A stretch of DNA of 64,000 bases from Escherichia phage FEC14. This document shows, piece after piece, positions 1 through 64,000 of this stretch (within the stretch, counting starts at the first letter, position 1; the number at the start of each line of letters is the position of its first letter). The DNA is taken from sequence record MG383452, one strand, 5' to 3'. Made by a program: the position numbers and the translations under genes. Below the pieces are notes generated by a model, which was not told where the DNA came from, did not search any database, and saw nothing but the letters and a program-made list of their open reading frames with translations.

Positions 1-20
1 GTGGGTTATTGAAGAAGTAA

Positions 21-36
21 AGGGGCTTTTGCCCCT
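21..36 (-). terminator. GC-rich hairpin (AGGGGC-TTTT-GCCCCT) with flanking T-run, just 3' of the 50..688 gene
   Basis: Inverted repeat read in sequence; lies immediately downstream of the minus-strand stop at 50; shares the TTATTGAAGAAGTAAA flank with the hairpin near 35245. Confidence 0.4.
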
Positions 37-49
37 TTTATTGAATATT

Positions 50-688
50 TTAAGGTGTTGGATTGACAACGGGAATATGGAACCTGATTCCAGAGACAAT
101 GTCCTTCAGCTGAGGCTTCCAGCCGTCCACCAGGCGGGACAACGCGTTAGAACCAGGATAGACAATAATGATGTCGCTTCCGGTTACATTATGTTGAGGG
201 AATTGTGACATGTATTGCTCCATCGTCACCCCTGGGTCTATCAACACAGGACCGACATCCGAAGATGCATATGTTGCCCCCAAACCGTCGACGCCCCATG
301 CTAGTATTCCATAATCAGGAATATTGGCTTCAGAAGTTATGGTGAATCCGAAGATACGATTCAGCGCAGAAAAATCATACACGCCGTGAGCACTGTCATA
401 TGTCAGATAACCCTTTGACAGCATATCAGCGAATATCGCGTCTGTGTCACCAGTTGCCGGAGTCGGTATGGTAAACAATAACTCACCAGCAGGAGGGGAT
501 GGATACGTGCCGAGCGCATAAAGGCACCAAGCGTCAATGCATTTCTTGATGAATGCTTCAGGCGCGACATAATCCGCAAGGCGCATTGTACCGGAATATT
601 CTGAAGTAATGATCCCTTCCTTCGCGCCCTGAATGGCCAGAAATACCATTATGTGTTCATATCCGGTCTGAGATGGAGTGATATTCAT
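50..688 (-). CDS. hypothetical protein (212 aa), translationally coupled to the upstream transglycosylase gene
   Basis: Long minus-strand ORF co-oriented with neighbours; start overlaps stop of the 688..1305 ORF; no motif recognised. Confidence 0.5.
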   Translation of the reverse strand: MNITPSQTGYEHIMVFLAIQGAKEGIITSEYSGTMRLADYVAPEAFIKKCIDAWCLYALGTYPSPPAGELLFTIPTPATGDTDAIFADMLSKGYLTYDSAHGVYDFSALNRIFGFTITSEANIPDYGILAWGVDGLGATYASSDVGPVLIDPGVTMEQYMSQFPQHNVTGSDIIIVYPGSNALSRLVDGWKPQLKDIVSGIRFHIPVVNPTP

Positions 689-1305
689 TATCTGGTCCTC
701 TTGAGTTTCTCAATCGTGCGCTTATTCATGGCGATCACTCCTGGGTCGACCTTTGGGTTTATTGCCATGCCTTTGAAAGACACACATCGTTGAAGATATT
801 TAGCCTTCTTCACGACGTCGGCTGCATAAGAATTGGATTTCTGGTTACGATTGAACCCAGCATTGTAAGAGGAAAGGGATTTGCGGATGTTTTGGTTATG
901 ATATTCTAGCCAGAAATTCATTTCATCAAGGGCAGCATTGGCAGCATATTCTTGATTGACCAGTAATTTGATCGCCACGTTGGCGTAACACTTCTGTGTT
1001 TTGCATCCCTCCCGTTTCCCGACGGTTTGGACGCGATTTTGAAATGCCCCCATATTAGCCGATTTGAGGTTATTCCGCATGGATACAACATCTTCTCCAG
1101 CGCGGCTTTCCCTCCATGATATTGCGGCGAGAGTGAAACCAAGGTCTTGTTGTTTTCCCACGTGATAGGCTGTGGCCATGGTTGAAAGTTGTTGATCAGA
1201 AAACTCATAATCACATTGGGTGGTACTTTGGGAAGCGTGCACACTCCCGCTGGCAATGGTAAAGGTCACGGACAAGGCCATGGCCTTCAACGTTGTCATC
1301 GTCAT
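688..1305 (-). CDS. secreted lytic transglycosylase (SLT-domain, lysozyme-like)
   Basis: N-terminal signal peptide (MTMTTLKAMALSVTFTIASGSVHA); SLT catalytic motifs ES (ISWRESRAG), GAFQ and SYNAG read in the translation; AAGGAA RBS upstream. Confidence 0.6.
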   Translation of the reverse strand: MTMTTLKAMALSVTFTIASGSVHASQSTTQCDYEFSDQQLSTMATAYHVGKQQDLGFTLAAISWRESRAGEDVVSMRNNLKSANMGAFQNRVQTVGKREGCKTQKCYANVAIKLLVNQEYAANAALDEMNFWLEYHNQNIRKSLSSYNAGFNRNQKSNSYAADVVKKAKYLQRCVSFKGMAINPKVDPGVIAMNKRTIEKLKRTR

Positions 1306-1371
1306 GATGGCGTTCCTTATGTGTTTGTCGACTTGCAGCTCGCTGGAGCCTCCTGACAGGGTTAAAAGATA

Positions 1372-1397
1372 AAGGGCACTTGATATTTAGTGCCCTT
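1372..1397 (-). terminator. hairpin AAGGGCACT-loop-AGTGCCCTT followed by T-rich tract; loop contains a CTAAATA motif
   Basis: Inverted repeat 3' of the 1402..1686 ORF and about 80 nt 5' of the transglycosylase gene. Confidence 0.4.
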
Positions 1398-1401
1398 CAC
1401 C

Positions 1402-1686
1402 TTATTCGTAGATCAGATGGTATGATTCCTCGATGCATTCCAACCAACCGTAGACAAATTCCATAGGATCATCCCAAGCTGTATTGGAAGCAATAGTGAA
1501 ATCCCCGTCCAAGATTTGCATGTCAGTATATTTGTTGAAACCTAACACGGCATCAACGACTATTAAGCCACCTTGCTCTAGATAACGCTTTGGGGTCAAC
1601 GTCACCTGATAATGTTTGTTTCGCTGATTCCATAACTCGACAGCGATATCACAAGCAATCTGAATTTCATCTTTCTCTTCTGACAT
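1402..1686 (-). CDS. hypothetical protein (94 aa)
   Basis: Minus-strand ORF in co-oriented gene array; no motif recognised. Confidence 0.4.
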   Translation of the reverse strand: MSEEKDEIQIACDIAVELWNQRNKHYQVTLTPKRYLEQGGLIVVDAVLGFNKYTDMQILDGDFTIASNTAWDDPMEFVYGWLECIEESYHLIYE

Positions 1687-1996
1687 ATGTTTGTCTCAAA
1701 TATTCAGTAAAAGATTTACCCAACTTACGGAATAGTTTAATACGACCGATCACTTTGACATAAACATCTCCATGACATGGGCGCGGCTTACACCAGCATC
1801 CCAAGGTCTTTCCATCTAATTCAAGGAGTTCATCTTCGGTGATATCCCCTTCAATCAGGCGCACATACAAGTCGTCTTCAAACAACTCAATACAGTTTCC
1901 CCGCCCGTGGTCTTTGACCTCGAACGGGTTTCCCCATTTGCCAGGACGGCCAATGTAGACGTCGTGTGGTTCCTTCTTGAAGTGGACGACTTTCAT
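1667..1996 (-). CDS. conserved small phage protein with GNPF and C-x-C...C-H Cys/His motif (DUF4326-like, recalled from memory)
   Basis: Motifs GRPGKWGNPF and CWCKPRPCHGD read in translation. Confidence 0.4.
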   Translation of the reverse strand: MKVVHFKKEPHDVYIGRPGKWGNPFEVKDHGRGNCIELFEDDLYVRLIEGDITEDELLELDGKTLGCWCKPRPCHGDVYVKVIGRIKLFRKLGKSFTEYLRQTYVRRER

Positions 1997-2147
1997 ATGA
2001 TTGTATCAGCTAACCAGTATGCTGCCCAAACGCTTACACCACCGTACATAAAACCATAGATAATTTCTCCAGAGTTTATGTGGCGTAAACACATATTCAC
2101 AGAACAAATTGTGATTAAAATCAAAAATACCAAACAAATAGTAGCCA

Positions 2148-2462
2148 TCATGACATATCCTCATAATTAGATAGATTGATCAAGAAGGGCAGGTTCCGGT
2201 CATATATGAGGTCAATGGCCTTGCGGCTACCCACAGCCTCACATGTCCAATAACTGTAATTCCCTGCGATCTTCAATGCTAGTCGGACGACATGACGCCT
2301 CATATTGTACTGAGCCAACTGATATCGGGCGCGTGTCTTCTTGCGCCAGCATTGATTCTCCGCTTTGTACTTGTAGAGGATCATCAGGCGAACGGCTTTG
2401 TACAGGCGCTTTTCAGCGCCCTTGGATTTCTTTGATACACGAATCAGGCTACCCATGATCAA
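2148..2462 (-). CDS. hypothetical basic protein (104 aa)
   Basis: Minus-strand ORF abutting gp46 stop; Lys/Arg-rich; no motif recognised. Confidence 0.35.
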   Translation of the reverse strand: MIMGSLIRVSKKSKGAEKRLYKAVRLMILYKYKAENQCWRKKTRARYQLAQYNMRRHVVRLALKIAGNYSYWTCEAVGSRKAIDLIYDRNLPFLINLSNYEDMS

Positions 2463-4792
2463 TCCTTCTTAATCACTTCGGTCATGCCATTACGCAGACC
2501 ATAACGAATGTTATGTTGGAAATATTCTTGGAACTCCTGTTCACGCTGACTGATGACAAACAGATTGTTCCCACCAAATTTATGTTTCAGCATCTCAACC
2601 GATTCTTGTACGCCACGCTCGCTCATGTTCTCAAGGATTTCATCTAACACAAACAGGTTACATTGCACCGACGCCTTGAGGTTGGCCACGTCCCGTAGGG
2701 CTAATGTCACAGCCAGATTGAGTCGGCTGCGTTGTCCTGTAGACAGGGAGAATATGCTTTGCCCTTTACGACCTGCAGCGCTCATGGTGATTTCAAATGT
2801 ATCATCAACAGCAATATCCAAGAACATATTGAGTGCTTCAAGATACTCGTTTATTTTACTATTGAGGAAAGGCAAATACAGGCTGATAATTCGAGCCTTG
2901 GTCTGATCATCTTTTAGGAAGAACAGAAGATGGTTCAGGTCTTGCAATTTCTCATCCAACTCTACGCGCCGCGCATTCAGATCTTCCATTAATGCCGTGA
3001 TGCGAGCGATCTCTCCTTCCAGGGCTTCAGTTGGTGTCGGCTTAACCGCCAATTTACGCTCTAAATCGGCAATGGATGCCTCTAGAGGGGCACGGCGTGA
3101 TTTCAGGCTGGTGAGTTTATCAGCCGTGTCGTTGATACTCTTAGAGAGCTGCTCACGCGCTTGACGGATTGACGTCGTGATATCTTCGTAACGGGTGTCT
3201 ACGGCCTTGAGGACGTCGTTAATTTTGGACTGTTGTTCCCGCTGTAAAGATGTTTTCTCAACAGCAGCGACATCATAGAATCCTTGGATGTCGCGTTTTA
3301 ATGTAGCGATCGCCGATTCCGCTTCTCGGATTTCATTGCGCAAAGCATCCAGTTCTTTGTCAATAACCGAAATCTGAGAAGATAATTCTGAATCTCTGAC
3401 ATTGTAATTCTCAATCAGGGAATTCACTTCTTCTAGGGCTGTATCAACCTGAAGAATCTTGTCAGTCAGTTCACTGATTTGTGGATAATATTGACTTTCA
3501 ATGCGTGATTTGGTATCGTCCGACACTAATTGCGTACACGTAGGGCAAGTGCCCATATCGTGGAAACGTTTGATGGCAGATTCATGTCCTTCCATTTCTG
3601 TTACGAATTTGATACGGAAGTTCTCACCCTGCTGACGCCGCGCTAATGCTTTGTTCAGTTCATCCAGGTTAGCATTCCGTTGGCTGACCAGATCATTTTT
3701 ACGTTCCGCGACTACCGCCATTCTCTCCCGAATTTCTTGTAATGAACGTTCGCCATCAGACACCTCGATACGTTCATAGTCTTCAGCCTTGGTATCAGCA
3801 TCATCCTGAACTGCTTGGATTTTGGCCGCATACTCTTCATTGATGGAATCGATATCCACCTTCATTTCAGCGTTCAGGCGATTACGGACTTCTGATAATT
3901 CAGTTTCTAATTTAGAATCTTGGGCACGGAATTCCGTCAGTTCGTCTTGAGAAGCACCAATATCTGAATTCAAACTATTCAGACGTTCCTTCTCTTGGAC
4001 AAGGATATCAGCAGATTGTTGCTGGATCATCGCATTGGAATTATTGATCTGTTCCAACTGCGCTTGCTGGCCTTTTAAATTTACATCATGAAAGGCGTAA
4101 TCATTGGTGACCGTCGTGAGTTCATTCGTTACTGTCTTGATAGATGCTTTTACATCTTCATTCATCAGACTGAAGAACCCCAAATCCCAGATTGTCTCTA
4201 CCATAGCGCGACGGTCGGCAGTGTACATTTCCGTGAATGGGATGAACTTCTCTTTGCCCAGAACCAGGGAGTTCTCAAACATCTTCTGGTCCACGCCAAT
4301 CAGGTTCACAATATATTTGTTCATGTCGGCTTTGGCCGCATCATTCACGACCTTCTTCCACTCACCGTCTACCATCTGATAGACTTCTACGAAATCAGGT
4401 TTGATACCACGACGGACTTTCCATTCACTTCCTCGAGTGGAGAACTCAACTTCACCCACGCATTCCTTTTTGTTTTGGGAATTGACTAATCCGGCTTTCT
4501 TTTCTTTCTTGCTGTATGTGTCATTATACAGAACGAAGAACAGCAGCCAGACAAGCATGGTGGATTTACCAGCGCCATTGTCATCGGATGTAACCAAGGT
4601 TGCCGAATTGCGTTGGTAATCAATTTCCATGAATTCATTACCGATAGAACGGAAGTTTTTAGCGCGACCGCGATGGAAAGTCAGTTTGTGGGTAATTTCC
4701 CCACGAATTTCAAATGGTACTTCAACAGAAACAGGAGTGTCCGCTTCTTTCAACAGCGAACCAAATTTTGATAATAGGTCTACATTGTTCAT
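2459..4792 (-). CDS. 46: recombination endonuclease ATPase subunit gp46 (Rad50/SbcC-like)
   Basis: Walker A GAGKST near N-terminus, long central coiled-coil, C-terminal LFVLDEILE...NLFVISQREQEF matching T4 gp46 C-terminus (LILDEVFD...VFIISHKD); immediately downstream of the gp47 gene as in T4. Confidence 0.9.
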   Translation of the reverse strand: MNNVDLLSKFGSLLKEADTPVSVEVPFEIRGEITHKLTFHRGRAKNFRSIGNEFMEIDYQRNSATLVTSDDNGAGKSTMLVWLLFFVLYNDTYSKKEKKAGLVNSQNKKECVGEVEFSTRGSEWKVRRGIKPDFVEVYQMVDGEWKKVVNDAAKADMNKYIVNLIGVDQKMFENSLVLGKEKFIPFTEMYTADRRAMVETIWDLGFFSLMNEDVKASIKTVTNELTTVTNDYAFHDVNLKGQQAQLEQINNSNAMIQQQSADILVQEKERLNSLNSDIGASQDELTEFRAQDSKLETELSEVRNRLNAEMKVDIDSINEEYAAKIQAVQDDADTKAEDYERIEVSDGERSLQEIRERMAVVAERKNDLVSQRNANLDELNKALARRQQGENFRIKFVTEMEGHESAIKRFHDMGTCPTCTQLVSDDTKSRIESQYYPQISELTDKILQVDTALEEVNSLIENYNVRDSELSSQISVIDKELDALRNEIREAESAIATLKRDIQGFYDVAAVEKTSLQREQQSKINDVLKAVDTRYEDITTSIRQAREQLSKSINDTADKLTSLKSRRAPLEASIADLERKLAVKPTPTEALEGEIARITALMEDLNARRVELDEKLQDLNHLLFFLKDDQTKARIISLYLPFLNSKINEYLEALNMFLDIAVDDTFEITMSAAGRKGQSIFSLSTGQRSRLNLAVTLALRDVANLKASVQCNLFVLDEILENMSERGVQESVEMLKHKFGGNNLFVISQREQEFQEYFQHNIRYGLRNGMTEVIKKD

Positions 4793-4794
4793 TA

Positions 4795-5910
4795 TTATGC
4801 ATCCAATGTGTTCAAACGTTGTTGGGCAGCATTATAAAATTGTTCTGCAAGTTTGCAAACATTTTCAGGGCGCTGGATATTGTTGGCTGCGCGGATATCA
4901 TTTTTCAAGACTTCTACAGCATCAGTAGCCACCATCTCTTCAGTGACTTCTACCTTCTCGGAAGCAACAGTAATCGTCCGATCGATGAAGTTGTAATCGA
5001 TGCATTTACAGCGCTTCAATGCGTCACAGAACTTTTCATAATGCTTGGCATTGTCACGGTTCTGTACAATCACCTTAACGATTTGCCCTTCAATACCCAA
5101 AACATTGTTTAACCAATCGGGGTCGATCCAATTACCTTCAGTATCAGAAGACATTTGTGTGTAGTCGTATTCCACGAACCGGAACAACGTTTGTTGTTCG
5201 TTGTTGGGGATAAACAATTCCCCGCCATTCATGTCGTCTACATAGAATCCTCGGTTCGTCCCGTCTTTGTGGTCTTCCCAGGTAAGATGATAAGGAGTCC
5301 CAATATACTGAATGTTACCTTCCATCGAACGGGTATGGAAATGTCCGGTATCCACGCGCTCGAATTTCGAAAGGAGCGCCAAGTCGATCTGACCTTTATC
5401 ACATACAGAGGACTGGTACATTTTGAACCCTGCCAACTCCAGATGCGCAAAACAGTACTTGGCGTCTGTATCTTGTATCGCTTTAATGGACGCATCATAG
5501 TTCTCTTTGTTAATCCACGGCAGTAGGAGGGTCTTGACACCTTCAATCATTACTTCAGTTGGTTCGCTGTAATAATGATAAACATCCGGTGCCAATTCAT
5601 TAAGATAAGAAGGCCAGTTAATGCGATTGGACTCTTCTAACGTGATATCATGGTTTCCAACGATGCCATTCCATTTGATACCCGCCTTTCTCAGGGCTGG
5701 CGTTAATTCATCTTTCAACCAATCTTTATCGCGACCATACATGAATTTGCGAACATCAAACGTATCACCAAATTGCCACACTTCTTTAATATCGGCGTCA
5801 ACCAATTCTGGAATAAAATAATTGATGAGATAATTCTTTATGAATTCTCGAACGTAACGGGAACCATTACGGCTCCCGATATGTAAATCGCCAATTTTAG
5901 CAATCGCCAT
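4795..5910 (-). CDS. 47: recombination nuclease subunit gp47 (Mre11/SbcD-like phosphoesterase)
   Basis: Phosphoesterase motifs GDLHIG, GDTFDVRK, VGNHD, GHFH align with T4 gp47 (GDWHLG, GDIFDVRK, VGNHD, GHFH). Confidence 0.9.
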   Translation of the reverse strand: MAIAKIGDLHIGSRNGSRYVREFIKNYLINYFIPELVDADIKEVWQFGDTFDVRKFMYGRDKDWLKDELTPALRKAGIKWNGIVGNHDITLEESNRINWPSYLNELAPDVYHYYSEPTEVMIEGVKTLLLPWINKENYDASIKAIQDTDAKYCFAHLELAGFKMYQSSVCDKGQIDLALLSKFERVDTGHFHTRSMEGNIQYIGTPYHLTWEDHKDGTNRGFYVDDMNGGELFIPNNEQQTLFRFVEYDYTQMSSDTEGNWIDPDWLNNVLGIEGQIVKVIVQNRDNAKHYEKFCDALKRCKCIDYNFIDRTITVASEKVEVTEEMVATDAVEVLKNDIRAANNIQRPENVCKLAEQFYNAAQQRLNTLDA

Positions 5911-6703
5911 TATTTTGTTGCTCCCGTTCTAATGCTCGTTTCTTTGCTTCTTCCCAATCTGGTTCCATAGAACATATTTCGTCTTCCAGATTGAATTGAG
6001 TAGAGCCGAAGTCATAGTCTGAATTATCTTCGGCGTCGGCGGTAATGGTATTTTCACTCTTTGTGAGACATTGAAGTATACCGCGAGGAATTTTCTTATT
6101 CTTTTCCTCTTCTTTGATGGCGATTTGCTTTTGGCGTTCCTTTTCGCGCTGTGCTTCTTTCTTAGTTTCAAAATTTCCGATACGCTCACGGAAGTCCATT
6201 GTTATACCAGTGCTGTCTACGAATGTCTGTTGCTGGAAGTCTGGGTCATCTGATAATGCAGCGAAACCACCTGCTTCTTCAAATGAACGCAACTTGATAT
6301 AATTGTGTTCTTCTTCACTGGTGAGTTTCTTGGCGAATGAACGATCGGCGCACATCGTTACCCAAGAGAAGAAATTGATTTTTCCTTTCTTGCCGATATG
6401 ACTGACGTCAAATGTATGGAGGTAACGAAGAATGTTAACAACGGCCTCACTGACCATGTCTTCGCGGTATGGATAATCACGATAGTTGTAGCGCATACTC
6501 ATGTTCTTAATAATCATCTGAACATTCATGGCCACATAATTGGGGATTCTTGGTAGGGGTGTTCCTTCGGCCAAAGCCTTTTTGCGAGCCGGAATCCAAT
6601 CTCTCAATATTCCAACAACACGGTCATTATCTTCGTCTGTGAAATATTTGGTGACGTTATCACCCCTGTCTACAAAATTCATACCCATCGTGATAATCCT
6701 CAA
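5897..6703 (-). CDS. 55: late-transcription sigma factor gp55-like, with extended charged C-terminal tail
   Basis: Central region (YNYRDY...LHTFD...FAKKLTSEEE) parallels T4 gp55 (FNFSGY...LHNFD...QRIKKERKE); sits directly upstream of gp47 as in T4 (55, alpha-gt, 47, 46). Confidence 0.55.
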   Translation of the reverse strand: MRIITMGMNFVDRGDNVTKYFTDEDNDRVVGILRDWIPARKKALAEGTPLPRIPNYVAMNVQMIIKNMSMRYNYRDYPYREDMVSEAVVNILRYLHTFDVSHIGKKGKINFFSWVTMCADRSFAKKLTSEEEHNYIKLRSFEEAGGFAALSDDPDFQQQTFVDSTGITMDFRERIGNFETKKEAQREKERQKQIAIKEEEKNKKIPRGILQCLTKSENTITADAEDNSDYDFGSTQFNLEDEICSMEPDWEEAKKRALEREQQNNGDC

Positions 6704-7242
6704 ATACCAATGAATTCATTGAAAGAACCAACGACTTTCTTGACCGAGAAACGGTTATTTTCAAGAACCATTGAACTATCTTCTTTGGCTCTAACGCTCC
6801 ACTGATCCGCAATTTCGTTGCCCATCGTTCCTGCATGACCTTTCACCCATTTTAATTCAAGTTCACAAATTGAACAAACTTTGTCATAATAATCGAACAA
6901 CTCGAGCAGAAGTTCTGTGTTCTTAGGCGGCATTCCTTCATATTCCCATTTACGACGCCACTCCAAAACGCTATTGATAACATATTGGCTGTCGGATATG
7001 ATGCGGGCTGGGGGAATGCAGCGTTCACCGCAATTAGAGAATTTCCATAGGATCTTCATTGCGTTTATAACCCCGAGTAACTCAGCTATATTGTTCGTTG
7101 ACGGCGGGGGTAAATACCCATAAAACACTTTCCATTGCTCTCCAGTGATTGGACTGATGGCAAATGCCCAACCAGCGGCTCGTGTCTTCTGAGGGGATGA
7201 TGCCCCGTCAGTGTATATTTCAATCATGTATAAGTATCCCAA
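6700..7242 (-). CDS. ribonuclease HI (bacterial RnhA-type)
   Basis: RNase H motifs IYTDGAS, NNIAEL, SDSQYVIN, VKGHAG..GNE.AD align with E. coli RnhA (IFTDGSC, NNRMEL, TDSQYV, VKGHAGHPENERCD). Confidence 0.8.
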   Translation of the reverse strand: MGYLYMIEIYTDGASSPQKTRAAGWAFAISPITGEQWKVFYGYLPPPSTNNIAELLGVINAMKILWKFSNCGERCIPPARIISDSQYVINSVLEWRRKWEYEGMPPKNTELLLELFDYYDKVCSICELELKWVKGHAGTMGNEIADQWSVRAKEDSSMVLENNRFSVKKVVGSFNEFIGI

Positions 7243-7269
7243 ACTGGTTTTATCGATGAGGAACGAATC

Positions 7270-8037
7270 ATGTCAGAACGCGCATATCGTTTCAGTCTGA
7301 CCGCCCCAGAAATTGAGCGTTTGCTCTTGTCTATAAATGATTCCATACAAAAGCTGGACATCATTTATGACTACACGGCGGGTGGGACTGAAGGTCAAGT
7401 CGCAGCTGCGTCAGCTGTCAAAAACATGTGGCTAAAACTTAATGAGATGGTCACAGGTGAAGGTCTTAAAGACGCAATCAATGCAGCTAACGACAGCAAC
7501 GTATTCACCGATTATTATAAGTCTATTTTAGATCGCGAAACTTGGAAATTTATTGGTTCTCCGGCAGATTTATTAGCAAGGGACGATATAGACACTTCCA
7601 ATTTTGAAGGCGGTGAAGTAATCCTCCTACAAAAGAACGCTTCGGGCAACCCAGAATTCCAATACTGGAAAAGAACTCCTGTGGCAGGAGGTGATCCAAT
7701 ATTTGGTTGGGAATCTGTTTATGAAGGAAACTCCAACGACTCTTCTATTGATATTCCGGTTGTTGGGACCAGCATACTGAAGACAATCCCAAAAGCATTG
7801 TTTCATATGGTCGAATTCAGAGTACACGCTCGAGAGTCTACCCTCGGTCATTGGCAGGACACTGATGGCAAAATCGGTTATCGTGGTGAAGATCTGATTT
7901 ATAGCCTGTATAATCATGTTCAAACCAAACCGATCGCAAATATATCTTTCAGCCAAGATGTGGACAATATGATTATCACGATAACGACACTTGAACCAAA
8001 TATCAAGTGCCATTTATCGTTTATTGCGGGTTATTAA
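7270..8037 (+). CDS. hypothetical protein (255 aa), one of the few plus-strand genes
   Basis: Long plus-strand ORF in the gap between two minus-strand genes, GAGGAA RBS before ATG; stop overlaps the DinG stop convergently. Confidence 0.5.
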   Translation: MSERAYRFSLTAPEIERLLLSINDSIQKLDIIYDYTAGGTEGQVAAASAVKNMWLKLNEMVTGEGLKDAINAANDSNVFTDYYKSILDRETWKFIGSPADLLARDDIDTSNFEGGEVILLQKNASGNPEFQYWKRTPVAGGDPIFGWESVYEGNSNDSSIDIPVVGTSILKTIPKALFHMVEFRVHARESTLGHWQDTDGKIGYRGEDLIYSLYNHVQTKPIANISFSQDVDNMIITITTLEPNIKCHLSFIAGY

Positions 8038-9755
8038 ACCTCAAACACTGCATCGGTGAACCAGGTTGGGAAGAATTCTGGGTTGCGCATCATAAGAGAT
8101 TCAAAGGATGAATCAATGATGTATGTCGCAGCCCAGTCATCAACACCCCTGACCGAACGCCCACACATTTGAACAATGCGCAGTACTGCATTGCGGAAAT
8201 ATGCCGACGGATCCACTGAATTGATATGTGCTATCAGTGGATCGCCCAGATAATCATAAGGGACTTTGATCAGTATTTGGAAACGGCTGTAATCCCCTTT
8301 GAAATCATAACCTTCTTCCATAGCCGGACTGGCAATGACGCATGGGGACTTTGTTCTAAAAGCATTTTCCATAATATCCATCAACGCCTTTCGGGTGCGC
8401 GGAACATGGATAAAATTCTGATATTTACTGAATTTTTGTATTGCCAAGGCGCGATCATAACTCACTGTATGGATAATGCCGGACTGACCTGGGTGGAACG
8501 CGATTATTTCATCAATATATTCCGTCAACCTTTTCATTTCATAGTCGCCCATATTGTTAGTCATCTTCACTATGGGCATATAGTTGACTTTTCTGTTTTC
8601 AATTGGGATAGGGTTGCCGATCTGAATGGAATGATAATCCCCCTGTCGAATACCCAATGAACGAGCATAAGAATCTATGCCGCAGATCGTTGCTGACATA
8701 TGAACGTGATAATCGGCTTTTCGGAATAACCCGAATTCGCTTACATCAGAAGGCATAACAGGTTTAAACCGGATAAAATCTTCCCCCTTTTCTTGCACAA
8801 TAAATGTACTTGCTTGGGTTTGTGACATAATACCGCAATAATCACTCAAGTTATGCAAGACATCTATAATGTCTGCGAGTTTCATCACTTGGCTTTCACT
8901 CAAGCGATCATCTTCGACCAATTCTTCAAGAACTTCCAACAAATTTTCTACTTTGAGATGGAGGTCTTCAAACATTGAATGTAGTTCACCAGACAAAGAA
9001 TATAACTTGCCCAGGACATAGTCCTTGGTGCGTTCTACGATATCACCAATGGTAGAGACGATCTCCTTGCCCTCAGGGATAGAACGCAGCCCCTCCACGG
9101 CCTTTGTATTGTATTCCATGATCGTGTGCTCTAGGAGCGTAGAGGGCATTTTATGGCACTCGTCAAGGATCAGCATATCGGAACGGTTTTCGGGCTTCAT
9201 GCAGATGGTTGTACACATTTCGATCATCATGGCAGCATTAGTACAACGCAATGATGAAATATCCGTCCACAAATTACGCGCCTGTACATAAGGACAGCGG
9301 CGTTTGCTACAATGCCCGTCACGGCATGCTATACGGCATTGGACAGCATTGTAATACACATCTGGATGTACGTGGCAACGATAGTTCTTCTTGCCTTTTA
9401 GGATGTCTATCGCCACCGCCTTTTCAGCAGCATACTGATCTTGCAGACCTTTGGTCGGGGTGCTGATAGAAGTGCGAAATTGCCCATAAGGATCAGCCTG
9501 TAAAACTAGATGGCGAATCACTTTATGAATGGTAGTGCCAATCAAAGATTTACCGACACCTGTCGGAGCTTCAATGATGACATGTTTAACCTTTTTGTTG
9601 ATAAGCGCATCTATGGCTTCGACGATGCATTCCATCTGGCCTGGGTTCGCTTTGTCATATGGGAATTCATCTTTGGTAAGGCGTTGTATTTCTTCCACAG
9701 GAACCTTACGGCCTATGGCGTCAATCGCCTTTCGGTGTTGATTAAATGCTGTCAC
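8034..9755 (-). CDS. DinG/XPD-family (Rad3-like) DNA helicase with Fe-S cluster cysteines
   Basis: Walker A APTGVGKS, DEAH box LILDECH, four-Cys cluster (CHVH...CRIACRDGHCSKRRCPY) typical of Fe-S helicases; AGGAGGAA RBS. Confidence 0.8.
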   Translation of the reverse strand: MTAFNQHRKAIDAIGRKVPVEEIQRLTKDEFPYDKANPGQMECIVEAIDALINKKVKHVIIEAPTGVGKSLIGTTIHKVIRHLVLQADPYGQFRTSISTPTKGLQDQYAAEKAVAIDILKGKKNYRCHVHPDVYYNAVQCRIACRDGHCSKRRCPYVQARNLWTDISSLRCTNAAMMIEMCTTICMKPENRSDMLILDECHKMPSTLLEHTIMEYNTKAVEGLRSIPEGKEIVSTIGDIVERTKDYVLGKLYSLSGELHSMFEDLHLKVENLLEVLEELVEDDRLSESQVMKLADIIDVLHNLSDYCGIMSQTQASTFIVQEKGEDFIRFKPVMPSDVSEFGLFRKADYHVHMSATICGIDSYARSLGIRQGDYHSIQIGNPIPIENRKVNYMPIVKMTNNMGDYEMKRLTEYIDEIIAFHPGQSGIIHTVSYDRALAIQKFSKYQNFIHVPRTRKALMDIMENAFRTKSPCVIASPAMEEGYDFKGDYSRFQILIKVPYDYLGDPLIAHINSVDPSAYFRNAVLRIVQMCGRSVRGVDDWAATYIIDSSFESLMMRNPEFFPTWFTDAVFEV

Positions 9756-9890
9756 GTTGTTCCTCCTTTGGATTCTGTTATAGTTTACCCGAATCCCAAC
9801 AACGAAAAAGCCGAGGCATTAACCTCGGCTTCTCCTTTTAGCCTTGCGCCGCTGCACTGCAGACATGCGCTGGGCCGACGCCTGGTGTGA

Positions 9891-10169
9891 TTACTGGCCG
9901 TTGGCAGCAGCTTTCAGACCTTCACCGACTTTGAATTTAACTACATTTTTCGCTTCGATCTGGATCTGTTGTCCGTTCAGCGGGTTGCGGCCAGTGCGCG
10001 CTTCCTGATGTTTAACTTCGAACGCGCCGAAGCCTACGAATTGGACAGATTGGCCAGCCGCGACTGCAGTTTTCACGCCATTGATAAAAGATGCAACGAT
10101 TTTCTCAGCTTCGCCTTTGGTCATACCCTGGGTTTGAGCGATGTGAGCGATAAAATCAGTACGGTTCAT
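9891..10169 (-). CDS. HU/IHF-family DNA-binding protein
   Basis: From internal Met (MNRTDFIAHIAQ...) aligns end to end with E. coli HU incl. FVGFGAFEV and RTGRNPLNG arm motif; track ORF has a 12-aa N-terminal extension judged spurious. Confidence 0.8.
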   Translation of the reverse strand: MNRTDFIAHIAQTQGMTKGEAEKIVASFINGVKTAVAAGQSVQFVGFGAFEVKHQEARTGRNPLNGQQIQIEAKNVVKFKVGEGLKAAANGQ

Positions 10170-10252
10170 TCGGATTACTCCAGTTAGTTGTTTACGATGT
10201 TTCACTACAAGAGGACTACAGCTTACCTAACAAATACTATTGAATAAAGCGT

Positions 10253-11047
10253 TTATTTGCCGACGTTTAGCATTTTACTTGAGCCTGAACCATCAACAAT
10301 CAGAGTACATTTCCCGCTGTTGGCGCAAGATTGCAACACCATGTTATATTCGTGTTGTAAATATTCAGGTGTCAGAGATGTCGTCAGTTTCTGATTCGCC
10401 CTGGCTTCTTGGTCTCGAATTTCAACGTTCTTTCTTGCTGTATCCAAACGTTTGTCGGCCATGACATTATCACGGATAGATTGCTCAATCGAAGGATCTG
10501 TCAGCGCCTTTTTGACCAACACGCGTGTGATTGTGAACATGCCAGGTGCAGCTGTTTCTAATTGCTGCTGGGTGCGTTCCTTGATCATCTTTTCTAACTC
10601 AGCCCGTTGGGTGTGAATTGTCATAGAATCCAAAGAGGAAACGGCGTCCATCGTTGAGGATGCTGCGGCGGTTTTAACCAGGTTGAATCCCACCGCTATC
10701 GTGCCGTCACCGAGTTCAGCGCTCTGACCTGCAAATTTGGTATGGAACCAAGGAACCTTCGCGACGTTCGGTGTGTAATAAACGTCCACATCCAGATCTT
10801 CCAAGGTCAGGTTGTCTTTGGCCTTTGGCGTCATTTTCGTCAGACTCACAACGGCTTCTTTGGTCGTGTAAACATCCACGCTTGAAACAAAGCTGGTGTA
10901 GATCCCCGCTGTTACAGGGTTCATGTCTACTTCACCCCATTGGGTGCGAACGCCGACATTACCTTCATCGATAACGCCACCACAACCAGAAAGTAGACTT
11001 GCAGCCAGAACCATAATTGCACCAAACACCAATTTCTTGAACATCAA
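10253..11047 (-). CDS. lipoprotein (264 aa), possible SPFH/band-7-like
   Basis: Signal peptide with lipobox LLSGC read in translation; downstream fold assignment is a guess. Confidence 0.55.
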   Translation of the reverse strand: MMFKKLVFGAIMVLAASLLSGCGGVIDEGNVGVRTQWGEVDMNPVTAGIYTSFVSSVDVYTTKEAVVSLTKMTPKAKDNLTLEDLDVDVYYTPNVAKVPWFHTKFAGQSAELGDGTIAVGFNLVKTAAASSTMDAVSSLDSMTIHTQRAELEKMIKERTQQQLETAAPGMFTITRVLVKKALTDPSIEQSIRDNVMADKRLDTARKNVEIRDQEARANQKLTTSLTPEYLQHEYNMVLQSCANSGKCTLIVDGSGSSKMLNVGK

Positions 11048-11262
11048 TGTACCCCTTCAAAAATGTAGATATATGCACCCAATGTGAGTGCAGTTATTGT
11101 AACCGAAGAAATCAGCAGTAGGAAAGTTACTCTCACCCGTTTGCGCCAACGTTTACTTCGGTAGATTTTAGTCTCTTTCAAGTATTTGAAAAAGAAAAAT
11201 AAAATGAATGTTGAAATTACGAATATGAACAGATAACGGATTAACCCGATCATATTTCCCAC
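11044..11262 (-). CDS. small membrane protein (72 aa, two predicted TM segments)
   Basis: Two hydrophobic stretches separated by a basic loop (KRWRKRVR); overlaps lipoprotein start. Confidence 0.4.
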   Translation of the reverse strand: MGNMIGLIRYLFIFVISTFILFFFFKYLKETKIYRSKRWRKRVRVTFLLLISSVTITALTLGAYIYIFEGVH

Positions 11263-11570
11263 CCTGTGCTACGCAGATGATCAAAATAATCGTTGAGTTC
11301 GTCAATATCTTCGATATCAACCCAACGATCATCCAGACCCATATCATTTAGATCTTCTTCAGTCAGATCATGTTGGTATATTTGAACGCCGGAAGCATTA
11401 CAATAATCCGGCTTGATGTTATTGTTATACTGAAACAGGTCGTAATCAGCCAGAGTATTCTTCAGGCGCTGCGCTTCTTCAAATGTTGGAACCTCAACAT
11501 GAAAAGCGATCCCAGGAACCTGGGGAATATGCCAAACGCGAAATTTAAGTTCAAACGGTTTATTCGACAT
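11250..11570 (-). CDS. hypothetical acidic protein (106 aa)
   Basis: Minus-strand ORF in co-oriented array. Confidence 0.4.
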   Translation of the reverse strand: MSNKPFELKFRVWHIPQVPGIAFHVEVPTFEEAQRLKNTLADYDLFQYNNNIKPDYCNASGVQIYQHDLTEEDLNDMGLDDRWVDIEDIDELNDYFDHLRSTGWEI

Positions 11571-11889
11571 GGGGTTCTCCCTGAGACAGTATGGTTTTCA
11601 TCTGTTCACGCGTGATAATTGTTTCAACAAGATTCTCGTCAATCATCATTTCGTTTAACAGTTCACAACCCAGCACGTGTGGTCGCGCCATATACGGCAT
11701 CGTGTTGAGTTTTTCTTCTATGTCAAGAACGCGCTTGACAGTCAGACCCATAGAAGAAAAGGGAACAGGATAAAAGAATGAAATGATCTGATTATCCATC
11801 CCGTTTGAAAATCTTACCAACAATACATCACACCATACGCCGGACATATTACACCTCCAGACGGTTACAATGAGAAAGCGCGTTATCAA
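11560..11889 (-). CDS. hypothetical protein (109 aa)
   Basis: Minus-strand ORF in co-oriented array. Confidence 0.35.
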   Translation of the reverse strand: MITRFLIVTVWRCNMSGVWCDVLLVRFSNGMDNQIISFFYPVPFSSMGLTVKRVLDIEEKLNTMPYMARPHVLGCELLNEMMIDENLVETIITREQMKTILSQGEPHVE

Positions 11890-12538
11890 TCTGTTCCCGA
11901 GACAGATATTCCAACGGGTTGCGAGAATACGCGTCTAACAGCAGCAGTTGGAGCACAGCGCGATTACGAGTTTCACTCTCCATCATGATACCGTTCATAT
12001 GTGGTGAACGGGCTGTCCATACAACATACTGACCTAAATCGTCGTTGGCAGTCAGGCTAATGCGAAACTGATTACACAATTTGTCGATTAACGCATAATC
12101 ATATGTGAACGTCCCTTCAGTTTTCCAGCTTGATTTCTTCACCTGAAGAGCTTCACCACGAGTTCTGAATTCTAACGTCACTCCATGAGTTTCATTGTCG
12201 AAATGAACAACTCTCTGAGTTTCATTTTTCAGAGTCCGGTTCATATTATGTACGAAGAAACGGGCGTCGATCTCCCTATTGCTCATGGAATTAAAATCGA
12301 TCGGCCAAAAACGAGCGCGCATAATCGCGCCTTCTGGCAATACAATTAGTCCATTTTCACGGGAGACATAGCAAAGACGTTTAACTGCAGGGTCAGGATG
12401 TTCCACACAATAAACGGAAATTCCAGTGGGAAGGATAGCGTGGGCGACAACACCAGATCTTTCAAAATATAAATTACCCTGGTCAGCCCCGATGATAATA
12501 CGGCTCTTGTTGTTCATAATACGGCTCTTGTTGTTCAT
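11849..12538 (-). CDS. hypothetical protein (229 aa) with duplicated N-terminus MNNKSRI-MNNKSRI
   Basis: ORF begins inside a perfect 21-bp tandem duplication that includes the ATG. Confidence 0.5.
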   Translation of the reverse strand: MNNKSRIMNNKSRIIIGADQGNLYFERSGVVAHAILPTGISVYCVEHPDPAVKRLCYVSRENGLIVLPEGAIMRARFWPIDFNSMSNREIDARFFVHNMNRTLKNETQRVVHFDNETHGVTLEFRTRGEALQVKKSSWKTEGTFTYDYALIDKLCNQFRISLTANDDLGQYVVWTARSPHMNGIMMESETRNRAVLQLLLLDAYSRNPLEYLSREQIDNALSHCNRLEV

Positions 12539-12541
12539 AAT
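12495..12541. repeat. perfect 21-bp tandem duplication (2 copies plus partial) spanning the start codon of the 11849..12538 gene
   Basis: ATAATACGGCTCTTGTTGTTC repeated head-to-tail, read directly. Confidence 0.7.
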
Positions 12542-12560
12542 ATAGATCTCTCAAATAAAA

Positions 12561-12581
12561 GGCGGTTTAATAATAACCGCC
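12561..12581 (-). terminator. hairpin GGCGGTT-loop-AACCGCC followed by U-run on minus strand
   Basis: 3' of the 12596..13390 ORF. Confidence 0.45.
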
Positions 12582-12595
12582 CTAATGTTATTGAA

Positions 12596-13390
12596 TTATT
12601 TTATATCACCGACATACATGTTCAAACTTTCATCCCATTCTAAACGAACACGAATAGTGCCAGAATCGTTTGGGAAAGACAATTTGTCGCACATATGACG
12701 ATTTGCATATGTTCCGCTCTTATTAACAGGATAATCTTTACCTTCACCGATTGCGAATCGTTTGAAGTTCCGACTCACCATCATATTGATGTTAGGCCAC
12801 TGCAATTGTTCCCGTAGGGTTTTGCACAATATAATCTTCCCATTAGACCGGAAAGACACGAATAAATCATTTGGTGAAGAAAATCGCCTTTCTTGCGGGC
12901 ATAATTGCCTGATTGAAATAAATTCAGATTCTTCTTTATTCTCAACTGGAGACTTCACGGGTTCTTCTTTTCGTTTTTCTGCATATTGCTCAACAGCCTT
13001 TTGGCTGACAGGCGGCAGATCAATAGAAGGGGAGATGACTGCGGGCTTAACGACTGGTGAAGTACGAGCAGCAACAAGTTTTTCCTGAGCTTCCAGAATT
13101 CTCTCTTGGCGAGATTTTGGTCGAGTATCAACCTTGGAGCTGAAATCACAAACCGTAACCCAATCACCCTGATCATTGCGCTTGGCAACCAGAGTCAGTT
13201 TATAGATGATGCCCTGCAGCTTGCTTTCGCGCATAGTGTCTGCGAACCAGAAAGCACAACCCTGCTCGAACTTTTCAGCGAAGATGACGCGTCCGTCTTC
13301 GTGAATCAGAATGACCTTTGCTTTGTTGGGCGCGAACATCTTATTCTTTTCAATGATCGATTCGGCGATCTTTTTGGTAATAATCATCAC
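12596..13390 (-). CDS. hypothetical protein (264 aa)
   Basis: Long minus-strand ORF; no motif recognised. Confidence 0.5.
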   Translation of the reverse strand: MMIITKKIAESIIEKNKMFAPNKAKVILIHEDGRVIFAEKFEQGCAFWFADTMRESKLQGIIYKLTLVAKRNDQGDWVTVCDFSSKVDTRPKSRQERILEAQEKLVAARTSPVVKPAVISPSIDLPPVSQKAVEQYAEKRKEEPVKSPVENKEESEFISIRQLCPQERRFSSPNDLFVSFRSNGKIILCKTLREQLQWPNINMMVSRNFKRFAIGEGKDYPVNKSGTYANRHMCDKLSFPNDSGTIRVRLEWDESLNMYVGDIK

Positions 13391-13437
13391 GAAGTATTTC
13401 CTTTCAGTTCAATGGAAGTTAAATTTTAACCTGAAAA

Positions 13438-13758
13438 TTATCTTTGATTTCCAACGAAATTAGTCGCTATTTCCCGACACATAGTCAGATCTTTGATCGT
13501 CTGTTTGCTATTGTCGGCAGCGGACTCCATCATTGGCAAATCCAAAGCATTCTCTATTTGATCCACGCTGTAGAGATCAAGGCGTTTCAACTCACCTTCA
13601 TAATCTGATAAAAGGATGGATGTATCTTTATCATCAGGGTGAAATTGTTGATAAGTAGACAACCAGGCCGCACACATATTCAATTTGCTAGCCGGAGTTG
13701 CCACAACTTGGAATGATGCCAACATAGAAAAGAATAACAAGAATATTATGTTTCTCAT
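13438..13758 (-). CDS. small secreted protein (106 aa, signal peptide)
   Basis: N-terminal MRNIIFLLFFSMLASFQVVA signal-like sequence. Confidence 0.5.
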   Translation of the reverse strand: MRNIIFLLFFSMLASFQVVATPASKLNMCAAWLSTYQQFHPDDKDTSILLSDYEGELKRLDLYSVDQIENALDLPMMESAADNSKQTIKDLTMCREIATNFVGNQR

Positions 13759-14444
13759 CTTTCGTTCTCCTTCATCATATTATCACAGTCAATTCTTGTT
13801 TGCTTGAGTTCACGGGCAAGCCTGGGATCATCAAGATTGACAGACAAATTAGTGGAAAGATCTTTCAAACCATTCTGAACACGGTCTTCATAATAATGAT
13901 CATTTTCCACCAGCCATGCTCTCAGGCCAAGGGCGCGAGTCCGCCATTCCTTTTTCAAACGTCGATCTGATTCTTGATCAGCACTGTATTCAAATACTCG
14001 GATACATTGGTTGCCATCATTGATGAGATCCAGCTGACGTCGGCCAACCTGCACACCTTTTTGTAATGCTGGAGAAGGAAGAGAACGGCACTGTCTTACG
14101 GTCATTCGTCCTTGTGTGCCCATACGACCAGTCATGATGAGATCGCCAGCCTCCATGCCTCCTCGATTAAATTCTTTGTCGTTCATATATCCTTTCAGGT
14201 TGAACGCGCCTTGCTTATATCGATTAAACTCAATACCAGCATTTACAACGGCATCTGTGACATTACCTGTGGCCCAGAGTTCAGCAAAGTTCTCTATGGA
14301 ACCAGTTTTGTCTATAGCGACGGCTTGGGAGAACCCAGCACAGTAGGAAAGATCAGACCACAGTTTTTCACCTGTGGAGTTCAGCTTGGCGGTGGCAGGA
14401 AGTGCCAGACCAGCCAGCACAACCCCGATGATTAAACGTTTCAT
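13755..14444 (-). CDS. secreted protein (about 229 aa from internal Met MKRLIIGVVLAGLALPATA)
   Basis: Signal peptide begins at internal Met preceded by GGAGA RBS; track ORF 13755..14609 has a 55-aa extension that overlaps the upstream gene. Confidence 0.5.
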   Translation of the reverse strand: MKRLIIGVVLAGLALPATAKLNSTGEKLWSDLSYCAGFSQAVAIDKTGSIENFAELWATGNVTDAVVNAGIEFNRYKQGAFNLKGYMNDKEFNRGGMEAGDLIMTGRMGTQGRMTVRQCRSLPSPALQKGVQVGRRQLDLINDGNQCIRVFEYSADQESDRRLKKEWRTRALGLRAWLVENDHYYEDRVQNGLKDLSTNLSVNLDDPRLARELKQTRIDCDNMMKENER

Positions 14445-14523
14445 GGTGATTCTCCTTATTTCATTGGATAAAATGATAGGGCTGTCACCATGTTGAGTAA
14501 AGGGTTTCAATAAACTATCGTAT

Positions 14524-14973
14524 TCAGAAACGGGTATCGCTGACCGTTCTGTATCGCACACCCTGAAACTGTTTAGCGAGTTTAACAAATTCCATCGCTG
14601 GCAAATCAACTTTGTAGACCTTCATGCGCTGTTTGCCGTCCATGTTCAACGCAGCGACAAATCGGTGAGACCCGTCAACAACGTAATTGTCAGAAGACAC
14701 CCAAACTCGACCCATGGGCTTCTTATTTCTGATCTGCTTCATAATCTTCCAGACCTTCATTTTATTGATTTCGTTCTGGGTAAGACGAAGCATTTTGATG
14801 GGCACTTGCGCAGCATCTATGGACACGCCGTTGTCTTCAAGATATTTGTGAAAATCTTCTTGTTTGTCGGCATCGATTTGCGGCATAGAAGAACGAGAAA
14901 GCCCGAGGTTCCCAACAGGAATCCTCAGGCCATTTATGATATTCATCCAGTCAATAAAGGATGTAAGGAACAT
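14524..14973 (-). CDS. hypothetical protein (149 aa)
   Basis: Minus-strand ORF. Confidence 0.45.
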   Translation of the reverse strand: MFLTSFIDWMNIINGLRIPVGNLGLSRSSMPQIDADKQEDFHKYLEDNGVSIDAAQVPIKMLRLTQNEINKMKVWKIMKQIRNKKPMGRVWVSSDNYVVDGSHRFVAALNMDGKQRMKVYKVDLPAMEFVKLAKQFQGVRYRTVSDTRF

Positions 14974-15010
14974 GACACACCTCGGGATATAGGGTTATCC
15001 CTTAGTTAGT

Positions 15011-15289
15011 TCATTCGGACTTAAACAGCAATTCGCGAACAGAAGTCCCAACGATATTTTGGGCGTTCAACAAACGAGTTAAATCATCCATGTCGTATGC
15101 TGAATTGGTGACATGGCCCAAGATAATCGCCAACATTCCCTCCAGCGCTCTCCGATTGTTATTCTCTTCAATGTCAAACTTAATTTCAACAAATCGAGAT
15201 AGCATTCTGGATTGAGCATGAGTTTCGTTGGTTTTGCTCTGTATAATATCTTTGATTTCCGAACGAGCAATACTTCTTTGATCTGTCAT
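15011..15289 (-). CDS. hypothetical protein (92 aa), MTDQ N-terminus
   Basis: ORF preceded by conserved GAAGGAA RBS cassette shared with the next gene. Confidence 0.45.
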   Translation of the reverse strand: MTDQRSIARSEIKDIIQSKTNETHAQSRMLSRFVEIKFDIEENNNRRALEGMLAIILGHVTNSAYDMDDLTRLLNAQNIVGTSVRELLFKSE

Positions 15290-15312
15290 GATATAGTTCC
15301 TTCATTTCAAAT

Positions 15313-15334
15313 GGGCGGGGCAAAGATACCCCGC
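15313..15334 (-). terminator. hairpin GGCGGGG-loop-CCCCGCC within a repeated 5'UTR cassette
   Basis: Inverted repeat between the 15342..15848 and 15011..15289 genes; near-identical copy near 15862. Confidence 0.4.
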
Positions 15335-15341
15335 CGTGGGT

Positions 15342-15848
15342 TTATAGGGTAACAAGTGATACGGTAAAAACCATCGTCCCATCTGTTGCCATTTTTCTTG
15401 AAACTGGGAAGACGCGAGGCTGACAGAATATCCATTCTTTCTCCATGGACGCCAAGTCCAGCATATCCATTTCTGATTCATCGCCTTTGTTCACAAATTT
15501 TTCTAGAGAACCAAAGACATTAAGCCCCTCTGGGAGTCCGTTTCGATGTTTATAACAAATGCGGGCAACAGCTTTGGTTCCATACGATTTAGAAAATTGT
15601 TTGGCCACATGCTTCAGTTCGCTGAAACTAAGACAAGAATCCCATGTCTGAAACATGTCTCCTCGTTCAAACATCATCTCCAAACGCGCAACGTCCTCTT
15701 TAGGCAACCCGCGATAAAGTGTGGTCATCTGCGGTTCGCGTAATTCTTGCACCAGACCACGGATGGCAGGGGAAACAGTGCCAGGGCGCATGATGTGGGA
15801 CTTATCATGGACGAGGTAAAATAAATCTTGAATTTGTTGATCGGTCAT
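15342..15848 (-). CDS. hypothetical protein (168 aa), MTDQ N-terminus
   Basis: Minus-strand ORF with the same upstream cassette as 15011..15289. Confidence 0.5.
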   Translation of the reverse strand: MTDQQIQDLFYLVHDKSHIMRPGTVSPAIRGLVQELREPQMTTLYRGLPKEDVARLEMMFERGDMFQTWDSCLSFSELKHVAKQFSKSYGTKAVARICYKHRNGLPEGLNVFGSLEKFVNKGDESEMDMLDLASMEKEWIFCQPRVFPVSRKMATDGTMVFTVSLVTL

Positions 15849-15861
15849 GATGTATTTCCTT

Positions 15862-15884
15862 CATTTCAAATAGGCGGGGTAATC
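15862..15884 (-). terminator. hairpin GGCGGGG-loop-CCCCACC, second copy of the repeated cassette
   Basis: Inverted repeat 3' of the 15908..16147 ORF. Confidence 0.4.
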
Positions 15885-15907
15885 ATACCCCACCCTAAGT
15901 TATAGAA

Positions 15908-16147
15908 TTAACTGATGTGCTTCAGAAGAGCGAAGAGGATCGCGGCCTTGGCTTTCACCTTTCCGACGACGCCTGTTTCGACGTCGACTTCTTCGGCAAC
16001 CCAATCTTTTCCCTTCTTGCTGATGATAACATCGCGGCGCTGGGCATATACTTCTTTGGTCGCATACACACGACGGAACCCTTTAGCGCGGAGCAAGCCC
16101 CAATTACGATCAATCTCCACTGAAGTTTCTACCATTTTGTTCTTCAT
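15908..16147 (-). CDS. hypothetical protein (79 aa)
   Basis: Minus-strand ORF. Confidence 0.4.
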   Translation of the reverse strand: MKNKMVETSVEIDRNWGLLRAKGFRRVYATKEVYAQRRDVIISKKGKDWVAEEVDVETGVVGKVKAKAAILFALLKHIS

Positions 16148-16237
16148 GATATAATCTTACCTTTCAACCTGGTGAACCCATCGTTCGCCAGTTATTGAAT
16201 AATACGCATTTGCCTTATAGAAGTAAACCCCTAAAAG

Positions 16238-16263
16238 TAAAAATCCCCAACGTTTGTTGGGGA
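16238..16263 (-). terminator. hairpin ATCCCCAAC-loop-GTTGGGGAT followed by TTTTTACTTTT on the minus strand
   Basis: Strong inverted repeat plus U-run directly 3' of the ACP-like gene. Confidence 0.55.
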
Positions 16264-16270
16264 TCTTCAG

Positions 16271-16603
16271 TTACTTGCGCAGGGCAACCACGTATTCGGC
16301 AAGTTCACCCATGGTCGGGTCGTCGCCTTTACCGCCCAGCCAGCCATCAGAGATCTCGACATTGAACTCTTCTTCTAGTTCCATGACGATTTCGATGGCA
16401 TCAAGATCGTCGCCGCCGAGGTCTTTCTTGGTGCGGAGGCCAGCCAGTTTATCCAGGGCGTCATTCATAATCACTTCCGCGTCGACGATGCCTTTGATGC
16501 TGCTCTTGTCTTCGTCACTGACTTCCAGGTTCAGATTGTCAGTGGCGTACTGAGCCAGGTGACGCATTACTTCAACATAAGTTGGTTTGTTTGACATAAG
16601 CAT
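16271..16603 (-). CDS. acyl-carrier-protein-like protein with Asp in place of the phosphopantetheine-attachment Ser
   Basis: DLGGDDLDAIEIVMELEEEFNVEISD aligns with E. coli ACP [26 protein letters not shown]; the conserved Ser is Asp here. Confidence 0.6.
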   Translation of the reverse strand: MLMSNKPTYVEVMRHLAQYATDNLNLEVSDEDKSSIKGIVDAEVIMNDALDKLAGLRTKKDLGGDDLDAIEIVMELEEEFNVEISDGWLGGKGDDPTMGELAEYVVALRK

Positions 16604-16606
16604 ATC

Positions 16607-16626
16607 TCAAAATGAAGGCGGGTTTC
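16607..16626 (-). terminator. hairpin GGCGGG-loop-CCCGCC 3' of the vWA gene
   Basis: Inverted repeat between the vWA stop and the ACP-like start. Confidence 0.4.
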
Positions 16627-16640
16627 CCCGCCAGTTGAAT

Positions 16641-18893
16641 TTAGATTTTGACTTCTTTTTCAGCCAGTTCGGCAGTGACAGTGTATTTCACCCCATCAAC
16701 TTCCACATCCATAGTGGATTCTTCCAAATCCAGGTCGGTAAACCAACCATGGCCTGCAACAATCCCATAAACTACCTTGGACAGCGTTTTGTTCAGAGAT
16801 CGAACTTCGTTGATAGCTGCTTTTGCTGCATCACCAATCCAACTTTCGATCAGCTTTTTCTGAGTCTCTTCCGGTACGCTGGTGATCATCGGCGATTTAA
16901 CAAACGCATTGTATTCGGCCAGGGCATTAGCGATCAGCTGATCAGCGACATTCAGTTTTTTACCGTCCGTCTGTTTTTTGATAACAGACGCGATGCTCGG
17001 CAGTGAAGATGCGCCTTTGATTTTCACATTCAATTCACGACTCATATAGACATCGGTTGATTCTACAGAAGAAGTCTTCGGTGAAAATCCATAGTCGCGA
17101 ATGCCGTTTGCTGACAGGAAATCAGCCGCTTCTTTGCCATATTTTGAAGCCAGACCAGTAGCGTTGCCTTTGCCAACCAGTTCATCACGGTAGAATTTCA
17201 GAACTTTTTGCTTTGCCTTCAATGCTTCACGGCGCACATTGTCTGCAAAGAATTCAGCAGCACTGATATTCTTTGTCATGGCGCGGTTAACCATTGGGAC
17301 ACTTTCCAGATTTACAATGAAGACTTCCGGCCCACCAAACACATGAACACCCATGGCAGTCAAATCCTGTGCCACCTTAGCCCGAATAATCGGAGAATCT
17401 GCAGTGATAGGCATTGTTTTCAGGTTGATGATACCATCCTTGACAATGGTGTAATTGCGATAACGCCAGGTTCCCAGCTCTTCAGGAAGTTCATATTTCT
17501 TCTGTACAAACTCAGGCACAACAACCGTTCCGTGTTGAACTGTCTGCACACTGATGTTAGGACGTTCTGAATTGTAGACCAAATTGCTGATCGGGACAAT
17601 CCCTTTATCATCTGCTGGATTGAATTCGGGGGTCCAATCTTCGTGCTCGGCCAGTTTGAGCGCCAGGGCTTTACGCTCTTCTTTAGAAGTCGCATTCGCA
17701 ATCTCTTCGGCCAACTTGTCTTCGGTGTCATCAACTTTCTGTACAGTACCGCGCCCAATGCTCTTGTAAGAGAATAGCGGATGCTTAGTGACAATAGAGA
17801 CATCTGCTTCAGCCAGATACGTCAGAACATCAACAATGGTGGTGGCGTCTTCAGCCGGAACCATATTATAATCGATGCCATCAACTCCTCGCAGAGATTC
17901 GTCTACGATAGCCTGGGTCAGATCGACTTTGATGTTGGAATAGTCCTGCTTGGTGAAACAGTTGCTGTATTGTTTGATGAAGCGGACGTCACCCGTTTTC
18001 TTCAGCGCAGCCCAAACCAAATCTGCGTCCATGGTATACACGCCGTAAAATGCCAGCACGTATGCCGCTTGGATGTCTGCCAGATTATCCAGCTGGTCGA
18101 TCATGTTGGGGTTTACAACCCACAGCTGAGAAACGCTTTCAGGGATGCTGACGTGGCCAATAGGGTGCTCTTCATCAGGATGCACAGCTAAAACAGTCGC
18201 CACGCCATTTTCAACATAAATGGCATGGGTGTAAACCAGGGGAACATCGACCACCACTTTCGGTGAAGAAGTTTTTAGCACGTTTTCCAATTCGGTCTGA
18301 TATTCATTCTGGCCTTCGGCGAATACGTGGGTCGCACCAGAACGTTCTGCCATTAGCGCCAGCAGTTCGCGATTACAATACCAACCGTATTCGATGAAGG
18401 TAATGTTATCAAACGCTTTGGGCAGTACTTCAGCGGCATCCAGGATTTCATTAGAACGCCAGCAGTTGTCATATCCGTCAGTCATGAATGCCAGGTTATT
18501 AACATAACCAGGTTTATTCAGGCTAATGGCAGTTTCCGCAGCCAATTTCAGCGGCTCAACAAAACCAGTACAACCAGAAGGCTTCAGGAAACGGTCAATT
18601 AGATTATTGATCTCAGTGAGATCAGTTGCACTGTTAATCTGACGTCCGGCAAATACCGTTCCGAAATCACCGCGAGATGAAAAGTAAAGGATGCTCACAG
18701 TATCTTCCGGTTTCACCAGGGAAGGCAGGTTCTCCTTCAGATGCTTACGGACTTCTGGAAGTGAACGATACATGGAACCGGAGATATCCACAACGATTAC
18801 ATGGTTAGACGGCGCGACGGTCGCAACCGCATTCTTAAATGTTAATGATTCAATCATCGTTATTACCTTCTTTAGTGGTATGGACGGCTTCAC
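16641..18893 (-). CDS. von Willebrand factor A (vWA) domain protein (about 740 aa)
   Basis: N-terminal MIDAS-type motif VIVVDISGSM plus downstream Thr/Asp positions typical of vWA; likely true start at MIESL (about 18857), coupled to an upstream small ORF. Confidence 0.65.
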   Translation of the reverse strand: MKPSIPLKKVITMIESLTFKNAVATVAPSNHVIVVDISGSMYRSLPEVRKHLKENLPSLVKPEDTVSILYFSSRGDFGTVFAGRQINSATDLTEINNLIDRFLKPSGCTGFVEPLKLAAETAISLNKPGYVNNLAFMTDGYDNCWRSNEILDAAEVLPKAFDNITFIEYGWYCNRELLALMAERSGATHVFAEGQNEYQTELENVLKTSSPKVVVDVPLVYTHAIYVENGVATVLAVHPDEEHPIGHVSIPESVSQLWVVNPNMIDQLDNLADIQAAYVLAFYGVYTMDADLVWAALKKTGDVRFIKQYSNCFTKQDYSNIKVDLTQAIVDESLRGVDGIDYNMVPAEDATTIVDVLTYLAEADVSIVTKHPLFSYKSIGRGTVQKVDDTEDKLAEEIANATSKEERKALALKLAEHEDWTPEFNPADDKGIVPISNLVYNSERPNISVQTVQHGTVVVPEFVQKKYELPEELGTWRYRNYTIVKDGIINLKTMPITADSPIIRAKVAQDLTAMGVHVFGGPEVFIVNLESVPMVNRAMTKNISAAEFFADNVRREALKAKQKVLKFYRDELVGKGNATGLASKYGKEAADFLSANGIRDYGFSPKTSSVESTDVYMSRELNVKIKGASSLPSIASVIKKQTDGKKLNVADQLIANALAEYNAFVKSPMITSVPEETQKKLIESWIGDAAKAAINEVRSLNKTLSKVVYGIVAGHGWFTDLDLEESTMDVEVDGVKYTVTAELAEKEVKI

Positions 18894-19020
18894 CTTCCGG
18901 CTTCGCCAGCATGTGTTCTATGAATTCGCGATTAGTTTCAATCTGTTGGATTAAAACTTCGCTGGGTTTAAACTGTGAGTCAAGAGAGTCAACTCCTGAA
19001 CGCAAAAATGGTTTGGTCAT
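18856..19020 (-). CDS. small ORF (about 55 aa) whose stop overlaps the vWA start (ATGA); not in the supplied track
   Basis: Hand translation MTKPFLRSGVDSLDSQFKPSEV...; boundaries approximate. Confidence 0.3.
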
Positions 19021-19021
19021 A

Positions 19022-19381
19022 TCAATTCCCTTTCACTTCCATGACACCAGAAATATTCTTCAGGGCTTCACGGACTTCCGACGCCTTATCTTTCTTTACA
19101 ATCACAACAATGAAAGAAAAGTTCTTTTTCTTACGCCAATTCTTGAAATGAGTGACCAACTGGATATCTTTCTCTTCAGCACCACTTTCTCCAGCTACAG
19201 GGATATAAACTGTGCCTGACTCAATTACGACATCAGCATCGTCTGGAATATTTTCATCGAGTTCTTCACGGTATTCTCCATTAACTTTGACGCAATGATC
19301 ATCGTGCCAAGCACCCTTTTCCCAATATTCGTCATCGTTATAGTAGGCGTTGAATTCAACACCTTTCATTTTTACGGACAT
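19022..19381 (-). CDS. hypothetical acidic protein (119 aa)
   Basis: Minus-strand ORF. Confidence 0.45.
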   Translation of the reverse strand: MSVKMKGVEFNAYYNDDEYWEKGAWHDDHCVKVNGEYREELDENIPDDADVVIESGTVYIPVAGESGAEEKDIQLVTHFKNWRKKKNFSFIVVIVKKDKASEVREALKNISGVMEVKGN

Positions 19382-19481
19382 GATTTCCTCGCTTTACAAT
19401 TGGACCATTATACCTTGGCTTGTTAATTGAAACGCCCAGCAATTTGCCGGACGTTATTGATTTTGAAAGACTTTTGAAGAA

Positions 19482-20207
19482 TTACAAGTAGGACACCACG
19501 ATGGCTCTATACAGCGCCCCCACGGAATCATCAGGTTCGGCTTTCGGATCTAACAAGAATTTCTTAACACGATCACAAGCTGCTTGGCGTTTGTCTTCTG
19601 ATAGGTCACACCACGGATAATCCCCTGAAGCAGCATTACACGTTTTCGCCAAACGCAAGACAAGTTCAGAATTTAGTTCTTCAGAAGTCATGAACGAGCG
19701 AAGATACGCTTCCACCAAAGATCTTGCTTCACCATTACGTCGTTCGTTATAACGTTCATTATCGGTGCGAACAAATTCAACTCGAAATCCCCGACTTGGA
19801 TCCTTGGGATGACGAAACACGACGGATTGTCCTTTACCCTTAAGGAATTCAGAACCACCCATCTCATGTATCGCTTCCCTTTCTGACACATATTCATCAA
19901 TGTTGATCTTAGCATCTTTGACGGACACATCGATGATCTGCTTTTCTACCATCGCGCGATATGCTTCTAGTTCCCACAGCTGGGAGAAGGTCTTTTCATA
20001 GGCCAGTTTCTTACCCAACTCTTCATCAAAGTTGGCTGGGTCGATAGAAGTTGAACTATTCTTACCCCACACAACGAACCCATTGTCCATCTTGAAATGG
20101 CATGTAATGACGCGGTGACCACCAACTTCACGGTCTTCATAAATCACTTCAGCAATATGTGACTTCAGAAGTTCTGGTGTGAGTTTAATCCCTTCACGAT
20201 TACCCAT
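19482..20207 (-). CDS. hypothetical protein (241 aa)
   Basis: Minus-strand ORF. Confidence 0.5.
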   Translation of the reverse strand: MGNREGIKLTPELLKSHIAEVIYEDREVGGHRVITCHFKMDNGFVVWGKNSSTSIDPANFDEELGKKLAYEKTFSQLWELEAYRAMVEKQIIDVSVKDAKINIDEYVSEREAIHEMGGSEFLKGKGQSVVFRHPKDPSRGFRVEFVRTDNERYNERRNGEARSLVEAYLRSFMTSEELNSELVLRLAKTCNAASGDYPWCDLSEDKRQAACDRVKKFLLDPKAEPDDSVGALYRAIVVSYL

Positions 20208-20451
20208 TATTCACCCCCACTTTCACCAAACGATCCAGTAATTGGTAAATCTTGCGGGGACAACGCCTTAAATCTTCATCCGACAGATATAGCACTTCGG
20301 TCTGAATATCTTTAAAAGTTGAAAGGTTATTCAACTCAGATTCGACGACGGTTTTCAATTGCGTATACGCTTCATCGCAATAATTTCGGCGGTTGCAATC
20401 GGTCATTACCTGAGATAACTTTTCAAAAGATTCTTGTATTTCCTTTGACAT
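20200..20451 (-). CDS. hypothetical protein (83 aa)
   Basis: Minus-strand ORF. Confidence 0.4.
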   Translation of the reverse strand: MSKEIQESFEKLSQVMTDCNRRNYCDEAYTQLKTVVESELNNLSTFKDIQTEVLYLSDEDLRRCPRKIYQLLDRLVKVGVNNG

Positions 20452-20860
20452 CGTTTGACACCTCTAGTTGGTCACACACAGATATTACTTTACGGCACGT
20501 GTCGATATCGAATAAACCGATATGGCAGTCGCGTTTCTTGATCCCCAGATTATGAGCCAGCCAGCTGTAAGCATCACTCCTGCTCCTCTGCCCACTTTTC
20601 CAGATAGGGTCAAACGACCTATGAGCTTCCTGCTTAGCAGCACGGAGAGCGGCATTCGCCATCCTTCCCAGAGGTTGTCTACCATCCCCATGGGTATGGC
20701 AACCCACACGAGCGTCGCATGGCGAGCATACCCAAAACTTCAGTTTGTGTAGATCTGGGCGATGAGGGTAGAGTACATCACCCCCGACGTATTTGGCAGG
20801 AAGGCCGCAGTAATCACAGATGACAGGTTTCATATTCTTTGTCCAAAAGAAACCCCGCAC
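20423..20860 (-). CDS. Cys-rich zinc-ribbon protein
   Basis: Paired Cys motifs CDYCG...CSPCDARVGCH...C...C. Confidence 0.4.
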   Translation of the reverse strand: MRGFFWTKNMKPVICDYCGLPAKYVGGDVLYPHRPDLHKLKFWVCSPCDARVGCHTHGDGRQPLGRMANAALRAAKQEAHRSFDPIWKSGQRSRSDAYSWLAHNLGIKKRDCHIGLFDIDTCRKVISVCDQLEVSNDVKGNTRIF

Positions 20861-20892
20861 ACGGCGGGGTTGCTCAGGCCGGAGCCGACAGA

Positions 20893-21264
20893 TTATTTCA
20901 ACAGAGCTTCCAGTTCTTCAAGAGATTTACCTTCAAGCTCCTGCTGTTTCTTACGCTGGATCAGTTCCAGAATAACCTGGTTGTTCGCTTTACGTTCGGC
21001 GGCGGTTGCGCTTTCGTCACGTTCTTTCAGTTTAACACCGATGATCGCTTTCACGATATCGAAACGCAGTTGTAACTGAGAGTCGACTGCGCTTTTCACG
21101 CCGATGAAATCTTCTTCATCGCTGGCGGCTTCCTTCACCTGACGGCTGAGGTCTTTCGCCAGTTCGTTTAGGGCATTCAGGTTCAGATCCCAAACCTGCT
21201 CAACAGATAGCAGACCTTTGTTAGAGTTGAAACGCAGTTTTAAACGGGTTGCTTGATCAAACAT
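20893..21264 (-). CDS. hypothetical coiled-coil protein (123 aa)
   Basis: Minus-strand ORF; heptad-like charged sequence. Confidence 0.45.
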   Translation of the reverse strand: MFDQATRLKLRFNSNKGLLSVEQVWDLNLNALNELAKDLSRQVKEAASDEEDFIGVKSAVDSQLQLRFDIVKAIIGVKLKERDESATAAERKANNQVILELIQRKKQQELEGKSLEELEALLK

Positions 21265-21301
21265 TTCATTGTTCCTTATTACGAATTTGTGGTCAAATCA
21301 A

Positions 21302-23320
21302 TTAGAAGATGACTTTTACAGTACGGTTAAACGCGCCGGACACTTTGACGAACACGTGGTTGCGTTGCGTCGTTGAGAATCCCAGACCGGACAGTTGGTT
21401 TTCATTCGGCTGGACTTTCATTTTACTACCCAACATTTCAAAAACCTTACGATGTTTATCCAGTTCCGGCTTCAGATATTCGTTGTAGAAACCACGAGTA
21501 CCTTCAGGATTAGCACAGCCTTCAAGAATGAAGAACACATGCTTGTTACCAGTTTGCTCCCCATCCCAATGGTTTGGTGAATTCAGAACCAGCTGTACTT
21601 TCTGGAAGGTCGCAGTCTTGATACCCCAAACTTCTTTAGACTTATCAACATTAGCCAGTTCGGACTTAATGCTAACGACTTGTTTGTCTTTAACAGTCAG
21701 GATGACTGCAGTGATACGCCCCTGATCTTTCAGGCCAGGATGGCTGAAACGATGCGTTGCGCCTTTGTATTCTACTTCGACTTCAAACCCTTCGTCGATC
21801 TTTTCACGTTGATTGTAGTTGTGGATTTCGAAACGGTATTCACCATCGCGCAGCTTGCTTTCATCTGTAAAGATGATATTTTCCACCGGAGCGCGGTTTG
21901 GATCAATACCATCCATACCGTTCATATCGATATCCAGATGGGCACCTGTCATAGAGCGACGATCACGGAAGTACACGTGCTCCATATTGTTAAAGAACAT
22001 ATGAAGATCGAGGTCGTCGTTATTGTGCCACGCCAAGGAAACGCGCAGATACCCGTCAACTTTACCACCAGCAGCCTTTACACGTTCTTTAATGGAATCG
22101 GTCACTTCACCGTTGTAAGACCAGGAGAACCCGTTGTTCCACTTGAACAGGTTAGGCGCATCTGGGTTCGCCGGAGCAACCAGGGACATCAGGTTGCTAG
22201 TATGAGAATTCTCTACAAGCACTTCCATTGAATGCGCTTTTGGCAGAACATTGCTCAGGAAATCATCAACGCTGATCTCTTCAACTTTTTCCAGGGACTT
22301 GGTCGGAGTTTTCACTTCGGCGGCCAGCTGTGCAAACGGATCCATCGCTTTCTGAGCAGCCAGATCTGCGAACAGAACGTTGTTGATTGTCAGATCATCG
22401 TAAACCGCATAACGACGCGCCAGTGAGTCTTCCAAACCCAGAGCAATAACTTCTTTCTGAGCGTTTTCGATCATGGATTTTGAAACCAGCGCTGTCGGAC
22501 GTTTGTAGTTCGCCGGAGCAACTTTGGATTCAAACGATTTAACAGCCTTTTCCAGTTCCACGCCTTCGCTGATATCTGTCAGCAGAGTGCCGATAACTGT
22601 GTTACGGATGCCGTGTGGAACATGATTGTTTGAACGGTATCCAGTATGCCATGCCCACAGAGAACGGGCTGATTCGGGGATTTGTTCATACGCTTTTTTG
22701 GTTTCAACAAATCCCTTCACTGCTGCTTTGTGTTCTGCGCCGCGATACAGAGAATTCTGGTCAATCAGTTCCAGAACGATTTCAGCTGATTCCAGAGTAA
22801 TTTCACGCAGACCGCGTTCAAACAATTCAATAGCCTGGCGGATTTCACCTTTTTTCGAAGCGATTGCGTCCGGACGCAGAACATAGCTACCCAGCAGGTC
22901 GGTGTGGAAGTGGTTGTAGGTGCGGACATTGCCGTCTTTCATTTCGTGATTCGACTCAACACCGACTTTCTTGGTATCGTTGAAGTACACGTCGACGATT
23001 ACGTGTTGCTTGACATACGCAGACAGCGCCGCAGCCACCACGTCATATTCATTACCCAGATCAATGTTGTCCCAGATAGAAATTACGTTCAGGTCGGAGT
23101 CGATGGTGATCACACCGCCGATGTTACGGATGAATTGTTTACAGCAGGTGCAGTCGTGCTCAGTACGCTCACGGTAGAGCGGGTTGGTACCAGCAGGGAA
23201 AGATGCCAGATACAGATCCCAAAGAGCATCTTTATCGATATTGGTCATGAACAGACCAGTTGCGGACATCGCCAGCACGTTGTTATTAACTGCCGTTGCG
23301 AAGGGTTTGAATTCTGCCAT
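21302..23320 (-). CDS. large uncharacterised protein (672 aa)
   Basis: Long uninterrupted minus-strand ORF; no family recognised by eye (no polymerase B, ligase or Walker motifs). Confidence 0.6.
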   Translation of the reverse strand: MAEFKPFATAVNNNVLAMSATGLFMTNIDKDALWDLYLASFPAGTNPLYRERTEHDCTCCKQFIRNIGGVITIDSDLNVISIWDNIDLGNEYDVVAAALSAYVKQHVIVDVYFNDTKKVGVESNHEMKDGNVRTYNHFHTDLLGSYVLRPDAIASKKGEIRQAIELFERGLREITLESAEIVLELIDQNSLYRGAEHKAAVKGFVETKKAYEQIPESARSLWAWHTGYRSNNHVPHGIRNTVIGTLLTDISEGVELEKAVKSFESKVAPANYKRPTALVSKSMIENAQKEVIALGLEDSLARRYAVYDDLTINNVLFADLAAQKAMDPFAQLAAEVKTPTKSLEKVEEISVDDFLSNVLPKAHSMEVLVENSHTSNLMSLVAPANPDAPNLFKWNNGFSWSYNGEVTDSIKERVKAAGGKVDGYLRVSLAWHNNDDLDLHMFFNNMEHVYFRDRRSMTGAHLDIDMNGMDGIDPNRAPVENIIFTDESKLRDGEYRFEIHNYNQREKIDEGFEVEVEYKGATHRFSHPGLKDQGRITAVILTVKDKQVVSIKSELANVDKSKEVWGIKTATFQKVQLVLNSPNHWDGEQTGNKHVFFILEGCANPEGTRGFYNEYLKPELDKHRKVFEMLGSKMKVQPNENQLSGLGFSTTQRNHVFVKVSGAFNRTVKVIF

Positions 23321-23433
23321 GGTATAGTCTTCCTGTTTCAGTTCAAAGTGAGCGCCCTTATCGGGGCGCGTCGTTAAAGTGAGGTCAATATATACGTTGA
23401 AAAAGTTATTGAAGAACGAAGTAACGCGATTCT

Positions 23434-24690
23434 TTATTCAGGTTTCTTCAAACGATCTAATAAATTGACCGATCCGCGATTGAGGACAATTTCATCGCAT
23501 CGATTTTTGTATCTCCCGCCTCCATCATAACCGACCTTGCCGCGTGGCTTTTCCCCTCTCTCGATAGCCTCAACACAGCGGGTGTACTTGCTCAATTCAC
23601 AGAACATGTTCTCCAGCTGCATGACGTTCATGCACTGATCTTCCGGCGCTTCGGCTGACCAGAACTGCTCTTGGACATAACCATACTGAGCAAACAATTG
23701 ATACTGATGATCACGAACCCAGAATATGCATTCTTCATGAGTCATGCCGTCCTTATCCAGGAACATCAGGTCAATACCCGCACGGCAACCTGGACCAGCA
23801 ATAGTGAAATGATTCTCACTGAATGGATATTCATCGATGTATGTAAAATCAACCCAAATCTGGTATGCCAAGAATGGTCCAAGCCCCTCAATGTCGTCAT
23901 ACATCGCCTGGTAAACAGAGTCGGGACGGCTAAATTCCCTGAGGCGATCAAAGTAATGAGGGTGTTTGTTGACGAATGCCTTCAAAGAGCGAATGACTCG
24001 CATCGGCATGTATGGTTCCCAGCCTTCTATTTTGTATTCACCAGGATTATCTTCGGCCAGCTTCTTGGCAACCTTGTAATCCATTTCATCTATAACACCA
24101 CCCACCCGATGGACTTTTACCTTCATGCCGCCAAAGCGTTGCTCCTTATGGTTGACAACCAGTTCAGGGAAAGCTAGGCATTGTTTCAGACCGCCTGTAT
24201 TAAACGCATTGGTGAAAACTTTGCCACCTTTAGATTCGAATTCCTGAAGAACATCTCGACACCATTCAAGATTTATGTTTCCGAATTCTTCGATCGTCCA
24301 TGGACCACCCAAAGCCTGTATAGGTTCCCACATGTTGTACATGCGGAACAATACACAGTTAAACATTTTGTCAGATAGCGTGAGATCCTGATCGAGGATG
24401 ATATTATTGATCAAATTTCGAGACTGCCTATCGTGCTCTCTCCGGACGTTACAGAACTTGACCTGCCGTAGTATGGGATTATCCGTCCAAGGAGCAGGAA
24501 GACGCTGGACGTCCTTTCTCACGTGGATCTTATAACGCTCGCTCATCCATTCGTATGCGAGTTGTTTATGGAATGGGCTTAACATGGGATGTGCAGATTT
24601 AATTTTAACTTCCCGAACACCGCAATAAGGAATGTCACACGGTTTATCTTTCATGGTATCCTCTCTAGAATACAAAAAAACAGAGGCCAT
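23434..24690 (-). CDS. uncharacterised protein (418 aa)
   Basis: Long minus-strand ORF; no family recognised. Confidence 0.6.
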   Translation of the reverse strand: MASVFLYSREDTMKDKPCDIPYCGVREVKIKSAHPMLSPFHKQLAYEWMSERYKIHVRKDVQRLPAPWTDNPILRQVKFCNVRREHDRQSRNLINNIILDQDLTLSDKMFNCVLFRMYNMWEPIQALGGPWTIEEFGNINLEWCRDVLQEFESKGGKVFTNAFNTGGLKQCLAFPELVVNHKEQRFGGMKVKVHRVGGVIDEMDYKVAKKLAEDNPGEYKIEGWEPYMPMRVIRSLKAFVNKHPHYFDRLREFSRPDSVYQAMYDDIEGLGPFLAYQIWVDFTYIDEYPFSENHFTIAGPGCRAGIDLMFLDKDGMTHEECIFWVRDHQYQLFAQYGYVQEQFWSAEAPEDQCMNVMQLENMFCELSKYTRCVEAIERGEKPRGKVGYDGGGRYKNRCDEIVLNRGSVNLLDRLKKPE

Positions 24691-24725
24691 TATAGCCTCT
24701 GTTGTTTAGTGAATAACGGATTATA

Positions 24726-25682
24726 TTAATCGAAGCGAGAGAGGTGTGTCACAGTGTTTTGAACAGGTGCGCACGCGTATACACGAACATTAGCACCCCA
24801 CACCCCACACAGCTTAGGCATATTGGTATCGTTAATGATATACGCTGGCACATAACTTTCAATTTGGCCGTTAACATCTACGGGTCGAGAAGATTTTTCA
24901 ACTGCCATAGAAAGAATTATTTCCAACGTTTTTGGAGATACCAACGCCACGCCGTTCAAATCATCAACAAATACCTGACCTTCTTCAATTGCCATGCTGG
25001 CAACGATGTCATTGATCTGACGGGAAGGGGTATTCGTCAGCATATCAGAGAAATCAGGCTCTTTGAACACAGCCATGTTTTTCAGGAATTTTCCTTTCGG
25101 ATATTCTTTGCCATTCCACATCACAGTCTCATTCACTTTGATGCATGCCTGAGGGAATTCACCTTCAACACGTAACTGGCCATCTGGGAAACCGCGTGAA
25201 TAATAATATTCCAGTGCCGGACCGACTTCATCTTCTGAGCGAATAAATTTGCTCATGTTGGAGGCATAAACACGCTGCAAGCACTCATCGCCGTTGAAAC
25301 CAGCAATGTGTGCCACGCCGTCATTGACTGTTGTGATGTCGCCCTGAGCGTCCAAAATCTGGCGCATAATGTCTTTGATGTCGACAACAGCAGGTTCTTT
25401 CAGGACTCGCGGAGATGCAGTGAACTCAATTTTCACCTCGTGGTCGAAATAAGCCGCTTCCAGTAATTCGCGGGTCTCTTCCAGAACCAGTTTGGCCTGA
25501 TTGCGAATTTTACCGAAGTCAGGGGCTGTAATATCTCCAGCCGCATTACCAAAAGCCAAATTCAATCTCACGTTTTTATTAAATGTAGTTGTCATAATAT
25601 AGCGACTCCAGTTATTCGCTTTTTGCCCGACTTGGGCGAATAGTGTATTTTGGAACCAATTTCCACTCAGAAACTTGGTCAT
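24726..25682 (-). CDS. uncharacterised protein (318 aa), N-terminal region weakly resembling all-alpha NTP pyrophosphohydrolases (MazG/dCTPase-like)
   Basis: KLVLEETRELLEAAYF segment resembles the E-x-x-E-L-L-E helix of MazG-like enzymes; weak. Confidence 0.5.
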   Translation of the reverse strand: MTKFLSGNWFQNTLFAQVGQKANNWSRYIMTTTFNKNVRLNLAFGNAAGDITAPDFGKIRNQAKLVLEETRELLEAAYFDHEVKIEFTASPRVLKEPAVVDIKDIMRQILDAQGDITTVNDGVAHIAGFNGDECLQRVYASNMSKFIRSEDEVGPALEYYYSRGFPDGQLRVEGEFPQACIKVNETVMWNGKEYPKGKFLKNMAVFKEPDFSDMLTNTPSRQINDIVASMAIEEGQVFVDDLNGVALVSPKTLEIILSMAVEKSSRPVDVNGQIESYVPAYIINDTNMPKLCGVWGANVRVYACAPVQNTVTHLSRFD

Positions 25683-26076
25683 GTTTTACAACTTTGATCC
25701 GAGACATGTCAGCCACTTCGGTTATTTGTTCCGGATGCAAGATCTTAACCATATTCCATTGCTCCAGAAGCCGTATAATCCGATTCATACGCAGGACATC
25801 TTCACGCGTAAAGCCGTTGTAGTGCCCATCTAGCATGAACAAATGCTTGAAATGCACGATGTGATATCTGCCAAATTTATGCAGGATATGGCACGTTTGA
25901 TACAAGGTGTTAGGCTCTTGACGAGTGTTAACCCCTATCCGACTCAGCGTTTCCTTGATACCCAGGAAAATCCCTGGTTTGTCTTGGTTCAATTGAACTT
26001 CAACCATACAGTCAACAATGCTGGCCTCATCGTTGACAGCTGAAAGTTTTAAGATGTCCAGCGTATTACGCGCCAT
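25612..26076 (-). CDS. regA: translational repressor RegA
   Basis: IKETLSRIG...LYQTCHILHKFGRYHIVHFKHLFMLDG...SEWKLVPKYTI aligns with T4 RegA (VKETLTRMG...LYQSCHILQKKGLYYIVHFKEMLRMDG...HEWKLVPKYTI); true start may be the internal Met at about 26007. Confidence 0.75.
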   Translation of the reverse strand: MARNTLDILKLSAVNDEASIVDCMVEVQLNQDKPGIFLGIKETLSRIGVNTRQEPNTLYQTCHILHKFGRYHIVHFKHLFMLDGHYNGFTREDVLRMNRIIRLLEQWNMVKILHPEQITEVADMSRIKVVKHDQVSEWKLVPKYTIRPSRAKSE

Positions 26077-26105
26077 GACTCATACCCCTTTAACAATTAT
26101 TTGAA

Positions 26106-26528
26106 TTACTTAGCCTTGCGCGGTTTGGCTTTTTCGTTGCTGTTGGAACGTTCGACCTTCGCCTTGATTTCAGCCAGGACTTCTTTCGGCAGGAATCGAA
26201 CATATTCTGAAGCCTTTTCAGGACTGATGTAATAATACTCAGAAATCAATTTCACATCAGGATCCATAGCTCCCTTCTTAGACCACTTGTCATAGCGACG
26301 TTTTGCCGGAATGCTATGAAACGCCAGGTTCCATTGCATCCAAGGAGTAATGGCATGGAAGCGGTTCATTTGTTCGGCAACCACAAGCGTGTCTTTACTC
26401 TGAGCAAGGCCGCGCCGAGTCATGAAAGGATCAAATGCCTTTCTGATTTCGGGGTCTTCGGTCATCAACAGATTCTCTTTGGTGCTATTCAACGCACCGA
26501 GGTAATCGAACAGTGACGGAGCGGCCAT
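26106..26528 (-). CDS. 62: clamp-loader small subunit gp62
   Basis: PAKRRYDKWSK matches T4 gp62 PRGKRYGKWAK; position between gp44 and regA as in T4. Confidence 0.6.
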   Translation of the reverse strand: MAAPSLFDYLGALNSTKENLLMTEDPEIRKAFDPFMTRRGLAQSKDTLVVAEQMNRFHAITPWMQWNLAFHSIPAKRRYDKWSKKGAMDPDVKLISEYYYISPEKASEYVRFLPKEVLAEIKAKVERSNSNEKAKPRKAK

Positions 26529-26532
26529 AATA

Positions 26533-27522
26533 TTACTTCCATTTGATGTTGAGCATGACGTTAGTCAAGAAGTAAACGCCGTGTAACCAGACGTCGCCGA
26601 CGGAACGATGTTCAATCTGAGACTGACCACAGACGCATACCAGATCAGGGATTGACTCGTTTTGAATCAAAGGAGTCTTTTCCTTGTTCTGGGGAACGCA
26701 GAAATGGAAGAAACGGGAATAAAAATCTTCAGTGATGTAGTTTTGGTTGTCGGTCACCCACTGCTTCATCCCAGCCCAATCATTGGTTTTCAGGAAATCA
26801 ACCAACGCTTGGAATTCCCCTGCTTTAACCTGTGCCAGAGCGCGTTCATCGATTTTACCAAACGTGGTGGCATTATCCTGAAGAGTTCCCATAATTTTGC
26901 GATTATCTGGGAAATATGATTTCACAATGGAAGCAATTACACCAGCTTCATACGGAATGCCTTCCTCTGTCAGGATAGTTGCGCAACGACGCATGAATTG
27001 GAGTTTAACTTCATCTGCTTCCTTTTCAGACCAGATAAAATCAATTTCACGACAGCGGGAACGCAGAGGTTCATTAACGCGCTGTTTCGCATTAGTCGTC
27101 AGGATGAAGGAGCAGTTTTTGGAGACTTTCTCTACGATGCCTTTCAGGGATTCCTGTGCCGCCATGGAAAGTCGCTCAACTTCATCAAGGATAACGACTT
27201 TGCGGCCACCGAAAACACTGACGCCAGTTGCGTATTGAATAACGCGGTCACGAATGACATCAATGCTGTTATCCAGTGACGCATTGATCATCAACGGTTT
27301 GATACAACCGATTTCGTTACACACAGCCAGAGCAGAAGTAGTCTTGCCCGTACCAGGCTGAGGGGAATAGAACAGCATTGAGGGGATGTTTCCATTGCCT
27401 GATGTAACATAGCCATGGATTTTTGCACGGACGTCTGAAGGGAGGACGATCTCATCCAGATTGTCAGGGCGATATTTGTTTTCCCACGCATATTGATCTG
27501 TGACGATAGTGATGTTAGACAT
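26533..27522 (-). CDS. 44: clamp-loader AAA+ ATPase gp44
   Basis: KYRP...LDE...P-loop PQPGTGKTT, DEVERL (Walker B), SRC motif (RSRCREIDF); adjacent to gp45 and gp62. Confidence 0.85.
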   Translation of the reverse strand: MSNITIVTDQYAWENKYRPDNLDEIVLPSDVRAKIHGYVTSGNGNIPSMLFYSPQPGTGKTTSALAVCNEIGCIKPLMINASLDNSIDVIRDRVIQYATGVSVFGGRKVVILDEVERLSMAAQESLKGIVEKVSKNCSFILTTNAKQRVNEPLRSRCREIDFIWSEKEADEVKLQFMRRCATILTEEGIPYEAGVIASIVKSYFPDNRKIMGTLQDNATTFGKIDERALAQVKAGEFQALVDFLKTNDWAGMKQWVTDNQNYITEDFYSRFFHFCVPQNKEKTPLIQNESIPDLVCVCGQSQIEHRSVGDVWLHGVYFLTNVMLNIKWK

Positions 27523-27552
27523 TGCAGCCTCTTTAGATAAAACGTTTCAAAG

Positions 27553-27569
27553 GGCGGGGAAACCCCGCC
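27553..27569 (-). terminator. hairpin GGCGGGG-AAA-CCCCGCC followed by U-rich tract on the minus strand
   Basis: Inverted repeat 3' of gp45, 5' of gp44. Confidence 0.45.
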
Positions 27570-27599
27570 ACCGATAATAAAGCACCGAATCGTTATTGA

Positions 27600-28283
27600 T
27601 TAATCCAGCTGCATGCCGACGTAATAGTTGATGGTGCCGTCTGCGGATTGGAAGTTAACCAGTTGCATTTCGGCACAGGCGCGGATCACATAGTTGCCTT
27701 CGATCATTTTCAGGTTGACCACATCAACAGGCATAGCAAAATCACCCAGAGTTGTTTCACCCAACTCAACAGTGTAATCGTTGGAATTGTCGATAGTAGT
27801 AGTCGTGCCCACCAGACGAGTTTTACCGCCGCTGGCAACCAGACGTACAGTTTTGTGGCCCAGAGTAGAACAGGCGCGGGTCAGCTCTTTCATTTTTTCA
27901 GGAGTGACTGTTGCTTCAAATTCTACAGACGGGAGATCGATGCTGTCTGCCGGAACGACAGTCAGTTCTTTAGCGGAACGCCAGAATTGCAGTTGGGAGT
28001 TTTCACCTTTCAGCAAAATGTGGTCTTCCGACATTTCAATTTTACCGCCTTTAAAACTCGGCAGACGCTGGATTGCCAGCAATTTGGTCAGATCCAGAAT
28101 CGGGAATTCGAACGGGAAGTCTTCGTCAATGTCGGCAATAGCGATAACTGTACTGGAATCGTTAACAGTGCGCAACTTTTTACCAGGTGCCAGAACGATA
28201 GAGGGGCAGATGGTTTCAAAGTTAGCCAGCAGTTGTAAAGTGCGTTCGGAGAGAGTGATCTCTTGCATTAGTTGTATCCTCAA
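27600..28283 (-). CDS. 45: sliding clamp gp45
   Basis: 227 aa (T4 gp45 is 228 aa); N-terminal LQLLANFETI matches T4 TALLKNFATI; gene order 45-44-62. Confidence 0.8.
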   Translation of the reverse strand: MRIQLMQEITLSERTLQLLANFETICPSIVLAPGKKLRTVNDSSTVIAIADIDEDFPFEFPILDLTKLLAIQRLPSFKGGKIEMSEDHILLKGENSQLQFWRSAKELTVVPADSIDLPSVEFEATVTPEKMKELTRACSTLGHKTVRLVASGGKTRLVGTTTTIDNSNDYTVELGETTLGDFAMPVDVVNLKMIEGNYVIRACAEMQLVNFQSADGTINYYVGMQLD

Positions 28284-28607
28284 AATATAGTGGGGTTCAA
28301 GTCATATTTGACGCAAATTAGTATCGCGTGTTTGTAGTTATAGAACAAGTGATAAATTGCCCTACGCGCGATAAATAAATGCCTGACGGCATTTATAATA
28401 TTCTGTTTTAATAAAACCTTTCTTTATCAGTCTACTCGCTTCGCTCGTGATAATACTCGTTGCTCGCAAAGCTCACAACTCGTATATTACGCACGGATTG
28501 TTCAACAAGAAAGCGATTTTTATTCAACAAGTAAAATATTTTATTTGGTCTAAACAGAGCATGACATTATTATGTAGCCAAGTTTGCTAACACGTGAGAA
28601 ATAATAT
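28284..28607. promoter_or_regulatory. AT-rich non-coding region (about 320 bp) upstream of gp45, divergent from a plus-strand ORF
   Basis: Longest ORF-free AT-rich stretch in the window; probable promoter cluster; function not resolved. Confidence 0.4.
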
Positions 28608-28973
28608 ATGAAGCAATTTGTTGGTTTATACGCAGTAGGGGAAGACCAAGAAGCAATTCTTTCCATATCAGAACAACGTTCGTCATTAAAAGGCGTTTAT
28701 TTACAAAGCCTTTTCTGTACATCGGGGTTTATTGTGTCACCGATGTTGGTGATACCATTACTCCCAAATAACAAAGGTCTGTATGTTGGCATTATTCAAC
28801 AAGGCCAGGCGCGGGAAGTGAAAGTTGTTCCACTGCTGGCATCTAATGAAGAATTGTTTTCTCAGATTCTTGAGCCGAAAGTGCTACAACAATGTATTGG
28901 CACGATCGACTGTTTATTTGGTTCCAACAAAGAAGGCGAGGCAACCCCCGCCTATGTGAATCAAGATATTTGA
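28608..28973 (+). CDS. hypothetical protein (121 aa), plus strand
   Basis: Plus-strand ORF filling the gap before uvsW; weak RBS. Confidence 0.35.
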   Translation: MKQFVGLYAVGEDQEAILSISEQRSSLKGVYLQSLFCTSGFIVSPMLVIPLLPNNKGLYVGIIQQGQAREVKVVPLLASNEELFSQILEPKVLQQCIGTIDCLFGSNKEGEATPAYVNQDI

Positions 28974-28978
28974 AATGG

Positions 28979-30481
28979 TTAGAGCGCCACTTTTTTCATT
29001 TTAACAGGGTGGCGCTCCATAAGATAAAATTTATATCTCTCATGAGAATGCCTGAGAGCATGGTTGTAGGAACCGTTGTAACGCAGGTTGTCTACCAGGT
29101 CCCAGATTCGCGCAACATCCTTAGAGGAATGCTGACGCATCAAACGCCCCAATGTCTGTATAACACGGATATAAGATTTGCTGGGATGGGCCAATATCAG
29201 ATGATGGAGTTTTTTGATAGATACGCCCTGTTGCATAGTACCATATGATGCTAACAGTGTTATATCTTCCCCTTCTTCCATAGCAGCCTGAATCTGTTTA
29301 CGAACTTCTGTCTTGACTTCCCCGTTGATGACGAATACGTTTTTCTTGACTGCCGATAGCATTTCATAAACCAACATCATGTGTGCATCGATACGTTCGA
29401 ACATGACTGCGACGTTCCCTTTCAAAGATAGAGCCATTCGGGCTATCAATTCATTGCGGCGTTCGTTAGCAATGAGGAATTCTATTTCCTTTTGATACTC
29501 AGCACCGTGCATTTCAATACAGTCTGCCATAGGATGTATGACTTCAATCATATTAACATTGATGTCTGCCGCATATCCTAGATCGATTAAATCGCGCGCT
29601 GTAATAATTTTATGATATGCGCCAAAGTGAGCAACGACTTGTAACCCTGCGACCTTTGTATTCGCCAGGGTTCCGGTTACTCCCAAACGTTGATCAGCGT
29701 TAATACAGTTGTTCAAGATGTAAGACAATTTATCTGATTTTGATGTATGTACTTCGTCAACGACGATATCTCCAAATTGATGGAACCACTCTTTGGGTTG
29801 GTTCTGGATACCTTGCCAAGTTGAAATAACTATGGGTTTGAAAATCTCTTTCGTTGCCCCTTCGTATATTGTCTGGACGTTCATCAATGGCTTCCATTCT
29901 GTCCCGTGGCTATATTCTTCGAAGTTGTCATACAACTGAGTCACCAAATGAATGGATGGTACAACAATTAACGTCCTCAGATTACTTTCGAGGGCATCTC
30001 TGCGTTGCCTGTAGTAACGCGCCATGATGTACAAAATAAAGGATTTGCCAGCACTCGTGGCAGCTTCGAGGACACATCTGCTTTGGCGTATTGCTGTGGC
30101 AACAGAATCAAATTGATAATCGCGGACAATCGCTTTTTGATATTGTTTGTTTTCGTCTCGGTACACCGCATTCAATGTATCGATGAACGCATGAATTTCT
30201 TCATCCGGAATGTCTTGAATATATTTTAAGGCCGGATCTAATTTGATGGTGTAACCGTTCATCTTACAGAATTTGAACACCTCAAATAACAGGCCGATGT
30301 CGATAAGCCCAGAACTCTTTGTGAACAACCGCACTACGCCGTCCCATTTACTGAACGGATTCGGTTGGAAATTAGGATCTTCAAATTTGAAGTAATCGTT
30401 GAGTTCTTCACGGATATAATCCTCGGCAAGGATCCGCATTCTAACTTCGTTCACTTTGACTATTTGGATCTCAGACATCAC
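28979..30481 (-). CDS. uvsW: UvsW SF2 DNA/RNA helicase
   Basis: ATSAGKS (Walker A), DEVH box, length 500 aa and overall colinearity with T4 UvsW (PTSAGRS, DECH). Confidence 0.85.
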   Translation of the reverse strand: MMSEIQIVKVNEVRMRILAEDYIREELNDYFKFEDPNFQPNPFSKWDGVVRLFTKSSGLIDIGLLFEVFKFCKMNGYTIKLDPALKYIQDIPDEEIHAFIDTLNAVYRDENKQYQKAIVRDYQFDSVATAIRQSRCVLEAATSAGKSFILYIMARYYRQRRDALESNLRTLIVVPSIHLVTQLYDNFEEYSHGTEWKPLMNVQTIYEGATKEIFKPIVISTWQGIQNQPKEWFHQFGDIVVDEVHTSKSDKLSYILNNCINADQRLGVTGTLANTKVAGLQVVAHFGAYHKIITARDLIDLGYAADINVNMIEVIHPMADCIEMHGAEYQKEIEFLIANERRNELIARMALSLKGNVAVMFERIDAHMMLVYEMLSAVKKNVFVINGEVKTEVRKQIQAAMEEGEDITLLASYGTMQQGVSIKKLHHLILAHPSKSYIRVIQTLGRLMRQHSSKDVARIWDLVDNLRYNGSYNHALRHSHERYKFYLMERHPVKMKKVAL

Positions 30482-30507
30482 TAATTTCCCCCAATATTAT
30501 GGAGTAT

Positions 30508-31281
30508 TTAGCGATCCGCCCAGATTCCTTTCTGTTCTTTACCCATTTTGTGATACAGACGGACACGATCAAACATTTTAGAAATAACGTCTTTGCGATC
30601 GAATTCGATTATGGTGGGAACAAGGGCATTTTCGTTGGATATAATATTGATTAAACGCTCTATCTTGACATTAAACATTTGTTGAAACATGACTGAGTAT
30701 AGACACAATTGAATACTATAATCTTCTATCATGCTTCGAGTTTTTAGGGTGTTGGATGTTTTGAAATCGATTATGCTTGGAATTCCTTCGTAAACCCCGA
30801 TGAGGTCAACACGACCAGCAAGACCCAGGACTTCGCTATATAATGGAATCTCTTGTGCATATATCTTGCTCATTTTGTTAAGGTAGGGGAAAACCTGTTT
30901 GAACATAAACACGTATTCCCCTGCAGCTTCCAGAACTTCCTTCATTGGTCTGTTTTTGAGATACAACTCACAAGCCAAATGAAGTTTTTCCCCACGGTCT
31001 GCGCAACGATGTGTTTCTATATCAGCAGCTTCATGTCCCAACTTGTCCCGCCAGGCTTCTAACCATGTGTGGTCACCAGTACGCCCTAACATGGTCGTCA
31101 CTGAAGTTAGTTTGACTCCAGTGGGGGAAACATAGTGACGACCATTTTCGGTAGTTACGCAAGTCAGTTCCTTAAACGGCAAGGAATATTGCTGAAATGT
31201 GTGATGACGATTTTCAAAGTCATTAAGTTTGCGCAAAGCCTGTAGAGAAACCATTACATCCCATCCAAATATTTTCGCCAA
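30508..31281 (-). CDS. putative PD-(D/E)xK nuclease
   Basis: GRVDLIGVYEGIPSIIDFKTS fits D...(D/E)xK catalytic motif; located between uvsW and uvsY. Confidence 0.45.
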   Translation of the reverse strand: MAKIFGWDVMVSLQALRKLNDFENRHHTFQQYSLPFKELTCVTTENGRHYVSPTGVKLTSVTTMLGRTGDHTWLEAWRDKLGHEAADIETHRCADRGEKLHLACELYLKNRPMKEVLEAAGEYVFMFKQVFPYLNKMSKIYAQEIPLYSEVLGLAGRVDLIGVYEGIPSIIDFKTSNTLKTRSMIEDYSIQLCLYSVMFQQMFNVKIERLINIISNENALVPTIIEFDRKDVISKMFDRVRLYHKMGKEQKGIWADR

Positions 31282-31709
31282 TCAATAGCATTCTTCACTT
31301 CATATCCGAGTTTGTTCAAACGATCTAAGCAACTTTCGATGAACTTGACTTTGGCTTTCTGCTCTTGAAGCATGCTAGACAATTCGATATAATCATCATC
31401 TGCTTTTACCCATACGTCTATATCAGATTTCAGGGGGCGAACTTTTAATGGACGTTCAACATAAACGTTGGGTGGCAATTCCCCTGCATAAAATCGGCGT
31501 AAATAGAGATCTATTTGGCGGAATTTGCCAGTTAGATACTCCAGATATCTTCCTTCACGAATATAATGGCGTTGCACAGTCATCCACGAACGACCAATTT
31601 TCAATGACATTTGGTCTAAGTTCATGTCTTCAGGATTTACCGAAATAAGAGGCTCCAATTCTGCCATTATATCTTCGGTTTTCATCGTTTCAAGTTTTGT
31701 TTCGCTCAT
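31254..31709 (-). CDS. uvsY: recombination mediator UvsY
   Basis: Size and C-terminal half (YLRRFYAGE...) resemble T4 UvsY (RLDYYSGRGDG...); neighbourhood with uvsW. Confidence 0.55.
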   Translation of the reverse strand: MSETKLETMKTEDIMAELEPLISVNPEDMNLDQMSLKIGRSWMTVQRHYIREGRYLEYLTGKFRQIDLYLRRFYAGELPPNVYVERPLKVRPLKSDIDVWVKADDDYIELSSMLQEQKAKVKFIESCLDRLNKLGYEVKNAIDWRKYLDGM

Positions 31710-31762
31710 GATTTATTCCCTGCTGTTTCAACTCTCTGTATTATAACTCTCTGTATTATAAC

Positions 31763-32260
31763 TTATTGTTTATCAATTTCGCGGGTGACGCGAGTCGGAG
31801 TCAGTTTCAAATATTTGAACGTGACAGTCGTGACCAGTTGGGGAACCGCAGCATCCACATCCACCAATACGTTGTCCAAAGCTGTGGGACGGGCTTCTTC
31901 CAACAACAATTGTAGACCAACAGGGCGATTCATGTTATTAAGAAGGTCGATGGTGATGTCACGGCTAACAGCTAAATCAGATCCAGCATTGGACGCAATC
32001 CAATTGTAAATCTGTTCCCAGTTGTACCAACTCTCATCGATAACGAACGTAAATACGATGGGGTCATACGTGAGACGTTCTGAAGGTATGGAGTTGAGCA
32101 CATCGCCAGGGGATGGACCCTCGATACCTTCAGAATACACTCCAGGAATACTGAAGTCATGTATTGAACGAGTAAGCAATATCAGGTCTCCGATAGTTAA
32201 GCGCCATTTATCGGAAGCCGCGAAATTAGGATTTTCGTTTTTGAATTGTACACCTGTCAT
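31763..32260 (-). CDS. hypothetical protein (165 aa)
   Basis: Minus-strand ORF. Confidence 0.45.
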   Translation of the reverse strand: MTGVQFKNENPNFAASDKWRLTIGDLILLTRSIHDFSIPGVYSEGIEGPSPGDVLNSIPSERLTYDPIVFTFVIDESWYNWEQIYNWIASNAGSDLAVSRDITIDLLNNMNRPVGLQLLLEEARPTALDNVLVDVDAAVPQLVTTVTFKYLKLTPTRVTREIDKQ

Positions 32261-32290
32261 GTTAGCACCTTTGCTGTGGAGAACGTTTTA

Positions 32291-32944
32291 GTGTTCCTGA
32301 CACGCGGATTCAGAAAATGGATCATGACGATGATAATGGTGCTTGCACTCACAAGTTGCCGTATCTTTGTCACGTCCGTCATTTCTGTAACCGACCTCTG
32401 GGATCCTGAAATCAGAACCATACCTGTTAACATCTCAGCCGACATTGATAAATGCAATAAAAATATTCTGAATCAAGTAGTATCTGATTTTCAGAACTTT
32501 CAGACTCTTCAAGCTGTTGGTTGTTTTGATGATAACAACCAGTCACTGAGACCATACTGGAAAACCACGATTCCCCTATTGAGGAAAGGTGACGAAGGAA
32601 AGATCCCATATCTATCCGCAAGTATTTATTACTCTCAGAATAATAGCATCATAGCGACTTTCAACCCTTCTTTCTTTGACAAACTCAGAAGGAATACTCA
32701 AGCAAGGGACGTAGAAATCACCAGAGACGTTGCAATATCATTTCAGATAGTTAATAACACCAAATCTCCGATCCGAATTGCCACTCAGGGTGTTTTCGTT
32801 AATGGATCTGCTGTAGGTAATGAAATGAACATCTATGAAATAAGACCAGGCGGTAAAGTATGGATTCGAATGAGTGATGTTGGGGTGAACTCCCTGGTGA
32901 TGGAAGGTATCGAACCAGTGGGAGTTCTCCCCGCTAGACATTGA
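32291..32944 (+). CDS. plus-strand lipoprotein (start likely GTG giving MFLTRGFRKWIMTMIMVLALTSC signal with lipobox)
   Basis: Lipobox LTSC after a hydrophobic segment; GGAGA RBS before an in-frame GTG; track ORF 32246..32944. Confidence 0.45.
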   Translation: MFLTRGFRKWIMTMIMVLALTSCRIFVTSVISVTDLWDPEIRTIPVNISADIDKCNKNILNQVVSDFQNFQTLQAVGCFDDNNQSLRPYWKTTIPLLRKGDEGKIPYLSASIYYSQNNSIIATFNPSFFDKLRRNTQARDVEITRDVAISFQIVNNTKSPIRIATQGVFVNGSAVGNEMNIYEIRPGGKVWIRMSDVGVNSLVMEGIEPVGVLPARH

Positions 32945-33673
32945 TTATTTCAGGGACTCTTTTAATTCTGGAGTCCCTATTTTATCAATAACGCCTCCAG
33001 CACAGAGATCTTTGGCCCATTCTTCAAGAACATTCGCAAAAGAGAAGTTTAGACATTCTTTGATCATACTTTCAATATGAGCAAGTTCTGCAGCTATCCC
33101 ATCGGTGATATCGTTTATAACTCCATTGACGGCGGTTATTGCCTCATTGATATGTCCTGTTACTTCAGCAGCCAATTGCTGTAGTTTTGCCATCTCTTCT
33201 GAGGCACCTTCCATAATCATGTCATACAATTCCGATATCTTGTTTGTTACGGTCTGTAGAGCACCTTCCATAGCATTCAGCCATTGGCGTCCTAAATCCT
33301 GAACAACACCAAAAGCCTTGTTGATCAAATCACAATTGTTTGGCTCTCGTGATATACCCTTCAGACCTGATTTGTATGACACGGAAGTACCGATGCGAGA
33401 ATACGCGTCATTGATACTTTGGTCGCCATATGTGTTCAGTGTCGTTATCCCCGTGTTGGCGGTGCTATACATGGTGGTGGCTGCTGTGAGTTTTTCTGGT
33501 GTTAGTCCACCAGCCGCCATAGCCGCCTGCATCTCCGGAGTCGCGTTGGCAGTTATCAATGGTATATTGGTACTACCACTGGTGATTAAATCCTGTGAGG
33601 GTCCGGAGAGGGACGGAAGCGGGTTGCTAAATGCATTACCAGAGGAAAGGACATCGTAGATTTGTGCGTTCAT
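32945..33673 (-). CDS. hypothetical protein (242 aa), Gly/Ser/Thr-rich N-terminus and helical C-terminus
   Basis: Minus-strand ORF. Confidence 0.5.
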   Translation of the reverse strand: MNAQIYDVLSSGNAFSNPLPSLSGPSQDLITSGSTNIPLITANATPEMQAAMAAGGLTPEKLTAATTMYSTANTGITTLNTYGDQSINDAYSRIGTSVSYKSGLKGISREPNNCDLINKAFGVVQDLGRQWLNAMEGALQTVTNKISELYDMIMEGASEEMAKLQQLAAEVTGHINEAITAVNGVINDITDGIAAELAHIESMIKECLNFSFANVLEEWAKDLCAGGVIDKIGTPELKESLK

Positions 33674-33704
33674 AAAATACCCCCAATTTTGGGGGTATTT
33701 ATAA

Positions 33705-33875
33705 TCACGGAAGATGATAGATAAAATTCTCGCAGAACTTTTTGGTGTATTTCTTTAGAAATATAAATTTAGGTTCGCGTGGTGTATCTTTCAGATCATT
33801 TAGTGTGATATAACTGATTCGCGCCAGAAAGTACATGGTAAAAGCGACACAAAGAATCAAAATTAATTGCAGCAT
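33705..33875 (-). CDS. possible small hydrophobic membrane protein (about 56 aa)
   Basis: Internal Met of track ORF 33705..33965 preceded by GGAG; single TM-like segment LQLILILCVAFTMYFLA. Confidence 0.25.
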   Translation of the reverse strand: MLQLILILCVAFTMYFLARISYITLNDLKDTPREPKFIFLKKYTKKFCENFIYHLP

Positions 33876-33909
33876 AGCTAACTCCATATGGGTGTGAAGG
33901 CAAACATAT

Positions 33910-34332
33910 TTATAACAATCGTTTGGTTTTGGGTTTGCCCATGAGAGTGATATTGACATTGACACCTGCTTTTTTCATGCGGGTAATCATGTCTTGCGTC
34001 CCAGTAGACGAACCATCCCATAATGCAATTCCAAAGACCTCAAGACCTTTTTGTTTGGCCAGGGTTGTAGCTTTGTCTAACATATCTTTGTTACGTTGGT
34101 TTCCTGCGCCTTTCCCATATATCGTGTGATAATTCTTAGGGATCTCCATTGGTGTAACATGAACATAATTGATTTCACACCAATCACGAGATATCAAGTC
34201 CACACCAACCGCTTCACCTTCTATAAAAGTTTCGATCTCGTGGGGATCTAACAGTTCATCCAGTTTGGCGAAGATTTTATCCCGCTCGGTTATTGAGCGG
34301 GAACCTGTAATGAGCACGACATATTTCTTCAT
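33910..34332 (-). CDS. SLOG-family Rossmann-like protein (DUF2493-like, recalled from memory)
   Basis: From internal Met MKKYVVLITGSR...; motifs ITGSR, GEAVGVD, YGKGAGNQRNKDMLD. Confidence 0.45.
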   Translation of the reverse strand: MKKYVVLITGSRSITERDKIFAKLDELLDPHEIETFIEGEAVGVDLISRDWCEINYVHVTPMEIPKNYHTIYGKGAGNQRNKDMLDKATTLAKQKGLEVFGIALWDGSSTGTQDMITRMKKAGVNVNITLMGKPKTKRLL

Positions 34333-34337
34333 AGAAC

Positions 34338-34655
34338 TCACAGCGCCCCAAGATTGCTGATGACGTACAGGCTGCACAAGGGAGTCCCTGATGAACGAGG
34401 TTCTATGCTCATTCCCGAGAGGCGGATCAGTTCCAGCAAACCGTCGGTGGTCTGATACGCACGAGTCGAACCGTTTGGACGATATAGCTCCAACTCGGTT
34501 CGCCCTTCCTTTAATGCGTTACGGATGCGAGTGAACACACTGTGGGCTTGATATTTTTGACGTAGAATATCTAAACGGGTGATGAGATTTCGACTGCGGC
34601 TGCGACGTCCCGTTGACGAAACAACTAATTTCATTTCTGGTGTTTTACAAGCCAT
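34338..34655 (-). CDS. hypothetical protein (105 aa)
   Basis: Minus-strand ORF. Confidence 0.35.
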   Translation of the reverse strand: MACKTPEMKLVVSSTGRRSRSRNLITRLDILRQKYQAHSVFTRIRNALKEGRTELELYRPNGSTRAYQTTDGLLELIRLSGMSIEPRSSGTPLCSLYVISNLGAL

Positions 34656-34723
34656 GTTATAGTCCTCTATTTGTAGGGGTCGGGTATGATTTTAACATAC
34701 CCGTTCAAATGGTTTAGAACAAA

Positions 34724-35188
34724 TTACAGATCTTGGCACTGATCGCAATATTCGTCGTATGTGAATGTCTCATCACACAGACCGTCACGCATCATATTGG
34801 CCTTGGCTTCGCCAAATATTTTCAGGGTGATAACGTTGCCGCCTAAATCTTTACGAAGTTCGTTCGGCTTGGTTTCTATGAAGTCGAACACCACAAAGAA
34901 CCCTTCGGTGACATATTTGATGGTTTTGTTGCTCAGCTTACGAATGCCACCGTTCTTTTTGAAGATAGAGGTGCGGAGGTTTTCGAATTCAGCCAGGTTG
35001 TCATCGTGATTCTTGATAGCGTTCAGCATTGCGTCAAGGTCGATTTCAGGACGAAGCATTTTGACCTGATCTTCGCGGTCATAAGAAGTGAAAGATTCTA
35101 TGTTGGTGATGCCCAGAGCGTTCTTAACAAACGCGTCAAATTTGGTGAAATTGTTGAATGCCCAGACGGAGATTTTTACGGTTGTCAT
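34724..35188 (-). CDS. hypothetical protein (154 aa)
   Basis: Minus-strand ORF. Confidence 0.5.
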   Translation of the reverse strand: MTTVKISVWAFNNFTKFDAFVKNALGITNIESFTSYDREDQVKMLRPEIDLDAMLNAIKNHDDNLAEFENLRTSIFKKNGGIRKLSNKTIKYVTEGFFVVFDFIETKPNELRKDLGGNVITLKIFGEAKANMMRDGLCDETFTYDEYCDQCQDL

Positions 35189-35244
35189 GGTGTAGTTCCT
35201 TCATTTCAGAGTCAGTGTTGTGCTGCTTATGGAATGAAGTATAC

Positions 35245-35271
35245 GGGGTTTATTGAAGAAGTAAACCCCGT
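35245..35271 (-). terminator. hairpin CGGGGTTTA-loop-TAAACCCCG with the TTATTGAAGAAGTAAA element
   Basis: Inverted repeat 3' of the 35292..35546 ORF; element also found at window start. Confidence 0.4.
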
Positions 35272-35291
35272 TTATTGAATAAATTTTAAAT

Positions 35292-35546
35292 TTATTTGAA
35301 GCGATCAGGAAGAGTGTCGTGAACCTCAGCGCTCAGCACCAGGAACTTGCCGTCTTTAGTAGGGAAGCAGTAGTCTTTCTTGATGTGGCGCATGTGTTCA
35401 GCCGTAGCCGCTACACAGTCGTTAGTCACGTCGGTCTTCTCACCTACCCACATACTGGTTTTGGTATTCAATGTACCTTGGAAGATAGTGCCCGTCAACG
35501 GGCTTGCTCCAATCTTTTTGATTCTCATAATTTCTCCCAAGTCCAT
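35292..35546 (-). CDS. hypothetical protein (84 aa)
   Basis: Minus-strand ORF. Confidence 0.4.
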   Translation of the reverse strand: MDLGEIMRIKKIGASPLTGTIFQGTLNTKTSMWVGEKTDVTNDCVAATAEHMRHIKKDYCFPTKDGKFLVLSAEVHDTLPDRFK

Positions 35547-35899
35547 GTTTGCGCCTTGGCTTTTCCGACTACTGGAACGTTACGGTGCATGTTTCTGAAG
35601 CTGCCTGTCTGATAAAAACAGATCCTGATGCGTTCATTTTCGGTATGCTGTGCCCAAACATGATGACCGTCTGGGTATGGGTCGTGACCAGCGCTACCTC
35701 CTTGTAGAGCTGTTTTGGTAACGACATAATGCCCTTGCATGTAACCGAAGAATCCCTCAGGGGTGATATAACCAGAGTCCGTTTGCCAATCTCCCTTGCA
35801 ATTAGAATACAAGAAATGCTTAGGCACCTGAGTTTCAATGGTCATTTCTTCTGTGAGAACGAACACATCGCCGACTTGAAGCAGTGGTAAATTGCTCAT
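35525..35899 (-). CDS. hypothetical protein (124 aa)
   Basis: Minus-strand ORF. Confidence 0.45.
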   Translation of the reverse strand: MSNLPLLQVGDVFVLTEEMTIETQVPKHFLYSNCKGDWQTDSGYITPEGFFGYMQGHYVVTKTALQGGSAGHDPYPDGHHVWAQHTENERIRICFYQTGSFRNMHRNVPVVGKAKAQTWTWEKL

Positions 35900-35910
35900 A
35901 TATTAATCTC

Positions 35911-36357
35911 TCACATGTTGCTGATTTTAAATAAAGTCGGAACATAGCACGGGTGTTGTTCACAGGACATGAAGGTATCAAAACGGGAACCTTTAACCAA
36001 GCCAGGCAGTTCGCCTTTCTTCAGGAGATCACGCACTAACTCTTGCGTGTCATACCAACTTTTTGCTGGATTGGATTGGGCTTCTGAAACTCGGATTTTC
36101 AACTCCCCAGTCGAATAATATTTACCGCTTTCCTTCATATAATAAAGGTTGACGGTCAGATATTGAGGAGAATCTATTTCTTCCCAACCGTTATCAACCA
36201 AGTCTTGGCGGTCATTGTCGTGACTTTGATAATCAATGTCACCGCTGGCCAATTTATAGCATTTGAAAATGCGAAAACCTTCGATAGGTGTATCGATGTC
36301 GCTACGAAAAAACTGGGAACGTCCTGGACTAATAAAGATATAATTTTGTTTAGACAT
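35911..36357 (-). CDS. hypothetical protein (148 aa)
   Basis: Minus-strand ORF. Confidence 0.5.
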   Translation of the reverse strand: MSKQNYIFISPGRSQFFRSDIDTPIEGFRIFKCYKLASGDIDYQSHDNDRQDLVDNGWEEIDSPQYLTVNLYYMKESGKYYSTGELKIRVSEAQSNPAKSWYDTQELVRDLLKKGELPGLVKGSRFDTFMSCEQHPCYVPTLFKISNM

Positions 36358-36432
36358 GATGTAGTTCTCTCTTCAAAGTGTTATGTTGTGACAGTTGGGT
36401 AATGATGGTTCATTACCCATTTATTGAAAACA

Positions 36433-36747
36433 TTAACAATTATCTTTAGACTCGTCTTCACAATTTGGGTGATAAAACGTTCCCAGTTTAGTATGGATGA
36501 CGTCCATGTGAGCATTGATTCTATCGATGAAATCGTCCTGCTCTCCTTGTATGTTAAGGATAGCACCAACAAGACCTGGATTGTGTGTTGATTTTTCTTC
36601 AGAATCAGATTCGGGAAATTCACCATCTAATTGTCGACGAATATTGATCACATTAGTGAGGATGTCAAAAAGACGTTCTTTTTGGGTGCGGGAATTAATG
36701 AGGATTTGTGACACGGATTGTTCAGAGGTAATATTTCGGGTTGTCAT
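36433..36747 (-). CDS. hypothetical protein (104 aa)
   Basis: Minus-strand ORF. Confidence 0.45.
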   Translation of the reverse strand: MTTRNITSEQSVSQILINSRTQKERLFDILTNVINIRRQLDGEFPESDSEEKSTHNPGLVGAILNIQGEQDDFIDRINAHMDVIHTKLGTFYHPNCEDESKDNC

Positions 36748-36834
36748 GACTGATACTCCTGTTGTAAGAAAGTTATATCGTACAACAGGAATTGTTATTG
36801 AACTATTCGCGTATTAAATCGTTACGATAAACAA

Positions 36835-37071
36835 TCACGTATTTTGAGAAACATATTTCAGATATGCGTATTTGTAACCTTCCTCGGTGAGTACACACAG
36901 ATGTGTATCTCGACCTTTTGGTACGTTTTTAACATCAACTCGTTTACAAAACCCCAGGGAGGCCAATTCGGCTTCTCCAGATTTAGCAGGTATTTCCCCA
37001 GCTTCACGAGGTCCAAACCAGAAAAGAACGAATAGAGTATCGACTGCACCGCCAGATAATTGATGAGACAT
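36835..37071 (-). CDS. small protein (78 aa from internal Met MSHQLSGG...)
   Basis: Strong AAAGGAGG RBS before the internal ATG; track N-terminal extension runs through the gp23 terminator. Confidence 0.45.
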   Translation of the reverse strand: MSHQLSGGAVDTLFVLFWFGPREAGEIPAKSGEAELASLGFCKRVDVKNVPKGRDTHLCVLTEEGYKYAYLKYVSQNT

Positions 37072-37126
37072 TTTAACCTCCTTTGATAAATGAGGCTTTA
37101 TTATCTTACATATCCCTATAAAGAAA

Positions 37127-37146
37127 AACCCCGCCGAAGCGGGGTT
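37127..37146 (-). terminator. intrinsic terminator AACCCCGCCGAAGCGGGGTT with flanking T/A runs, 3' of gp23
   Basis: Perfect GC hairpin with tetraloop; identical 20-mer recurs near 43483 and 63717. Confidence 0.65.
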
Positions 37147-37165
37147 TGTTATCAAAACCTGTCGC

Positions 37166-38488
37166 TTAGAACAGAGATTTGATCAGACCTTTGCGGAAAT
37201 ACGGGTTGCTGTCTTGAGCAATACCGTCAGCAGTCACGTAAACCTGCGGGTCTTGGTTAGCCGGAATCTGTACGAACGGGTTAGCACAGATGCCGTAACG
37301 GGTTTTGAACGCCATACGCGGAGCGAAGGTGGTTTCACCCTGGGTGCGGTACATTTCCAGCGGCACATACGGTGCGAAGAAGATACCGGCATCCAGCGCA
37401 GTTGCGCCTTTGTATGCCAGGGTGATATATTCTGCTACAGCATACGGGTCAACATAGACGCGCATGCCGTTGGACAGAACACCAGCGAAGGTCTGGCCAG
37501 TCGGGTCAACAGCCAGTTTAGTGTTTTCCTGCAGAACCGGAGCATAGTCCAGCATGCCAGACATCGCCAGAGCGGATGCCACGTTCGGAGAACACAGAAC
37601 ACGGTTGCCTTTACCACGACGGGTGTCAACACCGATACCGTTCGCTTCAACTTCCAGCATGAAAGTCAGGAACTTCCATTTTTCCAGCGCCCAACGACCG
37701 GAGATGTCCTGCGCGATATCAACAACACCGTTGGTGCCGAATTTTTTGAAGCGAACAGCACTGAAGTTCATGGTACGGATGAATTCACGGTTCATTTCCG
37801 CCTGAATTTCAGTTACCATCACGTCAGACAGGATATTATCCACGTCTTCGCCGTGAATTGCCATCATGTCCTGACGCAGTTCATGGCTGTAATCAGCGTA
37901 CAGGCCGCGAGACTTGGCAGTAACAGTCGCTTTCTGAACAGTGATACCAACACGCGCCCAAGGGTTGGTGGTAGTACCCAGCAGTTCAGCATCACTTGAC
38001 GGCATACCTTTACCGATAGTGGTCACGCCAGAGCCGGAACCTTCGATCTCAGCCTGACTAAAGCCAGACGGGTCGCCAGCCTGTACAGTACCATCACCGG
38101 AATAGCCGGAATCGGCTTCCTGCATGAACAGTTCTTTACGAGACTGTGCGGTGTTGGAACTGTCACCAACGCCCTGGCGAGCGCGCAGTGCAAAGATCTG
38201 ACCGTCAGGACCAGACAGCGGCTGAACACCGAAGAAGTCCATCGCGATGTTGATCGGCGCCAGACGTTTTGCCATGTCGATCAGAACTGGCTGCCATTTA
38301 CCGACAGTGCTGTTCACAGAACCAGGTGCGTCAGATTCGCCCAGGTTTTTTGCGTTCCATTCAGCCTGGTTCTGCATCAGACGGATGGTTACGTTTTCGG
38401 CAGACAGAGGTTGAATAGCTTCAGATTCTTTTTGGAGAACTGGCAGCCACTGTTTGCGCATTTCTTCGGTTACAAGTTTCTTAGTCAT
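37166..38488 (-). CDS. 23: major capsid protein gp23
   Basis: Region FFGVQPLSGPDGQIFALR and C-terminus MAFKTRYGICANPF align with T4 gp23 (ICGVQPMNSPTGQVFALR, MGFKTRYGIGINPF); AAGGAA RBS. Confidence 0.95.
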   Translation of the reverse strand: MTKKLVTEEMRKQWLPVLQKESEAIQPLSAENVTIRLMQNQAEWNAKNLGESDAPGSVNSTVGKWQPVLIDMAKRLAPINIAMDFFGVQPLSGPDGQIFALRARQGVGDSSNTAQSRKELFMQEADSGYSGDGTVQAGDPSGFSQAEIEGSGSGVTTIGKGMPSSDAELLGTTTNPWARVGITVQKATVTAKSRGLYADYSHELRQDMMAIHGEDVDNILSDVMVTEIQAEMNREFIRTMNFSAVRFKKFGTNGVVDIAQDISGRWALEKWKFLTFMLEVEANGIGVDTRRGKGNRVLCSPNVASALAMSGMLDYAPVLQENTKLAVDPTGQTFAGVLSNGMRVYVDPYAVAEYITLAYKGATALDAGIFFAPYVPLEMYRTQGETTFAPRMAFKTRYGICANPFVQIPANQDPQVYVTADGIAQDSNPYFRKGLIKSLF

Positions 38489-38546
38489 GATGCTCGTTCC
38501 TTACATTGATATTCAGTTAAGTTGAAATTACTTAGTAGTTCAAAAT

Positions 38547-38568
38547 CAAGCCCCCTTTCGAGGGCTGT
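38547..38568 (-). terminator. hairpin 3' of gp22 followed by TGATTTTG on the minus strand
   Basis: Imperfect inverted repeat AGCCC...GGGCT between gp22 and gp23. Confidence 0.35.
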
Positions 38569-38579
38569 GGCTGCTAAAA

Positions 38580-39419
38580 TTAGCCGTTCAGCAAAGCACT
38601 GATCTGGCGACGGACGGCTTCGTTGACTTCTTTGCCAACTTCGTCTTTGTCGTCATCGTCATCGTCATCATCGTCGGCTTCACCTTCTTTCTTCGGTTTT
38701 TTACCTTCTTTGATGTCTTTTTCAGACTTGTCGCCATCCGGCTTGCCTTTTTCATTGTCTTTGCCGACTTTATCAGAGAAGTCATCTTTGCCTTCTACCA
38801 GGTTACGGAAGGTGCGCACACGGGATTCAAATTCAGACTCGGTCTGGAATTCAATACCTTCCAGCAGGTTGACAACAGTGTCTTTCTTGGTGTCAACCAT
38901 GCCTTCACAAATGCGATCAATTACGTCGGTGCGCTGGCGTTTAGTCTCGCTTTCTTTGAGCTGAGCCAACTCTGTATTAGCCATATTGGCGCGTTGTTCT
39001 GCTTCAGCAAGGCGACTGGTGAGGGCGGCAATCTGACCGTCTGGGTCAGTAGCGAAACTCACACCTGCTTCTTTCAGCACGTTGGAGAAACCAGTGAGGA
39101 AGCGTTCAGCAGCTTCAGTTTTGATCTGAGCGTCAATAGCTGGGGCATTTTTGTTAGCCCATTCTTCAACCACCGCGTTGAGGAATGAGTCAACTTTCCC
39201 AGCCAATTGCAGAATGAAATTTTCTTTCAGGTCGGCGATTTCTTTCTGGTGAGATTCTACCAAATTCAGGCGCTCGACGTTGCCAGCTGCTTCGGTTTCT
39301 TGGATAGCTTTCAGACGAGCCGCTTCAACTTTCGATTCCAGCAAATTGGATACTTTATCCAGGAAATCTGGGCTGATGCCGTTAACGCCTTCAAACAGAT
39401 TTTGCAATTCAGGTTTCAT
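38580..39419 (-). CDS. 22: prohead core scaffold protein gp22
   Basis: Position between gp21 and gp23, helical Ala/Glu-rich sequence, poly-Asp acidic tail (DDDDDDDDKDE), size near T4 gp22. Confidence 0.7.
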   Translation of the reverse strand: MKPELQNLFEGVNGISPDFLDKVSNLLESKVEAARLKAIQETEAAGNVERLNLVESHQKEIADLKENFILQLAGKVDSFLNAVVEEWANKNAPAIDAQIKTEAAERFLTGFSNVLKEAGVSFATDPDGQIAALTSRLAEAEQRANMANTELAQLKESETKRQRTDVIDRICEGMVDTKKDTVVNLLEGIEFQTESEFESRVRTFRNLVEGKDDFSDKVGKDNEKGKPDGDKSEKDIKEGKKPKKEGEADDDDDDDDDKDEVGKEVNEAVRRQISALLNG

Positions 39420-39447
39420 GATAGTTTCCTTCTGAACGATTTTTCAG

Positions 39448-39454
39448 TATTTAG
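39448..39454 (-). promoter_or_regulatory. candidate late promoter CTAAATA (minus-strand sense) about 30 nt upstream of gp22
   Basis: Motif recurs upstream of several late structural genes. Confidence 0.45.
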
Positions 39455-39465
39455 TGAGCTGAAAT

Positions 39466-40134
39466 TCAGCCCAGATGATTCAATGCTGCATCAAGGCGGC
39501 GCAGGAAATCGTCTTCAACCTGGATATTGGTTTTCACCAACTGGTCTACAACTTTCCCTTTAACATCACGAGGCATCCAAATACCCGAAGCCTCATCAAG
39601 CTGCCATTCAACAGATTCACTCACAGCCTTAACATAACAAACTTGTCCAGAAGGACGGTCGACTGCATCAACAGCGGTGAGCATAAAGCCAGGCTGAACG
39701 TCATCATAACCGTTTACTGACTTGGTCTCACCCAGGCCACGTGTAGACACGGCCAGATTGAAGTCTGCTTCGGCCAATGCACGTATGATTTGGCCTTTTG
39801 GTGTATTTAAAATTCGCGCCCGACCGATGGCATTAGTGCCTTCCCAGCGAAGGGATTCGGTTTTGAGCGCTGCTTCCACCAGATTAGGGAAAGGATAGTC
39901 AGGATGTGTGACTTCACCGATTGCGCGACGATCTTGGATATACTCTTTGTCGTATGCTTCGACAGCAGGAATACCCACTTTCTGCAGATCATAGTTACGC
40001 CCGTTACGGTTGACTTGGTTACACATCACAAACGGACCTTCGATGAACATGGCCTTCCCACCAGTTGAGGTTGTGGCCTCACCGATTTGAAGATCCTTCC
40101 CTATCGCTGTGATCTCACGCAACAGTTTCATCAT
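39466..40134 (-). CDS. 21: prohead protease gp21
   Basis: Size (222 aa vs 212 in T4) and position between gp68 and gp22. Confidence 0.75.
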   Translation of the reverse strand: MMKLLREITAIGKDLQIGEATTSTGGKAMFIEGPFVMCNQVNRNGRNYDLQKVGIPAVEAYDKEYIQDRRAIGEVTHPDYPFPNLVEAALKTESLRWEGTNAIGRARILNTPKGQIIRALAEADFNLAVSTRGLGETKSVNGYDDVQPGFMLTAVDAVDRPSGQVCYVKAVSESVEWQLDEASGIWMPRDVKGKVVDQLVKTNIQVEDDFLRRLDAALNHLG

Positions 40135-40141
40135 AAACTCC

Positions 40142-40459
40142 TTACTTGTTCTTACTCAGTCCCATCATTTTGCGGAACTTCATAGCCTTTTTCTTGCGGC
40201 GCTCGATTTTACGTTGATAGCCCATTCCCATACGCTTTTTAGAGCGGAGAGCTTTGCGGTTGCCGATCTTGCGAACACGACGTTCGCTGGCGTCCATAAC
40301 TTCACAACGTGAACCATCAGCCGACAATTTGAACCCAGGGGCACATTTCAAGCGGCGGCGGCGTTTACCACGAGCGTTCACTTTATCGATGACTCGCTGC
40401 TCGTCCATACGAGAGGCCAGGAAATCAGCGAACGTGGCGATCTCTGTGATTTCCATCAT
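40142..40459 (-). CDS. 68: prohead core protein gp68-like (basic C-terminus)
   Basis: Position between portal and protease; highly basic C-terminal half. Confidence 0.45.
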   Translation of the reverse strand: MMEITEIATFADFLASRMDEQRVIDKVNARGKRRRRLKCAPGFKLSADGSRCEVMDASERRVRKIGNRKALRSKKRMGMGYQRKIERRKKKAMKFRKMMGLSKNK

Positions 40460-40466
40460 GCATCTC

Positions 40467-40638
40467 CTTACTGGCCGTTGTTGTTTGAATTCATATCAGC
40501 TGCGATAGAATCCAGAACATATGCTGTGCCTTGGTTTAATAGTTCTTGACTACGTGCATCAAGTTCCATGTTGCATTCTGCAACAGCAGTTTCAGTGTCA
40601 CCGTCAATTACTGCACGAACGATATCAATTGCGCTCAT
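40467..40638 (-). CDS. 67: prohead core protein gp67-like small ORF (about 56 aa), not in the supplied track
   Basis: Hand translation MSAIDIVRAVIDGDTETAVAE... preceded by GGAGA RBS and a CTAAATA motif; boundaries approximate. Confidence 0.4.
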
Positions 40639-40665
40639 GATTTTGATCTCCGAATTAATTTTCTA

Positions 40666-40672
40666 TATTTAG
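40666..40672 (-). promoter_or_regulatory. candidate late promoter CTAAATA upstream of the gp67-like ORF
   Basis: Motif about 28 nt upstream of ATG. Confidence 0.4.
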
Positions 40673-40679
40673 TTGAACT

Positions 40680-42362
40680 TTAAATACTATCGTCTGTTGA
40701 ACCGGAGAATGGGATAGTCTCAGGTTTAAACTTCAACGGACTAACATCTGAACCGCTATAATTGCCAGTTTCATCTGCTTGAACCTTCGGATAGAGACCT
40801 TTCTTCTTCTCTTCCGCGATCTTCGTTTGTTGTTCTTTAACTTCTTCATCAGACATACGCAATACATTTCTCATGACGTAGTCTATGGAGAAAATGGAAC
40901 CAACAAATGGCTCAACAGTGTTCAATGAAGCCAGACGATCATTCAAGATAGCGTTTTCTTGTTGTTCACGAATGTAACTATCGGATGTGAATTCAAACTT
41001 TATAAACGGTTTGATCTTCTCATTCCAATCCTTTTCATCCGTAACGCCTTTCAAAATTAACTGGCGGCGCAAGAATTCCATGAAGAAATGGGAGTAACGG
41101 CGTCGTAACCCAGCACAGAACTTGCTGAAGCGCAGCTCTTCCTGTGTAATCTCCGCAAGGTTAGAACCCCCAATGTTAATAGATCCTTCCTCTTGGAGGC
41201 GGCTCTTAGGGATCATTAGAGCATCATAGAGTTTTTCACGGAAATAGTTCACGTGATCCATTTCGCCCAATTGATTCCCACCCCCAACAGTCGCAATCTC
41301 TGTAGCATTCTGACCTTCGCGGCGCGGCAACCAATAATCCTCTGCAATACCCATAAGATGGGCATTACCTGTTATCTTACCAGTGGTGCGGTCATATGCG
41401 TTGCGGTTTTTGAATTTACCCATCATCATGGTCATGTATTCTTCAGCAGATTTCTTACCGAGAGTACCGACGTCAAGATAGAATGCGCGTTTCTCAGGGG
41501 CGCGAGTGATGGCATAAATTACAGTCGCATCTTCAGTCGTAACCAGGTTGTTCAACGGACGGATAGCAGGATTTAAAAGGCCTGGGACAATACCATTGGC
41601 CAATGGCTCTTCACCACTATCGATGTAAACAATGCTTTCGTCATCGAATACGAGTTCTTGCTGTGAAGGCTGGAAGTTCTGGGAAGTACCAGATTGGCCA
41701 GTGAATTGGTTTCGATTATAATTCGGGTTGTAATAATACTTCAATGTTACAGATTCTATTGCTTCAATACCGCCTTCACGCATCGCCTTCTCAACGATAT
41801 AGACAGGACGAATGCAACGAGAATCAAGCATAACCAATTTCTTGATCCCGCCTTTTTTATTCGTGGGATCAACGATGACATGATATGCTTGTCGACCGTC
41901 AACATACCATTTCCGGATCTTCTGATATGCTGTATTGTCAAAGTCCATCAAGTGCATAACTTCTTTGAAGCATTCGGTGATAGATTCTTTAACAGTATCA
42001 GATATCCCTTCAACTTTGTCAAGGTTTACTGTCACTGGAGTTTCATCTTCCTCACAGGTGACAACGTCATTAACAATGATGTCCACAGCTTTGCGGATTT
42101 CTGGCTGCTGGGCCATGGACTGATATTCTTCCACAACTGTTTTAACGCTGAGAAGTTCACTCTCAACGCCAACATAGTTGTAGGTGTTTGCACCGCCCTG
42201 AAGGATTATAGAACCGTCTTGAGCATCGTCCAGAGCAACAACTGTCGCCTTGGTGAGCAACAATTCATCTTGTTTTTGGGCTAACTTATCGGTGTCGACT
42301 TTGGCATTGACTAAACCGCCGCCGCCAAACAAACCGAAGAACCCTGTGCCGTATCCAGCCAT
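40680..42362 (-). CDS. 20: portal vertex protein gp20
   Basis: 560 aa; position between tail tube gp19 and prohead core genes as in T4. Confidence 0.85.
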   Translation of the reverse strand: MAGYGTGFFGLFGGGGLVNAKVDTDKLAQKQDELLLTKATVVALDDAQDGSIILQGGANTYNYVGVESELLSVKTVVEEYQSMAQQPEIRKAVDIIVNDVVTCEEDETPVTVNLDKVEGISDTVKESITECFKEVMHLMDFDNTAYQKIRKWYVDGRQAYHVIVDPTNKKGGIKKLVMLDSRCIRPVYIVEKAMREGGIEAIESVTLKYYYNPNYNRNQFTGQSGTSQNFQPSQQELVFDDESIVYIDSGEEPLANGIVPGLLNPAIRPLNNLVTTEDATVIYAITRAPEKRAFYLDVGTLGKKSAEEYMTMMMGKFKNRNAYDRTTGKITGNAHLMGIAEDYWLPRREGQNATEIATVGGGNQLGEMDHVNYFREKLYDALMIPKSRLQEEGSINIGGSNLAEITQEELRFSKFCAGLRRRYSHFFMEFLRRQLILKGVTDEKDWNEKIKPFIKFEFTSDSYIREQQENAILNDRLASLNTVEPFVGSIFSIDYVMRNVLRMSDEEVKEQQTKIAEEKKKGLYPKVQADETGNYSGSDVSPLKFKPETIPFSGSTDDSI

Positions 42363-42396
42363 GATCTAAGTCCTCAACATTTTCTTGTAATTAGTG

Positions 42397-42416
42397 AGGG
42401 GGAATAACATTCCCCC
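42397..42416 (-). promoter_or_regulatory. strong hairpin GGGGGAAT-loop-ATTCCCCC between gp19 and gp20
   Basis: Perfect 8-bp GC-rich inverted repeat; no clear U-run, so may be a processing or attenuation element, not a terminator. Confidence 0.35.
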
Positions 42417-42429
42417 AGCACCGAGGACA

Positions 42430-42963
42430 TTACAATGACTTGTCAGAAACGGCTTGGAAATAACGCAAGTCGACAGTGAACTGTGTGTAAGAGTCCATTG
42501 CCGACATATCGAGTTCCAATTGGCCGAGGTTTTGAGGCCAGCCACCCTGCAAAGTCCATGTCTTAGTCACGTTGTCATTCGCGTCCAGAAGTTCCATGAT
42601 GATATCACGGAAATAATCATCTGGATTCGCGCTGGCGCGGTTGTTTTCACTACCGTTGATGAATTGCTGCCACACTTCAAAAGCATTGTATGGAGCGTTG
42701 TTCACCACGTTAATGAACGTCACAGGAAGCGCTTCGAAACGACGATCCCCTGGGAACGGAAGTTCACGACCACCCCAGGGCACCAGAATTTCGCCCAGCT
42801 GACCTGTTGGGGTGTTGGTGGTTACAGCCAGCAAGGACACGTCACGAATTGTGTCGGAACCAGCAACAAAAGAAGGAAAGTTTACAGTCACACGCCAGCG
42901 GTGTTGGCGTTGTACGCCGCCCCCTCGTGACATGGCTGCGCGAAACTCATTGACTGTCGCCAT
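42430..42963 (-). CDS. 19: tail tube protein gp19
   Basis: 177 aa, position between sheath and portal. Confidence 0.75.
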   Translation of the reverse strand: MATVNEFRAAMSRGGGVQRQHRWRVTVNFPSFVAGSDTIRDVSLLAVTTNTPTGQLGEILVPWGGRELPFPGDRRFEALPVTFINVVNNAPYNAFEVWQQFINGSENNRASANPDDYFRDIIMELLDANDNVTKTWTLQGGWPQNLGQLELDMSAMDSYTQFTVDLRYFQAVSDKSL

Positions 42964-42993
42964 TTTTATATCTCCAAATAAGAGTACACAATT

Positions 42994-43452
42994 CTAATTA
43001 GTCGTCAATCTTTTAATCTTCATGGAAGAAAGATCGAAACCATGATGAACATTACTTGAAACAGGTTCGATTTCACACAATTCCCAACGGGGATCTATGA
43101 GAGAAACAAGACCAATGTGTTCACCTGTGGATGTCAATTTTGCTGCAGTTTTACCCAGCATATGACTTCCATCATTACCGCCTTTATTCATGTTGTAACC
43201 CATCTCATAAGAATTATATTGAGCGATGAGTTGCTTCTCTAATTCCCATTTATGGACTTCATCGGTCTGAGCAATTACAACGAAAGTAAATCCAGATGTT
43301 CCATACTTACGCATAGCATCATACAATTCACTTTGGACTCCATGATGAAAAGCATTCGCAAAATGCTGATCATATCTTCGTTGTGGGTCATTGGTCACAC
43401 CGATGTAGACCTTTCCATTAGTTATCGTTTCAATTTTGTATGCGTATATCAT
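42994..43452 (-). CDS. GIY-YIG homing endonuclease (free-standing)
   Basis: N-terminal IYAYKIE...GKVYIGVT...RRYDQH is a canonical GIY-YIG motif; inserted between gp18 and gp19. Confidence 0.8.
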   Translation of the reverse strand: MIYAYKIETITNGKVYIGVTNDPQRRYDQHFANAFHHGVQSELYDAMRKYGTSGFTFVVIAQTDEVHKWELEKQLIAQYNSYEMGYNMNKGGNDGSHMLGKTAAKLTSTGEHIGLVSLIDPRWELCEIEPVSSNVHHGFDLSSMKIKRLTTN

Positions 43453-43482
43453 TCAATAACTCAAATCAATAAGACAAAGGAA

Positions 43483-43502
43483 AACCCCGCCGAAGCGGGG
43501 TT
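43483..43502 (-). terminator. intrinsic terminator AACCCCGCCGAAGCGGGGTT 3' of gp18
   Basis: Same 20-mer hairpin as after gp23; followed by T-rich tract on the minus strand. Confidence 0.6.
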
Positions 43503-43510
43503 GGTCATTT

Positions 43511-45406
43511 TTATGAAGCAGCAACGATGCCGCCACCGGATTCGATTTCGCTGAACTCCATATCTGGTCGAACTGCAGCAAAATCCAAATAAATCCAGTT
43601 AATGCTGTACTCAGGCTTCAACCAAATACCAGCAACCATTTGGTTTGCCGCAATGATATCAGCAGTGTTGTTGTCTTCATCACATTTGACTTTACCATCG
43701 TAAATCGCGCCCATATTTGCCAGCTGGCGAATATATGGACGAACCGCATTGCTGAACAGACCACGTGTAAACGCGTCATTGTTCTCACCAAGATAGTATT
43801 TGGCGATTGCGGCGATGTTCTGCTCAGCCATGATGAACAGGCCACGAACGTTGATACGGTCAAACGCCGACGGGCGGGTCAGGCCAGTTTTGTCACCATA
43901 CAGGACGATGCCTTCATTGGAGAAGGTTACGATGCTGTTGATCTGGTTGCGGTACAACACAGCACGTTCATCAGAAGATGCAGACCACGCCATTCGATTA
44001 TAGTTGTTGTATTTACCACGGTTGTGGAACGCCGGAGATTTGTAGATACCCGCGATTTCAATGCTTCGCGCCCAAACACCTGCGGTGCCACCACAAGCCG
44101 GAATCCAACGCATTTTGTCGTTGTACTTGTCGTACACATATGCCCAGTTATCATCCATGAAGAAATAAGAAGAGTCGCGAACAAGGCTTTCACGCCAAGC
44201 AACGACATCATCCATTTCACGACCACGGTTGCCAACAACCGTATCACGGAGCGGGGATACGAAAGATACCGTATCTTTTCGCTCAGTAGATAAGTCGATC
44301 AATGCTTGTTGCTCAATCAGTTCTTCACAGTACGCAAATACTGGCTTCGCATCATATGCTTCAGCATTGTTCAAGACTTGGATAGCTGCCACGCGGTTGA
44401 TGTTATAATCGTCTACGCCGCCTTCTAATTCAACAACACCTGCGGCCAGAGCGGTAGCGAAGGTGTACACCCAATTTGATGTATCATTGATGACATCTTT
44501 GAAGTACGCATTCGCGCCATCGGACTTTTTGGAACCCTGTGTGTTCTGCATGAGTTCGTATTTTTCGATAATAGAACCAGATGCGCCAACAGTGGTAATC
44601 ACGGCGGTTGCAGTCAGCCCCTTATCATCTGGAACAATAGCAGTAACTGTCTGGGGACCAATAGCTTTATGGGTCACGATGACAGTGTTGGACTTCACGA
44701 CAACAGAAGAATAAACACTTGTCAGGGAAGTTAGTGCTGTACCGATTTTGGTTGCCAAATCGGCTGGAGTATCAGTATCCAGATATGCGATATCTTCACC
44801 TGCCACACTGATGGTGCCAGCAGCAGTAGCCGTACCAGAAACGGAGATACGGTCAACCTGACCGACCGCGCCAGCAGAGTCGGTAATGCGACCAACTTTG
44901 TCTACGACAACTACATGGAATTCACCAGACTGAGGTGCGTATGCAAAGTTATTACGGAATTCCCAAGTTGAGAATCCAGCAGCATCACAAACATTGATAG
45001 CAATATCATTACCCAGGGAACCTGGATAACGACCAGTCCAAGTGATGGACGCCGAAGGACTTGCTGTTTCAAAATCCAGTTTGTTTTTGATCGCAATCGC
45101 TGTCTGACCTTTGGTAACAGAGTTCTTGGCCAGAGGACCAACAACACGGGTCACCCATGCCATAGAGCTGTAAGACAAAAAGTCCGCGATTACGAGAAAA
45201 TCGGTCGCAGTACTGTCGTTGGGTTTGAAGAATTTCTTCACCAAACCTGTCTCACCACCAGTCACCAGCACTGGAAGTTCAACTTCACCCCATTGAAATT
45301 TTCCGACGGTCGCGCCCTGAACAACAACGGACGGGGACGTCTGAAGCGTGGCATCACGCTCAGTCCACTGAACGGACGGCGCAACGCTGAAGCTTTGAGT
45401 TGCCAT
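43511..45406 (-). CDS. 18: tail sheath protein gp18
   Basis: GKFQWG motif near N-terminus matches T4 gp18; true start taken as internal ATG (MATQSF) with GAAGGAA RBS, since the track start at 45439 appears to be a non-ATG codon. Confidence 0.9.
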   Translation of the reverse strand: MATQSFSVAPSVQWTERDATLQTSPSVVVQGATVGKFQWGEVELPVLVTGGETGLVKKFFKPNDSTATDFLVIADFLSYSSMAWVTRVVGPLAKNSVTKGQTAIAIKNKLDFETASPSASITWTGRYPGSLGNDIAINVCDAAGFSTWEFRNNFAYAPQSGEFHVVVVDKVGRITDSAGAVGQVDRISVSGTATAAGTISVAGEDIAYLDTDTPADLATKIGTALTSLTSVYSSVVVKSNTVIVTHKAIGPQTVTAIVPDDKGLTATAVITTVGASGSIIEKYELMQNTQGSKKSDGANAYFKDVINDTSNWVYTFATALAAGVVELEGGVDDYNINRVAAIQVLNNAEAYDAKPVFAYCEELIEQQALIDLSTERKDTVSFVSPLRDTVVGNRGREMDDVVAWRESLVRDSSYFFMDDNWAYVYDKYNDKMRWIPACGGTAGVWARSIEIAGIYKSPAFHNRGKYNNYNRMAWSASSDERAVLYRNQINSIVTFSNEGIVLYGDKTGLTRPSAFDRINVRGLFIMAEQNIAAIAKYYLGENNDAFTRGLFSNAVRPYIRQLANMGAIYDGKVKCDEDNNTADIIAANQMVAGIWLKPEYSINWIYLDFAAVRPDMEFSEIESGGGIVAAS

Positions 45407-45448
45407 AATATCATTCCTTCTCGGTAGAGTTTCGCTCAATTTGAAAGA

Positions 45449-45455
45449 TATTTAG
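45449..45455 (-). promoter_or_regulatory. candidate late promoter CTAAATA upstream of gp18
   Basis: Motif about 40 nt upstream of the proposed gp18 ATG, just after the gp17 stop. Confidence 0.45.
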
Positions 45456-45458
45456 TGA

Positions 45459-47669
45459 TCAATTCTTAAACCACTCATCCATGGTCATCCCTGACATTTC
45501 GTTGAAAACTTGAATACCCCCGAAACCAGGCAAATGCTCAGTTTCGGATGGGGTGTCTCCAACGACTAAACCACCAAATGGGAATACCTGCTGAGATTCA
45601 GTTGAAGACATTCGGTTTCTCATGTCCTGAGAAATACTTGTAGATGTCAAATCACTGAACCATTCTTGTTTAACTGCCCAAGAATATAAGACCAACGGCA
45701 TGACACAGTCATCGTGACAACCGTCATCGGCTTCATACCGAGCGCCTTTGAACACAAATGTACTGAGTTCATCTATCGTGTCCTGGTCTTCTATCACCAA
45801 CATTTCTTTCTCAATGAGCGCTTTCAGGTTAGCACAACCGATAGATCGGACTTTTCTGTTGGTATTGATACCAGGTTCCGGTTTACGTCCACCAATCCGT
45901 TTCCCCGTCCCTTTGTTATCTGTTGATGTGAATATGATTTCTGGATATTCTATCTCTTGATAAAGAATTGTAATAACCTGACCGCCGACGTCGTTGTTTG
46001 TTTCAACAAGGACAGGGCATTCCCCGTATTCGGTGCACATATCAGCTATCGTGTATGCATACATCATAGGAGGTATCGTGTTATTCCTGTACTTGGCTGC
46101 TATAACATGCGGATATTCAGTTATATCCAGAATTGTTAAGACGGAATAATCTCCTTCCACCCCCTTCCCAGTGTCCGCAATCCCAAAGTAGAGACGTTGT
46201 GGGTCGTATTCCTTATAAATCTTGGTGAATTCATTAGGTTCCCGATACAACTTGGACGTCATTTTATCTAAGCATTTGGCCGGAATCAATGAACCCACGG
46301 AACCACGGAACTTAATGCCAAATTCTTGATCGAAACGAGCATCCCCCAGACGGGCACGTTGTTTGGTTTCCCAATCTGGATCTTTGGTATATGCCGGAAC
46401 CTTATACCATGGGACTTCAGTTAGGTGGAAGTCGTTGTATTGTGGATGGCGCGGATCTGCTTTGGTGACAATATCATAGAACAACCCTCGCTGGCCTTTC
46501 GGAGTACTTGTCAAAATACAGCGTGATGTATCGGCAGATGCAATGGCTGGGAAAGTTGATTCCCAAAATTCAAAGTCGTTTTCGATAAACGCGACTTCGT
46601 CAACGTACAAGAGCGATACAGAACGACCACGGATGGAGTCCGAAGACGTGGCATAAGCGTATATCTTAGAACCATTCTCAAACTCTATCAGGGTAGAACC
46701 AAACTTCTCACAACCCTGCTGAAGGAAGAATGGGAGGTCCTGATACGCCTTCCTGATACGGTCAAGAATTTCAATCGCTTGTTTCTCTTTGTTTGCCAGT
46801 ACCGCGATTTCTTTGTCTGAGTGGAACATCGCATACCAAAGAAGAAACGCAGCCACGACCGTGGTATTATGGCTGAGGAACCCATTCGTGTAATAACGTT
46901 GATCGCTGGACTTGACTTGCAAGTCATACATGTGGTGGTACTCACCAGTCTCCCAGATCTCAGAGATGAATTCTATTCCCTCCTGGGTCATTATGGCATC
47001 TCCGGCCTCCATGTCTTTAGCAAATACTTCGCGCCCATATTCATTGAAGAACATGTGCTCATCTGCGACATGAATTGTGCGTCCGGTTTCAGTCCTGACA
47101 ACGTATTCAGCGTATTCTTTCGTTTTATGAGCGGCAATAACCGGAACCCAGCCAGTGTCGGACTCAACAAAATATCGTTTCCCGAAACGGCTGTCTACAA
47201 ACTTATTGTGGTTGCCAATGGTATTCAGTGGCACAGCATGGTTCGGTCCTTCGAAGCGCTTGTGAAGCTCTTCTATGGTGAGATGCAACTCTTGTTGACT
47301 GATTGTATCATAGACATAAACAAGAGTATCACCACGGACGCATTTACCGGACTGACGAGCCTGGACGACCGCATTGAATCGATAGTCCTGAAAGTCGTGG
47401 AACAACTGCTTCTGATAATCATGCATATCGAAAAGGATAAAGCCCTTATCGATCGTGGTTATCTTGTAATAGTTGGCGGCGAAGTAGTGTGCATCCATAG
47501 AACATTCAACGAATTCGTCTTCTTGTTCATCTGTCAGCATTAACTCGACTCGAGGAGCACGCACAGAAGGTTTGCGCATGAACGTTTGGTCCATACGCAA
47601 TTTCACATCGTCTATTTTGAACCCCGTTTTAATTGGGGCATATTCTATATCACGCTTCTGATACGCCAT
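45459..47669 (-). CDS. 17: large terminase subunit gp17, interrupted by an in-frame mini-intein
   Basis: N-extein ends QARQSGK and C-extein begins TTVVAAFLL, together reconstituting Walker A (T4: SRQLGKTTVVAIFL); 736 aa total. Confidence 0.9.
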   Translation of the reverse strand: MAYQKRDIEYAPIKTGFKIDDVKLRMDQTFMRKPSVRAPRVELMLTDEQEDEFVECSMDAHYFAANYYKITTIDKGFILFDMHDYQKQLFHDFQDYRFNAVVQARQSGKCVRGDTLVYVYDTISQQELHLTIEELHKRFEGPNHAVPLNTIGNHNKFVDSRFGKRYFVESDTGWVPVIAAHKTKEYAEYVVRTETGRTIHVADEHMFFNEYGREVFAKDMEAGDAIMTQEGIEFISEIWETGEYHHMYDLQVKSSDQRYYTNGFLSHNTTVVAAFLLWYAMFHSDKEIAVLANKEKQAIEILDRIRKAYQDLPFFLQQGCEKFGSTLIEFENGSKIYAYATSSDSIRGRSVSLLYVDEVAFIENDFEFWESTFPAIASADTSRCILTSTPKGQRGLFYDIVTKADPRHPQYNDFHLTEVPWYKVPAYTKDPDWETKQRARLGDARFDQEFGIKFRGSVGSLIPAKCLDKMTSKLYREPNEFTKIYKEYDPQRLYFGIADTGKGVEGDYSVLTILDITEYPHVIAAKYRNNTIPPMMYAYTIADMCTEYGECPVLVETNNDVGGQVITILYQEIEYPEIIFTSTDNKGTGKRIGGRKPEPGINTNRKVRSIGCANLKALIEKEMLVIEDQDTIDELSTFVFKGARYEADDGCHDDCVMPLVLYSWAVKQEWFSDLTSTSISQDMRNRMSSTESQQVFPFGGLVVGDTPSETEHLPGFGGIQVFNEMSGMTMDEWFKN
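46866..47342 (-). mobile_element. mini-intein (about 159 aa) inserted in the Walker A P-loop of gp17
   Basis: Insert starts with Cys directly after GK, ends with His-Asn, followed by Thr; no homing-endonuclease domain (too short). Confidence 0.7.
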
Positions 47670-48336
47670 CGTCTTCTTCCTTCACATCAACTGTTTCACC
47701 ATCAATGATTTCATCTTCTGGTTGTTGTGCGGCCTTTGCTTGTGCTCTTTCTTCAGCGCGGCGGCGTGCATCTTCGATCGTCTTCAATAAATCGCGAGAA
47801 GATCGCGCCTTTTTCCCAACCGATACTGTTGTTGTTCCGTCTGGTGAAGTTGTAACATCCACTGTCGTGTCATCAACAGGTGGTTCTTTATCACCTGTTA
47901 CTGCCTTGATGGTTTTCTGGTTTTCCATCAAGTCTTTATTCAGACCTCGCATGAGTTCACCCAATTCACGGAAAACAGAAAATGCTCGCGGAGCTTCTGT
48001 GGATGCAGCCAATTTAGCGGCTTGTCCCATCATGAACATTGTGGCTTCTTGCATGGCATATGTTGTGTCGCGTATCCGTTTGTAATCCGTTGTAGCATCA
48101 GTGTCCGCAAACTCAGGTACTTTGGATTCCTTGGAAGCAATATCCTCCAATGAAGGCGGTTCAGGAATCGGCTGATACCCTTCCGGACGTTCACCAAACC
48201 ATTCACCTGTATTTTCATCGAAGTCAATACCTGGACGAGGGGCGACAGCCTCCATTGCCTCCTTCCCAACTTCGTCTCGGGCAGTCACCGCATCAAGTGT
48301 GGCGAGTAACCTTTCTGACATATTGCTCATGATCAA
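47650..48336 (-). CDS. 16: small terminase subunit gp16
   Basis: Located immediately upstream of and overlapping gp17; central region resembles T4 gp16. Confidence 0.65.
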   Translation of the reverse strand: MIMSNMSERLLATLDAVTARDEVGKEAMEAVAPRPGIDFDENTGEWFGERPEGYQPIPEPPSLEDIASKESKVPEFADTDATTDYKRIRDTTYAMQEATMFMMGQAAKLAASTEAPRAFSVFRELGELMRGLNKDLMENQKTIKAVTGDKEPPVDDTTVDVTTSPDGTTTVSVGKKARSSRDLLKTIEDARRRAEERAQAKAAQQPEDEIIDGETVDVKEEDDGVSEA

Positions 48337-49031
48337 TCCTCCGGATGATGTATGCCGTCTTTATCAACTCGGAACCATTCAGGAAGTTCCGACCATGGCA
48401 TGTTCAAATCATTAGACATTTCAATAATTATCTCTTTGATGACGTTTGGATCCCCACCGCCCGAACCATCATCAACCCAATAATCTTCTCCATAGATGTG
48501 ACCATGTAATTGAAAATTGAATGAACAATCTATGTGTGGTGATTCTGTTGCGTCTCCTTCCCAGTTGTCAGAAATCGTGTGATTTACCAACATTATCTTC
48601 ACGTTCTGATCTTGAGATAAAGTGTCGTTGTCCTTTATCTGACAGTCAACAGAAGGAGTGAACACAGAATAAATTTGTTCCAACACCTGTAGCATTTCGA
48701 CCAGTTTCTTCGTTCTGATGTTATATTCAAAATCTATAATGATCGGAATTCGTTGTTTGGACCGCGCAGTTGCAGTCGATATCTGATTATGATACGACTT
48801 GGTCACCTGTTTATTGATTTCGAACTGACCAAAGGACATTGTTGCAAATGGCAGCATATTGGCTGGCACGTTCCTGTTGAGGTCATTACGGCGGCCAATG
48901 GCCATATGCAGCGGGATTTCCATCAAGCCACGTTCGGTTTTGACTTTTAAATCCGACATGATAGCGTTGAAAACATGGATATATTTCAACAACGATTCAT
49001 GGTAGAAATATTTTTCAAATGGTCTGGCCAT
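48333..49031 (-). CDS. 15: tail sheath stabiliser / tail completion protein gp15
   Basis: N-terminal region parallels T4 gp15; position between gp14 and gp16. Confidence 0.6.
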   Translation of the reverse strand: MARPFEKYFYHESLLKYIHVFNAIMSDLKVKTERGLMEIPLHMAIGRRNDLNRNVPANMLPFATMSFGQFEINKQVTKSYHNQISTATARSKQRIPIIIDFEYNIRTKKLVEMLQVLEQIYSVFTPSVDCQIKDNDTLSQDQNVKIMLVNHTISDNWEGDATESPHIDCSFNFQLHGHIYGEDYWVDDGSGGGDPNVIKEIIIEMSNDLNMPWSELPEWFRVDKDGIHHPED

Positions 49032-49033
49032 GA

Positions 49034-49675
49034 TTATTCCCCGAAGTCTATCTTCATTTTATTGGGCGAAAGATCTTTCTCTATTTCGTCCGCAAATTGG
49101 TTATCCGTTTGCAGGCTGGCGTCTTTGTACACACCGTCTCCTTCCAGATCCTGCAATCGTTTATCGATATCGTCTATTTCAGATACACCTGTATCGAAAT
49201 CTTCGTTACCGTATTGGAACAACGTACATGGTAGGGAATATGTGTACCATTTCCCAAATTGCATGAATTCTTCATCGTTGTTCGGGTTATTCACTTTAAA
49301 TATTTTGTTAGCCATAGGCAGATATATCAAATCACCTTCTTGAGGCATTTGTTCAAGGCCTGGACCATTACCAATAACTTCTGAAAAACGACGACGAGCA
49401 ATAGTGAAGGTCACTTCATCTTGTAATTGGATACCGCCGAACTTTTCCCACATCTGTGTGTTGAAGCCTTGATAATCCTGCATATACACTTCGATGTCAA
49501 ACGCTTGGTCGAATTTGTGTTCGGCCTCGTTTAAAATTGGGTATTTTTCAACAATAGAACGTGGGATATACTTGACGTCAATCCCACGCAATTGTATCAT
49601 CTCGACCACCAAGTCATCAATTAATTTTTGAGTACCTTGATGTGCTGTATAGTTGAAATATTTTGAAGTAGCCAT
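49034..49675 (-). CDS. 14: neck protein gp14
   Basis: Position between gp13 and gp15; MAT... N-terminus; preceded by CTAAATA motif and GAGGG RBS. Confidence 0.55.
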   Translation of the reverse strand: MATSKYFNYTAHQGTQKLIDDLVVEMIQLRGIDVKYIPRSIVEKYPILNEAEHKFDQAFDIEVYMQDYQGFNTQMWEKFGGIQLQDEVTFTIARRRFSEVIGNGPGLEQMPQEGDLIYLPMANKIFKVNNPNNDEEFMQFGKWYTYSLPCTLFQYGNEDFDTGVSEIDDIDKRLQDLEGDGVYKDASLQTDNQFADEIEKDLSPNKMKIDFGE

Positions 49676-49698
49676 GACTTTACCCTCAATTTTGAAGG

Positions 49699-49705
49699 TA
49701 TTTAG
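49699..49705 (-). promoter_or_regulatory. candidate late promoter CTAAATA upstream of gp14-gp17 operon
   Basis: Motif about 25 nt upstream of gp14 ATG. Confidence 0.45.
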
Positions 49706-49736
49706 TCAATCATTAATTCTTTTGAGGAATTGATAA

Positions 49737-49949
49737 ATGAAGGTTGAAGATATTAAAGAAACTCGTGACGGAAGGCGTGTGAGAATTATCTGTGTAGATG
49801 CTAAAATCGCCGATGGTTCATATAACATTGTGGGTCTTATCAAAGGCGAAAAGGATAATGATTTTATTGAATGGTGGGACGAAAAGAACGTGGTTGATGG
49901 TTATATTCTAGCAAATTCAGATCCTTCCGGACGCGACATCAAGTTATAA
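49737..49949 (+). CDS. small plus-strand protein (70 aa) embedded in the late operon
   Basis: GAGGAA RBS 9 nt before ATG; followed by a bidirectional hairpin. Confidence 0.45.
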   Translation: MKVEDIKETRDGRRVRIICVDAKIADGSYNIVGLIKGEKDNDFIEWWDEKNVVDGYILANSDPSGRDIKL

Positions 49950-49954
49950 AAAGA

Positions 49955-49972
49955 AAGGCGGGATAACCCGCC
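49955..49972. terminator. bidirectional hairpin AGGCGGG-ATAA-CCCGCCT between the plus-strand small gene and gp13
   Basis: Inverted repeat between convergent genes. Confidence 0.45.
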
Positions 49973-49977
49973 TTCTC

Positions 49978-50787
49978 TTATCCCATCATAAAATCGATAG
50001 GGTATTGCTGACCAGTACGCAATTCTTCCTCCAGCCGCTCTATCTCGGTCTCGGCCTCACTGAACATACTATCACCATCCAGTTCGATACCACCAGGGAG
50101 ACGGATGCCTCTTGCCTTCTTAAGCACCTCTGCCCAACGGCGCTTGACCAATGCAGTCGCATACGCTTTCAACCACATATCATTCCATGCTTCAGCGTTT
50201 TCTTCCGATTCGGGGTCGATATTTTGATAACAACGAAAAGCCAGAGTTTCATCAACAATGGCAGCAAACTGCGGGTAAAGGCGTCGCTGGAACTTCTTGT
50301 ACACAAAATTACGGCGAACATTTAAGACGCTTGTGATATCCGACAGGCGTTGTTGCATGGAAACATAATCAATGAGACGAATAGAAACCAGCGCTGCTTT
50401 GGGGACAAGCATTGCTTGAGCCATTTGCCATTGAGGAGTTGCCCAGTTTCCGATTGACTCAATAGGAGGTCCAGGGATAACTTCAATCACATCGTCAATA
50501 TCATCGGGAAATTCTATATATCCCTTGTCGATATCTTCTTGTTTAACTTGGTACAGGAAGAACGCATCTTGGCTACCATCACGATGATATTCCCAAAATT
50601 TCTGCAGAGCATCATCGACTGCATCTTCGACTTGTGAACTGTCAAGGTTAATTTGGATCACAGGAGCGCCCAATTTACGCAAGACATAATTCATAAAAGA
50701 TTTTTTGTCTCGAATCTTATTGACGGCCATTGTTATTCCCCTTTTGCTGCAAATCAGATACAGTAATCCGCAGTGTGCGAACATCAT
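49978..50787 (-). CDS. 13: neck protein gp13
   Basis: Position upstream of gp14 in the T4 order 13-14-15-16-17; 269 aa. Confidence 0.55.
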   Translation of the reverse strand: MMFAHCGLLYLICSKRGITMAVNKIRDKKSFMNYVLRKLGAPVIQINLDSSQVEDAVDDALQKFWEYHRDGSQDAFFLYQVKQEDIDKGYIEFPDDIDDVIEVIPGPPIESIGNWATPQWQMAQAMLVPKAALVSIRLIDYVSMQQRLSDITSVLNVRRNFVYKKFQRRLYPQFAAIVDETLAFRCYQNIDPESEENAEAWNDMWLKAYATALVKRRWAEVLKKARGIRLPGGIELDGDSMFSEAETEIERLEEELRTGQQYPIDFMMG

Positions 50788-51058
50788 CTGAAAGACTGCT
50801 GCTATTGAGTTTTAACTCAGCCATGTTTTGTTTGACATATGCGAGGTCAGTATTCATGATCGCCATACGTTCACTCATGTCATTCACTTTCTGAAGAACT
50901 TGATCCATCTTGTTGGAATCTCGTTCCAATACATTCACGCGCGTTTCCATCCCGCCCATGAACCAAAGGAACGATGCTGCCGAGACCAATGCAGAAGCCA
51001 CGACGGCAGTTAAGATACCACGGATGTCAAGCCCCGTTCTTTCAGCTTGCGTCGCCAT
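50717..51058 (-). CDS. membrane-anchored coiled-coil protein (113 aa)
   Basis: N-terminal TM segment ILTAVVASALVSAASFLWFMG followed by heptad-like sequence. Confidence 0.4.
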   Translation of the reverse strand: MATQAERTGLDIRGILTAVVASALVSAASFLWFMGGMETRVNVLERDSNKMDQVLQKVNDMSERMAIMNTDLAYVKQNMAELKLNSSSLSDDVRTLRITVSDLQQKGNNNGRQ

Positions 51059-51329
51059 TCTGACCTCCTTCGGGGATTTCGATCCCCAACTTTTCGGCCA
51101 TCATTTTGATTGTCGCCTCCAGATTAGATATCTGGTTTGATTGTTCAACAATGGTGGCTTCACGAGTTTCATTGCGTTGACGGGCTTGCAATGCAGCCAT
51201 GCCAGCGGCGTGATCGGTGCAAATAATCGCGCCAGGGCAAGAACTGCTTCTCAACATGGATGCGTGCCCCTGTACTTTCACTCCACGCATATCTTTATCC
51301 TCTATTGGTTTGGTGGGCTTTACGCCCAC
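51042..51329 (-). CDS. hypothetical protein (95 aa)
   Basis: Minus-strand ORF overlapping the next gene start. Confidence 0.35.
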   Translation of the reverse strand: MGVKPTKPIEDKDMRGVKVQGHASMLRSSSCPGAIICTDHAAGMAALQARQRNETREATIVEQSNQISNLEATIKMMAEKLGIEIPEGGQNGDAS

Positions 51330-51342
51330 CTTTCAACATTAT

Positions 51343-54300
51343 TTATGCCAGAGCAATAAGACGGAAGTCTTTAAATGAAGGAGGAGCAACGCGGTTCCCC
51401 CGTACAAGCGCTCGGACTTTCAGGCCAACAAACGGGTTATTGCTCGCCACAGTCTTGTCATACTCATATTCAAAGAATGTGGAACCGTCGTTAACCAGAG
51501 GCGAAGTTGGGGTGACGTCTTCCCAAGCCACACTATCCATCTCTTGCCCTGCTCGTAGAAGTTTCACCTGCACCTTCATCGAAGACTGAGATGGGAGCAT
51601 TGCACCAAAGAACAACTTCACAGTAGAACACGGATTATCAAATCCGATGTCCTTTGTCACGTATTTGAAGACATCTTCAAATGGATCCACACCGTATGAG
51701 TTGAAGATTACGCTCAGGTCATCGCCATCAATCATTGGAGCAGTGTACACGTTGTTTTCACTACGCGTCATGGTGGCTCGGATTTGGAAATCCCCGACCT
51801 GACGATAGATACCTTCAGTCGGCAATGCCACGTCAGTGTCAGTTTCAAACTCAGCCCAATCAGACATAGAATTTGAAGTGGCATCGCGATAACGGTATTC
51901 CAATTTCAGAATTGAACCTTCCAGAGCCGAATTGGTAACGCTGGCATAGAACATATCAACCAGATAATTGCCCAAGAAAGAAGCATTATCTCCACCGATT
52001 TGTCCATTGCTGTCTGCTGCCGTACCGACGTCAATCTTGAATGAAGTATAGCTCGCATCTGTCACAGTAAACGTTTTGTTAAGTTGTTCAGGAGTAAAGC
52101 CACAACCGCCTGTCAATTCAGAAAGAGTGACATTGTTCCCAGCAACCAAACCATGACCAGGTGCAAACACAGTCACAACAGAAGACCCGCTTACGCAGTT
52201 CAGAGTGTTCAATCCCAACGGACGTTGTTTTGGCCCGAGCTTCGGATCAAATGTTACAACGTTCTGTCCAGCCGCAAAGTTGCAACGATATATGCGGAAT
52301 TTCATATCGGCCATTTGGTTCGGAGACCATGTAGAACCGTTTGAAGAAGTGAAGAACACCCCTGTATACGGTTGTTTGGCGATATATTCGTTGGACAGAA
52401 GGTTTTTCTTGCCCATTTCCGCGATATACGCGTTGTAATCCTGAGTATTCGCCAACAAAACGATAGCAAACTCAGTCGATGCTTGCAGATACACCGGATA
52501 ATCAAAGGTGAACTTCGTACCGCCGGAAGAGTCTGTAGAGATCGTCACTTCAGACGGGTTCAAAGTTTTACGAGTAATGACTGTATGAGAAGGTAAGCCA
52601 TTCTCCATCTCGCGAATTTCCAGAGTGATCGGAACATCACGTGACTTGGTAGAGAAGAATACTTCCACGCCTTCGATATACTCGCCGCCATTCTTAGTCG
52701 CCACCATAAACGATTGGGCAATCGGATCACGCCATTGATCAACAACCACTTCAGAAGTAGAAGTTTCGGTGCGAGTACTAGCAGTGTAACCCAGGACACG
52801 AGTGTTGACAAAGGTCTTTTGAATACCTTGTTTCTTACCGAAAGATTTATGAACAATTTCTGCATTGGTCAGTGTATCATCCGCAGATTTACTGTCAACA
52901 GGGCTATCCGTTAAGCGGAACACGTTGTCACCTGTGTTGAACTTGATTGTATCGTTCTGTGGAACGCGGAATACACCTTTAACAGCACCATTGGCATCAG
53001 TGGTGATTGGGTCACCGAAATTACCACCATTCGGTTTGCAATACAGATTGACGTCACGACCAGAGAAGAACGCATACATACGAGTGAAAGGTCGCAGTCC
53101 AGATGCGTCGAAAGAAATATCGATCTCGCGCATGTATGGGATAACTTGCGTCTCCACAATCTGTTCGCCAGTCATGGTCGTGGTTGTTTTGTCCGTGTAT
53201 GTATATGTGGTGACATCACGGGCAGAAACAGTCGTGCGGTAACGATATCCCCACCACACACCACCAGCACCATGCGGCTCCCAAACACGATCAGAAACAG
53301 AAACAGTCCGCCATGTTCCGTACACTGAACCTTCTTGTACAGTACCACGGGTGTTGATCGTTTCATTGATAATACGCGGTGCAACATAATAGTTTTCGAA
53401 CCAGTAGTCTGTGGTCGGGTTAATCTTCAAGAAACCTTCCCAATTGAATACTGCATACGGGTTAACGTTGATCGTCGTCGTCGCATATTCTTGGTTCACT
53501 GAGATTTCAGGCGTGTAATTGCAAACCACCATCCCATCCATCACTTTGTTCCAGCCAACAGGAGTCATGTCAACAACGTTCTGTTGTACAAACGGGCGTA
53601 GACGTCCGTTTTCGGTATCGATAGAACCCATCCAATCTTCAGACAAGTCATCAATCAACCGGAAGTCTTTGAACGGATCAGCTGCAATACCATTTTTGAA
53701 ACGAGGATTACCCGTGATGGGGTCAAACACTTGCTGTGTCATCGCTGAAGATTCCAGCTGTGACAGAGAGGTATAGTATTCAACATTGGAAATACGGGTT
53801 TCCAGTTTACCGATATCGCGCATTGTATAACGACGATTATCAATAGTTCGAATTTGGATATCATCAATATTCGGTGTATACGGCGGGATCAACAATTCAT
53901 ACAAACGCATGGCGTTCGCTGGGATTGCTGGAGAAGCCAGATTATTAGAACTGATGCCTCGAGCCACACCAAACACGCCGTTGTCTGCCAGATAAATCGC
54001 GTCGATACGCGGCAGATAATATTCTGTGTCCAGAATAACTGCAGTGTTTGGACGTACCATATCTGTGTCAGAAGTTCCGTTGGTGATTTTCGGACGGAAA
54101 TCTAAACTATCTGCCAGGCCGTACACCGCGCCTGATGTAGAAGATGTATAATTCGGGATATCTTTATAATCCATCGAAGTATACGAATCAGCAGAGAAGA
54201 AATCACCGGAACTGTGGGCGAAGTATTGATACACCACTGTATACGTCCCTGAGATTGCTCCAGCGCTGGATAACAAGTTAGACTTGTAATACCCTGCATC

Positions 54301-56181
54301 ACGCTGTCCGCCATCTAGGACGAAGCTGGAGGTCACGTCTGCGCCAGTATCGTTTTTGACCGATACCAATTTCCAACCATCGTGATTCGCCAAAGGACGG
54401 CTGGTCTGCGATGTGAACGTCACTGTTTCAGTTGTTTCAGTGATGGTCTTCGTTTTAATTGTGGCCGTGGTACGAATCATCAGCGCCAGCAAATTGATTG
54501 ACTGGTTAGCATTACCACTACCCAGAGAAATCTGCAGCGCCGAACCGACCGGAGAACCAGTCAAAGACAAAGAGCCAGAGATATCGAACTGCGCTTCCGA
54601 ACCATCTGATTTCGCTGCAGAGTACAACGAAAATTCTGGGGAAAAACTATATCCCAGCGGGGCTGAAATAGAACCAGAACCGCTGCTGTCTAGCGTCACC
54701 TTATAAGTTCTGAGGACTGTGTAGTTGATATCCACGGAACCTGTTGGCGCTAATGTTTTAACACCGAAGACCGGAAGAGAGAAGATCAGGTCTACCATAG
54801 AACTCTGGTTAAACTGGTTGGATTCCAGTTCAGCAGAAAACATGGTGATCCCACTTTCTTCATAAGACACTTTGGTGATAGTGGACGCGTCCCCAGTCAC
54901 AACTAAATCACGCATATACAGGCGGAATTCAGTTGAATTGCGTTCAGCGGATATACACAACGCCGTGGCTTGAGTAGCGCCGGATGCGTTCAATAACTTG
55001 TATCGCACAGTGCGAGATATTACTGGAACACCTTTGGAGTTCTTGGTGACCAGATAATTCCCTGTAGCAACTGCGACAGGCGTGTTATTCAGGACATCGG
55101 TATCCCGTGCCTTGTCAACGATCACCAACTCTTCCCCGACGTTTTCGATACGACGACCGCGAACATAGGAAATACCTGGTTTCATTACAGACACGAATTT
55201 ACTTTCGTCGCCGCCATCAGCAGCATTGAATACACCACCGTTGTTATTGACTTTCAGGTGTTCGCGGATGTCGATCTGATGCGTTGAAACGTTGTAATCG
55301 CCGTTGGTTTCATACGTCCGTTGAGCCAACGTGTCTTCCAGAATATTATAGGTGGACTGAGTCACCATAGACTGGATTTTACCATCACGAACTTTGGCCA
55401 GTTCAACAAAGTCTTCAACCACAGCATCATAATCAAATCGAGATAAGACCAGATCTATTCGAAGACGATGAGCGCCTGGGGCTTTGGAGTTAATCGTTCC
55501 CTGAGCATTTGAATAAAGGGATTCGTCTTCAGATTCAGTCACGATGGTTTCAGTGACTTTAAATCCGACGCGGTGGGAAGACGTGTTCGAAGTTTTATCA
55601 ACGATAAGAGTCGCGTCATCAACGTCTAGGAACATCCCACGAATGAAGTAAACGCCTTTCGTCATACGAGCAACGATAGAACCAGTTACAGCAGCCGCGA
55701 TCCCATAACCAATACGAATGAAATTATCATTCACGTCGTAAGTCTGGAAATACAGATTATCGTTAACATGGAATCCGTCAGCATTACCCGCTTCAGTCAT
55801 CTCAAGGATGGCCAACATCGTATCAGGAGCAGACAGATCACGTTCAAGAGACAACACACGCGCTTTGGCGTTATTGTCTTTCCCCAAAACGTAGAGTTCA
55901 GAAATACCTTCCAGATCGGTGAATTCAGTACCACCCGCCAAAGTGAATTTCAAAGAGACTGCGGCATTGGTGATCGTCAGACCGCCAGGGATAACCATAG
56001 AACCATCTTTGAACAGATGGTTGCCCAGTTTTTCAATTTGATCCTGAAGAATAGTCTGCATCTGGTTCAGTTCGCGAGTCTGAACCTTGATAGGCATCGG
56101 ACGAAAAAGAATCCGTGAAAAACGTTTCCCAGGATTCCAGTCATCCCAATACGGGCGACGGTTTAAATTTGTAGATTGCAT
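51343..56181 (-). CDS. giant virion structural protein (1612 aa), probable tail fibre / baseplate-associated
   Basis: Longest ORF in the window, preceded by CTAAATA motif and GGAG RBS, sits within the tailspike/neck block; N-terminal RPYWDDWNPGKRFSRILFRP motif vaguely recalled from phage structural proteins. Confidence 0.65.
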   Translation of the reverse strand: MQSTNLNRRPYWDDWNPGKRFSRILFRPMPIKVQTRELNQMQTILQDQIEKLGNHLFKDGSMVIPGGLTITNAAVSLKFTLAGGTEFTDLEGISELYVLGKDNNAKARVLSLERDLSAPDTMLAILEMTEAGNADGFHVNDNLYFQTYDVNDNFIRIGYGIAAAVTGSIVARMTKGVYFIRGMFLDVDDATLIVDKTSNTSSHRVGFKVTETIVTESEDESLYSNAQGTINSKAPGAHRLRIDLVLSRFDYDAVVEDFVELAKVRDGKIQSMVTQSTYNILEDTLAQRTYETNGDYNVSTHQIDIREHLKVNNNGGVFNAADGGDESKFVSVMKPGISYVRGRRIENVGEELVIVDKARDTDVLNNTPVAVATGNYLVTKNSKGVPVISRTVRYKLLNASGATQATALCISAERNSTEFRLYMRDLVVTGDASTITKVSYEESGITMFSAELESNQFNQSSMVDLIFSLPVFGVKTLAPTGSVDINYTVLRTYKVTLDSSGSGSISAPLGYSFSPEFSLYSAAKSDGSEAQFDISGSLSLTGSPVGSALQISLGSGNANQSINLLALMIRTTATIKTKTITETTETVTFTSQTSRPLANHDGWKLVSVKNDTGADVTSSFVLDGGQRDAGYYKSNLLSSAGAISGTYTVVYQYFAHSSGDFFSADSYTSMDYKDIPNYTSSTSGAVYGLADSLDFRPKITNGTSDTDMVRPNTAVILDTEYYLPRIDAIYLADNGVFGVARGISSNNLASPAIPANAMRLYELLIPPYTPNIDDIQIRTIDNRRYTMRDIGKLETRISNVEYYTSLSQLESSAMTQQVFDPITGNPRFKNGIAADPFKDFRLIDDLSEDWMGSIDTENGRLRPFVQQNVVDMTPVGWNKVMDGMVVCNYTPEISVNQEYATTTINVNPYAVFNWEGFLKINPTTDYWFENYYVAPRIINETINTRGTVQEGSVYGTWRTVSVSDRVWEPHGAGGVWWGYRYRTTVSARDVTTYTYTDKTTTTMTGEQIVETQVIPYMREIDISFDASGLRPFTRMYAFFSGRDVNLYCKPNGGNFGDPITTDANGAVKGVFRVPQNDTIKFNTGDNVFRLTDSPVDSKSADDTLTNAEIVHKSFGKKQGIQKTFVNTRVLGYTASTRTETSTSEVVVDQWRDPIAQSFMVATKNGGEYIEGVEVFFSTKSRDVPITLEIREMENGLPSHTVITRKTLNPSEVTISTDSSGGTKFTFDYPVYLQASTEFAIVLLANTQDYNAYIAEMGKKNLLSNEYIAKQPYTGVFFTSSNGSTWSPNQMADMKFRIYRCNFAAGQNVVTFDPKLGPKQRPLGLNTLNCVSGSSVVTVFAPGHGLVAGNNVTLSELTGGCGFTPEQLNKTFTVTDASYTSFKIDVGTAADSNGQIGGDNASFLGNYLVDMFYASVTNSALEGSILKLEYRYRDATSNSMSDWAEFETDTDVALPTEGIYRQVGDFQIRATMTRSENNVYTAPMIDGDDLSVIFNSYGVDPFEDVFKYVTKDIGFDNPCSTVKLFFGAMLPSQSSMKVQVKLLRAGQEMDSVAWEDVTPTSPLVNDGSTFFEYEYDKTVASNNPFVGLKVRALVRGNRVAPPSFKDFRLIALA

Positions 56182-56214
56182 TTTGATGCTCCATCTAGTG
56201 CCATTTTATAGAGA

Positions 56215-56221
56215 TATTTAG
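56215..56221 (-). promoter_or_regulatory. candidate late promoter CTAAATA upstream of the 1612-aa gene
   Basis: Motif about 35 nt upstream of ATG. Confidence 0.45.
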
Positions 56222-56320
56222 TATACAGCCAACAAACAGATAGAAATAAAAACCCAGTTCCTCCACCTGATAGTTTTGAACTTCCAGTTCCTGTCAGGTT
56301 AACGAGACATAGCAAAAGAA

Positions 56321-56339
56321 AGCCCCCTTATTGGGGGCT
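56321..56339 (-). terminator. hairpin AGCCCCC-TTATT-GGGGGCT followed by TTCTTTTGC on the minus strand
   Basis: 3' of the 744-aa tailspike gene. Confidence 0.5.
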
Positions 56340-56345
56340 TGTATT

Positions 56346-58580
56346 TTAGATTGTTACGTTAGCAATACTTTCCGTGAACCAACCAGATGGAGTCTTAACT
56401 AAAGTAACCATCATCTTAGTTGCATAGTCTACCCTCAAAGCAGTAAAGGCTCCTGCCACATTAAAGTGGAATCTGTCCGTTACAGTAGGCAATGTTGTAT
56501 CAGCACGTTTAAGCACTACCCCACCACCAGATGAATCAGAGATAACTGTCACACGCTGGCCCATATATCCACCGCTAAACCCACTAAGGGTAAGAGTAAT
56601 ACCGGAACCAGTGACTAATACAATATCAACACCATCTACAGGAATAGATGCTAGGGTCTGAGTTGTAGTGTACTTATCAACAGCATTCTGACTAACCCCC
56701 AATTGCTGAATCTTAACTGGAGTACCGTTGCGGTTGAAGTTAATTAGGTTGGAGTCTTTGTTTACGTAAAAAGAGTAGTTAGGAATAGCGCCGGATGCGA
56801 GCATTGCTGTTTCATCTACTGACTCTAATTCTCGCAACTCTTTGTGATAGCGGTTGTAGTTTCTGTTCTGGATATACTTAGCATTCCATTGAGTAAACCA
56901 AATACCACCAAAACCACCTGATTCAGATGTAGAGATTACATAACCATCATCACCACCAGGCATTGATGCGATGTACCCAACAGAATCACTTGTGTTGATA
57001 TCCCCAGTAGGAGCTAACCCCCAAGTAACTAGGTCACGACTAATCCATACTCGGTAGTTAGTACGACCAATAGAATTATCACCTACACCATTAGCACAAG
57101 TAAACGCCCAAGTAAGAACACCATTAACCCCATCAAAAATAGGAACCAGGTCACCCTTACTATCCGATGTAACTAAATCAGATAAGTGCTGCCAGTTCTT
57201 AAACTGATGATCACTGATATAGAATTTCTGAAGCCCTTTAAGGTCTGTGGTGTGGTAAGCACGAGAGTTCATCACCATACGACCATCCGGCAAAAGGTTC
57301 AGTCCGACTTCCCCACCAGATTCTTCGGAACTAAGTACGTAGTCCATGCTGTACTTAATGTCATACTTCATGATGGTAAGGAAAGAATCAACCCGTGAAC
57401 CAGTGACGGTAGACACAATCATTGCCATCTTACCATCCGGTAAAACAACTGGTTTAGTTGGTGAAGTCCAGATAAAATCTGCCGTTGCTGGCTTAAGGGT
57501 AGCAGTAATGTTAGCTGGTGTACGCCATATAGTAGGAGCTTCCGCATCACAGTAGGTAACATATATCTGGGATGATGTATTAGGGTCATTGCCTGGCTGT
57601 GAGTATCCCCAACCCAACTGGCCTTTGCAGGAAGTAAAGTAACAGTATACCCGACCATCTACTGGGTTATACACAGCAGCAATCTCACCGTTCTGATACG
57701 TAGCCCCAAAGTTAGCTACCACTACCTTAGCCGACCAAGACCACCCATTATCAATGGAGTATTTCATAACGATATTACATTGCTGATCTGGAGTAGCACC
57801 AATATCTGTATTGTTACCATGCAACTCATTACAGAAAATCATCAGAGTACCATCACCAGTTTTAACAATCTGGGGCATACGGTAGAAGACGGTATCCGTA
57901 GGGTTAAGTTTATCAATAGCAACGTCTGGAGCAGACCATGCTAAGTTTTTACCAGAGTGACGCTGAACGCCACGGATATGGTGATAAACATTAGGAATAA
58001 CGGTTCTCACCATATTCTCTTGGTTCTGCCATGCAGCTTCTTCGGCAAATTCTTCTTCAATGGTTTTGCCATTAGCCAGTACTACCATGGATGCACCACT
58101 GGTACTGTTAAGCTGTTCCTTCAGATAAGAAGCACCCAAGCCAATCCAATTATCATCACTGGATGGTAAAGAGTTCTGAGGTACAACTTTAGGTAATGAA
58201 CCATTCCAACGATACTGGATACCATTGTGGGTAAGTACATCATTCTTTGTGGATACTATTGCACCAGTAGTAAAAGAACCAGGTAATACATTATATTCAT
58301 TGCGTTGGGAAGCTAGTTCGCCCAGGTCTACAGAACCCCCAGAGTGTACAAGCAGAGCACTGGCGCTAAGGCTAATAGCCGTGGTTCCTGCTGGAATATC
58401 TACAGGCAAGGAATACGCTCTCTGTGTTTCCTTGTCATAAATAACCTTATATCCAGACAAGGACTGTCCTGATTTCGCATAAACGACTTCCGACTTTTTA
58501 CACCCAAATTTACGAGCAATACTGTCTTTGTTCGATTCTTTTGAAGTAGAACCTTTTGGTTGAGCAAATTGCGGATTCAT
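56346..58580 (-). CDS. tailspike protein with sialidase-like (BNR/Asp-box) beta-propeller domain
   Basis: Asp-box YSIDNGWSWS and FRIP-like YRMP read in translation; N-terminal about 150 aa shared with the 710-aa tailspike. Confidence 0.7.
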   Translation of the reverse strand: MNPQFAQPKGSTSKESNKDSIARKFGCKKSEVVYAKSGQSLSGYKVIYDKETQRAYSLPVDIPAGTTAISLSASALLVHSGGSVDLGELASQRNEYNVLPGSFTTGAIVSTKNDVLTHNGIQYRWNGSLPKVVPQNSLPSSDDNWIGLGASYLKEQLNSTSGASMVVLANGKTIEEEFAEEAAWQNQENMVRTVIPNVYHHIRGVQRHSGKNLAWSAPDVAIDKLNPTDTVFYRMPQIVKTGDGTLMIFCNELHGNNTDIGATPDQQCNIVMKYSIDNGWSWSAKVVVANFGATYQNGEIAAVYNPVDGRVYCYFTSCKGQLGWGYSQPGNDPNTSSQIYVTYCDAEAPTIWRTPANITATLKPATADFIWTSPTKPVVLPDGKMAMIVSTVTGSRVDSFLTIMKYDIKYSMDYVLSSEESGGEVGLNLLPDGRMVMNSRAYHTTDLKGLQKFYISDHQFKNWQHLSDLVTSDSKGDLVPIFDGVNGVLTWAFTCANGVGDNSIGRTNYRVWISRDLVTWGLAPTGDINTSDSVGYIASMPGGDDGYVISTSESGGFGGIWFTQWNAKYIQNRNYNRYHKELRELESVDETAMLASGAIPNYSFYVNKDSNLINFNRNGTPVKIQQLGVSQNAVDKYTTTQTLASIPVDGVDIVLVTGSGITLTLSGFSGGYMGQRVTVISDSSGGGVVLKRADTTLPTVTDRFHFNVAGAFTALRVDYATKMMVTLVKTPSGWFTESIANVTI

Positions 58581-58611
58581 AATAAGAATCTCCTGTTTTT
58601 CTCTAGTAAAT

Positions 58612-58630
58612 ACCCTCCGAAGAGGGGTAT
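58612..58630 (-). terminator. hairpin ACCCTC-CGAAGA-GGGGT between the 926-aa and 744-aa tailspike genes
   Basis: Inverted repeat immediately 3' of the 926-aa gene; AGGAGA RBS of the next gene follows. Confidence 0.4.
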
Positions 58631-58634
58631 ATTT

Positions 58635-61415
58635 TTAAATAGAAGAATCCAATATACGGTAACTAATTAACTTAGTAGGGTCTACAGGATTAATCAGGTT
58701 GTAGTACCGTGAAGCTACATAATCATTCTCAGAAGAGAACATACCAACATACACTTTAGCACCTACACCAGAACAGGCATCCCCACCAGCATTGCTATCC
58801 GAGAAGAATGTTAATGAAGAAGTTAATCCGAATATAGAATTAAATGGTACAGCTAAATAAGCGCCTCGGAATGACCGTCTGATTCTCTTACCCGTCTGAA
58901 TATTAAGAATACTCCACCAGAAATATCCAGGTTTAGCACCAATAGCTATATGATATGGCACACCACTTTGTAGTTTAAGGTCGTTAGGTAAATCCCCAGA
59001 TAAAATTTGGGTTGTACCATCGCCCCCCAATAGCAAAGCAATTGTTTGTTTTCCAGAAGCGTCTATAACTAATTGAAGATGAAGACTGTTGGATGTATCA
59101 CTAAACCCTGAACCAATGGCCATGAAGTTAAATACTTCAGCTCCAGATATGGTGGGTACTACAACAGCAGCCATGGTAATACCTTCTGGACCTGCTGTTC
59201 TTGAATACAGTAATTTATCTTTGTTGGCTTGTGATAGTCTCAGACCATTTACTTGCCCTACAGAAGATGGGACACTTACATAAACAGGTGTAGTGCTAAC
59301 ACCATCAAATGTAGGGGTCTCGTTCATGGTTTGCAAACCAGTCTTGGAATAATTAACCAATCCGTTAATGCTCAGGTCGGAATTGGTGGGGTTGATAATA
59401 TTGTTATCACCAATAAAGTTAATGCCCATATAACCAGTCTCAACCACACCATTAATGGTGACACTACAATCATTAGACAGGAACTGAAAATTGCCTGCAC
59501 TAGAGTTAGCACCTGAACCACTATTCGCGGCATAATTGAGTCCTACGAATCCGTTGATAACTGCATCACTTTTGTTAAATACGATGTTGTAGAAAGTGTT
59601 GTTAGCATTGATGCCGTTACGATTGGTGTTCAATCCGTTCATGGAAATTGAATATGACTCGCTAATCTCAATACCATTCCCGCCACAATCTTGTACCTCA
59701 ATACCATTAATAACCATATTCTGGCTGTTATTAATAGTAATGCCTGGAAACTGTCCTACTGTACCATAAGGTTGCCAGTTAGCCCAAATGAATTTACCGC
59801 CAATAATACGACCATTACCACAACCATCAAGAACTAGACATTGTTTACCGCAGGTATTAACCTGGATATTTGTCCAAGTCCAATCAGTAGTAGCACAACG
59901 GACACCCACCTGATTGATGTGGTTGACTAAAAGAGAATCTGTAGTAACACTAAAGTTACCACTATCAATATTTAACCCATATTCATCAAAACCTGCTATA
60001 TGGACCTTAGAAATACACAAGTCCCGTCTTGGGTCTGCGGTAGTGTGGAACGGATAATCGGCTGAGAGACCTGAAGGAGTTTCTACATAGATACCTGTTG
60101 TGCCCGCAGTAAATGACGTGCCTTGTTGTGCACCTGTGCCATATACCCCAAAGGCGTCTAATACAATAAGGGAGCATGTATCTTTTATGGTAATACAATT
60201 CCCAGTAGCAGAAGGCAACTGATGCAACCTTGAGTAATGTAATCCAGACCCATAAATAGACGACGTATTATATTTTAACTGGATATTGCTAACGTAATGT
60301 ACACCAGTTAATTGTGTGGCCTTACCACTATCCACACAAGATTGTACTGGAATAGTATCATCATTAGAACCACCCAAAGCACCAAACATGAATGGGTTAA
60401 CTCTATCAGCATTAACACGTAACCATGCTGCGCCGCCAACAGTTTTGATCACAGTACCGTTATTATCAGTCTTTCCTGTACCATCAATTAACGCACGGAA
60501 TACCCCTCCACCAAGAAGAGTACCCGCAGTGTGTTGCTTAAGAATAATGCGTTGTCCATCCATAGTGGGTTCAGTATTCCTGAGATCAGCAACAGAATGG
60601 CATTCTCCAATATACTTGGCACCATCATTGCGCCCCAGAGTGTTTATCACATTAATAAATGAATCTTCTAAAGGCAACAAATCAACCTGCACATCACCTG
60701 GGTTGTAATTCAATTTCCCAGCAGATACAGAAGAAATGACAGAACCATCAGGAATGGTTGGTAAACCATAACTGGTTTGCGTCGCTATATCATAAACAAC
60801 TTTCTTCCCATCCAACAAAGATATGGTGTCCGTACTAACGATGACTTCAGAGTCTTTTACATTAGCAGAACGGGCGATTTCTTGAATACTTCGGTCAAAC
60901 GCCGGACTGATATTCGGTTGTTTAACAGACATTTCAGCGACTACCCAAACGCCTGCAGTCAGTGCAGTTTGCAAAGACACTTTCCCTGTCGTGCTGTTAT
61001 AGGAATATTCAATTTCGGGTGTTTTGTACTCGCCACCGATATAAAGAGATTGGACACCATAGGATGTGAAATCAGGAGTGAACTCGGTTTCACCCCCTAC
61101 GGCTTGAAATTTGTATATGCGGATACCTTTGGCTGTATCTTCTGGCGAAAGAATTTTATCGAATAAGCAATACACAACATCGCCTTTGGACAATGCGCGC
61201 CCGAGATTCAACGTATTTCCTTCGATTTCAAAGTTGTCTAACGGAACTTGCATACCACCGTTGATTGTGACTACGCCAGTGACAGGATAGAACGGCAAGG
61301 AAAGGAAAGTTTCTCCACCAACATTTGATTTATACGTGAAAGGAATCTGGTGGGGAGCTGTGATTACGCCGCCGAATAATTCTTCTACATTTCTGGTCAT
61401 TTGAAAATACCCCAT
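58635..61415 (-). CDS. tailspike protein with parallel beta-helix (depolymerase-like) domain (926 aa)
   Basis: Repetitive Asn/Gly/Ile-rich rungs (e.g. NGIEISESYSISMNGLNTNRNGINANN) typical of right-handed beta-helices; distinct N-terminus from neighbours. Confidence 0.7.
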   Translation of the reverse strand: MGYFQMTRNVEELFGGVITAPHQIPFTYKSNVGGETFLSLPFYPVTGVVTINGGMQVPLDNFEIEGNTLNLGRALSKGDVVYCLFDKILSPEDTAKGIRIYKFQAVGGETEFTPDFTSYGVQSLYIGGEYKTPEIEYSYNSTTGKVSLQTALTAGVWVVAEMSVKQPNISPAFDRSIQEIARSANVKDSEVIVSTDTISLLDGKKVVYDIATQTSYGLPTIPDGSVISSVSAGKLNYNPGDVQVDLLPLEDSFINVINTLGRNDGAKYIGECHSVADLRNTEPTMDGQRIILKQHTAGTLLGGGVFRALIDGTGKTDNNGTVIKTVGGAAWLRVNADRVNPFMFGALGGSNDDTIPVQSCVDSGKATQLTGVHYVSNIQLKYNTSSIYGSGLHYSRLHQLPSATGNCITIKDTCSLIVLDAFGVYGTGAQQGTSFTAGTTGIYVETPSGLSADYPFHTTADPRRDLCISKVHIAGFDEYGLNIDSGNFSVTTDSLLVNHINQVGVRCATTDWTWTNIQVNTCGKQCLVLDGCGNGRIIGGKFIWANWQPYGTVGQFPGITINNSQNMVINGIEVQDCGGNGIEISESYSISMNGLNTNRNGINANNTFYNIVFNKSDAVINGFVGLNYAANSGSGANSSAGNFQFLSNDCSVTINGVVETGYMGINFIGDNNIINPTNSDLSINGLVNYSKTGLQTMNETPTFDGVSTTPVYVSVPSSVGQVNGLRLSQANKDKLLYSRTAGPEGITMAAVVVPTISGAEVFNFMAIGSGFSDTSNSLHLQLVIDASGKQTIALLLGGDGTTQILSGDLPNDLKLQSGVPYHIAIGAKPGYFWWSILNIQTGKRIRRSFRGAYLAVPFNSIFGLTSSLTFFSDSNAGGDACSGVGAKVYVGMFSSENDYVASRYYNLINPVDPTKLISYRILDSSI

Positions 61416-61434
61416 AAAGGATTTGCCAATATGG

Positions 61435-61441
61435 GGTATTT
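61435..61441 (-). promoter_or_regulatory. candidate late promoter CTAAATACCCCAT upstream of the 926-aa tailspike
   Basis: Part of an about 50-nt module nearly identical to that upstream of the 710-aa tailspike. Confidence 0.45.
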
Positions 61442-61505
61442 AGGCTGAACTAATAAAATTTATAATAAGATCCCCCCGCTTTTGGCGAGGAGGGATGGTT
61501 GTTAA

Positions 61506-63638
61506 TCATATCAATCCGTAAATGACATTGTGTATTGCGATACCACCAACAATAGAGGAAACATTGAAATTAATTTCAGCTTTGTAAGCTCCTGGCGGAA
61601 CGCAATCCACCAAAGCATAAAAGTTGAACGTGTTTCCTACTGGGATGTTATATCCTATGGAATCCGCGACAGCATTTCCTTGCTGGTCCAGGAATCTAAT
61701 TGATGCCAGGGTGGTGGTTGTATTTTTAGCCCAAAAACCAAGTTGAAAATAACGCCCAGGCTCACAGTCAATGATTGTCTGGGTGAAATTAGCCGCTGCA
61801 CCCACTGATGGTACGGATAAGACAAAAGAAGTTGAAAACATTAAATCATTAGGGACATCATTTCCTACAGTAGCGGTGACAACGCCGGATCCAGTTTGTG
61901 ACAGCGCCCAGTTAGATATATTATTAAACTGTCCTGAACCGTTACTAATACTGTTTATATGAGGGCTTACAATGCATCCTAAATCCCAGTTACTTGTGAT
62001 AAATCCTGCGCGTGGATAGCAACCTCTAGACATTACTTTTTTACTTAATCCGCCTATCAACTGCCTTGTGGCAAATCCAGTAGCAATCGTTGTATTCCCA
62101 TAGAGTGGTAGCGAACAATTATTTAGAATAACAACCCCATCCCCGTTGTTTACAATAGGTACTGTAGAATAATCATTTGGCAACAGTATCGTCGAATCAC
62201 TGATGCTTAATCGTGAACTACCATCCACAGTAAACCCAACGAAACTCTGACCTGGTTGATACTCAATGTTACCGTTTGTGAAAACCATAGTTGCGTTATC
62301 AGATAACGCGACAACAGGGTCAAAATATCCTGATTTTTTACCTGCTGGCAGAGAGCAGCTATCGAATATAAATTGACCATTAACAAACGTGAAAGGTCCA
62401 CCGTTGTCAACCATCCAACAATGATTAAATTTTATAACCTCACCGGAATTCGCTGGTGAATTGAAAATAACAGAATTTGTAAAACTTCTGGACAACGTAC
62501 ATTTATCAAAAAGAATACGATATGCATTATCAAGAAACTCAATTCCGGCAGTTGAGATAAACCCGCAATTAGATATTCTTAACTCTGAGACTTCTCCACT
62601 GGTAGAACCACCGATCGCCAATTTCCTGGTCCCTTTTCCAACAAATGACACTCCAGTCATTAACGCAGTTGCGTTAATTACATCTCTATTGGTGTAATCC
62701 GTGTCTGTATTAACAATGGTTAGATAGTAGCCGCCCGTTGCAGATGCAGATTCTATTAGAGTACATTTATTTTTTCCAATAAGTGCACCTTTTGCTATAT
62801 CAAAAATAATCGGTGTTGTTATCTCACCAGAAACAGGGACTACACAGTCAAATCCGACGGCATTTATTTTATTGATGAATATAGCCAAATCTCCGGTTCC
62901 TGTATAACCAGCTTCGTACACATCCACCACACCGTTGAATAATTTCCTTTTCCAAACGACACCATTGCCTTGGAAAGTAACGATATTATCTACCACAGTA
63001 TCTGAGTTAACAGCCACCATAACACCGCCACCAAGATTAAACCCGTCAACATACGAATCAAGAATTATAGAATCACCAATTAATCCTGCTATTGATGATA
63101 ATTCAGAAACTGATGATACGGTTCCTATATAAGATAAGCCATTCGGTTTATTTAAATTACTTTTCAGAGATGCAACACCAACACTCAACCATGCACCTAA
63201 ACCAACGCCACCAGATGTTTCAGGTGTTGAGCCAGCATCGACAGTTTTAGGAAGTGAACCATCCCATCGATATTTTTTATCATCGTGAACAAGAAGTTCA
63301 TTTTTCACATTAATGATATGGCCGAAATTAAAAGAACCAGGTAAAGTCACATATTCTTCGCGGCTTACTGCTAATTCCCCAAGGTCAACAGAGCCAGCGG
63401 AATGAGTGAGGATGGCTTGTTCGTTCAGGCTTATCGCAGTCGTTCCTGAAACAATACCCGAAGGAAGAGAATAAGCCCGTTGGGTAGACTCATCATAAAT
63501 TACTTTAAATCCACCGAGATCAATACCGACAGTGAAATAAATGACTTCGTCTTCTTTGACACCGAAATTTCGAGCGATAGATTGTTTGTTAACTTCTATG
63601 GAAGTGGAGCCGCGTGGTTGATTGAATTGAGAAATCAT
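61506..63638 (-). CDS. tailspike protein with beta-helix domain (710 aa), sharing N-terminal anchor domain with the 744-aa tailspike
   Basis: N-terminal about 150 aa about 60 percent identical to the 744-aa protein (QPRGSTS...KVIYDESTQRAYSLP...GSVDLGEL...YRWDGSLPK). Confidence 0.7.
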   Translation of the reverse strand: MISQFNQPRGSTSIEVNKQSIARNFGVKEDEVIYFTVGIDLGGFKVIYDESTQRAYSLPSGIVSGTTAISLNEQAILTHSAGSVDLGELAVSREEYVTLPGSFNFGHIINVKNELLVHDDKKYRWDGSLPKTVDAGSTPETSGGVGLGAWLSVGVASLKSNLNKPNGLSYIGTVSSVSELSSIAGLIGDSIILDSYVDGFNLGGGVMVAVNSDTVVDNIVTFQGNGVVWKRKLFNGVVDVYEAGYTGTGDLAIFINKINAVGFDCVVPVSGEITTPIIFDIAKGALIGKNKCTLIESASATGGYYLTIVNTDTDYTNRDVINATALMTGVSFVGKGTRKLAIGGSTSGEVSELRISNCGFISTAGIEFLDNAYRILFDKCTLSRSFTNSVIFNSPANSGEVIKFNHCWMVDNGGPFTFVNGQFIFDSCSLPAGKKSGYFDPVVALSDNATMVFTNGNIEYQPGQSFVGFTVDGSSRLSISDSTILLPNDYSTVPIVNNGDGVVILNNCSLPLYGNTTIATGFATRQLIGGLSKKVMSRGCYPRAGFITSNWDLGCIVSPHINSISNGSGQFNNISNWALSQTGSGVVTATVGNDVPNDLMFSTSFVLSVPSVGAAANFTQTIIDCEPGRYFQLGFWAKNTTTTLASIRFLDQQGNAVADSIGYNIPVGNTFNFYALVDCVPPGAYKAEINFNVSSIVGGIAIHNVIYGLI

Positions 63639-63670
63639 GATAATACCCCATAAAGGATGACCAATATGGG

Positions 63671-63677
63671 GTATTTA
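63671..63677 (-). promoter_or_regulatory. candidate late promoter CTAAATACCCCAT upstream of the 710-aa tailspike
   Basis: Second copy of the shared upstream module. Confidence 0.45.
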
Positions 63678-63708
63678 GTCTGAACTAATCAAATTTATGA
63701 ACAAAGGT

Positions 63709-63744
63709 ATAATAAGAACCCCGCCGAAGCGGGGTTCTTATTAT
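63709..63744 (-). terminator. extended palindrome ATAATAAGAACCCCGC-CGAA-GCGGGGTTCTTATTAT
   Basis: Third copy of the AACCCCGCCGAAGCGGGGTT hairpin, here with longer palindromic arms; 3' of a truncated upstream gene. Confidence 0.55.
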
Positions 63745-64000
63745 GATTCTATAATTTTATAGGATAGAGAAACATTACCATCAACTGGAGCAGCATCGAT
63801 TCCTGTCGGTCTTGTTGCGGTCTTAACCATGACACCAGCGATAGTTTGTCCAGCAGTTGCACCAATATACTTAGAGCAATTTACTGAATAAAATAATTGC
63901 CTGTATTCAATATTACCTTGAACCTCACTTAGAACAACATAGGCCGCACCAGCATTAACTGAACAGTTTGTGTGTATGTTTACCTTCTCCCCTGTGGACA
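63742..64000 (-). CDS. 3' end of a further minus-strand gene, probably another tailspike/tail fibre (5' part lies beyond the window)
   Basis: Hand translation of the open frame ending ...APVDGNVSLSYKIIES; C-terminus loosely resembles that of the 926-aa tailspike. Confidence 0.4.

Follow-up and report, generated by a model that had tools for sequence, protein, structure and literature searches.

The 64,000-nucleotide stretch analysed here (the window) almost certainly comes from a Kuttervirus phage, a ViI-like member of the Ackermannviridae; it is an ordinary segment, at about 97% identity to CBA120 and similar phages, and it carries the layout found throughout that family. This layout is already known and has been published for the Kuttervirus/ViI-like group (PMC3184105, PMC3296691). 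The gene order of CBA120 was described as 'very different' from that of T4, with gp7-12, the long fibres and gp29 missing and four tailspikes present, and everything was reported to lie in the same order in ViI, CBA120 and AG3 (PMC3184105); among four ViI-like phages, gene order was conserved, the gp23-to-gp6 region being largely T4-like in order (PMC3296691).

The window was split in thirds, and each third was searched by megablast against a phage collection dated August 2025. Every third showed colinear matches of 96-98% identity over 88-100% of the query to CBA120, PhaxI, SFP10, Se-E, BSP101 and others, with more than 118 records per third within the 95-99% identity band. The usual genus-level threshold in ICTV practice is about 70% nucleotide identity, below the 96-98% found here. 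Overall, an in-order alignment to CBA120 (Kuttervirus CBA120, NC_016570) takes in 95.7% of the window and runs from 62,077 to about 128,000 of that genome; genes correspond one by one, with matching strands, from orf113 to orf213. Order and strand are colinear for every window gene in CBA120, PhaxI, SFP10, Se-E, ECML-4 and ViI, so that the window has the ViI-type gene order and orientation of Kuttervirus. The major capsid protein gp23 is 99.5% identical to its Kuttervirus counterpart at the protein level, and the TerL intein, the GIY-YIG endonuclease between gp18 and gp19, the VriC-like gene and the position of the tailspike cluster are all shared. Relative to CBA120, three stretches occur only in the window (1799-2141, 19031-19383 and 23414-23518) and four short ones only in CBA120; the tailspike receptor-binding modules differ or occupy other TSP positions. 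Kuttervirus is also characterised by a thymidine hypermodification pathway (hydroxymethyl-dUMP synthase and related genes) and by its virion morphology; the thymidylate-synthase-like gene of CBA120, situated at about 36 kb, falls beyond the part of that genome that matches the window. A sequence-only reading of this DNA had pointed to a distantly T4-like and possibly ViI-like lineage, and this proposal is supported by colinear identity of 96-98% to more than 100 Kuttervirus genomes and by T4 orthologues that are 24-45% identical to the window proteins. Kuttervirus (formerly Viunalikevirus) includes the species ViI and belongs to the order Pantevenvirales, which also includes the T4 group; T4 itself is placed in Straboviridae in its own record. 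At a greater distance, LIMEstone1 (Limestonevirus) and AG3 (Agtrevirus) match the window at only about 60-80% nucleotide identity and have the same TerL intein at 72% amino-acid identity; their gene order is strongly conserved with ViI and CBA120, but their tailspikes are different in number and type, and they have more homing endonucleases (PMC3296691).

Nearly all genes lie on one strand. The − strand holds 69 of 72 ORFs or gene fragments (90.9% of window bases), three + strand genes cover 2.9%, and GC skew is negative over nearly the entire window, which fits one coding strand. No tRNA was found in the window by ARAGORN, and Rfam at the gathering threshold gave zero matches. On the − strand are both the replication and recombination genes (45-44-62-regA, 55-47-46, uvsY and uvsW) and the late genes (13 to 23, gp3 and the tailspikes); the sequence-only reading had claimed this for 45-44-62-regA, 55-47-46 and 13 to 23. 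Its statement that T4 keeps these groups on opposite strands was confirmed on NC_000866, where 45, 44, 62, regA, 46, 47, 55 and uvsY are on the − strand and genes 13 to 24 and uvsW on the + strand. Core-gene identities were established without relying on transferred names. The replication, recombination and small-gene regions comprise the following features:
2459..6703, −, recombination and late-sigma module (CBA120 orf118-120), transcribed gp55, gp47, gp46, the T4 order minus T4's intervening small genes
5897-6703, −, gp55 (phrog_234, E 2e-53)
4795-5910, −, gp47, SbcD-like (phrog_100, E 2e-109; T4 gp47 by tblastn)
2459-4792, −, gp46, SbcC-like (T4 gp46 by tblastn, E 2e-22)
6700-7242, −, RNase H (Pfam RNase_H, E 6e-24)
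7270-8037, +, gene between RNase H and the helicase (phrog_3833)
8034-9755, −, DinG/Rad3-type helicase (Pfam Helicase_C_2)
24726-25682, −, MazG-like gene after regA, where T4 has gene 43 (phrog_2144)
25612..28283, −, clamp/clamp-loader module, transcribed gp45, gp44, gp62, regA, the T4 order
27600-28283, −, gp45 (phrog_223, E 2e-65)
26533-27522, −, gp44 (Pfam AAA and Gp44_lid)
26106-26528, −, gp62 (Pfam Phage_clamp_A)
25612-26076, −, regA (Pfam Translat_reg, E 4e-35)
28284..28978, boundary of the uvsW and gp45 units, with a − strand terminator (28953-28934) and one + strand gene
28608-28973, +, boundary gene (phrog_4255), unannotated in the CBA120 RefSeq record
28979..31709, −, uvsY-exonuclease-uvsW block
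31254-31709, −, uvsY (Pfam UvsY)
30508-31281, −, PD-(D/E)XK exonuclease (Pfam PDDEXK_1)
28979-30481, −, uvsW (UvsW_N and helicase domains)
31763..32260, −, gp3-like tail completion/tail tube terminator gene (phrog_45, E 3e-33; CBA120 orf169)
32246-32944, +, gene at the edge of the small-gene block
32945..37155, −, about 12 small genes between gp23 and gp3, mostly of no assigned function

The head, neck, packaging and sheath genes follow on the same strand:
37166..42963, −, head module in T4 order
37166-38488, −, gp23 major capsid protein (Pfam)
38580-39419, −, gp22 scaffold (Pfam)
39466-40134, −, gp21 protease (Pfam)
40142-40459, −, gp68-like (phrog_3503)
40680-42362, −, gp20 portal (Pfam)
42430-42963, −, gp19 (Pfam)
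42994..43452, −, free-standing GIY-YIG homing endonuclease between gp18 and gp19 (phrog_5123, E 8e-94); its CBA120 counterpart orf195 was termed a segD homologue (PMC3184105)
43511..50787, −, neck/packaging/sheath module in T4 order
43511-45439, −, gp18 sheath (Pfam)
45459-47669, −, gp17 TerL (Pfam)
46866..47342, −, predicted TerL mini-intein, 159 aa, TerL aa 110-268
47650-48336, −, gp16 TerS (Pfam)
48333-49031, −, gp15 (Pfam)
49034-49675, −, gp14 (Pfam)
49978-50787, −, gp13 (phrog_211; T4 gp13 by tblastn, E 5e-9)

The window thus shares with T4 the core genes, the order within modules and the late-transcription components gp55 and gp45, and the claimed departure from T4 gene order applies to the placement and orientation of modules but not to the order inside each of them (13→23, 45→regA, 55→47→46). 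The 45-regA module lies upstream of 55-47-46 in the window and downstream in T4, and gene 43 is not beside regA. As had been noted, uvsY precedes uvsW in the direction of transcription, here with the exonuclease gene between; the two are co-oriented, whereas T4 has them on opposite strands. Throughout the family, a single long leftward-transcribed block (about 25 to 133 kb in CBA120, with few + strand genes inside) holds the T4-type replication/recombination modules together with the head/neck/sheath module. These modules were probably inherited from an ancestor common with T4, with their internal orders kept (13→14→15→16→17→18→19→20→68→21→22→23; 45→44→62→regA; 55→47→46) and their relative order and orientation changed, while the place of T4's outer baseplate and fibre genes is taken by a VriC-like protein together with four tailspike cassettes. 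The layout is a textbook case of module shuffling in the T4 superfamily (order Pantevenvirales), which matters little beyond correct classification.

Upstream of gp13 lies the tailspike cluster expected of Kuttervirus (up to four tailspikes with conserved N-terminal anchors), with the VriC-like gene adjoining:
50717-51058 and 51042-51329, −, two small virion-protein genes beside the VriC-like gene
51343..56181, −, VriC-like/DUF4815 virion protein, 1612 aa (Pfam DUF4815, E 7e-61; phrog_4322; CBA120 orf209)
56346..64000, −, tailspike cluster
56346-58580, −, TSP1 position, 744 aa (Pfam Tail_spike_N)
58635-61415, −, TSP2 position, 926 aa (phrog_4818)
61506-63638, −, TSP3 position, 710 aa (Pfam Tail_spike_N)
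63744-63998, −, TSP4, C-terminal 85 codons, its N-terminal anchor falling beyond the window

The sequence-only reading had counted four tailspike genes here in place of the T4 fibre genes. Tailspikes are indeed present, as three complete genes and the 85-codon TSP4 fragment; the 1612-aa DUF4815/VriC-like gene, a possible source of the earlier count, is not a tailspike. Replacement also stands, but the T4 genes just upstream of 13 are 9 to 12 and wac (NC_000866), which encode outer baseplate, short fibre and fibritin and are not long-fibre genes.

If the window holds any novelty, it may lie in the mix of tailspike receptor-binding modules rather than in gene order, and whether it represents a new Kuttervirus isolate or species on that account is evenly balanced. 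In the August 2025 collection, no single record exceeds 99% identity over the full length of the window, and coverage of 44-64 kb does not rise above 90% in any of them; the exact isolate or tailspike combination is therefore absent from that collection. The modules match different phages or CBA120 TSP positions: ECML-4, FSL SP-063 and BPS3 match TSP1 at 100% identity; TSP2 shows 99.6% identity to Se-E and 99.2% to PhaxI; and the TSP3 query (61506-64000) matches PhaxI at 99.7% across 71% of its length. In CBA120, the C-terminal two-thirds of TSP3 finds a 92.5% match in TSP4 (orf213), and the TSP4 C-terminal fragment a 95.9% match in TSP1 (orf210). On the other hand, every module has a close known relative, most of TSP4 lies beyond the window, and the exchange of modules between Kuttervirus tailspikes has been described before (PMC8432352). 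The tailspike set is the practically useful content, as host range can be predicted from it: phages that infect O157:H7 carry modules matching that of TSP2, and ECML-4 and several Salmonella phages have an identical TSP1.

An origin from a T4-genus phage (Tequatrovirus/Straboviridae) through a recent large inversion or rearrangement would account for the T4 core genes and their within-module order, but it is hardly credible. Close nucleotide identity to a T4-genus phage was looked for and was not found; among the listed matches and named organism groups there is no T4-type phage, the identifiable ones being Ackermannviridae and hosts, and T4 orthologues reach only 24-45% identity at the protein level. 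The T4-type arrangement, with gp24 by gp23, genes 9-12 and wac before 13 and opposite strands, is likewise absent. That gp24 is missing after gp23, as had been claimed, was borne out in two ways: phmmer with the window gp23 as query detected no second copy among six-frame ORFs of at least 40 aa in the window, and tblastn with T4 gp23 and gp24 gave hits at the gp23 locus and nowhere else, in the window as well as in the full CBA120 genome. The 'Major head protein (x2)' of phage 38 was rejected as a gp24, being a frameshift-split gp23 in a record in which several genes are split. Since a gp24-type paralogue is absent from the window and the CBA120 genome, a non-gp23-like vertex protein is conceivable, and it is a long shot that such an unrecognised protein, for example from the roughly 12 small late genes at 32945-37155, fills the capsid vertices of ViI-like phages; gp23 pentamers are the alternative. 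No relevant cryo-EM account of the capsid vertices of Ackermannviridae turned up in a literature search. Co-orientation as an artefact of a chimeric or mis-joined assembly has nothing specific in its favour and can be dismissed, given that, for the first two query thirds, 149-163 independently sequenced genomes are colinear and cover 80% or more of each third, and that the arrangement is described in the literature for ViI, CBA120, AG3 and LIMEstone1.

With early and late genes on one strand, temporal control could be exerted through separate transcription units. Strong intrinsic terminators lie 3' of each tailspike gene, gp13, gp18, gp22, gp23, uvsW and the regA-MazG unit, including:
56340-56320, 58626-58613, 61492-61472 and 63744-63709, terminators, one per tailspike gene
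38566-38549, −, terminator after gp22
37147-37126, −, terminator after gp23
24703-24679, −, terminator after the regA-MazG unit

The motif CTAAATAcCcc is a known regulatory motif of the family, also present in the related phage EspM4VN (PMC7283392), and it occurs in the window. Its core, CTAAATAY, was found at 10 sites, each of them on the − strand, where 3.6 would be expected over the two strands together (a count of 10 was reached in 1 of 100 shuffles). Nine of these sites are not inside any listed coding sequence and precede a start, either annotated or inferred. Sites fall 20-30 nt upstream of six starts (TSP3, TSP2, VriC, gp14, gp22 and uvsW); elsewhere they lie 9 nt from gp18, 78 nt from orf114 and before a small ORF inferred from CBA120 orf192. 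The form CTAAATAC lies at 30504-30511, just upstream of uvsW, and is found upstream of TSP2 and TSP3 as well. From the positions of the sites we infer that CTAAATAcCcc serves as the late promoter, recognised by the gp55 homologue acting with gp33 and the gp45 clamp. Against this role, CTAAATAY also occurs before uvsW (one site) and at orf114 (two), neither of which is clearly a late gene, and only variant forms of the motif are present at gp23, gp20, gp19 and gp3. The exact T4 late octamer TATAAATA is not enriched in the window (2 found, 2.2 expected), and with one mismatch it showed no consistent position before late genes and was set aside for CTAAATAY. The second family motif, TTCAAT-N14-TATAAT, has zero exact matches in the window; with up to two mismatches it gave 19 against 11.4 expected (4 of 100 shuffles reach 19), too weak for mapping early promoters, and a generic sigma-70 scan was barely over background and uninformative. 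Under the proposed arrangement, co-oriented early and late genes would form separate units insulated by the strong terminators, the late ones preceded by CTAAATAcCcc, so that temporal control would operate without opposite strands and the temporal class of a gene would be set by promoters and terminators, not by strand.

An insert in the TerL gene interrupts the Walker A motif (ARQSGK|C...SHN|TTVV). Once it is excised in silico, TerL gives one continuous alignment to T4 gp17, Walker A included. The insert has the features of a class 1 mini-intein, namely an N-terminal Cys, a C-terminal His-Asn and a +1 Thr (K|CVRGD...FLSHN|T), together with insertion in a conserved catalytic motif, and is predicted to splice. 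Matches to inteins in PDB include gp41-1 (E 8e-4), while Pfam Intein_splicing was sub-threshold (27.3 bits vs a cutoff of 35.8). A literature search found no paper specific to the Ackermannviridae TerL intein; the insert occurs family-wide, and the region is labelled 'intein' in the GenBank record of phage Marshall.

The ORF listing of the window places almost every long ORF on the − strand. According to the curated gene list, this strand carries 69 genes or fragments covering 90.9% of bases, the + strand only 3 genes (2.9% of bases), and GC skew is negative along nearly the entire window. No tRNA or Rfam family was found when these were sought in the window. Genes were assigned without relying on transferred names, using Pfam and then, for the gaps, PHROGs. 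Pfam matches (numbers are T4 orthologue names) comprised regA, gp62, gp44, RNase H, a Rad3/DinG-type helicase, UvsW, UvsY, a PD-(D/E)XK exonuclease, gp23, gp22, gp21, gp20, gp19, gp18, gp17, gp16, gp15, gp14, the 1612-aa DUF4815 protein (VriC-like) and Tail_spike_N in two tailspikes. PHROGs matches added gp47 (SbcD-like), gp55 (late sigma), gp45, gp3, gp13, a gp68-like scaffold protein, a GIY-YIG homing endonuclease and the second tailspike, and placed every one of the other ~40 small ORFs in a family, mostly of unknown function. In transcription order (64000 to 1), the genes run as follows:

TSP4 (3' end only), TSP3, TSP2, TSP1 (tailspikes), VriC-like, two small virion proteins
gp13, 14, 15, 16, 17, 18, homing endonuclease, 19, 20, 68-like, 21, 22, 23
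~12 small genes, gp3
uvsY, exonuclease, uvsW
gp45, 44, 62, regA, MazG-like
~25 accessory genes
helicase, RNase H
gp55, 47, 46

Comparison of this list with the T4 record (NC_000866) confirms the central observation of the sequence-only reading, that replication and late structural genes share a strand here but occupy opposite strands in T4, where genes 45, 44, 62, regA, 46, 47 and 55 lie on the − strand and genes 13 to 24 on the + strand. The placement of uvsY ahead of uvsW was also read correctly. The T4 pair, uvsW (+) and uvsY (−), is convergent. The broader statement that gene order departs from T4 applies to the placement and orientation of modules, but not within modules, where the order is identical to T4. 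The reported lack of gp24 after gp23 was borne out: phmmer with the window gp23 against all six-frame ORFs gave no second match, and tblastn with T4 gp23 and gp24 matched the gp23 locus only, a result obtained for the window and again for the fully rebuilt genome of Escherichia phage CBA120 (NC_016570). A 'major head protein (x2)' in phage 38 was rejected as a gp24 candidate, being a frameshift-split gp23. Four tailspike genes had been described as replacing the T4 fibre genes upstream of gene 13; three are complete in the window, whose edge cuts the fourth down to an 85-codon fragment. At that position T4 has 9-12 and wac, not the long fibres.

Megablast of the window thirds returned colinear matches to Kuttervirus genomes at 96-98% identity, with more than 118 records in the 95-99% identity band for each of the three. 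In local blastn, CBA120 positions 62,077-128,032 align colinearly with 95.7% of the window, and the gp23 proteins of the two are 99.5% identical. CBA120 is classified in Ackermannviridae, Cvivirinae, Kuttervirus, a genus that includes species ViI, within the order Pantevenvirales, which also takes in the T4 group. Given this identity to the CBA120 group, the taxonomy of Kuttervirus and the 24-45% protein identity of T4 orthologues to window genes, the interpretation of a distant T4-like, ViI-like lineage is supported; no T4-type phage is among the listed megablast matches or the organism groups named in them. Because a known ViI-like phage of close identity has the identical arrangement, the arrangement is already known. 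ViI, CBA120 and AG3 have been described as having 'everything in the same order', with gp7-10, gp11/12, long fibres and gp29 absent and the four tailspike/fibre genes, orf210-213, as the main variable region (PMC3184105), and gene order was found to be strongly conserved among four ViI-like phages in the LIMEstone paper (PMC3296691). The window has the genome architecture published for its genus, which is well studied.

Placing early genes alongside late ones on the same strand requires both insulation and separate promoters. Strong intrinsic terminators are predicted on the − strand directly behind each unit:

63744-63709, −, after TSP4
61492-61472, −, after TSP3
58626-58613, −, after TSP2
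56340-56320, −, after TSP1
49975-49954, −, after gp13
43502-43483, −, after gp18
38566-38549, −, after gp22
37147-37126, −, after gp23
28953-28934, −, after uvsW
24703-24679, −, after the regA-MazG unit

Inspection of upstream regions revealed CTAAATA(C/T) ~15-30 nt ahead of the TSP3, TSP2, VriC, gp14, gp18, gp22 and uvsW start codons, with variant forms upstream of gp23, gp20, gp19 and gp3. This core occurs at 10 sites in the window (3.6 expected, both strands), all on the − strand, and nine of the ten lie ahead of a start codon, outside listed coding sequences. The full motif, CTAAATAcCcc, has been reported before among the regulatory motifs specific to the family (PMC7283392); from its position and its similarity to the late element of T4, we infer that it is the gp55-dependent late promoter. 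The T4 late octamer TATAAATA shows no enrichment in the window. At orf114 (CBA120 numbering), two CTAAATAT motifs (−) are present at 796-803 and 1383-1390, one upstream of the start and one internal. The gene holding the internal copy is annotated in CBA120 with a 'possible alternate site of translation initiation', so that a shorter product may be made from a late transcript nested in the gene. Just upstream of uvsY (31730-31763) lies a perfect 15-bp tandem repeat of 2.3 copies, reading GTTATAATACAGAGA on the − strand with TATAAT in every copy; in the T4 record, the uvsY promoter region is annotated as the replication origin oriF.

The large terminase TerL (gp17) is 736 aa long in the window vs 610 aa in T4, and contains the following insert:

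46866-47342, −, 159-aa mini-intein in the Walker A motif

The junctions read ARQSGK/CVRGD and FLSHN/TTVVAAF, and once residues 110-268 are taken out, the protein aligns with T4 gp17 in one unbroken stretch through the Walker A motif. Solved inteins are matched by the insert, which is found across Ackermannviridae and carries the annotation 'intein' in phage Marshall; by these sequence criteria, it is a known P-loop mini-intein. Its identity distribution across the family has a peak of 87 records at ≥99% and a 60-80% band of 137 records. Within Kuttervirus there appear to be two allele classes, at ~100% and 78.6% amino-acid identity, and their occurrence amid 95-98% identical flanking genome hints at exchange of the intein or of a TerL segment.

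Several smaller features accompany this layout. A free-standing, segD-like GIY-YIG homing endonuclease gene (42994-43452, −) occupies the gp18/gp19 interval, as does orf195 in CBA120. The ~700-bp uvsW/gp45 'gap' (28284-28978) contains a + strand ORF (28608-28973, 121 aa; phrog_4255, E 1e-61) that has no annotation in the CBA120 RefSeq, together with a 22-bp tandem repeat (28501-28542). Other tandem repeats lie upstream of ORF 34724-35188 (35227-35280, 22 bp × 2.4) and at the 5' end of ORF 11849-12538 (12495-12542, 21 bp × 2.3, perfect). The family phrog_289 ('GTP-binding domain', 500 positions) is divided among three successive ORFs (32945-34377, −):

33913-34377, −, piece 1, profile 8-146
33708-33965, −, piece 2, profile 133-207
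32948-33673, −, piece 3, profile 259-500

CBA120 has the identical split annotated (orf174/173/171), which could be a gene fission or a PHROG-clustering artefact. The only two exact TATAAATA copies in the window, 33907-33914 and 33696-33703, stand ahead of pieces 2 and 3.

Local blastn also showed that CBA120 and the window differ by small accessory indels. Stretches 1799-2141, 19031-19383 and 23414-23518 have no CBA120 counterpart; they include ORF 1667-1996 (109 aa), which matches phrog_464 in its C-terminal part, and ORF 19022-19381 (119 aa, phrog_4254); four short CBA120 stretches, including orf149 and orf154, are missing from the window. Relative to CBA120, receptor-binding modules (56256-64000) are shuffled among TSP positions. 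The receptor-binding part of TSP1 (56256-58177) is not in CBA120 and is 100% identical to ECML-4, FSL SP-063 and BPS3, while TSP2 shares 99.6% identity with Se-E and 99.2% with PhaxI. The C-terminal two-thirds of TSP3 resemble CBA120 orf213 (TSP4; 92.5%) and its N-terminus orf212 (TSP3), and the TSP4 fragment resembles the C-terminus of orf210 (TSP1). Module swapping is a described property of Kuttervirus tailspikes (PMC8432352). Coverage of 44-64 kb does not exceed 90% for any record in the collection, and none has the whole tailspike combination; the exact combination may be new, and every module in it is known.

Follow-up and report, generated by a model that had tools for sequence, protein, structure and literature searches.

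A predicted exported muralytic enzyme of the Vs.1 family encoded in an overlapping gene pair with a DUF7270 virion protein in a Kuttervirus genome

The window analyzed here, a 64,000-nucleotide stretch of DNA from Escherichia phage FEC14 (record MG383452), is from a Kuttervirus (Ackermannviridae; Salmonella ViI/SFP10-like) and has 99.5% DNA identity with Salmonella phage SF02. Positions 50 to 1305 contain exactly two open reading frames, both on the minus strand: the first, at 688..1305, codes for 205 amino acids and is assigned by Pfam SLT, PHROG 600, BLASTP against T4 Vs.1 and Foldseek to a putative muralytic pre-protein of the Vs.1 family with a GH23/SLT-like domain, and the second, at 50..688, codes for a 212-residue member of Pfam family DUF7270. 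Both are real genes as judged by their database matches (E = 4e-60 to PHROG 600 for the 205-aa protein and E = 5e-120 to DUF7270 for the 212-aa protein), and in six Ackermannviridae genera both products are conserved, at identities down to about 56%; the 205-aa protein is 100% identical to GenBank proteins of phages Se-B and RA148. On one side the pair is adjoined by small genes of unknown function together with the gp46/47 recombination genes, and on the other by virion-protein genes. Scans of the window for tRNAs and Rfam families returned nothing.

The junction of the two genes reads AAGAGGACCAGATAATG on the minus strand, and base 688 is common to the stop codon TAA (690-688) and the start codon ATG (688-686), giving the 1-nt overlap TAATG at 686-690. 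A first-pass annotation had described the stop of a transglycosylase gene overlapping the start of a 212-aa reading frame, and this is indeed the arrangement, to which we add that it lies on the minus strand. The enzyme gene has a Shine-Dalgarno sequence, AAGGAA, 7 nt before its ATG (1313..1318, minus strand; read directly from the sequence), and that of the 212-aa reading frame, AAGAGGA, lies within the 3′ end of the enzyme gene, 7 nt 5′ of the second ATG (696..702, minus strand). Overlaps are common locally: in kage, a phage 98.7% identical to this one, 7 of the 17 adjacent same-strand pairs of the corresponding region overlap, and the present case is by itself unremarkable. The notable part is its conservation, as all eight loci compared, which represent six Ackermannviridae genera, retain the 1-nt overlap together with its Shine-Dalgarno sequence.

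The 212-aa protein, previously described simply as the product of an unknown gene, has no signal peptide, and its relatives form only 22 clusters, all of which have DUF7270 and all of which are from Ackermannviridae. Foldseek identified no fold relatives outside its own family in the PDB or BFVD, so no function can be proposed from its structure; a profile search of PDB sequences yielded noise only. DUF7270 is a virion protein, two relatives having yielded it in purified particles: LIMEstone1 ORF085 is a "confirmed structural protein" with four peptides in the virion proteome (PMC3296691), and the Vi01 record labels Vi01_096c "phage associated protein".

The 205-aa protein matches phage T4 Vs.1 (P13311, gene vs.1) in a BLASTP comparison with E = 8e-21 and 31% identity over 172 residues, and its residues 7-179 align with positions 4-176 of the 178-position PHROG 600 profile. 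These homologies identify it as an orthologue of T4 Vs.1, and not as RegB, the name that it bears in many database records. The Vs.1 family (PHROG 600) comprises 613 representative clusters and 2,104 phage records, its myovirus orthologues being found in T4-like, ViI-like and Felix O1-like phages; no relatives were found in a scan of bacterial and archaeal genomes with the narrow patterns of the Ackermannviridae alignment. A marginal SLT similarity of vs.1, along with a proposed role in lysis, was noted in 2006 by Nolan et al. (PMC1524935), and we found no functional study of Vs.1 in the literature searched. The genes, the family and the SLT resemblance are already on record in PHROG 600, Pfam DUF7270 and Nolan et al., and at least one database record already names the protein "lytic transglycosylase".

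The match of the 205-aa protein to Pfam SLT (PF01464) is marginal, with a score of 21.6 bits against a cutoff of 21.3 over residues 57-164; T4 Vs.1 scores 25.1 bits against the same model, and NCBIfam has no match for the 205-aa protein, the 212-aa protein or T4 Vs.1. The catalytic Glu-Ser motif of the first-pass annotation corresponds to E66-S67 within WRESRAG (codons GAA AGC, 1105..1110, minus strand), and the glutamate, whose non-conservation on alignment was named there as refuting, proves invariant, with E66 present in 150 of 151 relatives and residue 67 a serine or threonine in 150 of 151 (Ser in 143, Thr in 7). The downstream GH23 motifs are kept as well: Y147, G150 and Y160 are each found in 150 of the 151 relatives and G86 in 144, and position 89 is a Q or an H in 139. 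A search of PDB sequences with the single sequence gave no match; with a profile, the segments WRESRAG, GAFQN, SYNAG and YAADVVKKAKYL aligned with RESHAG, GLMQV, AYNAG and YANDVVARAQYY of goose lysozyme, a weak match (E = 0.3), and the E66-S67 segment also aligned with the NES segment of EtgA. In goose lysozyme, we take the glutamate of the aligned RES(H)AG to be the catalytic Glu73. An AlphaFold2 model of the 205-aa protein has a pLDDT of 79, with residues 1-28 disordered (pLDDT below 50), and the top 25 Foldseek matches to this model in the PDB are all GH23 enzymes, with E values of only 0.04-0.8 and TM scores of 0.35-0.47; MltD, a GH23 chitinase and Slt/Slt70 are the top matches (probability up to 1.00), MltE is lower (0.25-0.8), and TM scores for these leading matches are 0.40-0.47. 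Sequence and model together support the presence of a divergent GH23/SLT-like domain of the goose-lysozyme superfamily, predicted to be muralytic. The earlier description of an SLT-domain transglycosylase is supported by a score just above the SLT cutoff, by the GH23 fold matches and by the invariant glutamate; lytic transglycosylases, which leave a 1,6-anhydro product on cleaving MurNAc-GlcNAc bonds, and hydrolytic g-type lysozymes are indistinguishable by sequence.

At its N-terminus the 205-aa protein begins with MTMTTLKAMALSVTFTIASGSVHA, followed by SQ, which places V-H-A at positions −3 to −1 of a predicted cleavage site. The n-region includes Lys, and the h-region is moderately hydrophobic, its best 12-aa window having a Kyte-Doolittle mean of 1.63; the call is heuristic, based on the −3/−1 rule and on a 12-aa window in residues 1-40 whose mean reaches at least 1.6. 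Codons 1-24 (1234..1305, minus strand) would thus specify a Sec signal peptide cleaved between VHA and SQ, in agreement with the cleavable-looking signal peptide noted previously. Similar N-termini are present in 134-143 of the 151 relatives (134 at a mean of at least 1.6), typically with MKK, a Leu-rich core and AxA, and T4 Vs.1 starts with MRKALLAGLLAISMMAHS followed by SE. The h-region of the Kuttervirus protein is weakly hydrophobic, is rich in Ala, Ser, Thr and Gly, and ends in VHA before the S, whereas those of most relatives are strongly hydrophobic and Leu-rich with AxA sites. A lipoprotein was also considered and was rejected on inspection of the N-terminal sequences, in which no lipobox Cys falls where cleavage is expected. 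The cysteines co-vary: Cys32 and Cys174 are both present in 69 relatives, both absent in 63 and discordant in 19, and Cys101 and Cys106 occur together, within the Ackermannviridae branch. This co-occurrence fits periplasmic disulfides, and we infer that the 205-aa protein is exported by the Sec system with cleavage of its signal peptide.

The pair is bracketed by two predicted RNA hairpins. The upstream one (1366..1403, minus strand), a 15-bp stem followed by UUUAUCUUUU, resembles an intrinsic terminator and appears to close the upstream gene block; it has a folding energy of −22.6 kcal/mol (z = −6.9 against shuffled sequences) and is conserved in Vi01, LIMEstone1 and EspM4VN. The downstream hairpin (19..38, minus strand; −13.6 kcal/mol, z = −4.1) closes the two-gene unit, and on the minus strand it is only terminator-like: a terminator scan reports a hairpin at 16-42 as terminator-like on the plus strand, and the T-run on the minus strand, the genes' own, is weak. 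The LIMEstone1 record has a terminator at the corresponding position.

Within the loop of the upstream hairpin, 85 nt 5′ of the ATG of the enzyme gene, lies CTAAATAT (1383..1390, minus strand), which may serve as the −10 element of a gp55-type late promoter. The more general form, CTAAATAY, occurs ten times in the window, always on the coding strand, and eight of the ten lie upstream of genes in noncoding DNA, which makes up 6.6% of the window; the genes that follow it include those for the head scaffold, tail sheath and neck, a 1612-aa structural gene, two tail-spike genes and the enzyme gene. It lies upstream of the enzyme orthologue at 7 of 8 loci, the exception being Taipeivirus UPM2146, where it is missing within 350 nt upstream. 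A second copy is found within the enzyme gene itself (796..803, minus strand), 112-115 nt 5′ of the DUF7270 ATG, where it spans Ala-Lys-Tyr-Leu codons; it is present at 8 of 8 loci in six genera, its synonymous positions are invariant (xCT AAA TAT) and the flanking codons are variable, and on this conservation it is a candidate internal late promoter for DUF7270; phiMAM1 has two matches where 0.18 are expected. We note also that the LIMEstone1 record has a late promoter annotated before ORF086. The T4 consensus TATAAATA has only two matches in the window, not above chance, and gave way to CTAAATAY, chosen for its observed enrichment; a scan for sigma-70 promoters gave weak matches only, the sole one near the enzyme start being rejected because it overlaps the ATG.

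The spacing of the motif counts against a promoter function, with 85-218 nt between motif and ATG for the enzyme gene as compared with 27-48 nt for the structural genes. Its distribution nevertheless suggests late expression of both genes, and because the motif that precedes head and tail genes is here placed within the terminator loop of the upstream block, the enzyme gene is probably insulated from earlier transcription and turned on late. Such timing would be a departure from T4, in which vs.1 is classed as an early RNA and a middle protein. We found no Kuttervirus transcriptome in the literature searched, and the 2011 paper on CBA120 (PMC3184105) called the late promoter of ViI-like phages unidentified; CTAAATAY is a good candidate for it.

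We consider it reasonably probable (about 60%) that the locus is a hairpin-bracketed two-gene unit of Kuttervirus that specifies a late, Sec-exported accessory muralytic enzyme together with a separately promoted virion protein. The 205-aa pre-protein would begin with a cleavable Sec signal peptide of 24 aa, followed by a divergent GH23 catalytic domain, would be exported into the periplasm with no need of a holin, would be stabilized there through disulfides, probably C32-C174 and C101-C106, and would cut the glycan strands of peptidoglycan with Glu66 as the acid catalyst. Acting near the end of infection, it would play an accessory part, in weakening the wall or in lysis, beside the canonical endolysin. 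DUF7270 would be co-expressed with it and could also be expressed alone, because a Shine-Dalgarno sequence of its own and the conserved internal CTAAATAT precede it; and since the two products would go to different compartments, their coupling would concern expression and imply no functional partnership. Vs.1 is kept in about 2,100 genomes of large virulent myoviruses, including T4, and looks like an exported wall-cutting enzyme.

The alternative that survives best, albeit an unlikely one, is that the enzyme is a virion-associated glycosidase, perhaps acting with DUF7270, that helps the tail through the peptidoglycan and complements a tail hub equipped with a CHAP peptidase and not a lysozyme; the gp5 homologue carries Gp5_OB and CHAP but lacks a glycosidase domain (PMC3184105). 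The enzyme orthologue of Sajous1, gp211, is listed with 31 spectra in the proteome of CsCl-purified virions, more than the obvious contaminants of the same table and similar to neck and baseplate proteins. In addition to having a late-promoter-like motif, the enzyme gene heads a block of virion-protein genes, in which "phage associated protein" is the Vi01 label of 096c, 094c and 093c, and LIMEstone1 ORF081/082, 080 and 078, the counterparts of 094c, 093c and 092c, are confirmed structural. However, further non-structural proteins, among them ParB (11 spectra), appear in the Sajous1 table, in T4 the orthologue belongs to the early/middle proteins, and the virion proteomes of Vi01 and LIMEstone1 (PMC3296691 for the latter) include the DUF7270 protein but do not list the enzyme orthologue. 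The cleavable-type export signal, which is conserved throughout the family, argues against assembly of the enzyme into particles, because those of tailed phages assemble in the cytoplasm, and the paired cysteines fit the periplasm. The virion evidence is thus conflicting, with one proteome in favor and two having DUF7270 only, and the suggestion in the first-pass annotation of a virion-associated hydrolase is favored by the Sajous1 spectra and disfavored by the other two proteomes and the export signal; equally, the 31 spectra are not easily explained by an enzyme confined to the periplasm. A more specific version, which we regard as doubtful, is that the Vs.1-type enzyme of ViI-like phages, its export signal notwithstanding, is carried by the virion, loaded for instance once export or lysis has taken place or by way of DUF7270, and supplies the glycan cutting that is missing from the CHAP-only hub. 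If this is true, the gene pair would be a previously unrecognized cell-wall penetration module, and it would provide a first function for the Vs.1 family, also present in T4.

Somewhat less plausible still is a periplasmic wall-remodelling enzyme of early or middle infection, acting during infection and not at lysis, for example in enlargement under lysis inhibition or in a change of the wall against superinfection. This would accord with T4 vs.1, an early RNA and middle protein that is detected a few minutes post infection, with the neighboring genes for replication and recombination (gp46/47, gp55, RNase H and primase), and with the T4-like lysis inhibition of CBA120 (PMC3184105), but it fits poorly with the strong terminator between the enzyme gene and the upstream block, with a late-type motif as the sole recognizable promoter-like element, and with a gene that overlaps, in the same orientation, one for a virion protein.

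It is improbable, slightly more so than wall remodelling, that the 205-aa protein is the primary endolysin, either secreted or of the SAR type, exported early and activated on membrane depolarization. The predicted export signal and the muralytic domain occur together, the weak hydrophobicity and the composition of the Kuttervirus h-region could suit a SAR anchor, and no endolysin had been recognized by 2011 in CBA120, ViI or AG3 (PMC3184105). Nonetheless, a separate canonical gene with PG_binding_1 and Muramidase (PF11860) domains, kage_91, is located about 7 kb from the pair in phage kage, and the LIMEstone1 record calls this gene the endolysin, with a late promoter before it, so the 205-aa enzyme is not expected to be the main endolysin; T4 likewise carries endolysin E as well as Vs.1. 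The signals of the relatives, being strongly hydrophobic and Leu-rich with AxA sites, are unlike SAR anchors, and neither a holin nor a spanin gene flanks the pair among its neighbors in kage and Vi01, a check for such genes nearby having been advised in the first-pass annotation; the proposal there of a secreted endolysin is accordingly not sustained for the main lysin. A review of the Ackermannviridae does not mention lysis genes.

The reading given in many GenBank records, of a RegB-type site-specific endoribonuclease, can be dismissed, since it has in its favor inherited labels only ("RegB", "endoribonuclease", "site-specific RNA endonuclease", also in a published virion-proteome table) and is refuted at the sequence level: BLASTP against T4 RegB is empty (best E = 1.3 over 21 residues), Pfam REGB_T4 (PF10715) scores 230.8 bits on T4 RegB and has no hit to the 205-aa protein at E ≤ 1, and the matches of the latter are to T4 Vs.1 and GH23 enzymes instead. 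The label may have slipped because the true regB is immediately upstream of vs.1 in T4. The name "RegB / endoribonuclease" in many Ackermannviridae records is therefore wrong and should be replaced by Vs.1-like GH23 muramidase, a correction that eases interpretation of the 31 spectra from virion preparations.

Among known systems, the 205-aa protein has nothing in common with T4 RegB other than the database label and the adjacency of regB and vs.1 in T4. Virion-associated hydrolases such as T4 gp5, T7 gp16 and PRD1 P7 are usually a domain of a structural protein, whereas the 205-aa enzyme is stand-alone with a predicted signal peptide. Exported phage endolysins reach the wall without a holin channel and include Lys44 of fOg44, a signal-peptide endolysin, and the SAR endolysins P1 Lyz and R21 of phage 21; like the 205-aa enzyme, these join an export signal at the N-terminus to a muralytic domain, but they are the sole endolysins of their phages, whereas here there is a separate canonical endolysin, and the signals in the Vs.1 family look cleavable, unlike those of SAR endolysins. 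With the GH23 enzymes, comprising the family-1 lytic transglycosylases Slt70, MltD, MltE and EtgA and the goose-type lysozyme, the 205-aa protein would share the lysozyme-like helical fold suggested by its model, and the bacterial members are periplasmic, as the phage protein would be by its predicted export; it differs in being very divergent and in being a small stand-alone domain with no lipobox, LysM or superhelical domains, and the position of the goose lysozyme (GEWL) residue that we take to be numbered Asp97 is an Asn or an Ile in its family. The closest likeness is to T4 Vs.1, which is of the same size class and shares the predicted N-terminal signal peptide and the E-S, Y-N-x-G and Y-A motifs. 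The Ackermannviridae branch departs from it in having four extra conserved cysteines and a basic C-terminal tail of about 30 residues, in a late-type promoter motif at a gene whose T4 counterpart gives an early RNA and middle protein, and in its genomic setting, where the enzyme gene is followed by DUF7270 with the conserved 1-nt overlap and T4 vs.1 is followed by vs.

Two open reading frames, both on the minus strand, occupy positions 50-1305: a 205-aa enzyme gene at 688..1305 and a 212-aa gene of the DUF7270 family at 50..688. Their minus-strand junction reads AAGAGGACCAGATAATG; the stop-start overlap described in the first-pass annotation consists of base 688, common to the stop codon TAA and the start codon ATG, and the DUF7270 ATG is preceded at 7 nt by a strong Shine-Dalgarno sequence. 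The observation of a gene pair is thus confirmed, and the interpretation placed on it was right in part. The 1-nt overlap is kept in all eight loci compared, and overlaps are frequent in the genome, occurring in 7 of 17 adjacent gene pairs. Hairpins flank the pair on both sides: the upstream one (1366-1403; -22.6 kcal/mol, z -6.9) precedes a U-run, and the downstream one lies at 19-38 (-13.6 kcal/mol, z -4.1). The window is from a Kuttervirus (Ackermannviridae), its first 2.5 kb sharing 99.5% identity with Salmonella phage SF02 and having 163 phage records that each cover 80% or more of it; genes nearby encode the gp46/gp47 recombination nuclease, the gp55 late sigma factor, RNase H and a helicase. 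GenBank already has identical copies of the 205-aa protein, and the whole content of the region is already catalogued. Upstream of the pair, a 94-aa minus-strand ORF at 1402-1686 (PHROG 4165, 'unknown function') overlaps by 20 nt a 109-aa minus-strand ORF at 1667-1996 encoding a DUF4326 protein, named 'NrdA.1' in records.

The 205-aa protein is probably, as judged from sequence, a Sec-exported GH23 muralytic enzyme of the phage T4 Vs.1 family, expressed late and accessory to a canonical endolysin, and the overlapping gene encodes a virion-associated protein. The Pfam SLT profile matches the enzyme barely above its cutoff (21.6 bits against 21.3), and PHROG 600, described as 'unknown function', aligns with its full length (E 4e-60). 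A word-indexed search returned only 25 clusters, of Ackermannviridae type, and a profile built from these reached 613 representative clusters (E <= 1e-3), mostly of 160-200 aa, from which 151 relatives were taken for alignment. Loss of the catalytic glutamate from this alignment, set beforehand as the test against the SLT assignment, was not seen: Glu66 is present in 150 of the 151 relatives, as are Ser or Thr at position 67 and, individually, Tyr147, Gly150 and Tyr160, and the SLT domain and Glu-Ser motif proposed in the first-pass annotation are supported. A profile search of PDB sequences gave weak matches (E 0.3) to goose lysozyme and EtgA, in which WRESRAG, GAFQN, SYNAG and YAADVVKKAKYL align with the corresponding motifs. 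The AlphaFold model (pLDDT 79, residues 1-28 disordered) has its best PDB structural matches exclusively among GH23 proteins, namely MltD, a GH23 chitinase and Slt70, with match probabilities up to 1.00, and MltE, with lower values of 0.25-0.8; TM-scores are modest throughout (0.40-0.47), with E about 0.04. We conclude that the protein appears to have a divergent GH23 muramidase-type domain, a class within which sequence does not separate anhydro-muropeptide-forming from hydrolytic enzymes.

The cleavable-looking signal peptide noted earlier is likewise supported by the sequence pattern. The N-terminus, MTMTTLKAMALSVTFTIASGSVHA/SQ (the slash marking the predicted cleavage site), follows the n/h/c pattern of Sec signals, V-H-A occupying positions -3 to -1, and that of T4 Vs.1 is MRKALLAGLLAISMMAHS/SE. 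Relatives typically begin with MKK, a leucine-rich core and AxA, and 134 of the 151 contain, within their first 40 residues, a 12-residue window with a mean Kyte-Doolittle value of at least 1.6; inspection by eye of the N-terminal sequences of the protein and its relatives revealed no lipobox. This pattern suggests Sec export. Of the relatives, 69 have both Cys174 and a cysteine just past the predicted cleavage site, 63 have neither and 19 are discordant, and Cys101 and Cys106 co-occur in the Ackermannviridae branch; the co-variation fits periplasmic disulfides, with the association inflated by shared ancestry.

The window shows no enrichment of the T4 late consensus TATAAATA. The sequence CTAAATAY, extending roughly to ACTAAATAYC, occurs 10 times, always on the minus (coding) strand, with 3.6 copies expected on both strands together. 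Eight copies lie in the noncoding 6.6% of the window, 27-85 nt upstream of gene starts (1383-1390, 39447-39454, 40665-40672, 45448-45455, 49698-49705, 56214-56221, 61436-61443 and 63671-63678), and two within coding sequence (796-803 and 30504-30511). Genes following the noncoding copies include those for the head scaffold, tail sheath, head closure/neck, a 1612-aa structural protein and two tail-spike proteins. The LIMEstone1 record has annotated TAAATA-type late promoters, one of them before ORF086, the enzyme counterpart. The late promoter of ViI-like phages was called unidentified in the 2011 CBA120 paper (PMC3184105), and CTAAATAY is a good candidate for this gp55-type promoter; our literature search found no Kuttervirus transcriptome.

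The copy at 1383-1390, GCACTAAATATC, lies in the loop of the upstream hairpin. The motif precedes the ATG of the enzyme orthologue in seven of eight loci (six genera), at a distance of 85-87 or 209-218 nt, and is absent within 350 nt of the ATG in Taipeivirus UPM2146. All eight loci also have a copy within the enzyme coding sequence, 112-115 nt upstream of the DUF7270 ATG, with invariant synonymous positions (xCT AAA TAT) among variable flanking codons; phiMAM1 has two motif matches with 0.18 expected. We infer that transcription from upstream would stop at the hairpin, shielding the pair, that a late promoter in its loop would switch the pair on, and that the internal motif would provide DUF7270 with a further, separate promoter. 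In LIMEstone1, two more of the annotated late promoters are located within hairpins or immediately behind them, and the combination of terminator and late promoter suggests a recurring arrangement.

The first-pass annotation also raised the possibility of a virion-associated hydrolase. The tail-hub gp5 homologue consists of Gp5_OB and CHAP without a glycosidase domain (also PMC3184105), so a virion glycosidase is plausible. In the near-identical phage kage (L006) the gp5 homologue lies outside the window at 8329-9954, with Gp5_OB and a CHAP peptidase and no lysozyme domain, from which the particle appears to carry a peptidase and no glycosidase. However, LIMEstone1 virions yielded ORF085 (DUF7270; 4 peptides, 17% coverage) but not ORF086, and in the Vi01 record 096c (DUF7270) is a 'phage associated protein' whereas the enzyme, 097c, is only 'hypothetical'; the published Sajous1 CsCl-virion table lists the enzyme orthologue gp211 (31 spectra), and gp212 (DUF7270) is absent from it. 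The virion evidence conflicts, and in view of the export signal shared by the enzyme relatives we regard true virion association of the enzyme as unlikely. Recovery from virions is the only functional lead on DUF7270, a family of 22 clusters, all from Ackermannviridae, with many invariant polar residues (AF2 pLDDT 76.5), for which profile searches gave no matches and fold comparison found no relatives in the PDB or, outside its own family, in BFVD. Directly downstream of the pair and just beyond the window start (1522-5945 in L001 and 114-3900 in L009, from related phages) is a block encoding small and large proteins that were detected in Vi01, LIMEstone1 and Sajous1 virions; among them are proteins of about 795 aa (196 spectra), 189 aa, 79 aa and 117 aa (DUF5856), with no Pfam assignment apart from DUF5856.

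The secreted-endolysin proposal, in the sense of the main endolysin, is unsupported because a canonical endolysin is encoded elsewhere and the pair has no holin or spanin gene next to it: kage (98.7% identical) has a 264-aa PG_binding_1 plus Muramidase (PF11860) protein roughly 7 kb past the start of the window, and the corresponding LIMEstone1 protein carries the annotation endolysin, together with a late promoter. Elsewhere on the minus strand are overlapping adjacent ORFs with signal-peptide-like N-termini at 13438-13758, the equivalent of which is an 'Rz-like spanin' in the Vi01 RefSeq record, and 13755-14609, and a 264-aa ORF at 10253-11047 with a lipoprotein-type N-terminus (…LLSGC…).

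Many GenBank Ackermannviridae records label the orthologue 'RegB', 'endoribonuclease' or 'site-specific RNA endonuclease', including L001, L004, L005 and L010, and such a label is also used in a published virion-proteome table. We reject this identity as an annotation error, since direct comparison with T4 RegB gave no similarity (best E 1.3 across 21 residues) and Pfam REGB_T4, which scores 230.8 bits on T4 RegB, does not match the 205-aa protein, yet T4 Vs.1 matches clearly (31% identity across 172 residues, E 8e-21). In T4, vs.1 is directly downstream of regB, and the label possibly arose by a slip from the adjoining gene. The correction of this label and the candidate late-promoter motif for ViI-like phages are useful by-products of the analysis.

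The enzyme of the pair is the orthologue of Vs.1, itself a weak SLT match (25.1 bits), whose family spans 2,104 phage records from T4-like, ViI-like, Felix O1-like and other phages. Scattered members are labelled 'putative lytic murein transglycosylase', 'SLT domain-containing protein' or 'putative lysin', and one Kuttervirus record already has 'lytic transglycosylase'; a 2006 paper (PMC1524935) had noted that vs.1 resembles SLT marginally and suggested a role in lysis, and our literature search found no functional study of Vs.1. A basic tail of about 30 codons (688-780, …NKRTIEKLKRTR), modelled as helices, is present at the C-terminus of the Ackermannviridae enzymes and missing from T4 Vs.1, and Vs.1 homologues outside the Ackermannviridae have no DUF7270 neighbour. 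The systems would also differ in timing, as T4 vs.1 has early RNA and middle protein (PMC9697503 supplement), whereas the Kuttervirus enzyme gene is predicted to be late.

Follow-up and report, generated by a model that had tools for sequence, protein, structure and literature searches.

In the Kuttervirus phage FEC14, the heptamer CTAAATA very probably serves as the -10-like core of late promoters, judging from its arrangement in the genome. The motif is best read as a variant T4-type late promoter that depends on gp55, because it lacks a -35 element, is biased towards structural genes, and occurs in phages that encode gp55, gp33 and gp45 homologues. A variant of the T4 late promoter had been suggested in a sequence-only reading of the same DNA, and this is now supported by the placement of the motif, its structural-gene bias, its conservation across genera, and the presence of gp55, gp45 and gp33. 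The analysis was carried out in silico throughout and covered a window of 64,000 nucleotides of sequence record MG383452 (hereafter, the window), the CBA120 genome, and loci of other genera. The window is a segment of a Kuttervirus (Ackermannviridae) with 97-99% identity to phages CBA120 and JN03, and FEC14 is affiliated with the CBA120/ViI-like phages. Matching of CBA120 proteins yielded a gene map of 74 genes, 72 of them on the minus strand, with 93% of the sequence coding; a search of the whole window for Rfam families found none.

Placement of CTAAATA relative to start codons

Exact copies of CTAAATA number 12 in the window, 11 of which are on the minus (gene) strand. Shuffled sequences held 7.1 +/- 2.4 copies on both strands, and the total count alone is thus not significant; because it is at chance level, significance rests on placement only. 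Nine of the 12 copies are sense-oriented and lie 23-78 nt upstream of start codons, and three are intragenic (797-803 and 62120-62126 in sense, 58853-58859 in antisense orientation). When all 7-mers in the window were ranked by enrichment 10-80 nt upstream of starts, a zone that makes up 4.1% of the window, CTAAATA ranked first (9/12, P=6.5e-11), and the corresponding ranking for the complete CBA120 genome likewise put it first (18/25, P=2.6e-19). Furthermore, NTAAATA is rarer inside coding regions than in synonymous-codon shuffles. Strand and start-distance statistics, which the sequence-only reading had named as a check, therefore bear the observation out, as does the pyrimidine that it described after the motif, which directly follows CTAAATA at 9/9 upstream sites.

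Sites upstream of FEC14 genes

The sites described below are all on the minus strand. CTAAATA had been reported upstream of gp22, a gp67-like ORF, gp18, gp14, the 1612-aa gene and two tailspike genes, and each of these copies was located in sense orientation: 28 nt upstream of the gp22 scaffold gene (39448-39454), 27 nt upstream of a 56-aa ORF in the gp67 position that precedes gp68 (40666-40672), 42 nt upstream of the gp18 sheath gene (45449-45455), 23 nt upstream of the gp14 neck protein gene (49699-49705), 33 nt upstream of the 1612-aa structural gene (DUF4815; 56215-56221), 36 nt upstream of the tailspike TSP2 homologue (61437-61443), and 33 nt upstream of the 710-aa tailspike gene (63672-63678), with CTAAATAcccc at the last two. 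The span originally given for the sites was off by one base at both ends, and the list, real as its entries are, missed the copy 26 nt upstream of the UvsW helicase gene (30505-30511). The copy reported in a hairpin ahead of the transglycosylase gene is at 1384-1390, in a terminator-like hairpin loop, and orf114 (SLT transglycosylase domain) begins 78 nt downstream. This copy is kept in CBA120 at 63460 and is the weakest promoter candidate. Of the intragenic copies, CTAAATAtcttcaac at 797-803 lies inside orf114 with the start of orf113 108 nt downstream, and has a 15-mer in common with the CBA120 gp6 promoter candidate; it is possibly an internal late promoter or a chance copy.

The proposal that CTAAATA stands in place of the T4 consensus held in part: CTAAATA is the main motif, but two exact copies of TATAAATA are also found in promoter position, 22 nt upstream of orf171 (DUF7217; 33696-33703) and 31 nt upstream of orf173 (33907-33914). 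Other variant cores were missing from the earlier list. CTAAGTA precedes the gp23 major capsid gene by 40 nt (38529-38535) and orf160 by 30 nt (26107-26113), and overlaps the gp62 stop codon at the latter site; orf160 encodes a RegA homologue according to the annotations of phages JA15, KpS110, phiEa2809 and YC. CTAATTA is used 25 nt upstream of the gp20 portal gene (42388-42394) and 31 nt upstream of the gp19 tail tube gene (42995-43001), and ATAAATA is found 49 nt upstream of orf208 (51340-51346).

In CBA120, a motif site precedes 15 of 28 structural genes versus 3 of 34 early/middle homologues (Fisher P=1.7e-4), and none was found before DinG, gp46 or gp44, in agreement with the original observation. 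A few motif sites precede non-structural genes. The 744-aa tailspike gene and gp3 are examples of structural genes with no recognisable variant directly upstream.

Motif core and flanking sequence

Within CTAAATA, change is tolerated only at position 1 (C/A) and position 5 (A/T/G), and the fuller consensus is [C/A]TAA[A/G/T]TA, equivalent to T4 positions -12 to -6. For the variant CTAATTA, 4/8 copies in CBA120 fall within the upstream zone. When 33 CBA120 sites were aligned with flanks from -45 to +30, every flanking position carried <=0.35 bits, indicating that no -35 element accompanies the core. A published 3' extension, cCcc, was found only at both tailspike sites (cccc), at orf171 (ccccc) and partly at gp14 (cctt), and it serves as a hairpin 5' arm at this hairpin-bearing subset of sites, not as a general feature of the motif.

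These alignments bear on whether the motif might be a -10-like element read independently of gp55 by the host sigma-70 polymerase or a phage-modified form of it. TAAATA resembles TATAAT, and weak sigma-70-like matches overlap two sites (56232-56203 and 39447-39418); however, such matches occur at those two sites only, barely above shuffle expectation, and the 33 sites share neither a conserved -35 element nor a TG extension. In addition, both the invariant C/A-T-A-A core and the bias towards structural genes agree with promoters of the gp55 type, while other genes are marked by a separate motif of the TTCAAT-N14-TATAAT type (PMC7283392). A sigma-70 reading is hence very unlikely. This early-type pattern is only marginally enriched in the FEC14 window.

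Conservation across the Ackermannviridae

The same 7-mer ranking in loci of other phages placed CTAAATA first in Dickeya JA15, Klebsiella KpS110, Serratia 3M and Erwinia phiEa2809, and second in Vibrio phage YC, where CTAAGTA ranked first. Upstream of orthologous genes (UvsW, gp23, gp22, gp20, gp19, gp18, gp14 and the 1612-aa gene) the motif is kept while its flanks have diverged, and this conservation covers six Ackermannviridae genera. The UvsW site is conserved in JA15, KpS110, 3M and phiEa2809, the heptamer ahead of the 1612-aa gene is kept in five other genera with differing flanks, and ACTAAATA is found 20-24 nt before gp14 in 10/10 Ackermannviridae-like loci. Variant cores are retained at some orthologous places and exchanged at others: the regA site reads CTAAGTA in JA15, KpS110 and phiEa2809; the gp23 site reads CTAAGTA in JA15 and KpS110 and CTAAATA in 3M, phiEa2809 and YC; and CTAAATA replaces CTAATTA ahead of gp20 in 3M and phiEa2809 and ahead of gp19 in phiEa2809.

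Candidate protein factors

The presumed reader of the motif is a homologue of the late sigma factor gp55, encoded at 5897-6688 on the minus strand (PHROG 234, E=1.6e-53). The 263-aa protein shows 18% identity to T4 gp55 in a weak BLASTP match and matched nothing in Pfam, NCBIfam or PDB sequences, so that its identity as gp55 comes from PHROGs and that BLASTP match only. A homologue of the gp45 sliding clamp, which activates late transcription in T4, is encoded at 27600-28268 on the minus strand (PHROG 223, E=1.5e-65; weak Pfam gp45-slide_C match), and a homologue of the T4 co-activator gp33 (PHROG 254, E=4e-23), whose gene is outside the FEC14 window, was identified with the CBA120 protein. 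Inspection of the gp55 C-terminus by eye revealed no T4-like clamp-binding motif of the SLDFLYEAND type, in a half of the protein where the alignment is unreliable; given this and the 18% identity, any clamp coupling is putative.

In a comparison with the pocket of T4 gp55 in PDB 7D7C (PMC7892883), FEC14 and enterobacterial Ackermannviridae carry F and W in place of H95 and Y97. A pocket-residue explanation for the C at -12 was dropped, as the gp55 of Aeromonas phage Aeh1 keeps H95 and Y97 and yet Aeh1 has the same CTAAATA consensus; with Y also kept in a Vibrio Ackermannviridae phage, there is no simple residue-to-base rule. The gp55 of YC was not found in two YC loci (about 50-119 kb of the genome). 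The -8 equivalent, the base flipped into a pocket by T4 gp55, varies between A, G and T, with G preferred in YC, which hints at a relaxed or altered gp55 pocket.

Another phage regulator could in principle bind such a motif in DNA or mRNA, for instance a translational repressor like RegA or an FmdB-family protein encoded next to gp33, and the motif does sit within 5' leaders near ribosome-binding sites. The distance from motif to ATG, however, ranges from 22 to 78 nt, unlike that of a translational operator, and the motif matches known late-promoter consensuses. Moreover, if T4 spacing holds, the late mRNA would begin downstream of the motif and would not contain it. A role as the site of such a regulator is extremely unlikely.

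Hairpins and terminators at the sites

Several sites overlap strong hairpins. At orf171, the 3' end of TATAAATA is the 5' arm of a strong hairpin (dG -16.6, z -2.65); at gp14, the 3' end of CTAAATA forms the 5' arm of a hairpin in which the GAGGG ribosome-binding site is paired (z -3.85); and the TSP2 and 710-aa tailspike sites are the 5' arms of hairpins of -18.8 kcal/mol (z -5.96) and -19.6 kcal/mol (z -5.94), respectively. The hairpin at UvsW is weaker (z -1.8), and the same layout as at orf171, gp14 and the tailspike genes is seen in CBA120 at RuvC, a functional analogue of T4 gene 49. The promoter-proximal segment pairs with the ribosome-binding-site zone at 18/30 CBA120 sites compared to 106/472 control segments; outside Kuttervirus this pairing is weaker (22/48 versus 192/684, P=0.013), and in Serratia 3M the association is absent. 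Overall leader folding energy did not differ between motif and non-motif leaders (P=0.18), and the enrichment is limited to pairing between the promoter-proximal segment and the ribosome-binding site.

The motif could in principle be a by-product of intergenic hairpins that act as terminators or in RNA stability or processing, with ATA-CCCC kept only as a stem. In addition to the overlaps above, the motif lies inside a terminator-like hairpin loop at 1384 and at CBA120 58671. Most leaders, however, are unstructured (gp23, gp22, orf192, gp18 and the 1612-aa gene have z ~ -1 or higher), the unpaired CTAA is conserved as well as the stem bases, and the hairpins that overlap the motif are not called as terminators. 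Separate canonical terminators are already present upstream of the sites at gp23 (38566-38549, just before the site), TSP2 (61492-61472), the 710-aa tailspike gene (63744-63709) and gp14. An origin of the motif as a hairpin by-product is therefore highly improbable. Canonical terminators just upstream of several sites mean that transcription must restart there.

Discussion

Late promoters of T4 consist of an 8-bp TATA box without a -35 element (PMC2988020), and the FEC14 sites share with them an AT-rich -10-like element, again without a -35 element, before virion genes (PMC2988020, PMC7892883). CTAAATA and ATAAATA are identical at 6/7 positions and differ only at the -12 equivalent, the FEC14 window itself holds the two exact T4-type copies, and homologues of gp55, gp33 and gp45 exist in the FEC14 lineage. 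The systems differ in that the FEC14 motif prefers C over A at the -12 equivalent, where T4 has a flipped adenine that stacks on Y97, and in that the -8 equivalent tolerates A, G or T in FEC14-type sites. That the motif depends on gp55, that it acts late and where transcripts begin are inferred. Late in infection, host RNA polymerase with the phage gp55-like sigma factor would open DNA at the motif with no -35 contact, probably assisted, by analogy with T4, by gp33 and the gp45 sliding clamp. With a start point about 6 nt past the motif, the head, neck, tail, baseplate and tailspike genes would have leaders of roughly 15-45 nt, and so would a few non-structural genes, namely UvsW and regA as well as RuvC elsewhere in the genome. 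A search of the literature found no mapped transcript 5' ends reported for Ackermannviridae.

The statement in the sequence-only reading that a CTAAATA late promoter exists in distant T4-like phages proved accurate, since CTAAATA, starting at -12, is the in-silico late-promoter consensus of Aeh1 (PMC1524935, PMC2988020). Aeh1 (Nolan et al. 2006) resembles FEC14 in having CTAAATA upstream of late-gene orthologues and a divergent gp55; it differs in belonging to the Straboviridae and in the two retained pocket residues. Because these residues are kept in Aeh1 gp55 and not in that of FEC14, the preference for CTAAATA in the two phages probably arose on different protein backgrounds.

The motif CTAAATAcCcc was reportedly introduced by Adriaenssens et al. 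(2012, Arch Virol 157:2035). It is one of two regulatory motifs of Ackermannviridae ('Viunalikevirus') (PMC7283392), and the FEC14 motif is the same, in the same family, with nothing essential differing. In the GenBank record of LIMEstone1 (HE600015), TAAATA within cTAAATA is annotated as 'putative late promoter' before gp22, gp19 and gp18; the site orthologous to that of FEC14 gp22 bears the annotation of a late promoter -10 signal. CTAAATA is accordingly the already described late-promoter motif of the ViI-like phage family; the observation is correct and ordinary, and no new question is opened, because both motif and interpretation are in the literature and the GenBank record. What is added here are the variants CTAAGTA, CTAATTA and ATAAATA and the confinement of cCcc to hairpin-bearing sites.

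In T4, the genes e, soc, 49 and I-TevI have their late promoter within the 5' strand of a hairpin, and this hairpin masks the ribosome-binding site (PMC3014915). The sites at orf171, gp14 and both tailspike genes, and weakly that at UvsW, similarly pair the 3' end of the motif with a G-rich ribosome-binding site, and a late transcript would lack the 5' arm, assuming T4 spacing. The association is only moderate outside Kuttervirus, and with canonical terminators ahead of the tailspike sites, heavy read-through is less obvious. Tentatively, and with rather more doubt than confidence, we suggest that about one third of Kuttervirus-like late promoters lie within the 5' arm of a ribosome-binding-site hairpin, such that only transcripts from the late promoter would be translatable, and read-through transcripts from upstream would be translationally masked. 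The genes named in this suggestion are the tailspike genes, gp14, gp6, orf171, UvsW and RuvC.

Altogether, the late-promoter map is confirmed by unbiased statistics and cross-genus footprints, and it is refined by the variant cores at gp23, gp20 and gp19, by the hairpin-embedded subset, and by a different preferred base in the Vibrio member. Phages of the CBA120, ViI and LIMEstone group are widely used for biocontrol and tailspike engineering, and the map is useful for annotation and for designing insertions of late-expressed reporters or payloads. If true, the embedding of promoters in hairpins would mean that the device known from T4 e, soc, 49 and I-TevI is employed throughout the family, and would account for the cCcc that extends the published motif.

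Enrichment of CTAAATA upstream of start codons

Genes were carried over to the window via protein matching from the complete annotated genome of phage CBA120, which gave a map of 74 genes, 72 of them on the minus strand, with 93% of the sequence coding. Positions 38000-50000 (12 kb) share 99.1% identity with Escherichia phage vB_EcoM_JN03 and 97.4% with CBA120, and match 287 phage records, nearly all from Ackermannviridae. The gene order begins with orf113, orf114, gp46, gp47, gp55, DinG, gp62, gp44, gp45, UvsW, UvsY and gp3, followed by the head/neck/tail module (gp23 to gp13), a 1612-aa structural gene and three tailspike genes. The 710 nt between gp45 and UvsW (28269-28978) are gene-free in the CBA120 annotation; a plus-strand ORF of 121 aa at 28608-28973 is probably an unannotated gene, and a plus-strand hypothetical gene is annotated at this position in Dickeya JA15 and Klebsiella KpS110.

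The heptamer CTAAATA occurs 12 times in the window, 11 times on the gene strand, a total that is not above the shuffle expectation (7.1 +/- 2.4). Nine copies, however, are sense-oriented and lie 23-78 nt 5' of start codons, namely those of orf114 (SLT domain), UvsW, gp22, the 56-aa ORF before gp68, gp18, gp14, the 1612-aa gene and two tailspike genes (the TSP2 homologue and the 710-aa tailspike). When every 7-mer was scored for occurrence 10-80 nt upstream of starts, a zone of 4.1% of positions, with no motif chosen beforehand, CTAAATA was top for enrichment both in the window (9/12, P=6.5e-11) and in the complete CBA120 genome (18/25, P=2.6e-19). A motif search combined with the gene map confirmed every site named in the sequence-only reading, which had overlooked the UvsW site; its statement that the heptamer is absent before DinG, gp46 and gp44 also held, with no copy upstream of any of the three.

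Throughout the CBA120 genome, the sense strand of genes contains fewer NTAAATA words of every kind than synonymous-codon shuffles predict (e.g., ATAAATA, 1 observed vs 11.2 expected; TTAAATA, 6 vs 13.1), which fits avoidance of spurious minimal promoters, although other biases could contribute. One copy inside orf114 (797-803, minus strand) reads CTAAATAtcttcaac, a 15-mer that it shares with the gp6 promoter candidate of CBA120. This copy is located 108 nt before orf113 (DUF7270) and may represent an internal late promoter and not a chance occurrence.

Variant cores

Single-base variants of CTAAATA were scanned in the CBA120 genome for their share in upstream position. Change was tolerated at positions 1 (C, 18/25 upstream; A, 8/17) and 5 (besides A, T with 4/8 and G with 3/7) only, giving the working consensus [C/A]TAA[A/G/T]TA. 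In the window, this consensus adds CTAAGTA sites at gp23 (major capsid gene) and regA, which lie 40 nt and 30 nt upstream, respectively; gp20 and gp19 are each preceded by CTAATTA, and orf208 by ATAAATA. Over -45 to +30 of 33 CBA120 sites, information is confined to the heptamer, indicating that there is no -35 element. The heptamer had been proposed to stand in place of the exact T4 late-promoter consensus, TATAAATA; the T4 form has only two copies in the window, both in promoter position, before orf171 and orf173, and is thus a minority variant rather than absent.

Association with late genes

In CBA120, a site lies directly upstream of 15 of the 28 genes that are structural T4 homologues or have known virion roles, compared to 3 of the 34 early/middle homologues (Fisher P=1.7e-4). 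The three are RuvC, UvsW and regA; in T4, expression of both uvsW and gene 49 (which corresponds functionally to RuvC) is late. The motifs of gp23, gp14, the 1612-aa gene and both tailspike genes each have a canonical GC-rich terminator a short distance 5', at points where transcription must restart.

A second upstream-enriched word family, TTCAATAA (19/44 upstream in CBA120), is placed before small non-structural genes, both CBA120 genome-wide and on the minus strand of the window (e.g., 12570-12595, 15882-15907 and 36777-36802). Its published counterpart is TTCAAT[N14]TATAAT, which is presumed to be an early promoter of sigma-70-like type and, as a full pattern, is only marginally enriched in the window.

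Conservation in other Ackermannviridae

Structural-region loci of 40-48 kb were compared from Dickeya JA15, Klebsiella KpS110, Serratia 3M, Erwinia phiEa2809 and Vibrio YC, with genes predicted by a simple gene caller that had been checked on CBA120. CTAAATA was the top-ranked 7-mer in the first four; in YC, CTAAGTA ranked first and CTAAATA second. Motif sites in these genera are orthologous to each other. In the region preceding the 1612-aa gene, for instance, six genera have nothing in common except the heptamer and the ribosome-binding site. All ten Ackermannviridae-like gp14 loci taken from IMG/VR have ACTAAATA 20-24 nt upstream of the ATG. YC cores in upstream position comprise 5/10 CTAAGTA and 3/3 CTAAATA (examples at 37049, 30738 and 24141 of the fetched locus, minus strand). 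This preference of YC for CTAAGTA indicates that the base equivalent to T4 -8 differs within Ackermannviridae; a gp55 gene was not found in two YC loci covering ~50-119 kb of its genome.

The gp55 homologue

The window encodes a gp55 homologue of 263 aa (5897-6688, minus strand), the presumed reader of the motif. It has a match to PHROG 234, 'late sigma transcription factor' (E=1.6e-53), is 18% identical to T4 gp55, and has no sequence match in Pfam, NCBIfam or PDB. Also encoded in the window is gp45 (PHROG 223), while gp33 (PHROG 254) is encoded by CBA120 outside the window range. In the T4 open complex, gp55 flips the non-template -12, -9 and -8 bases into pockets formed by N13, L54, R57, F86, H95, Y97 and T99 (PMC7892883), and the variable heptamer positions 1 and 5 correspond to -12 and -8. 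Alignment with T4 gp55 showed that F86, R57 and T99 are kept, with F107 in place of H95 and W109 in place of Y97. However, the gp55 of phage Aeh1 keeps H and Y with the same CTAAATA consensus, and therefore no specificity determinant can be named. At 78 aa longer than T4 gp55, the window protein carries a C-terminal extension that is acidic and rich in lysine, and a T4-like C-terminus for clamp binding is not evident.

Hairpins over the ribosome-binding site

Five of the 14 window sites are embedded in a stable hairpin: the motif's 3' end, together with the bases that follow, makes up the 5' arm, and the G-rich ribosome-binding site makes up the 3' arm (folding energy -7 to -20 kcal/mol; z-scores -1.8 to -6). 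These sites belong to orf171, gp14, both tailspike genes and, with a weaker hairpin, UvsW. T4 late transcripts start ~6 nt after the promoter element (PMC2988020); if this spacing applies, late transcripts from the embedded sites would lack the 5' arm. T4 genes e, soc, 49 and I-TevI are known to have the same promoter-in-hairpin arrangement (PMC3014915). At least four promoter-proximal/ribosome-binding-site pairs were present at 18/30 CBA120 sites compared to 106/472 control segments, and at 22/48 sites compared to 192/684 controls in the other genera (P=0.013), with the effect absent in Serratia 3M. Judged from sequence, the 'cCcc' tail seen in the published CTAAATAcCcc motif is probably due to this embedded subset.

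Upstream of the Holliday-junction resolvase gene RuvC in CBA120 (44251-44257), CTAAATAccc lies within a -15 kcal/mol hairpin that pairs the ribosome-binding region of RuvC, a layout that parallels how T4 gene 49 (endonuclease VII) is known to be regulated. The 744-aa tailspike gene has no CTAAATA-type core upstream (58581-58634), where a comparable ATACCCCTCTTCGGAGGGTAT hairpin follows TTTAAAAATATA; its promoter may be more degenerate, or it may share a transcript with the tailspike gene that precedes it.

Relation to described late promoters

For Aeh1, a late promoter CTAAATA starting at -12 was derived by Nolan et al. 2006 (PMC1524935) and is cited by Geiduschek and Kassavetis 2010 (PMC2988020). 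The late signal of the ViI family was 'not yet identified' in Kutter et al. 2011 (PMC3184105), and the LIMEstone1 paper lists 33 putative late promoters (PMC3296691). In the LIMEstone1 GenBank record, TAAATA inside cTAAATA is labelled 'minus_10_signal, putative late promoter', and the annotated promoters upstream of gp22, gp19 and gp18 are orthologous to window sites. The Ackermannviridae motif was reportedly introduced by Adriaenssens et al. 2012. No paper in the literature searched contained both 'Ackermannviridae' and 'transcription start sites'.

Taken together, upstream enrichment, association with structural genes and conservation across genera support the late-promoter interpretation, and CTAAATA is an already described, in-silico putative late-promoter motif of Ackermannviridae. 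To this known motif, the present data make small additions: variant cores at key genes, a hairpin-embedded subset, and the rank of CTAAATA as the top upstream 7-mer in CBA120 and four other genera and as the second in YC.
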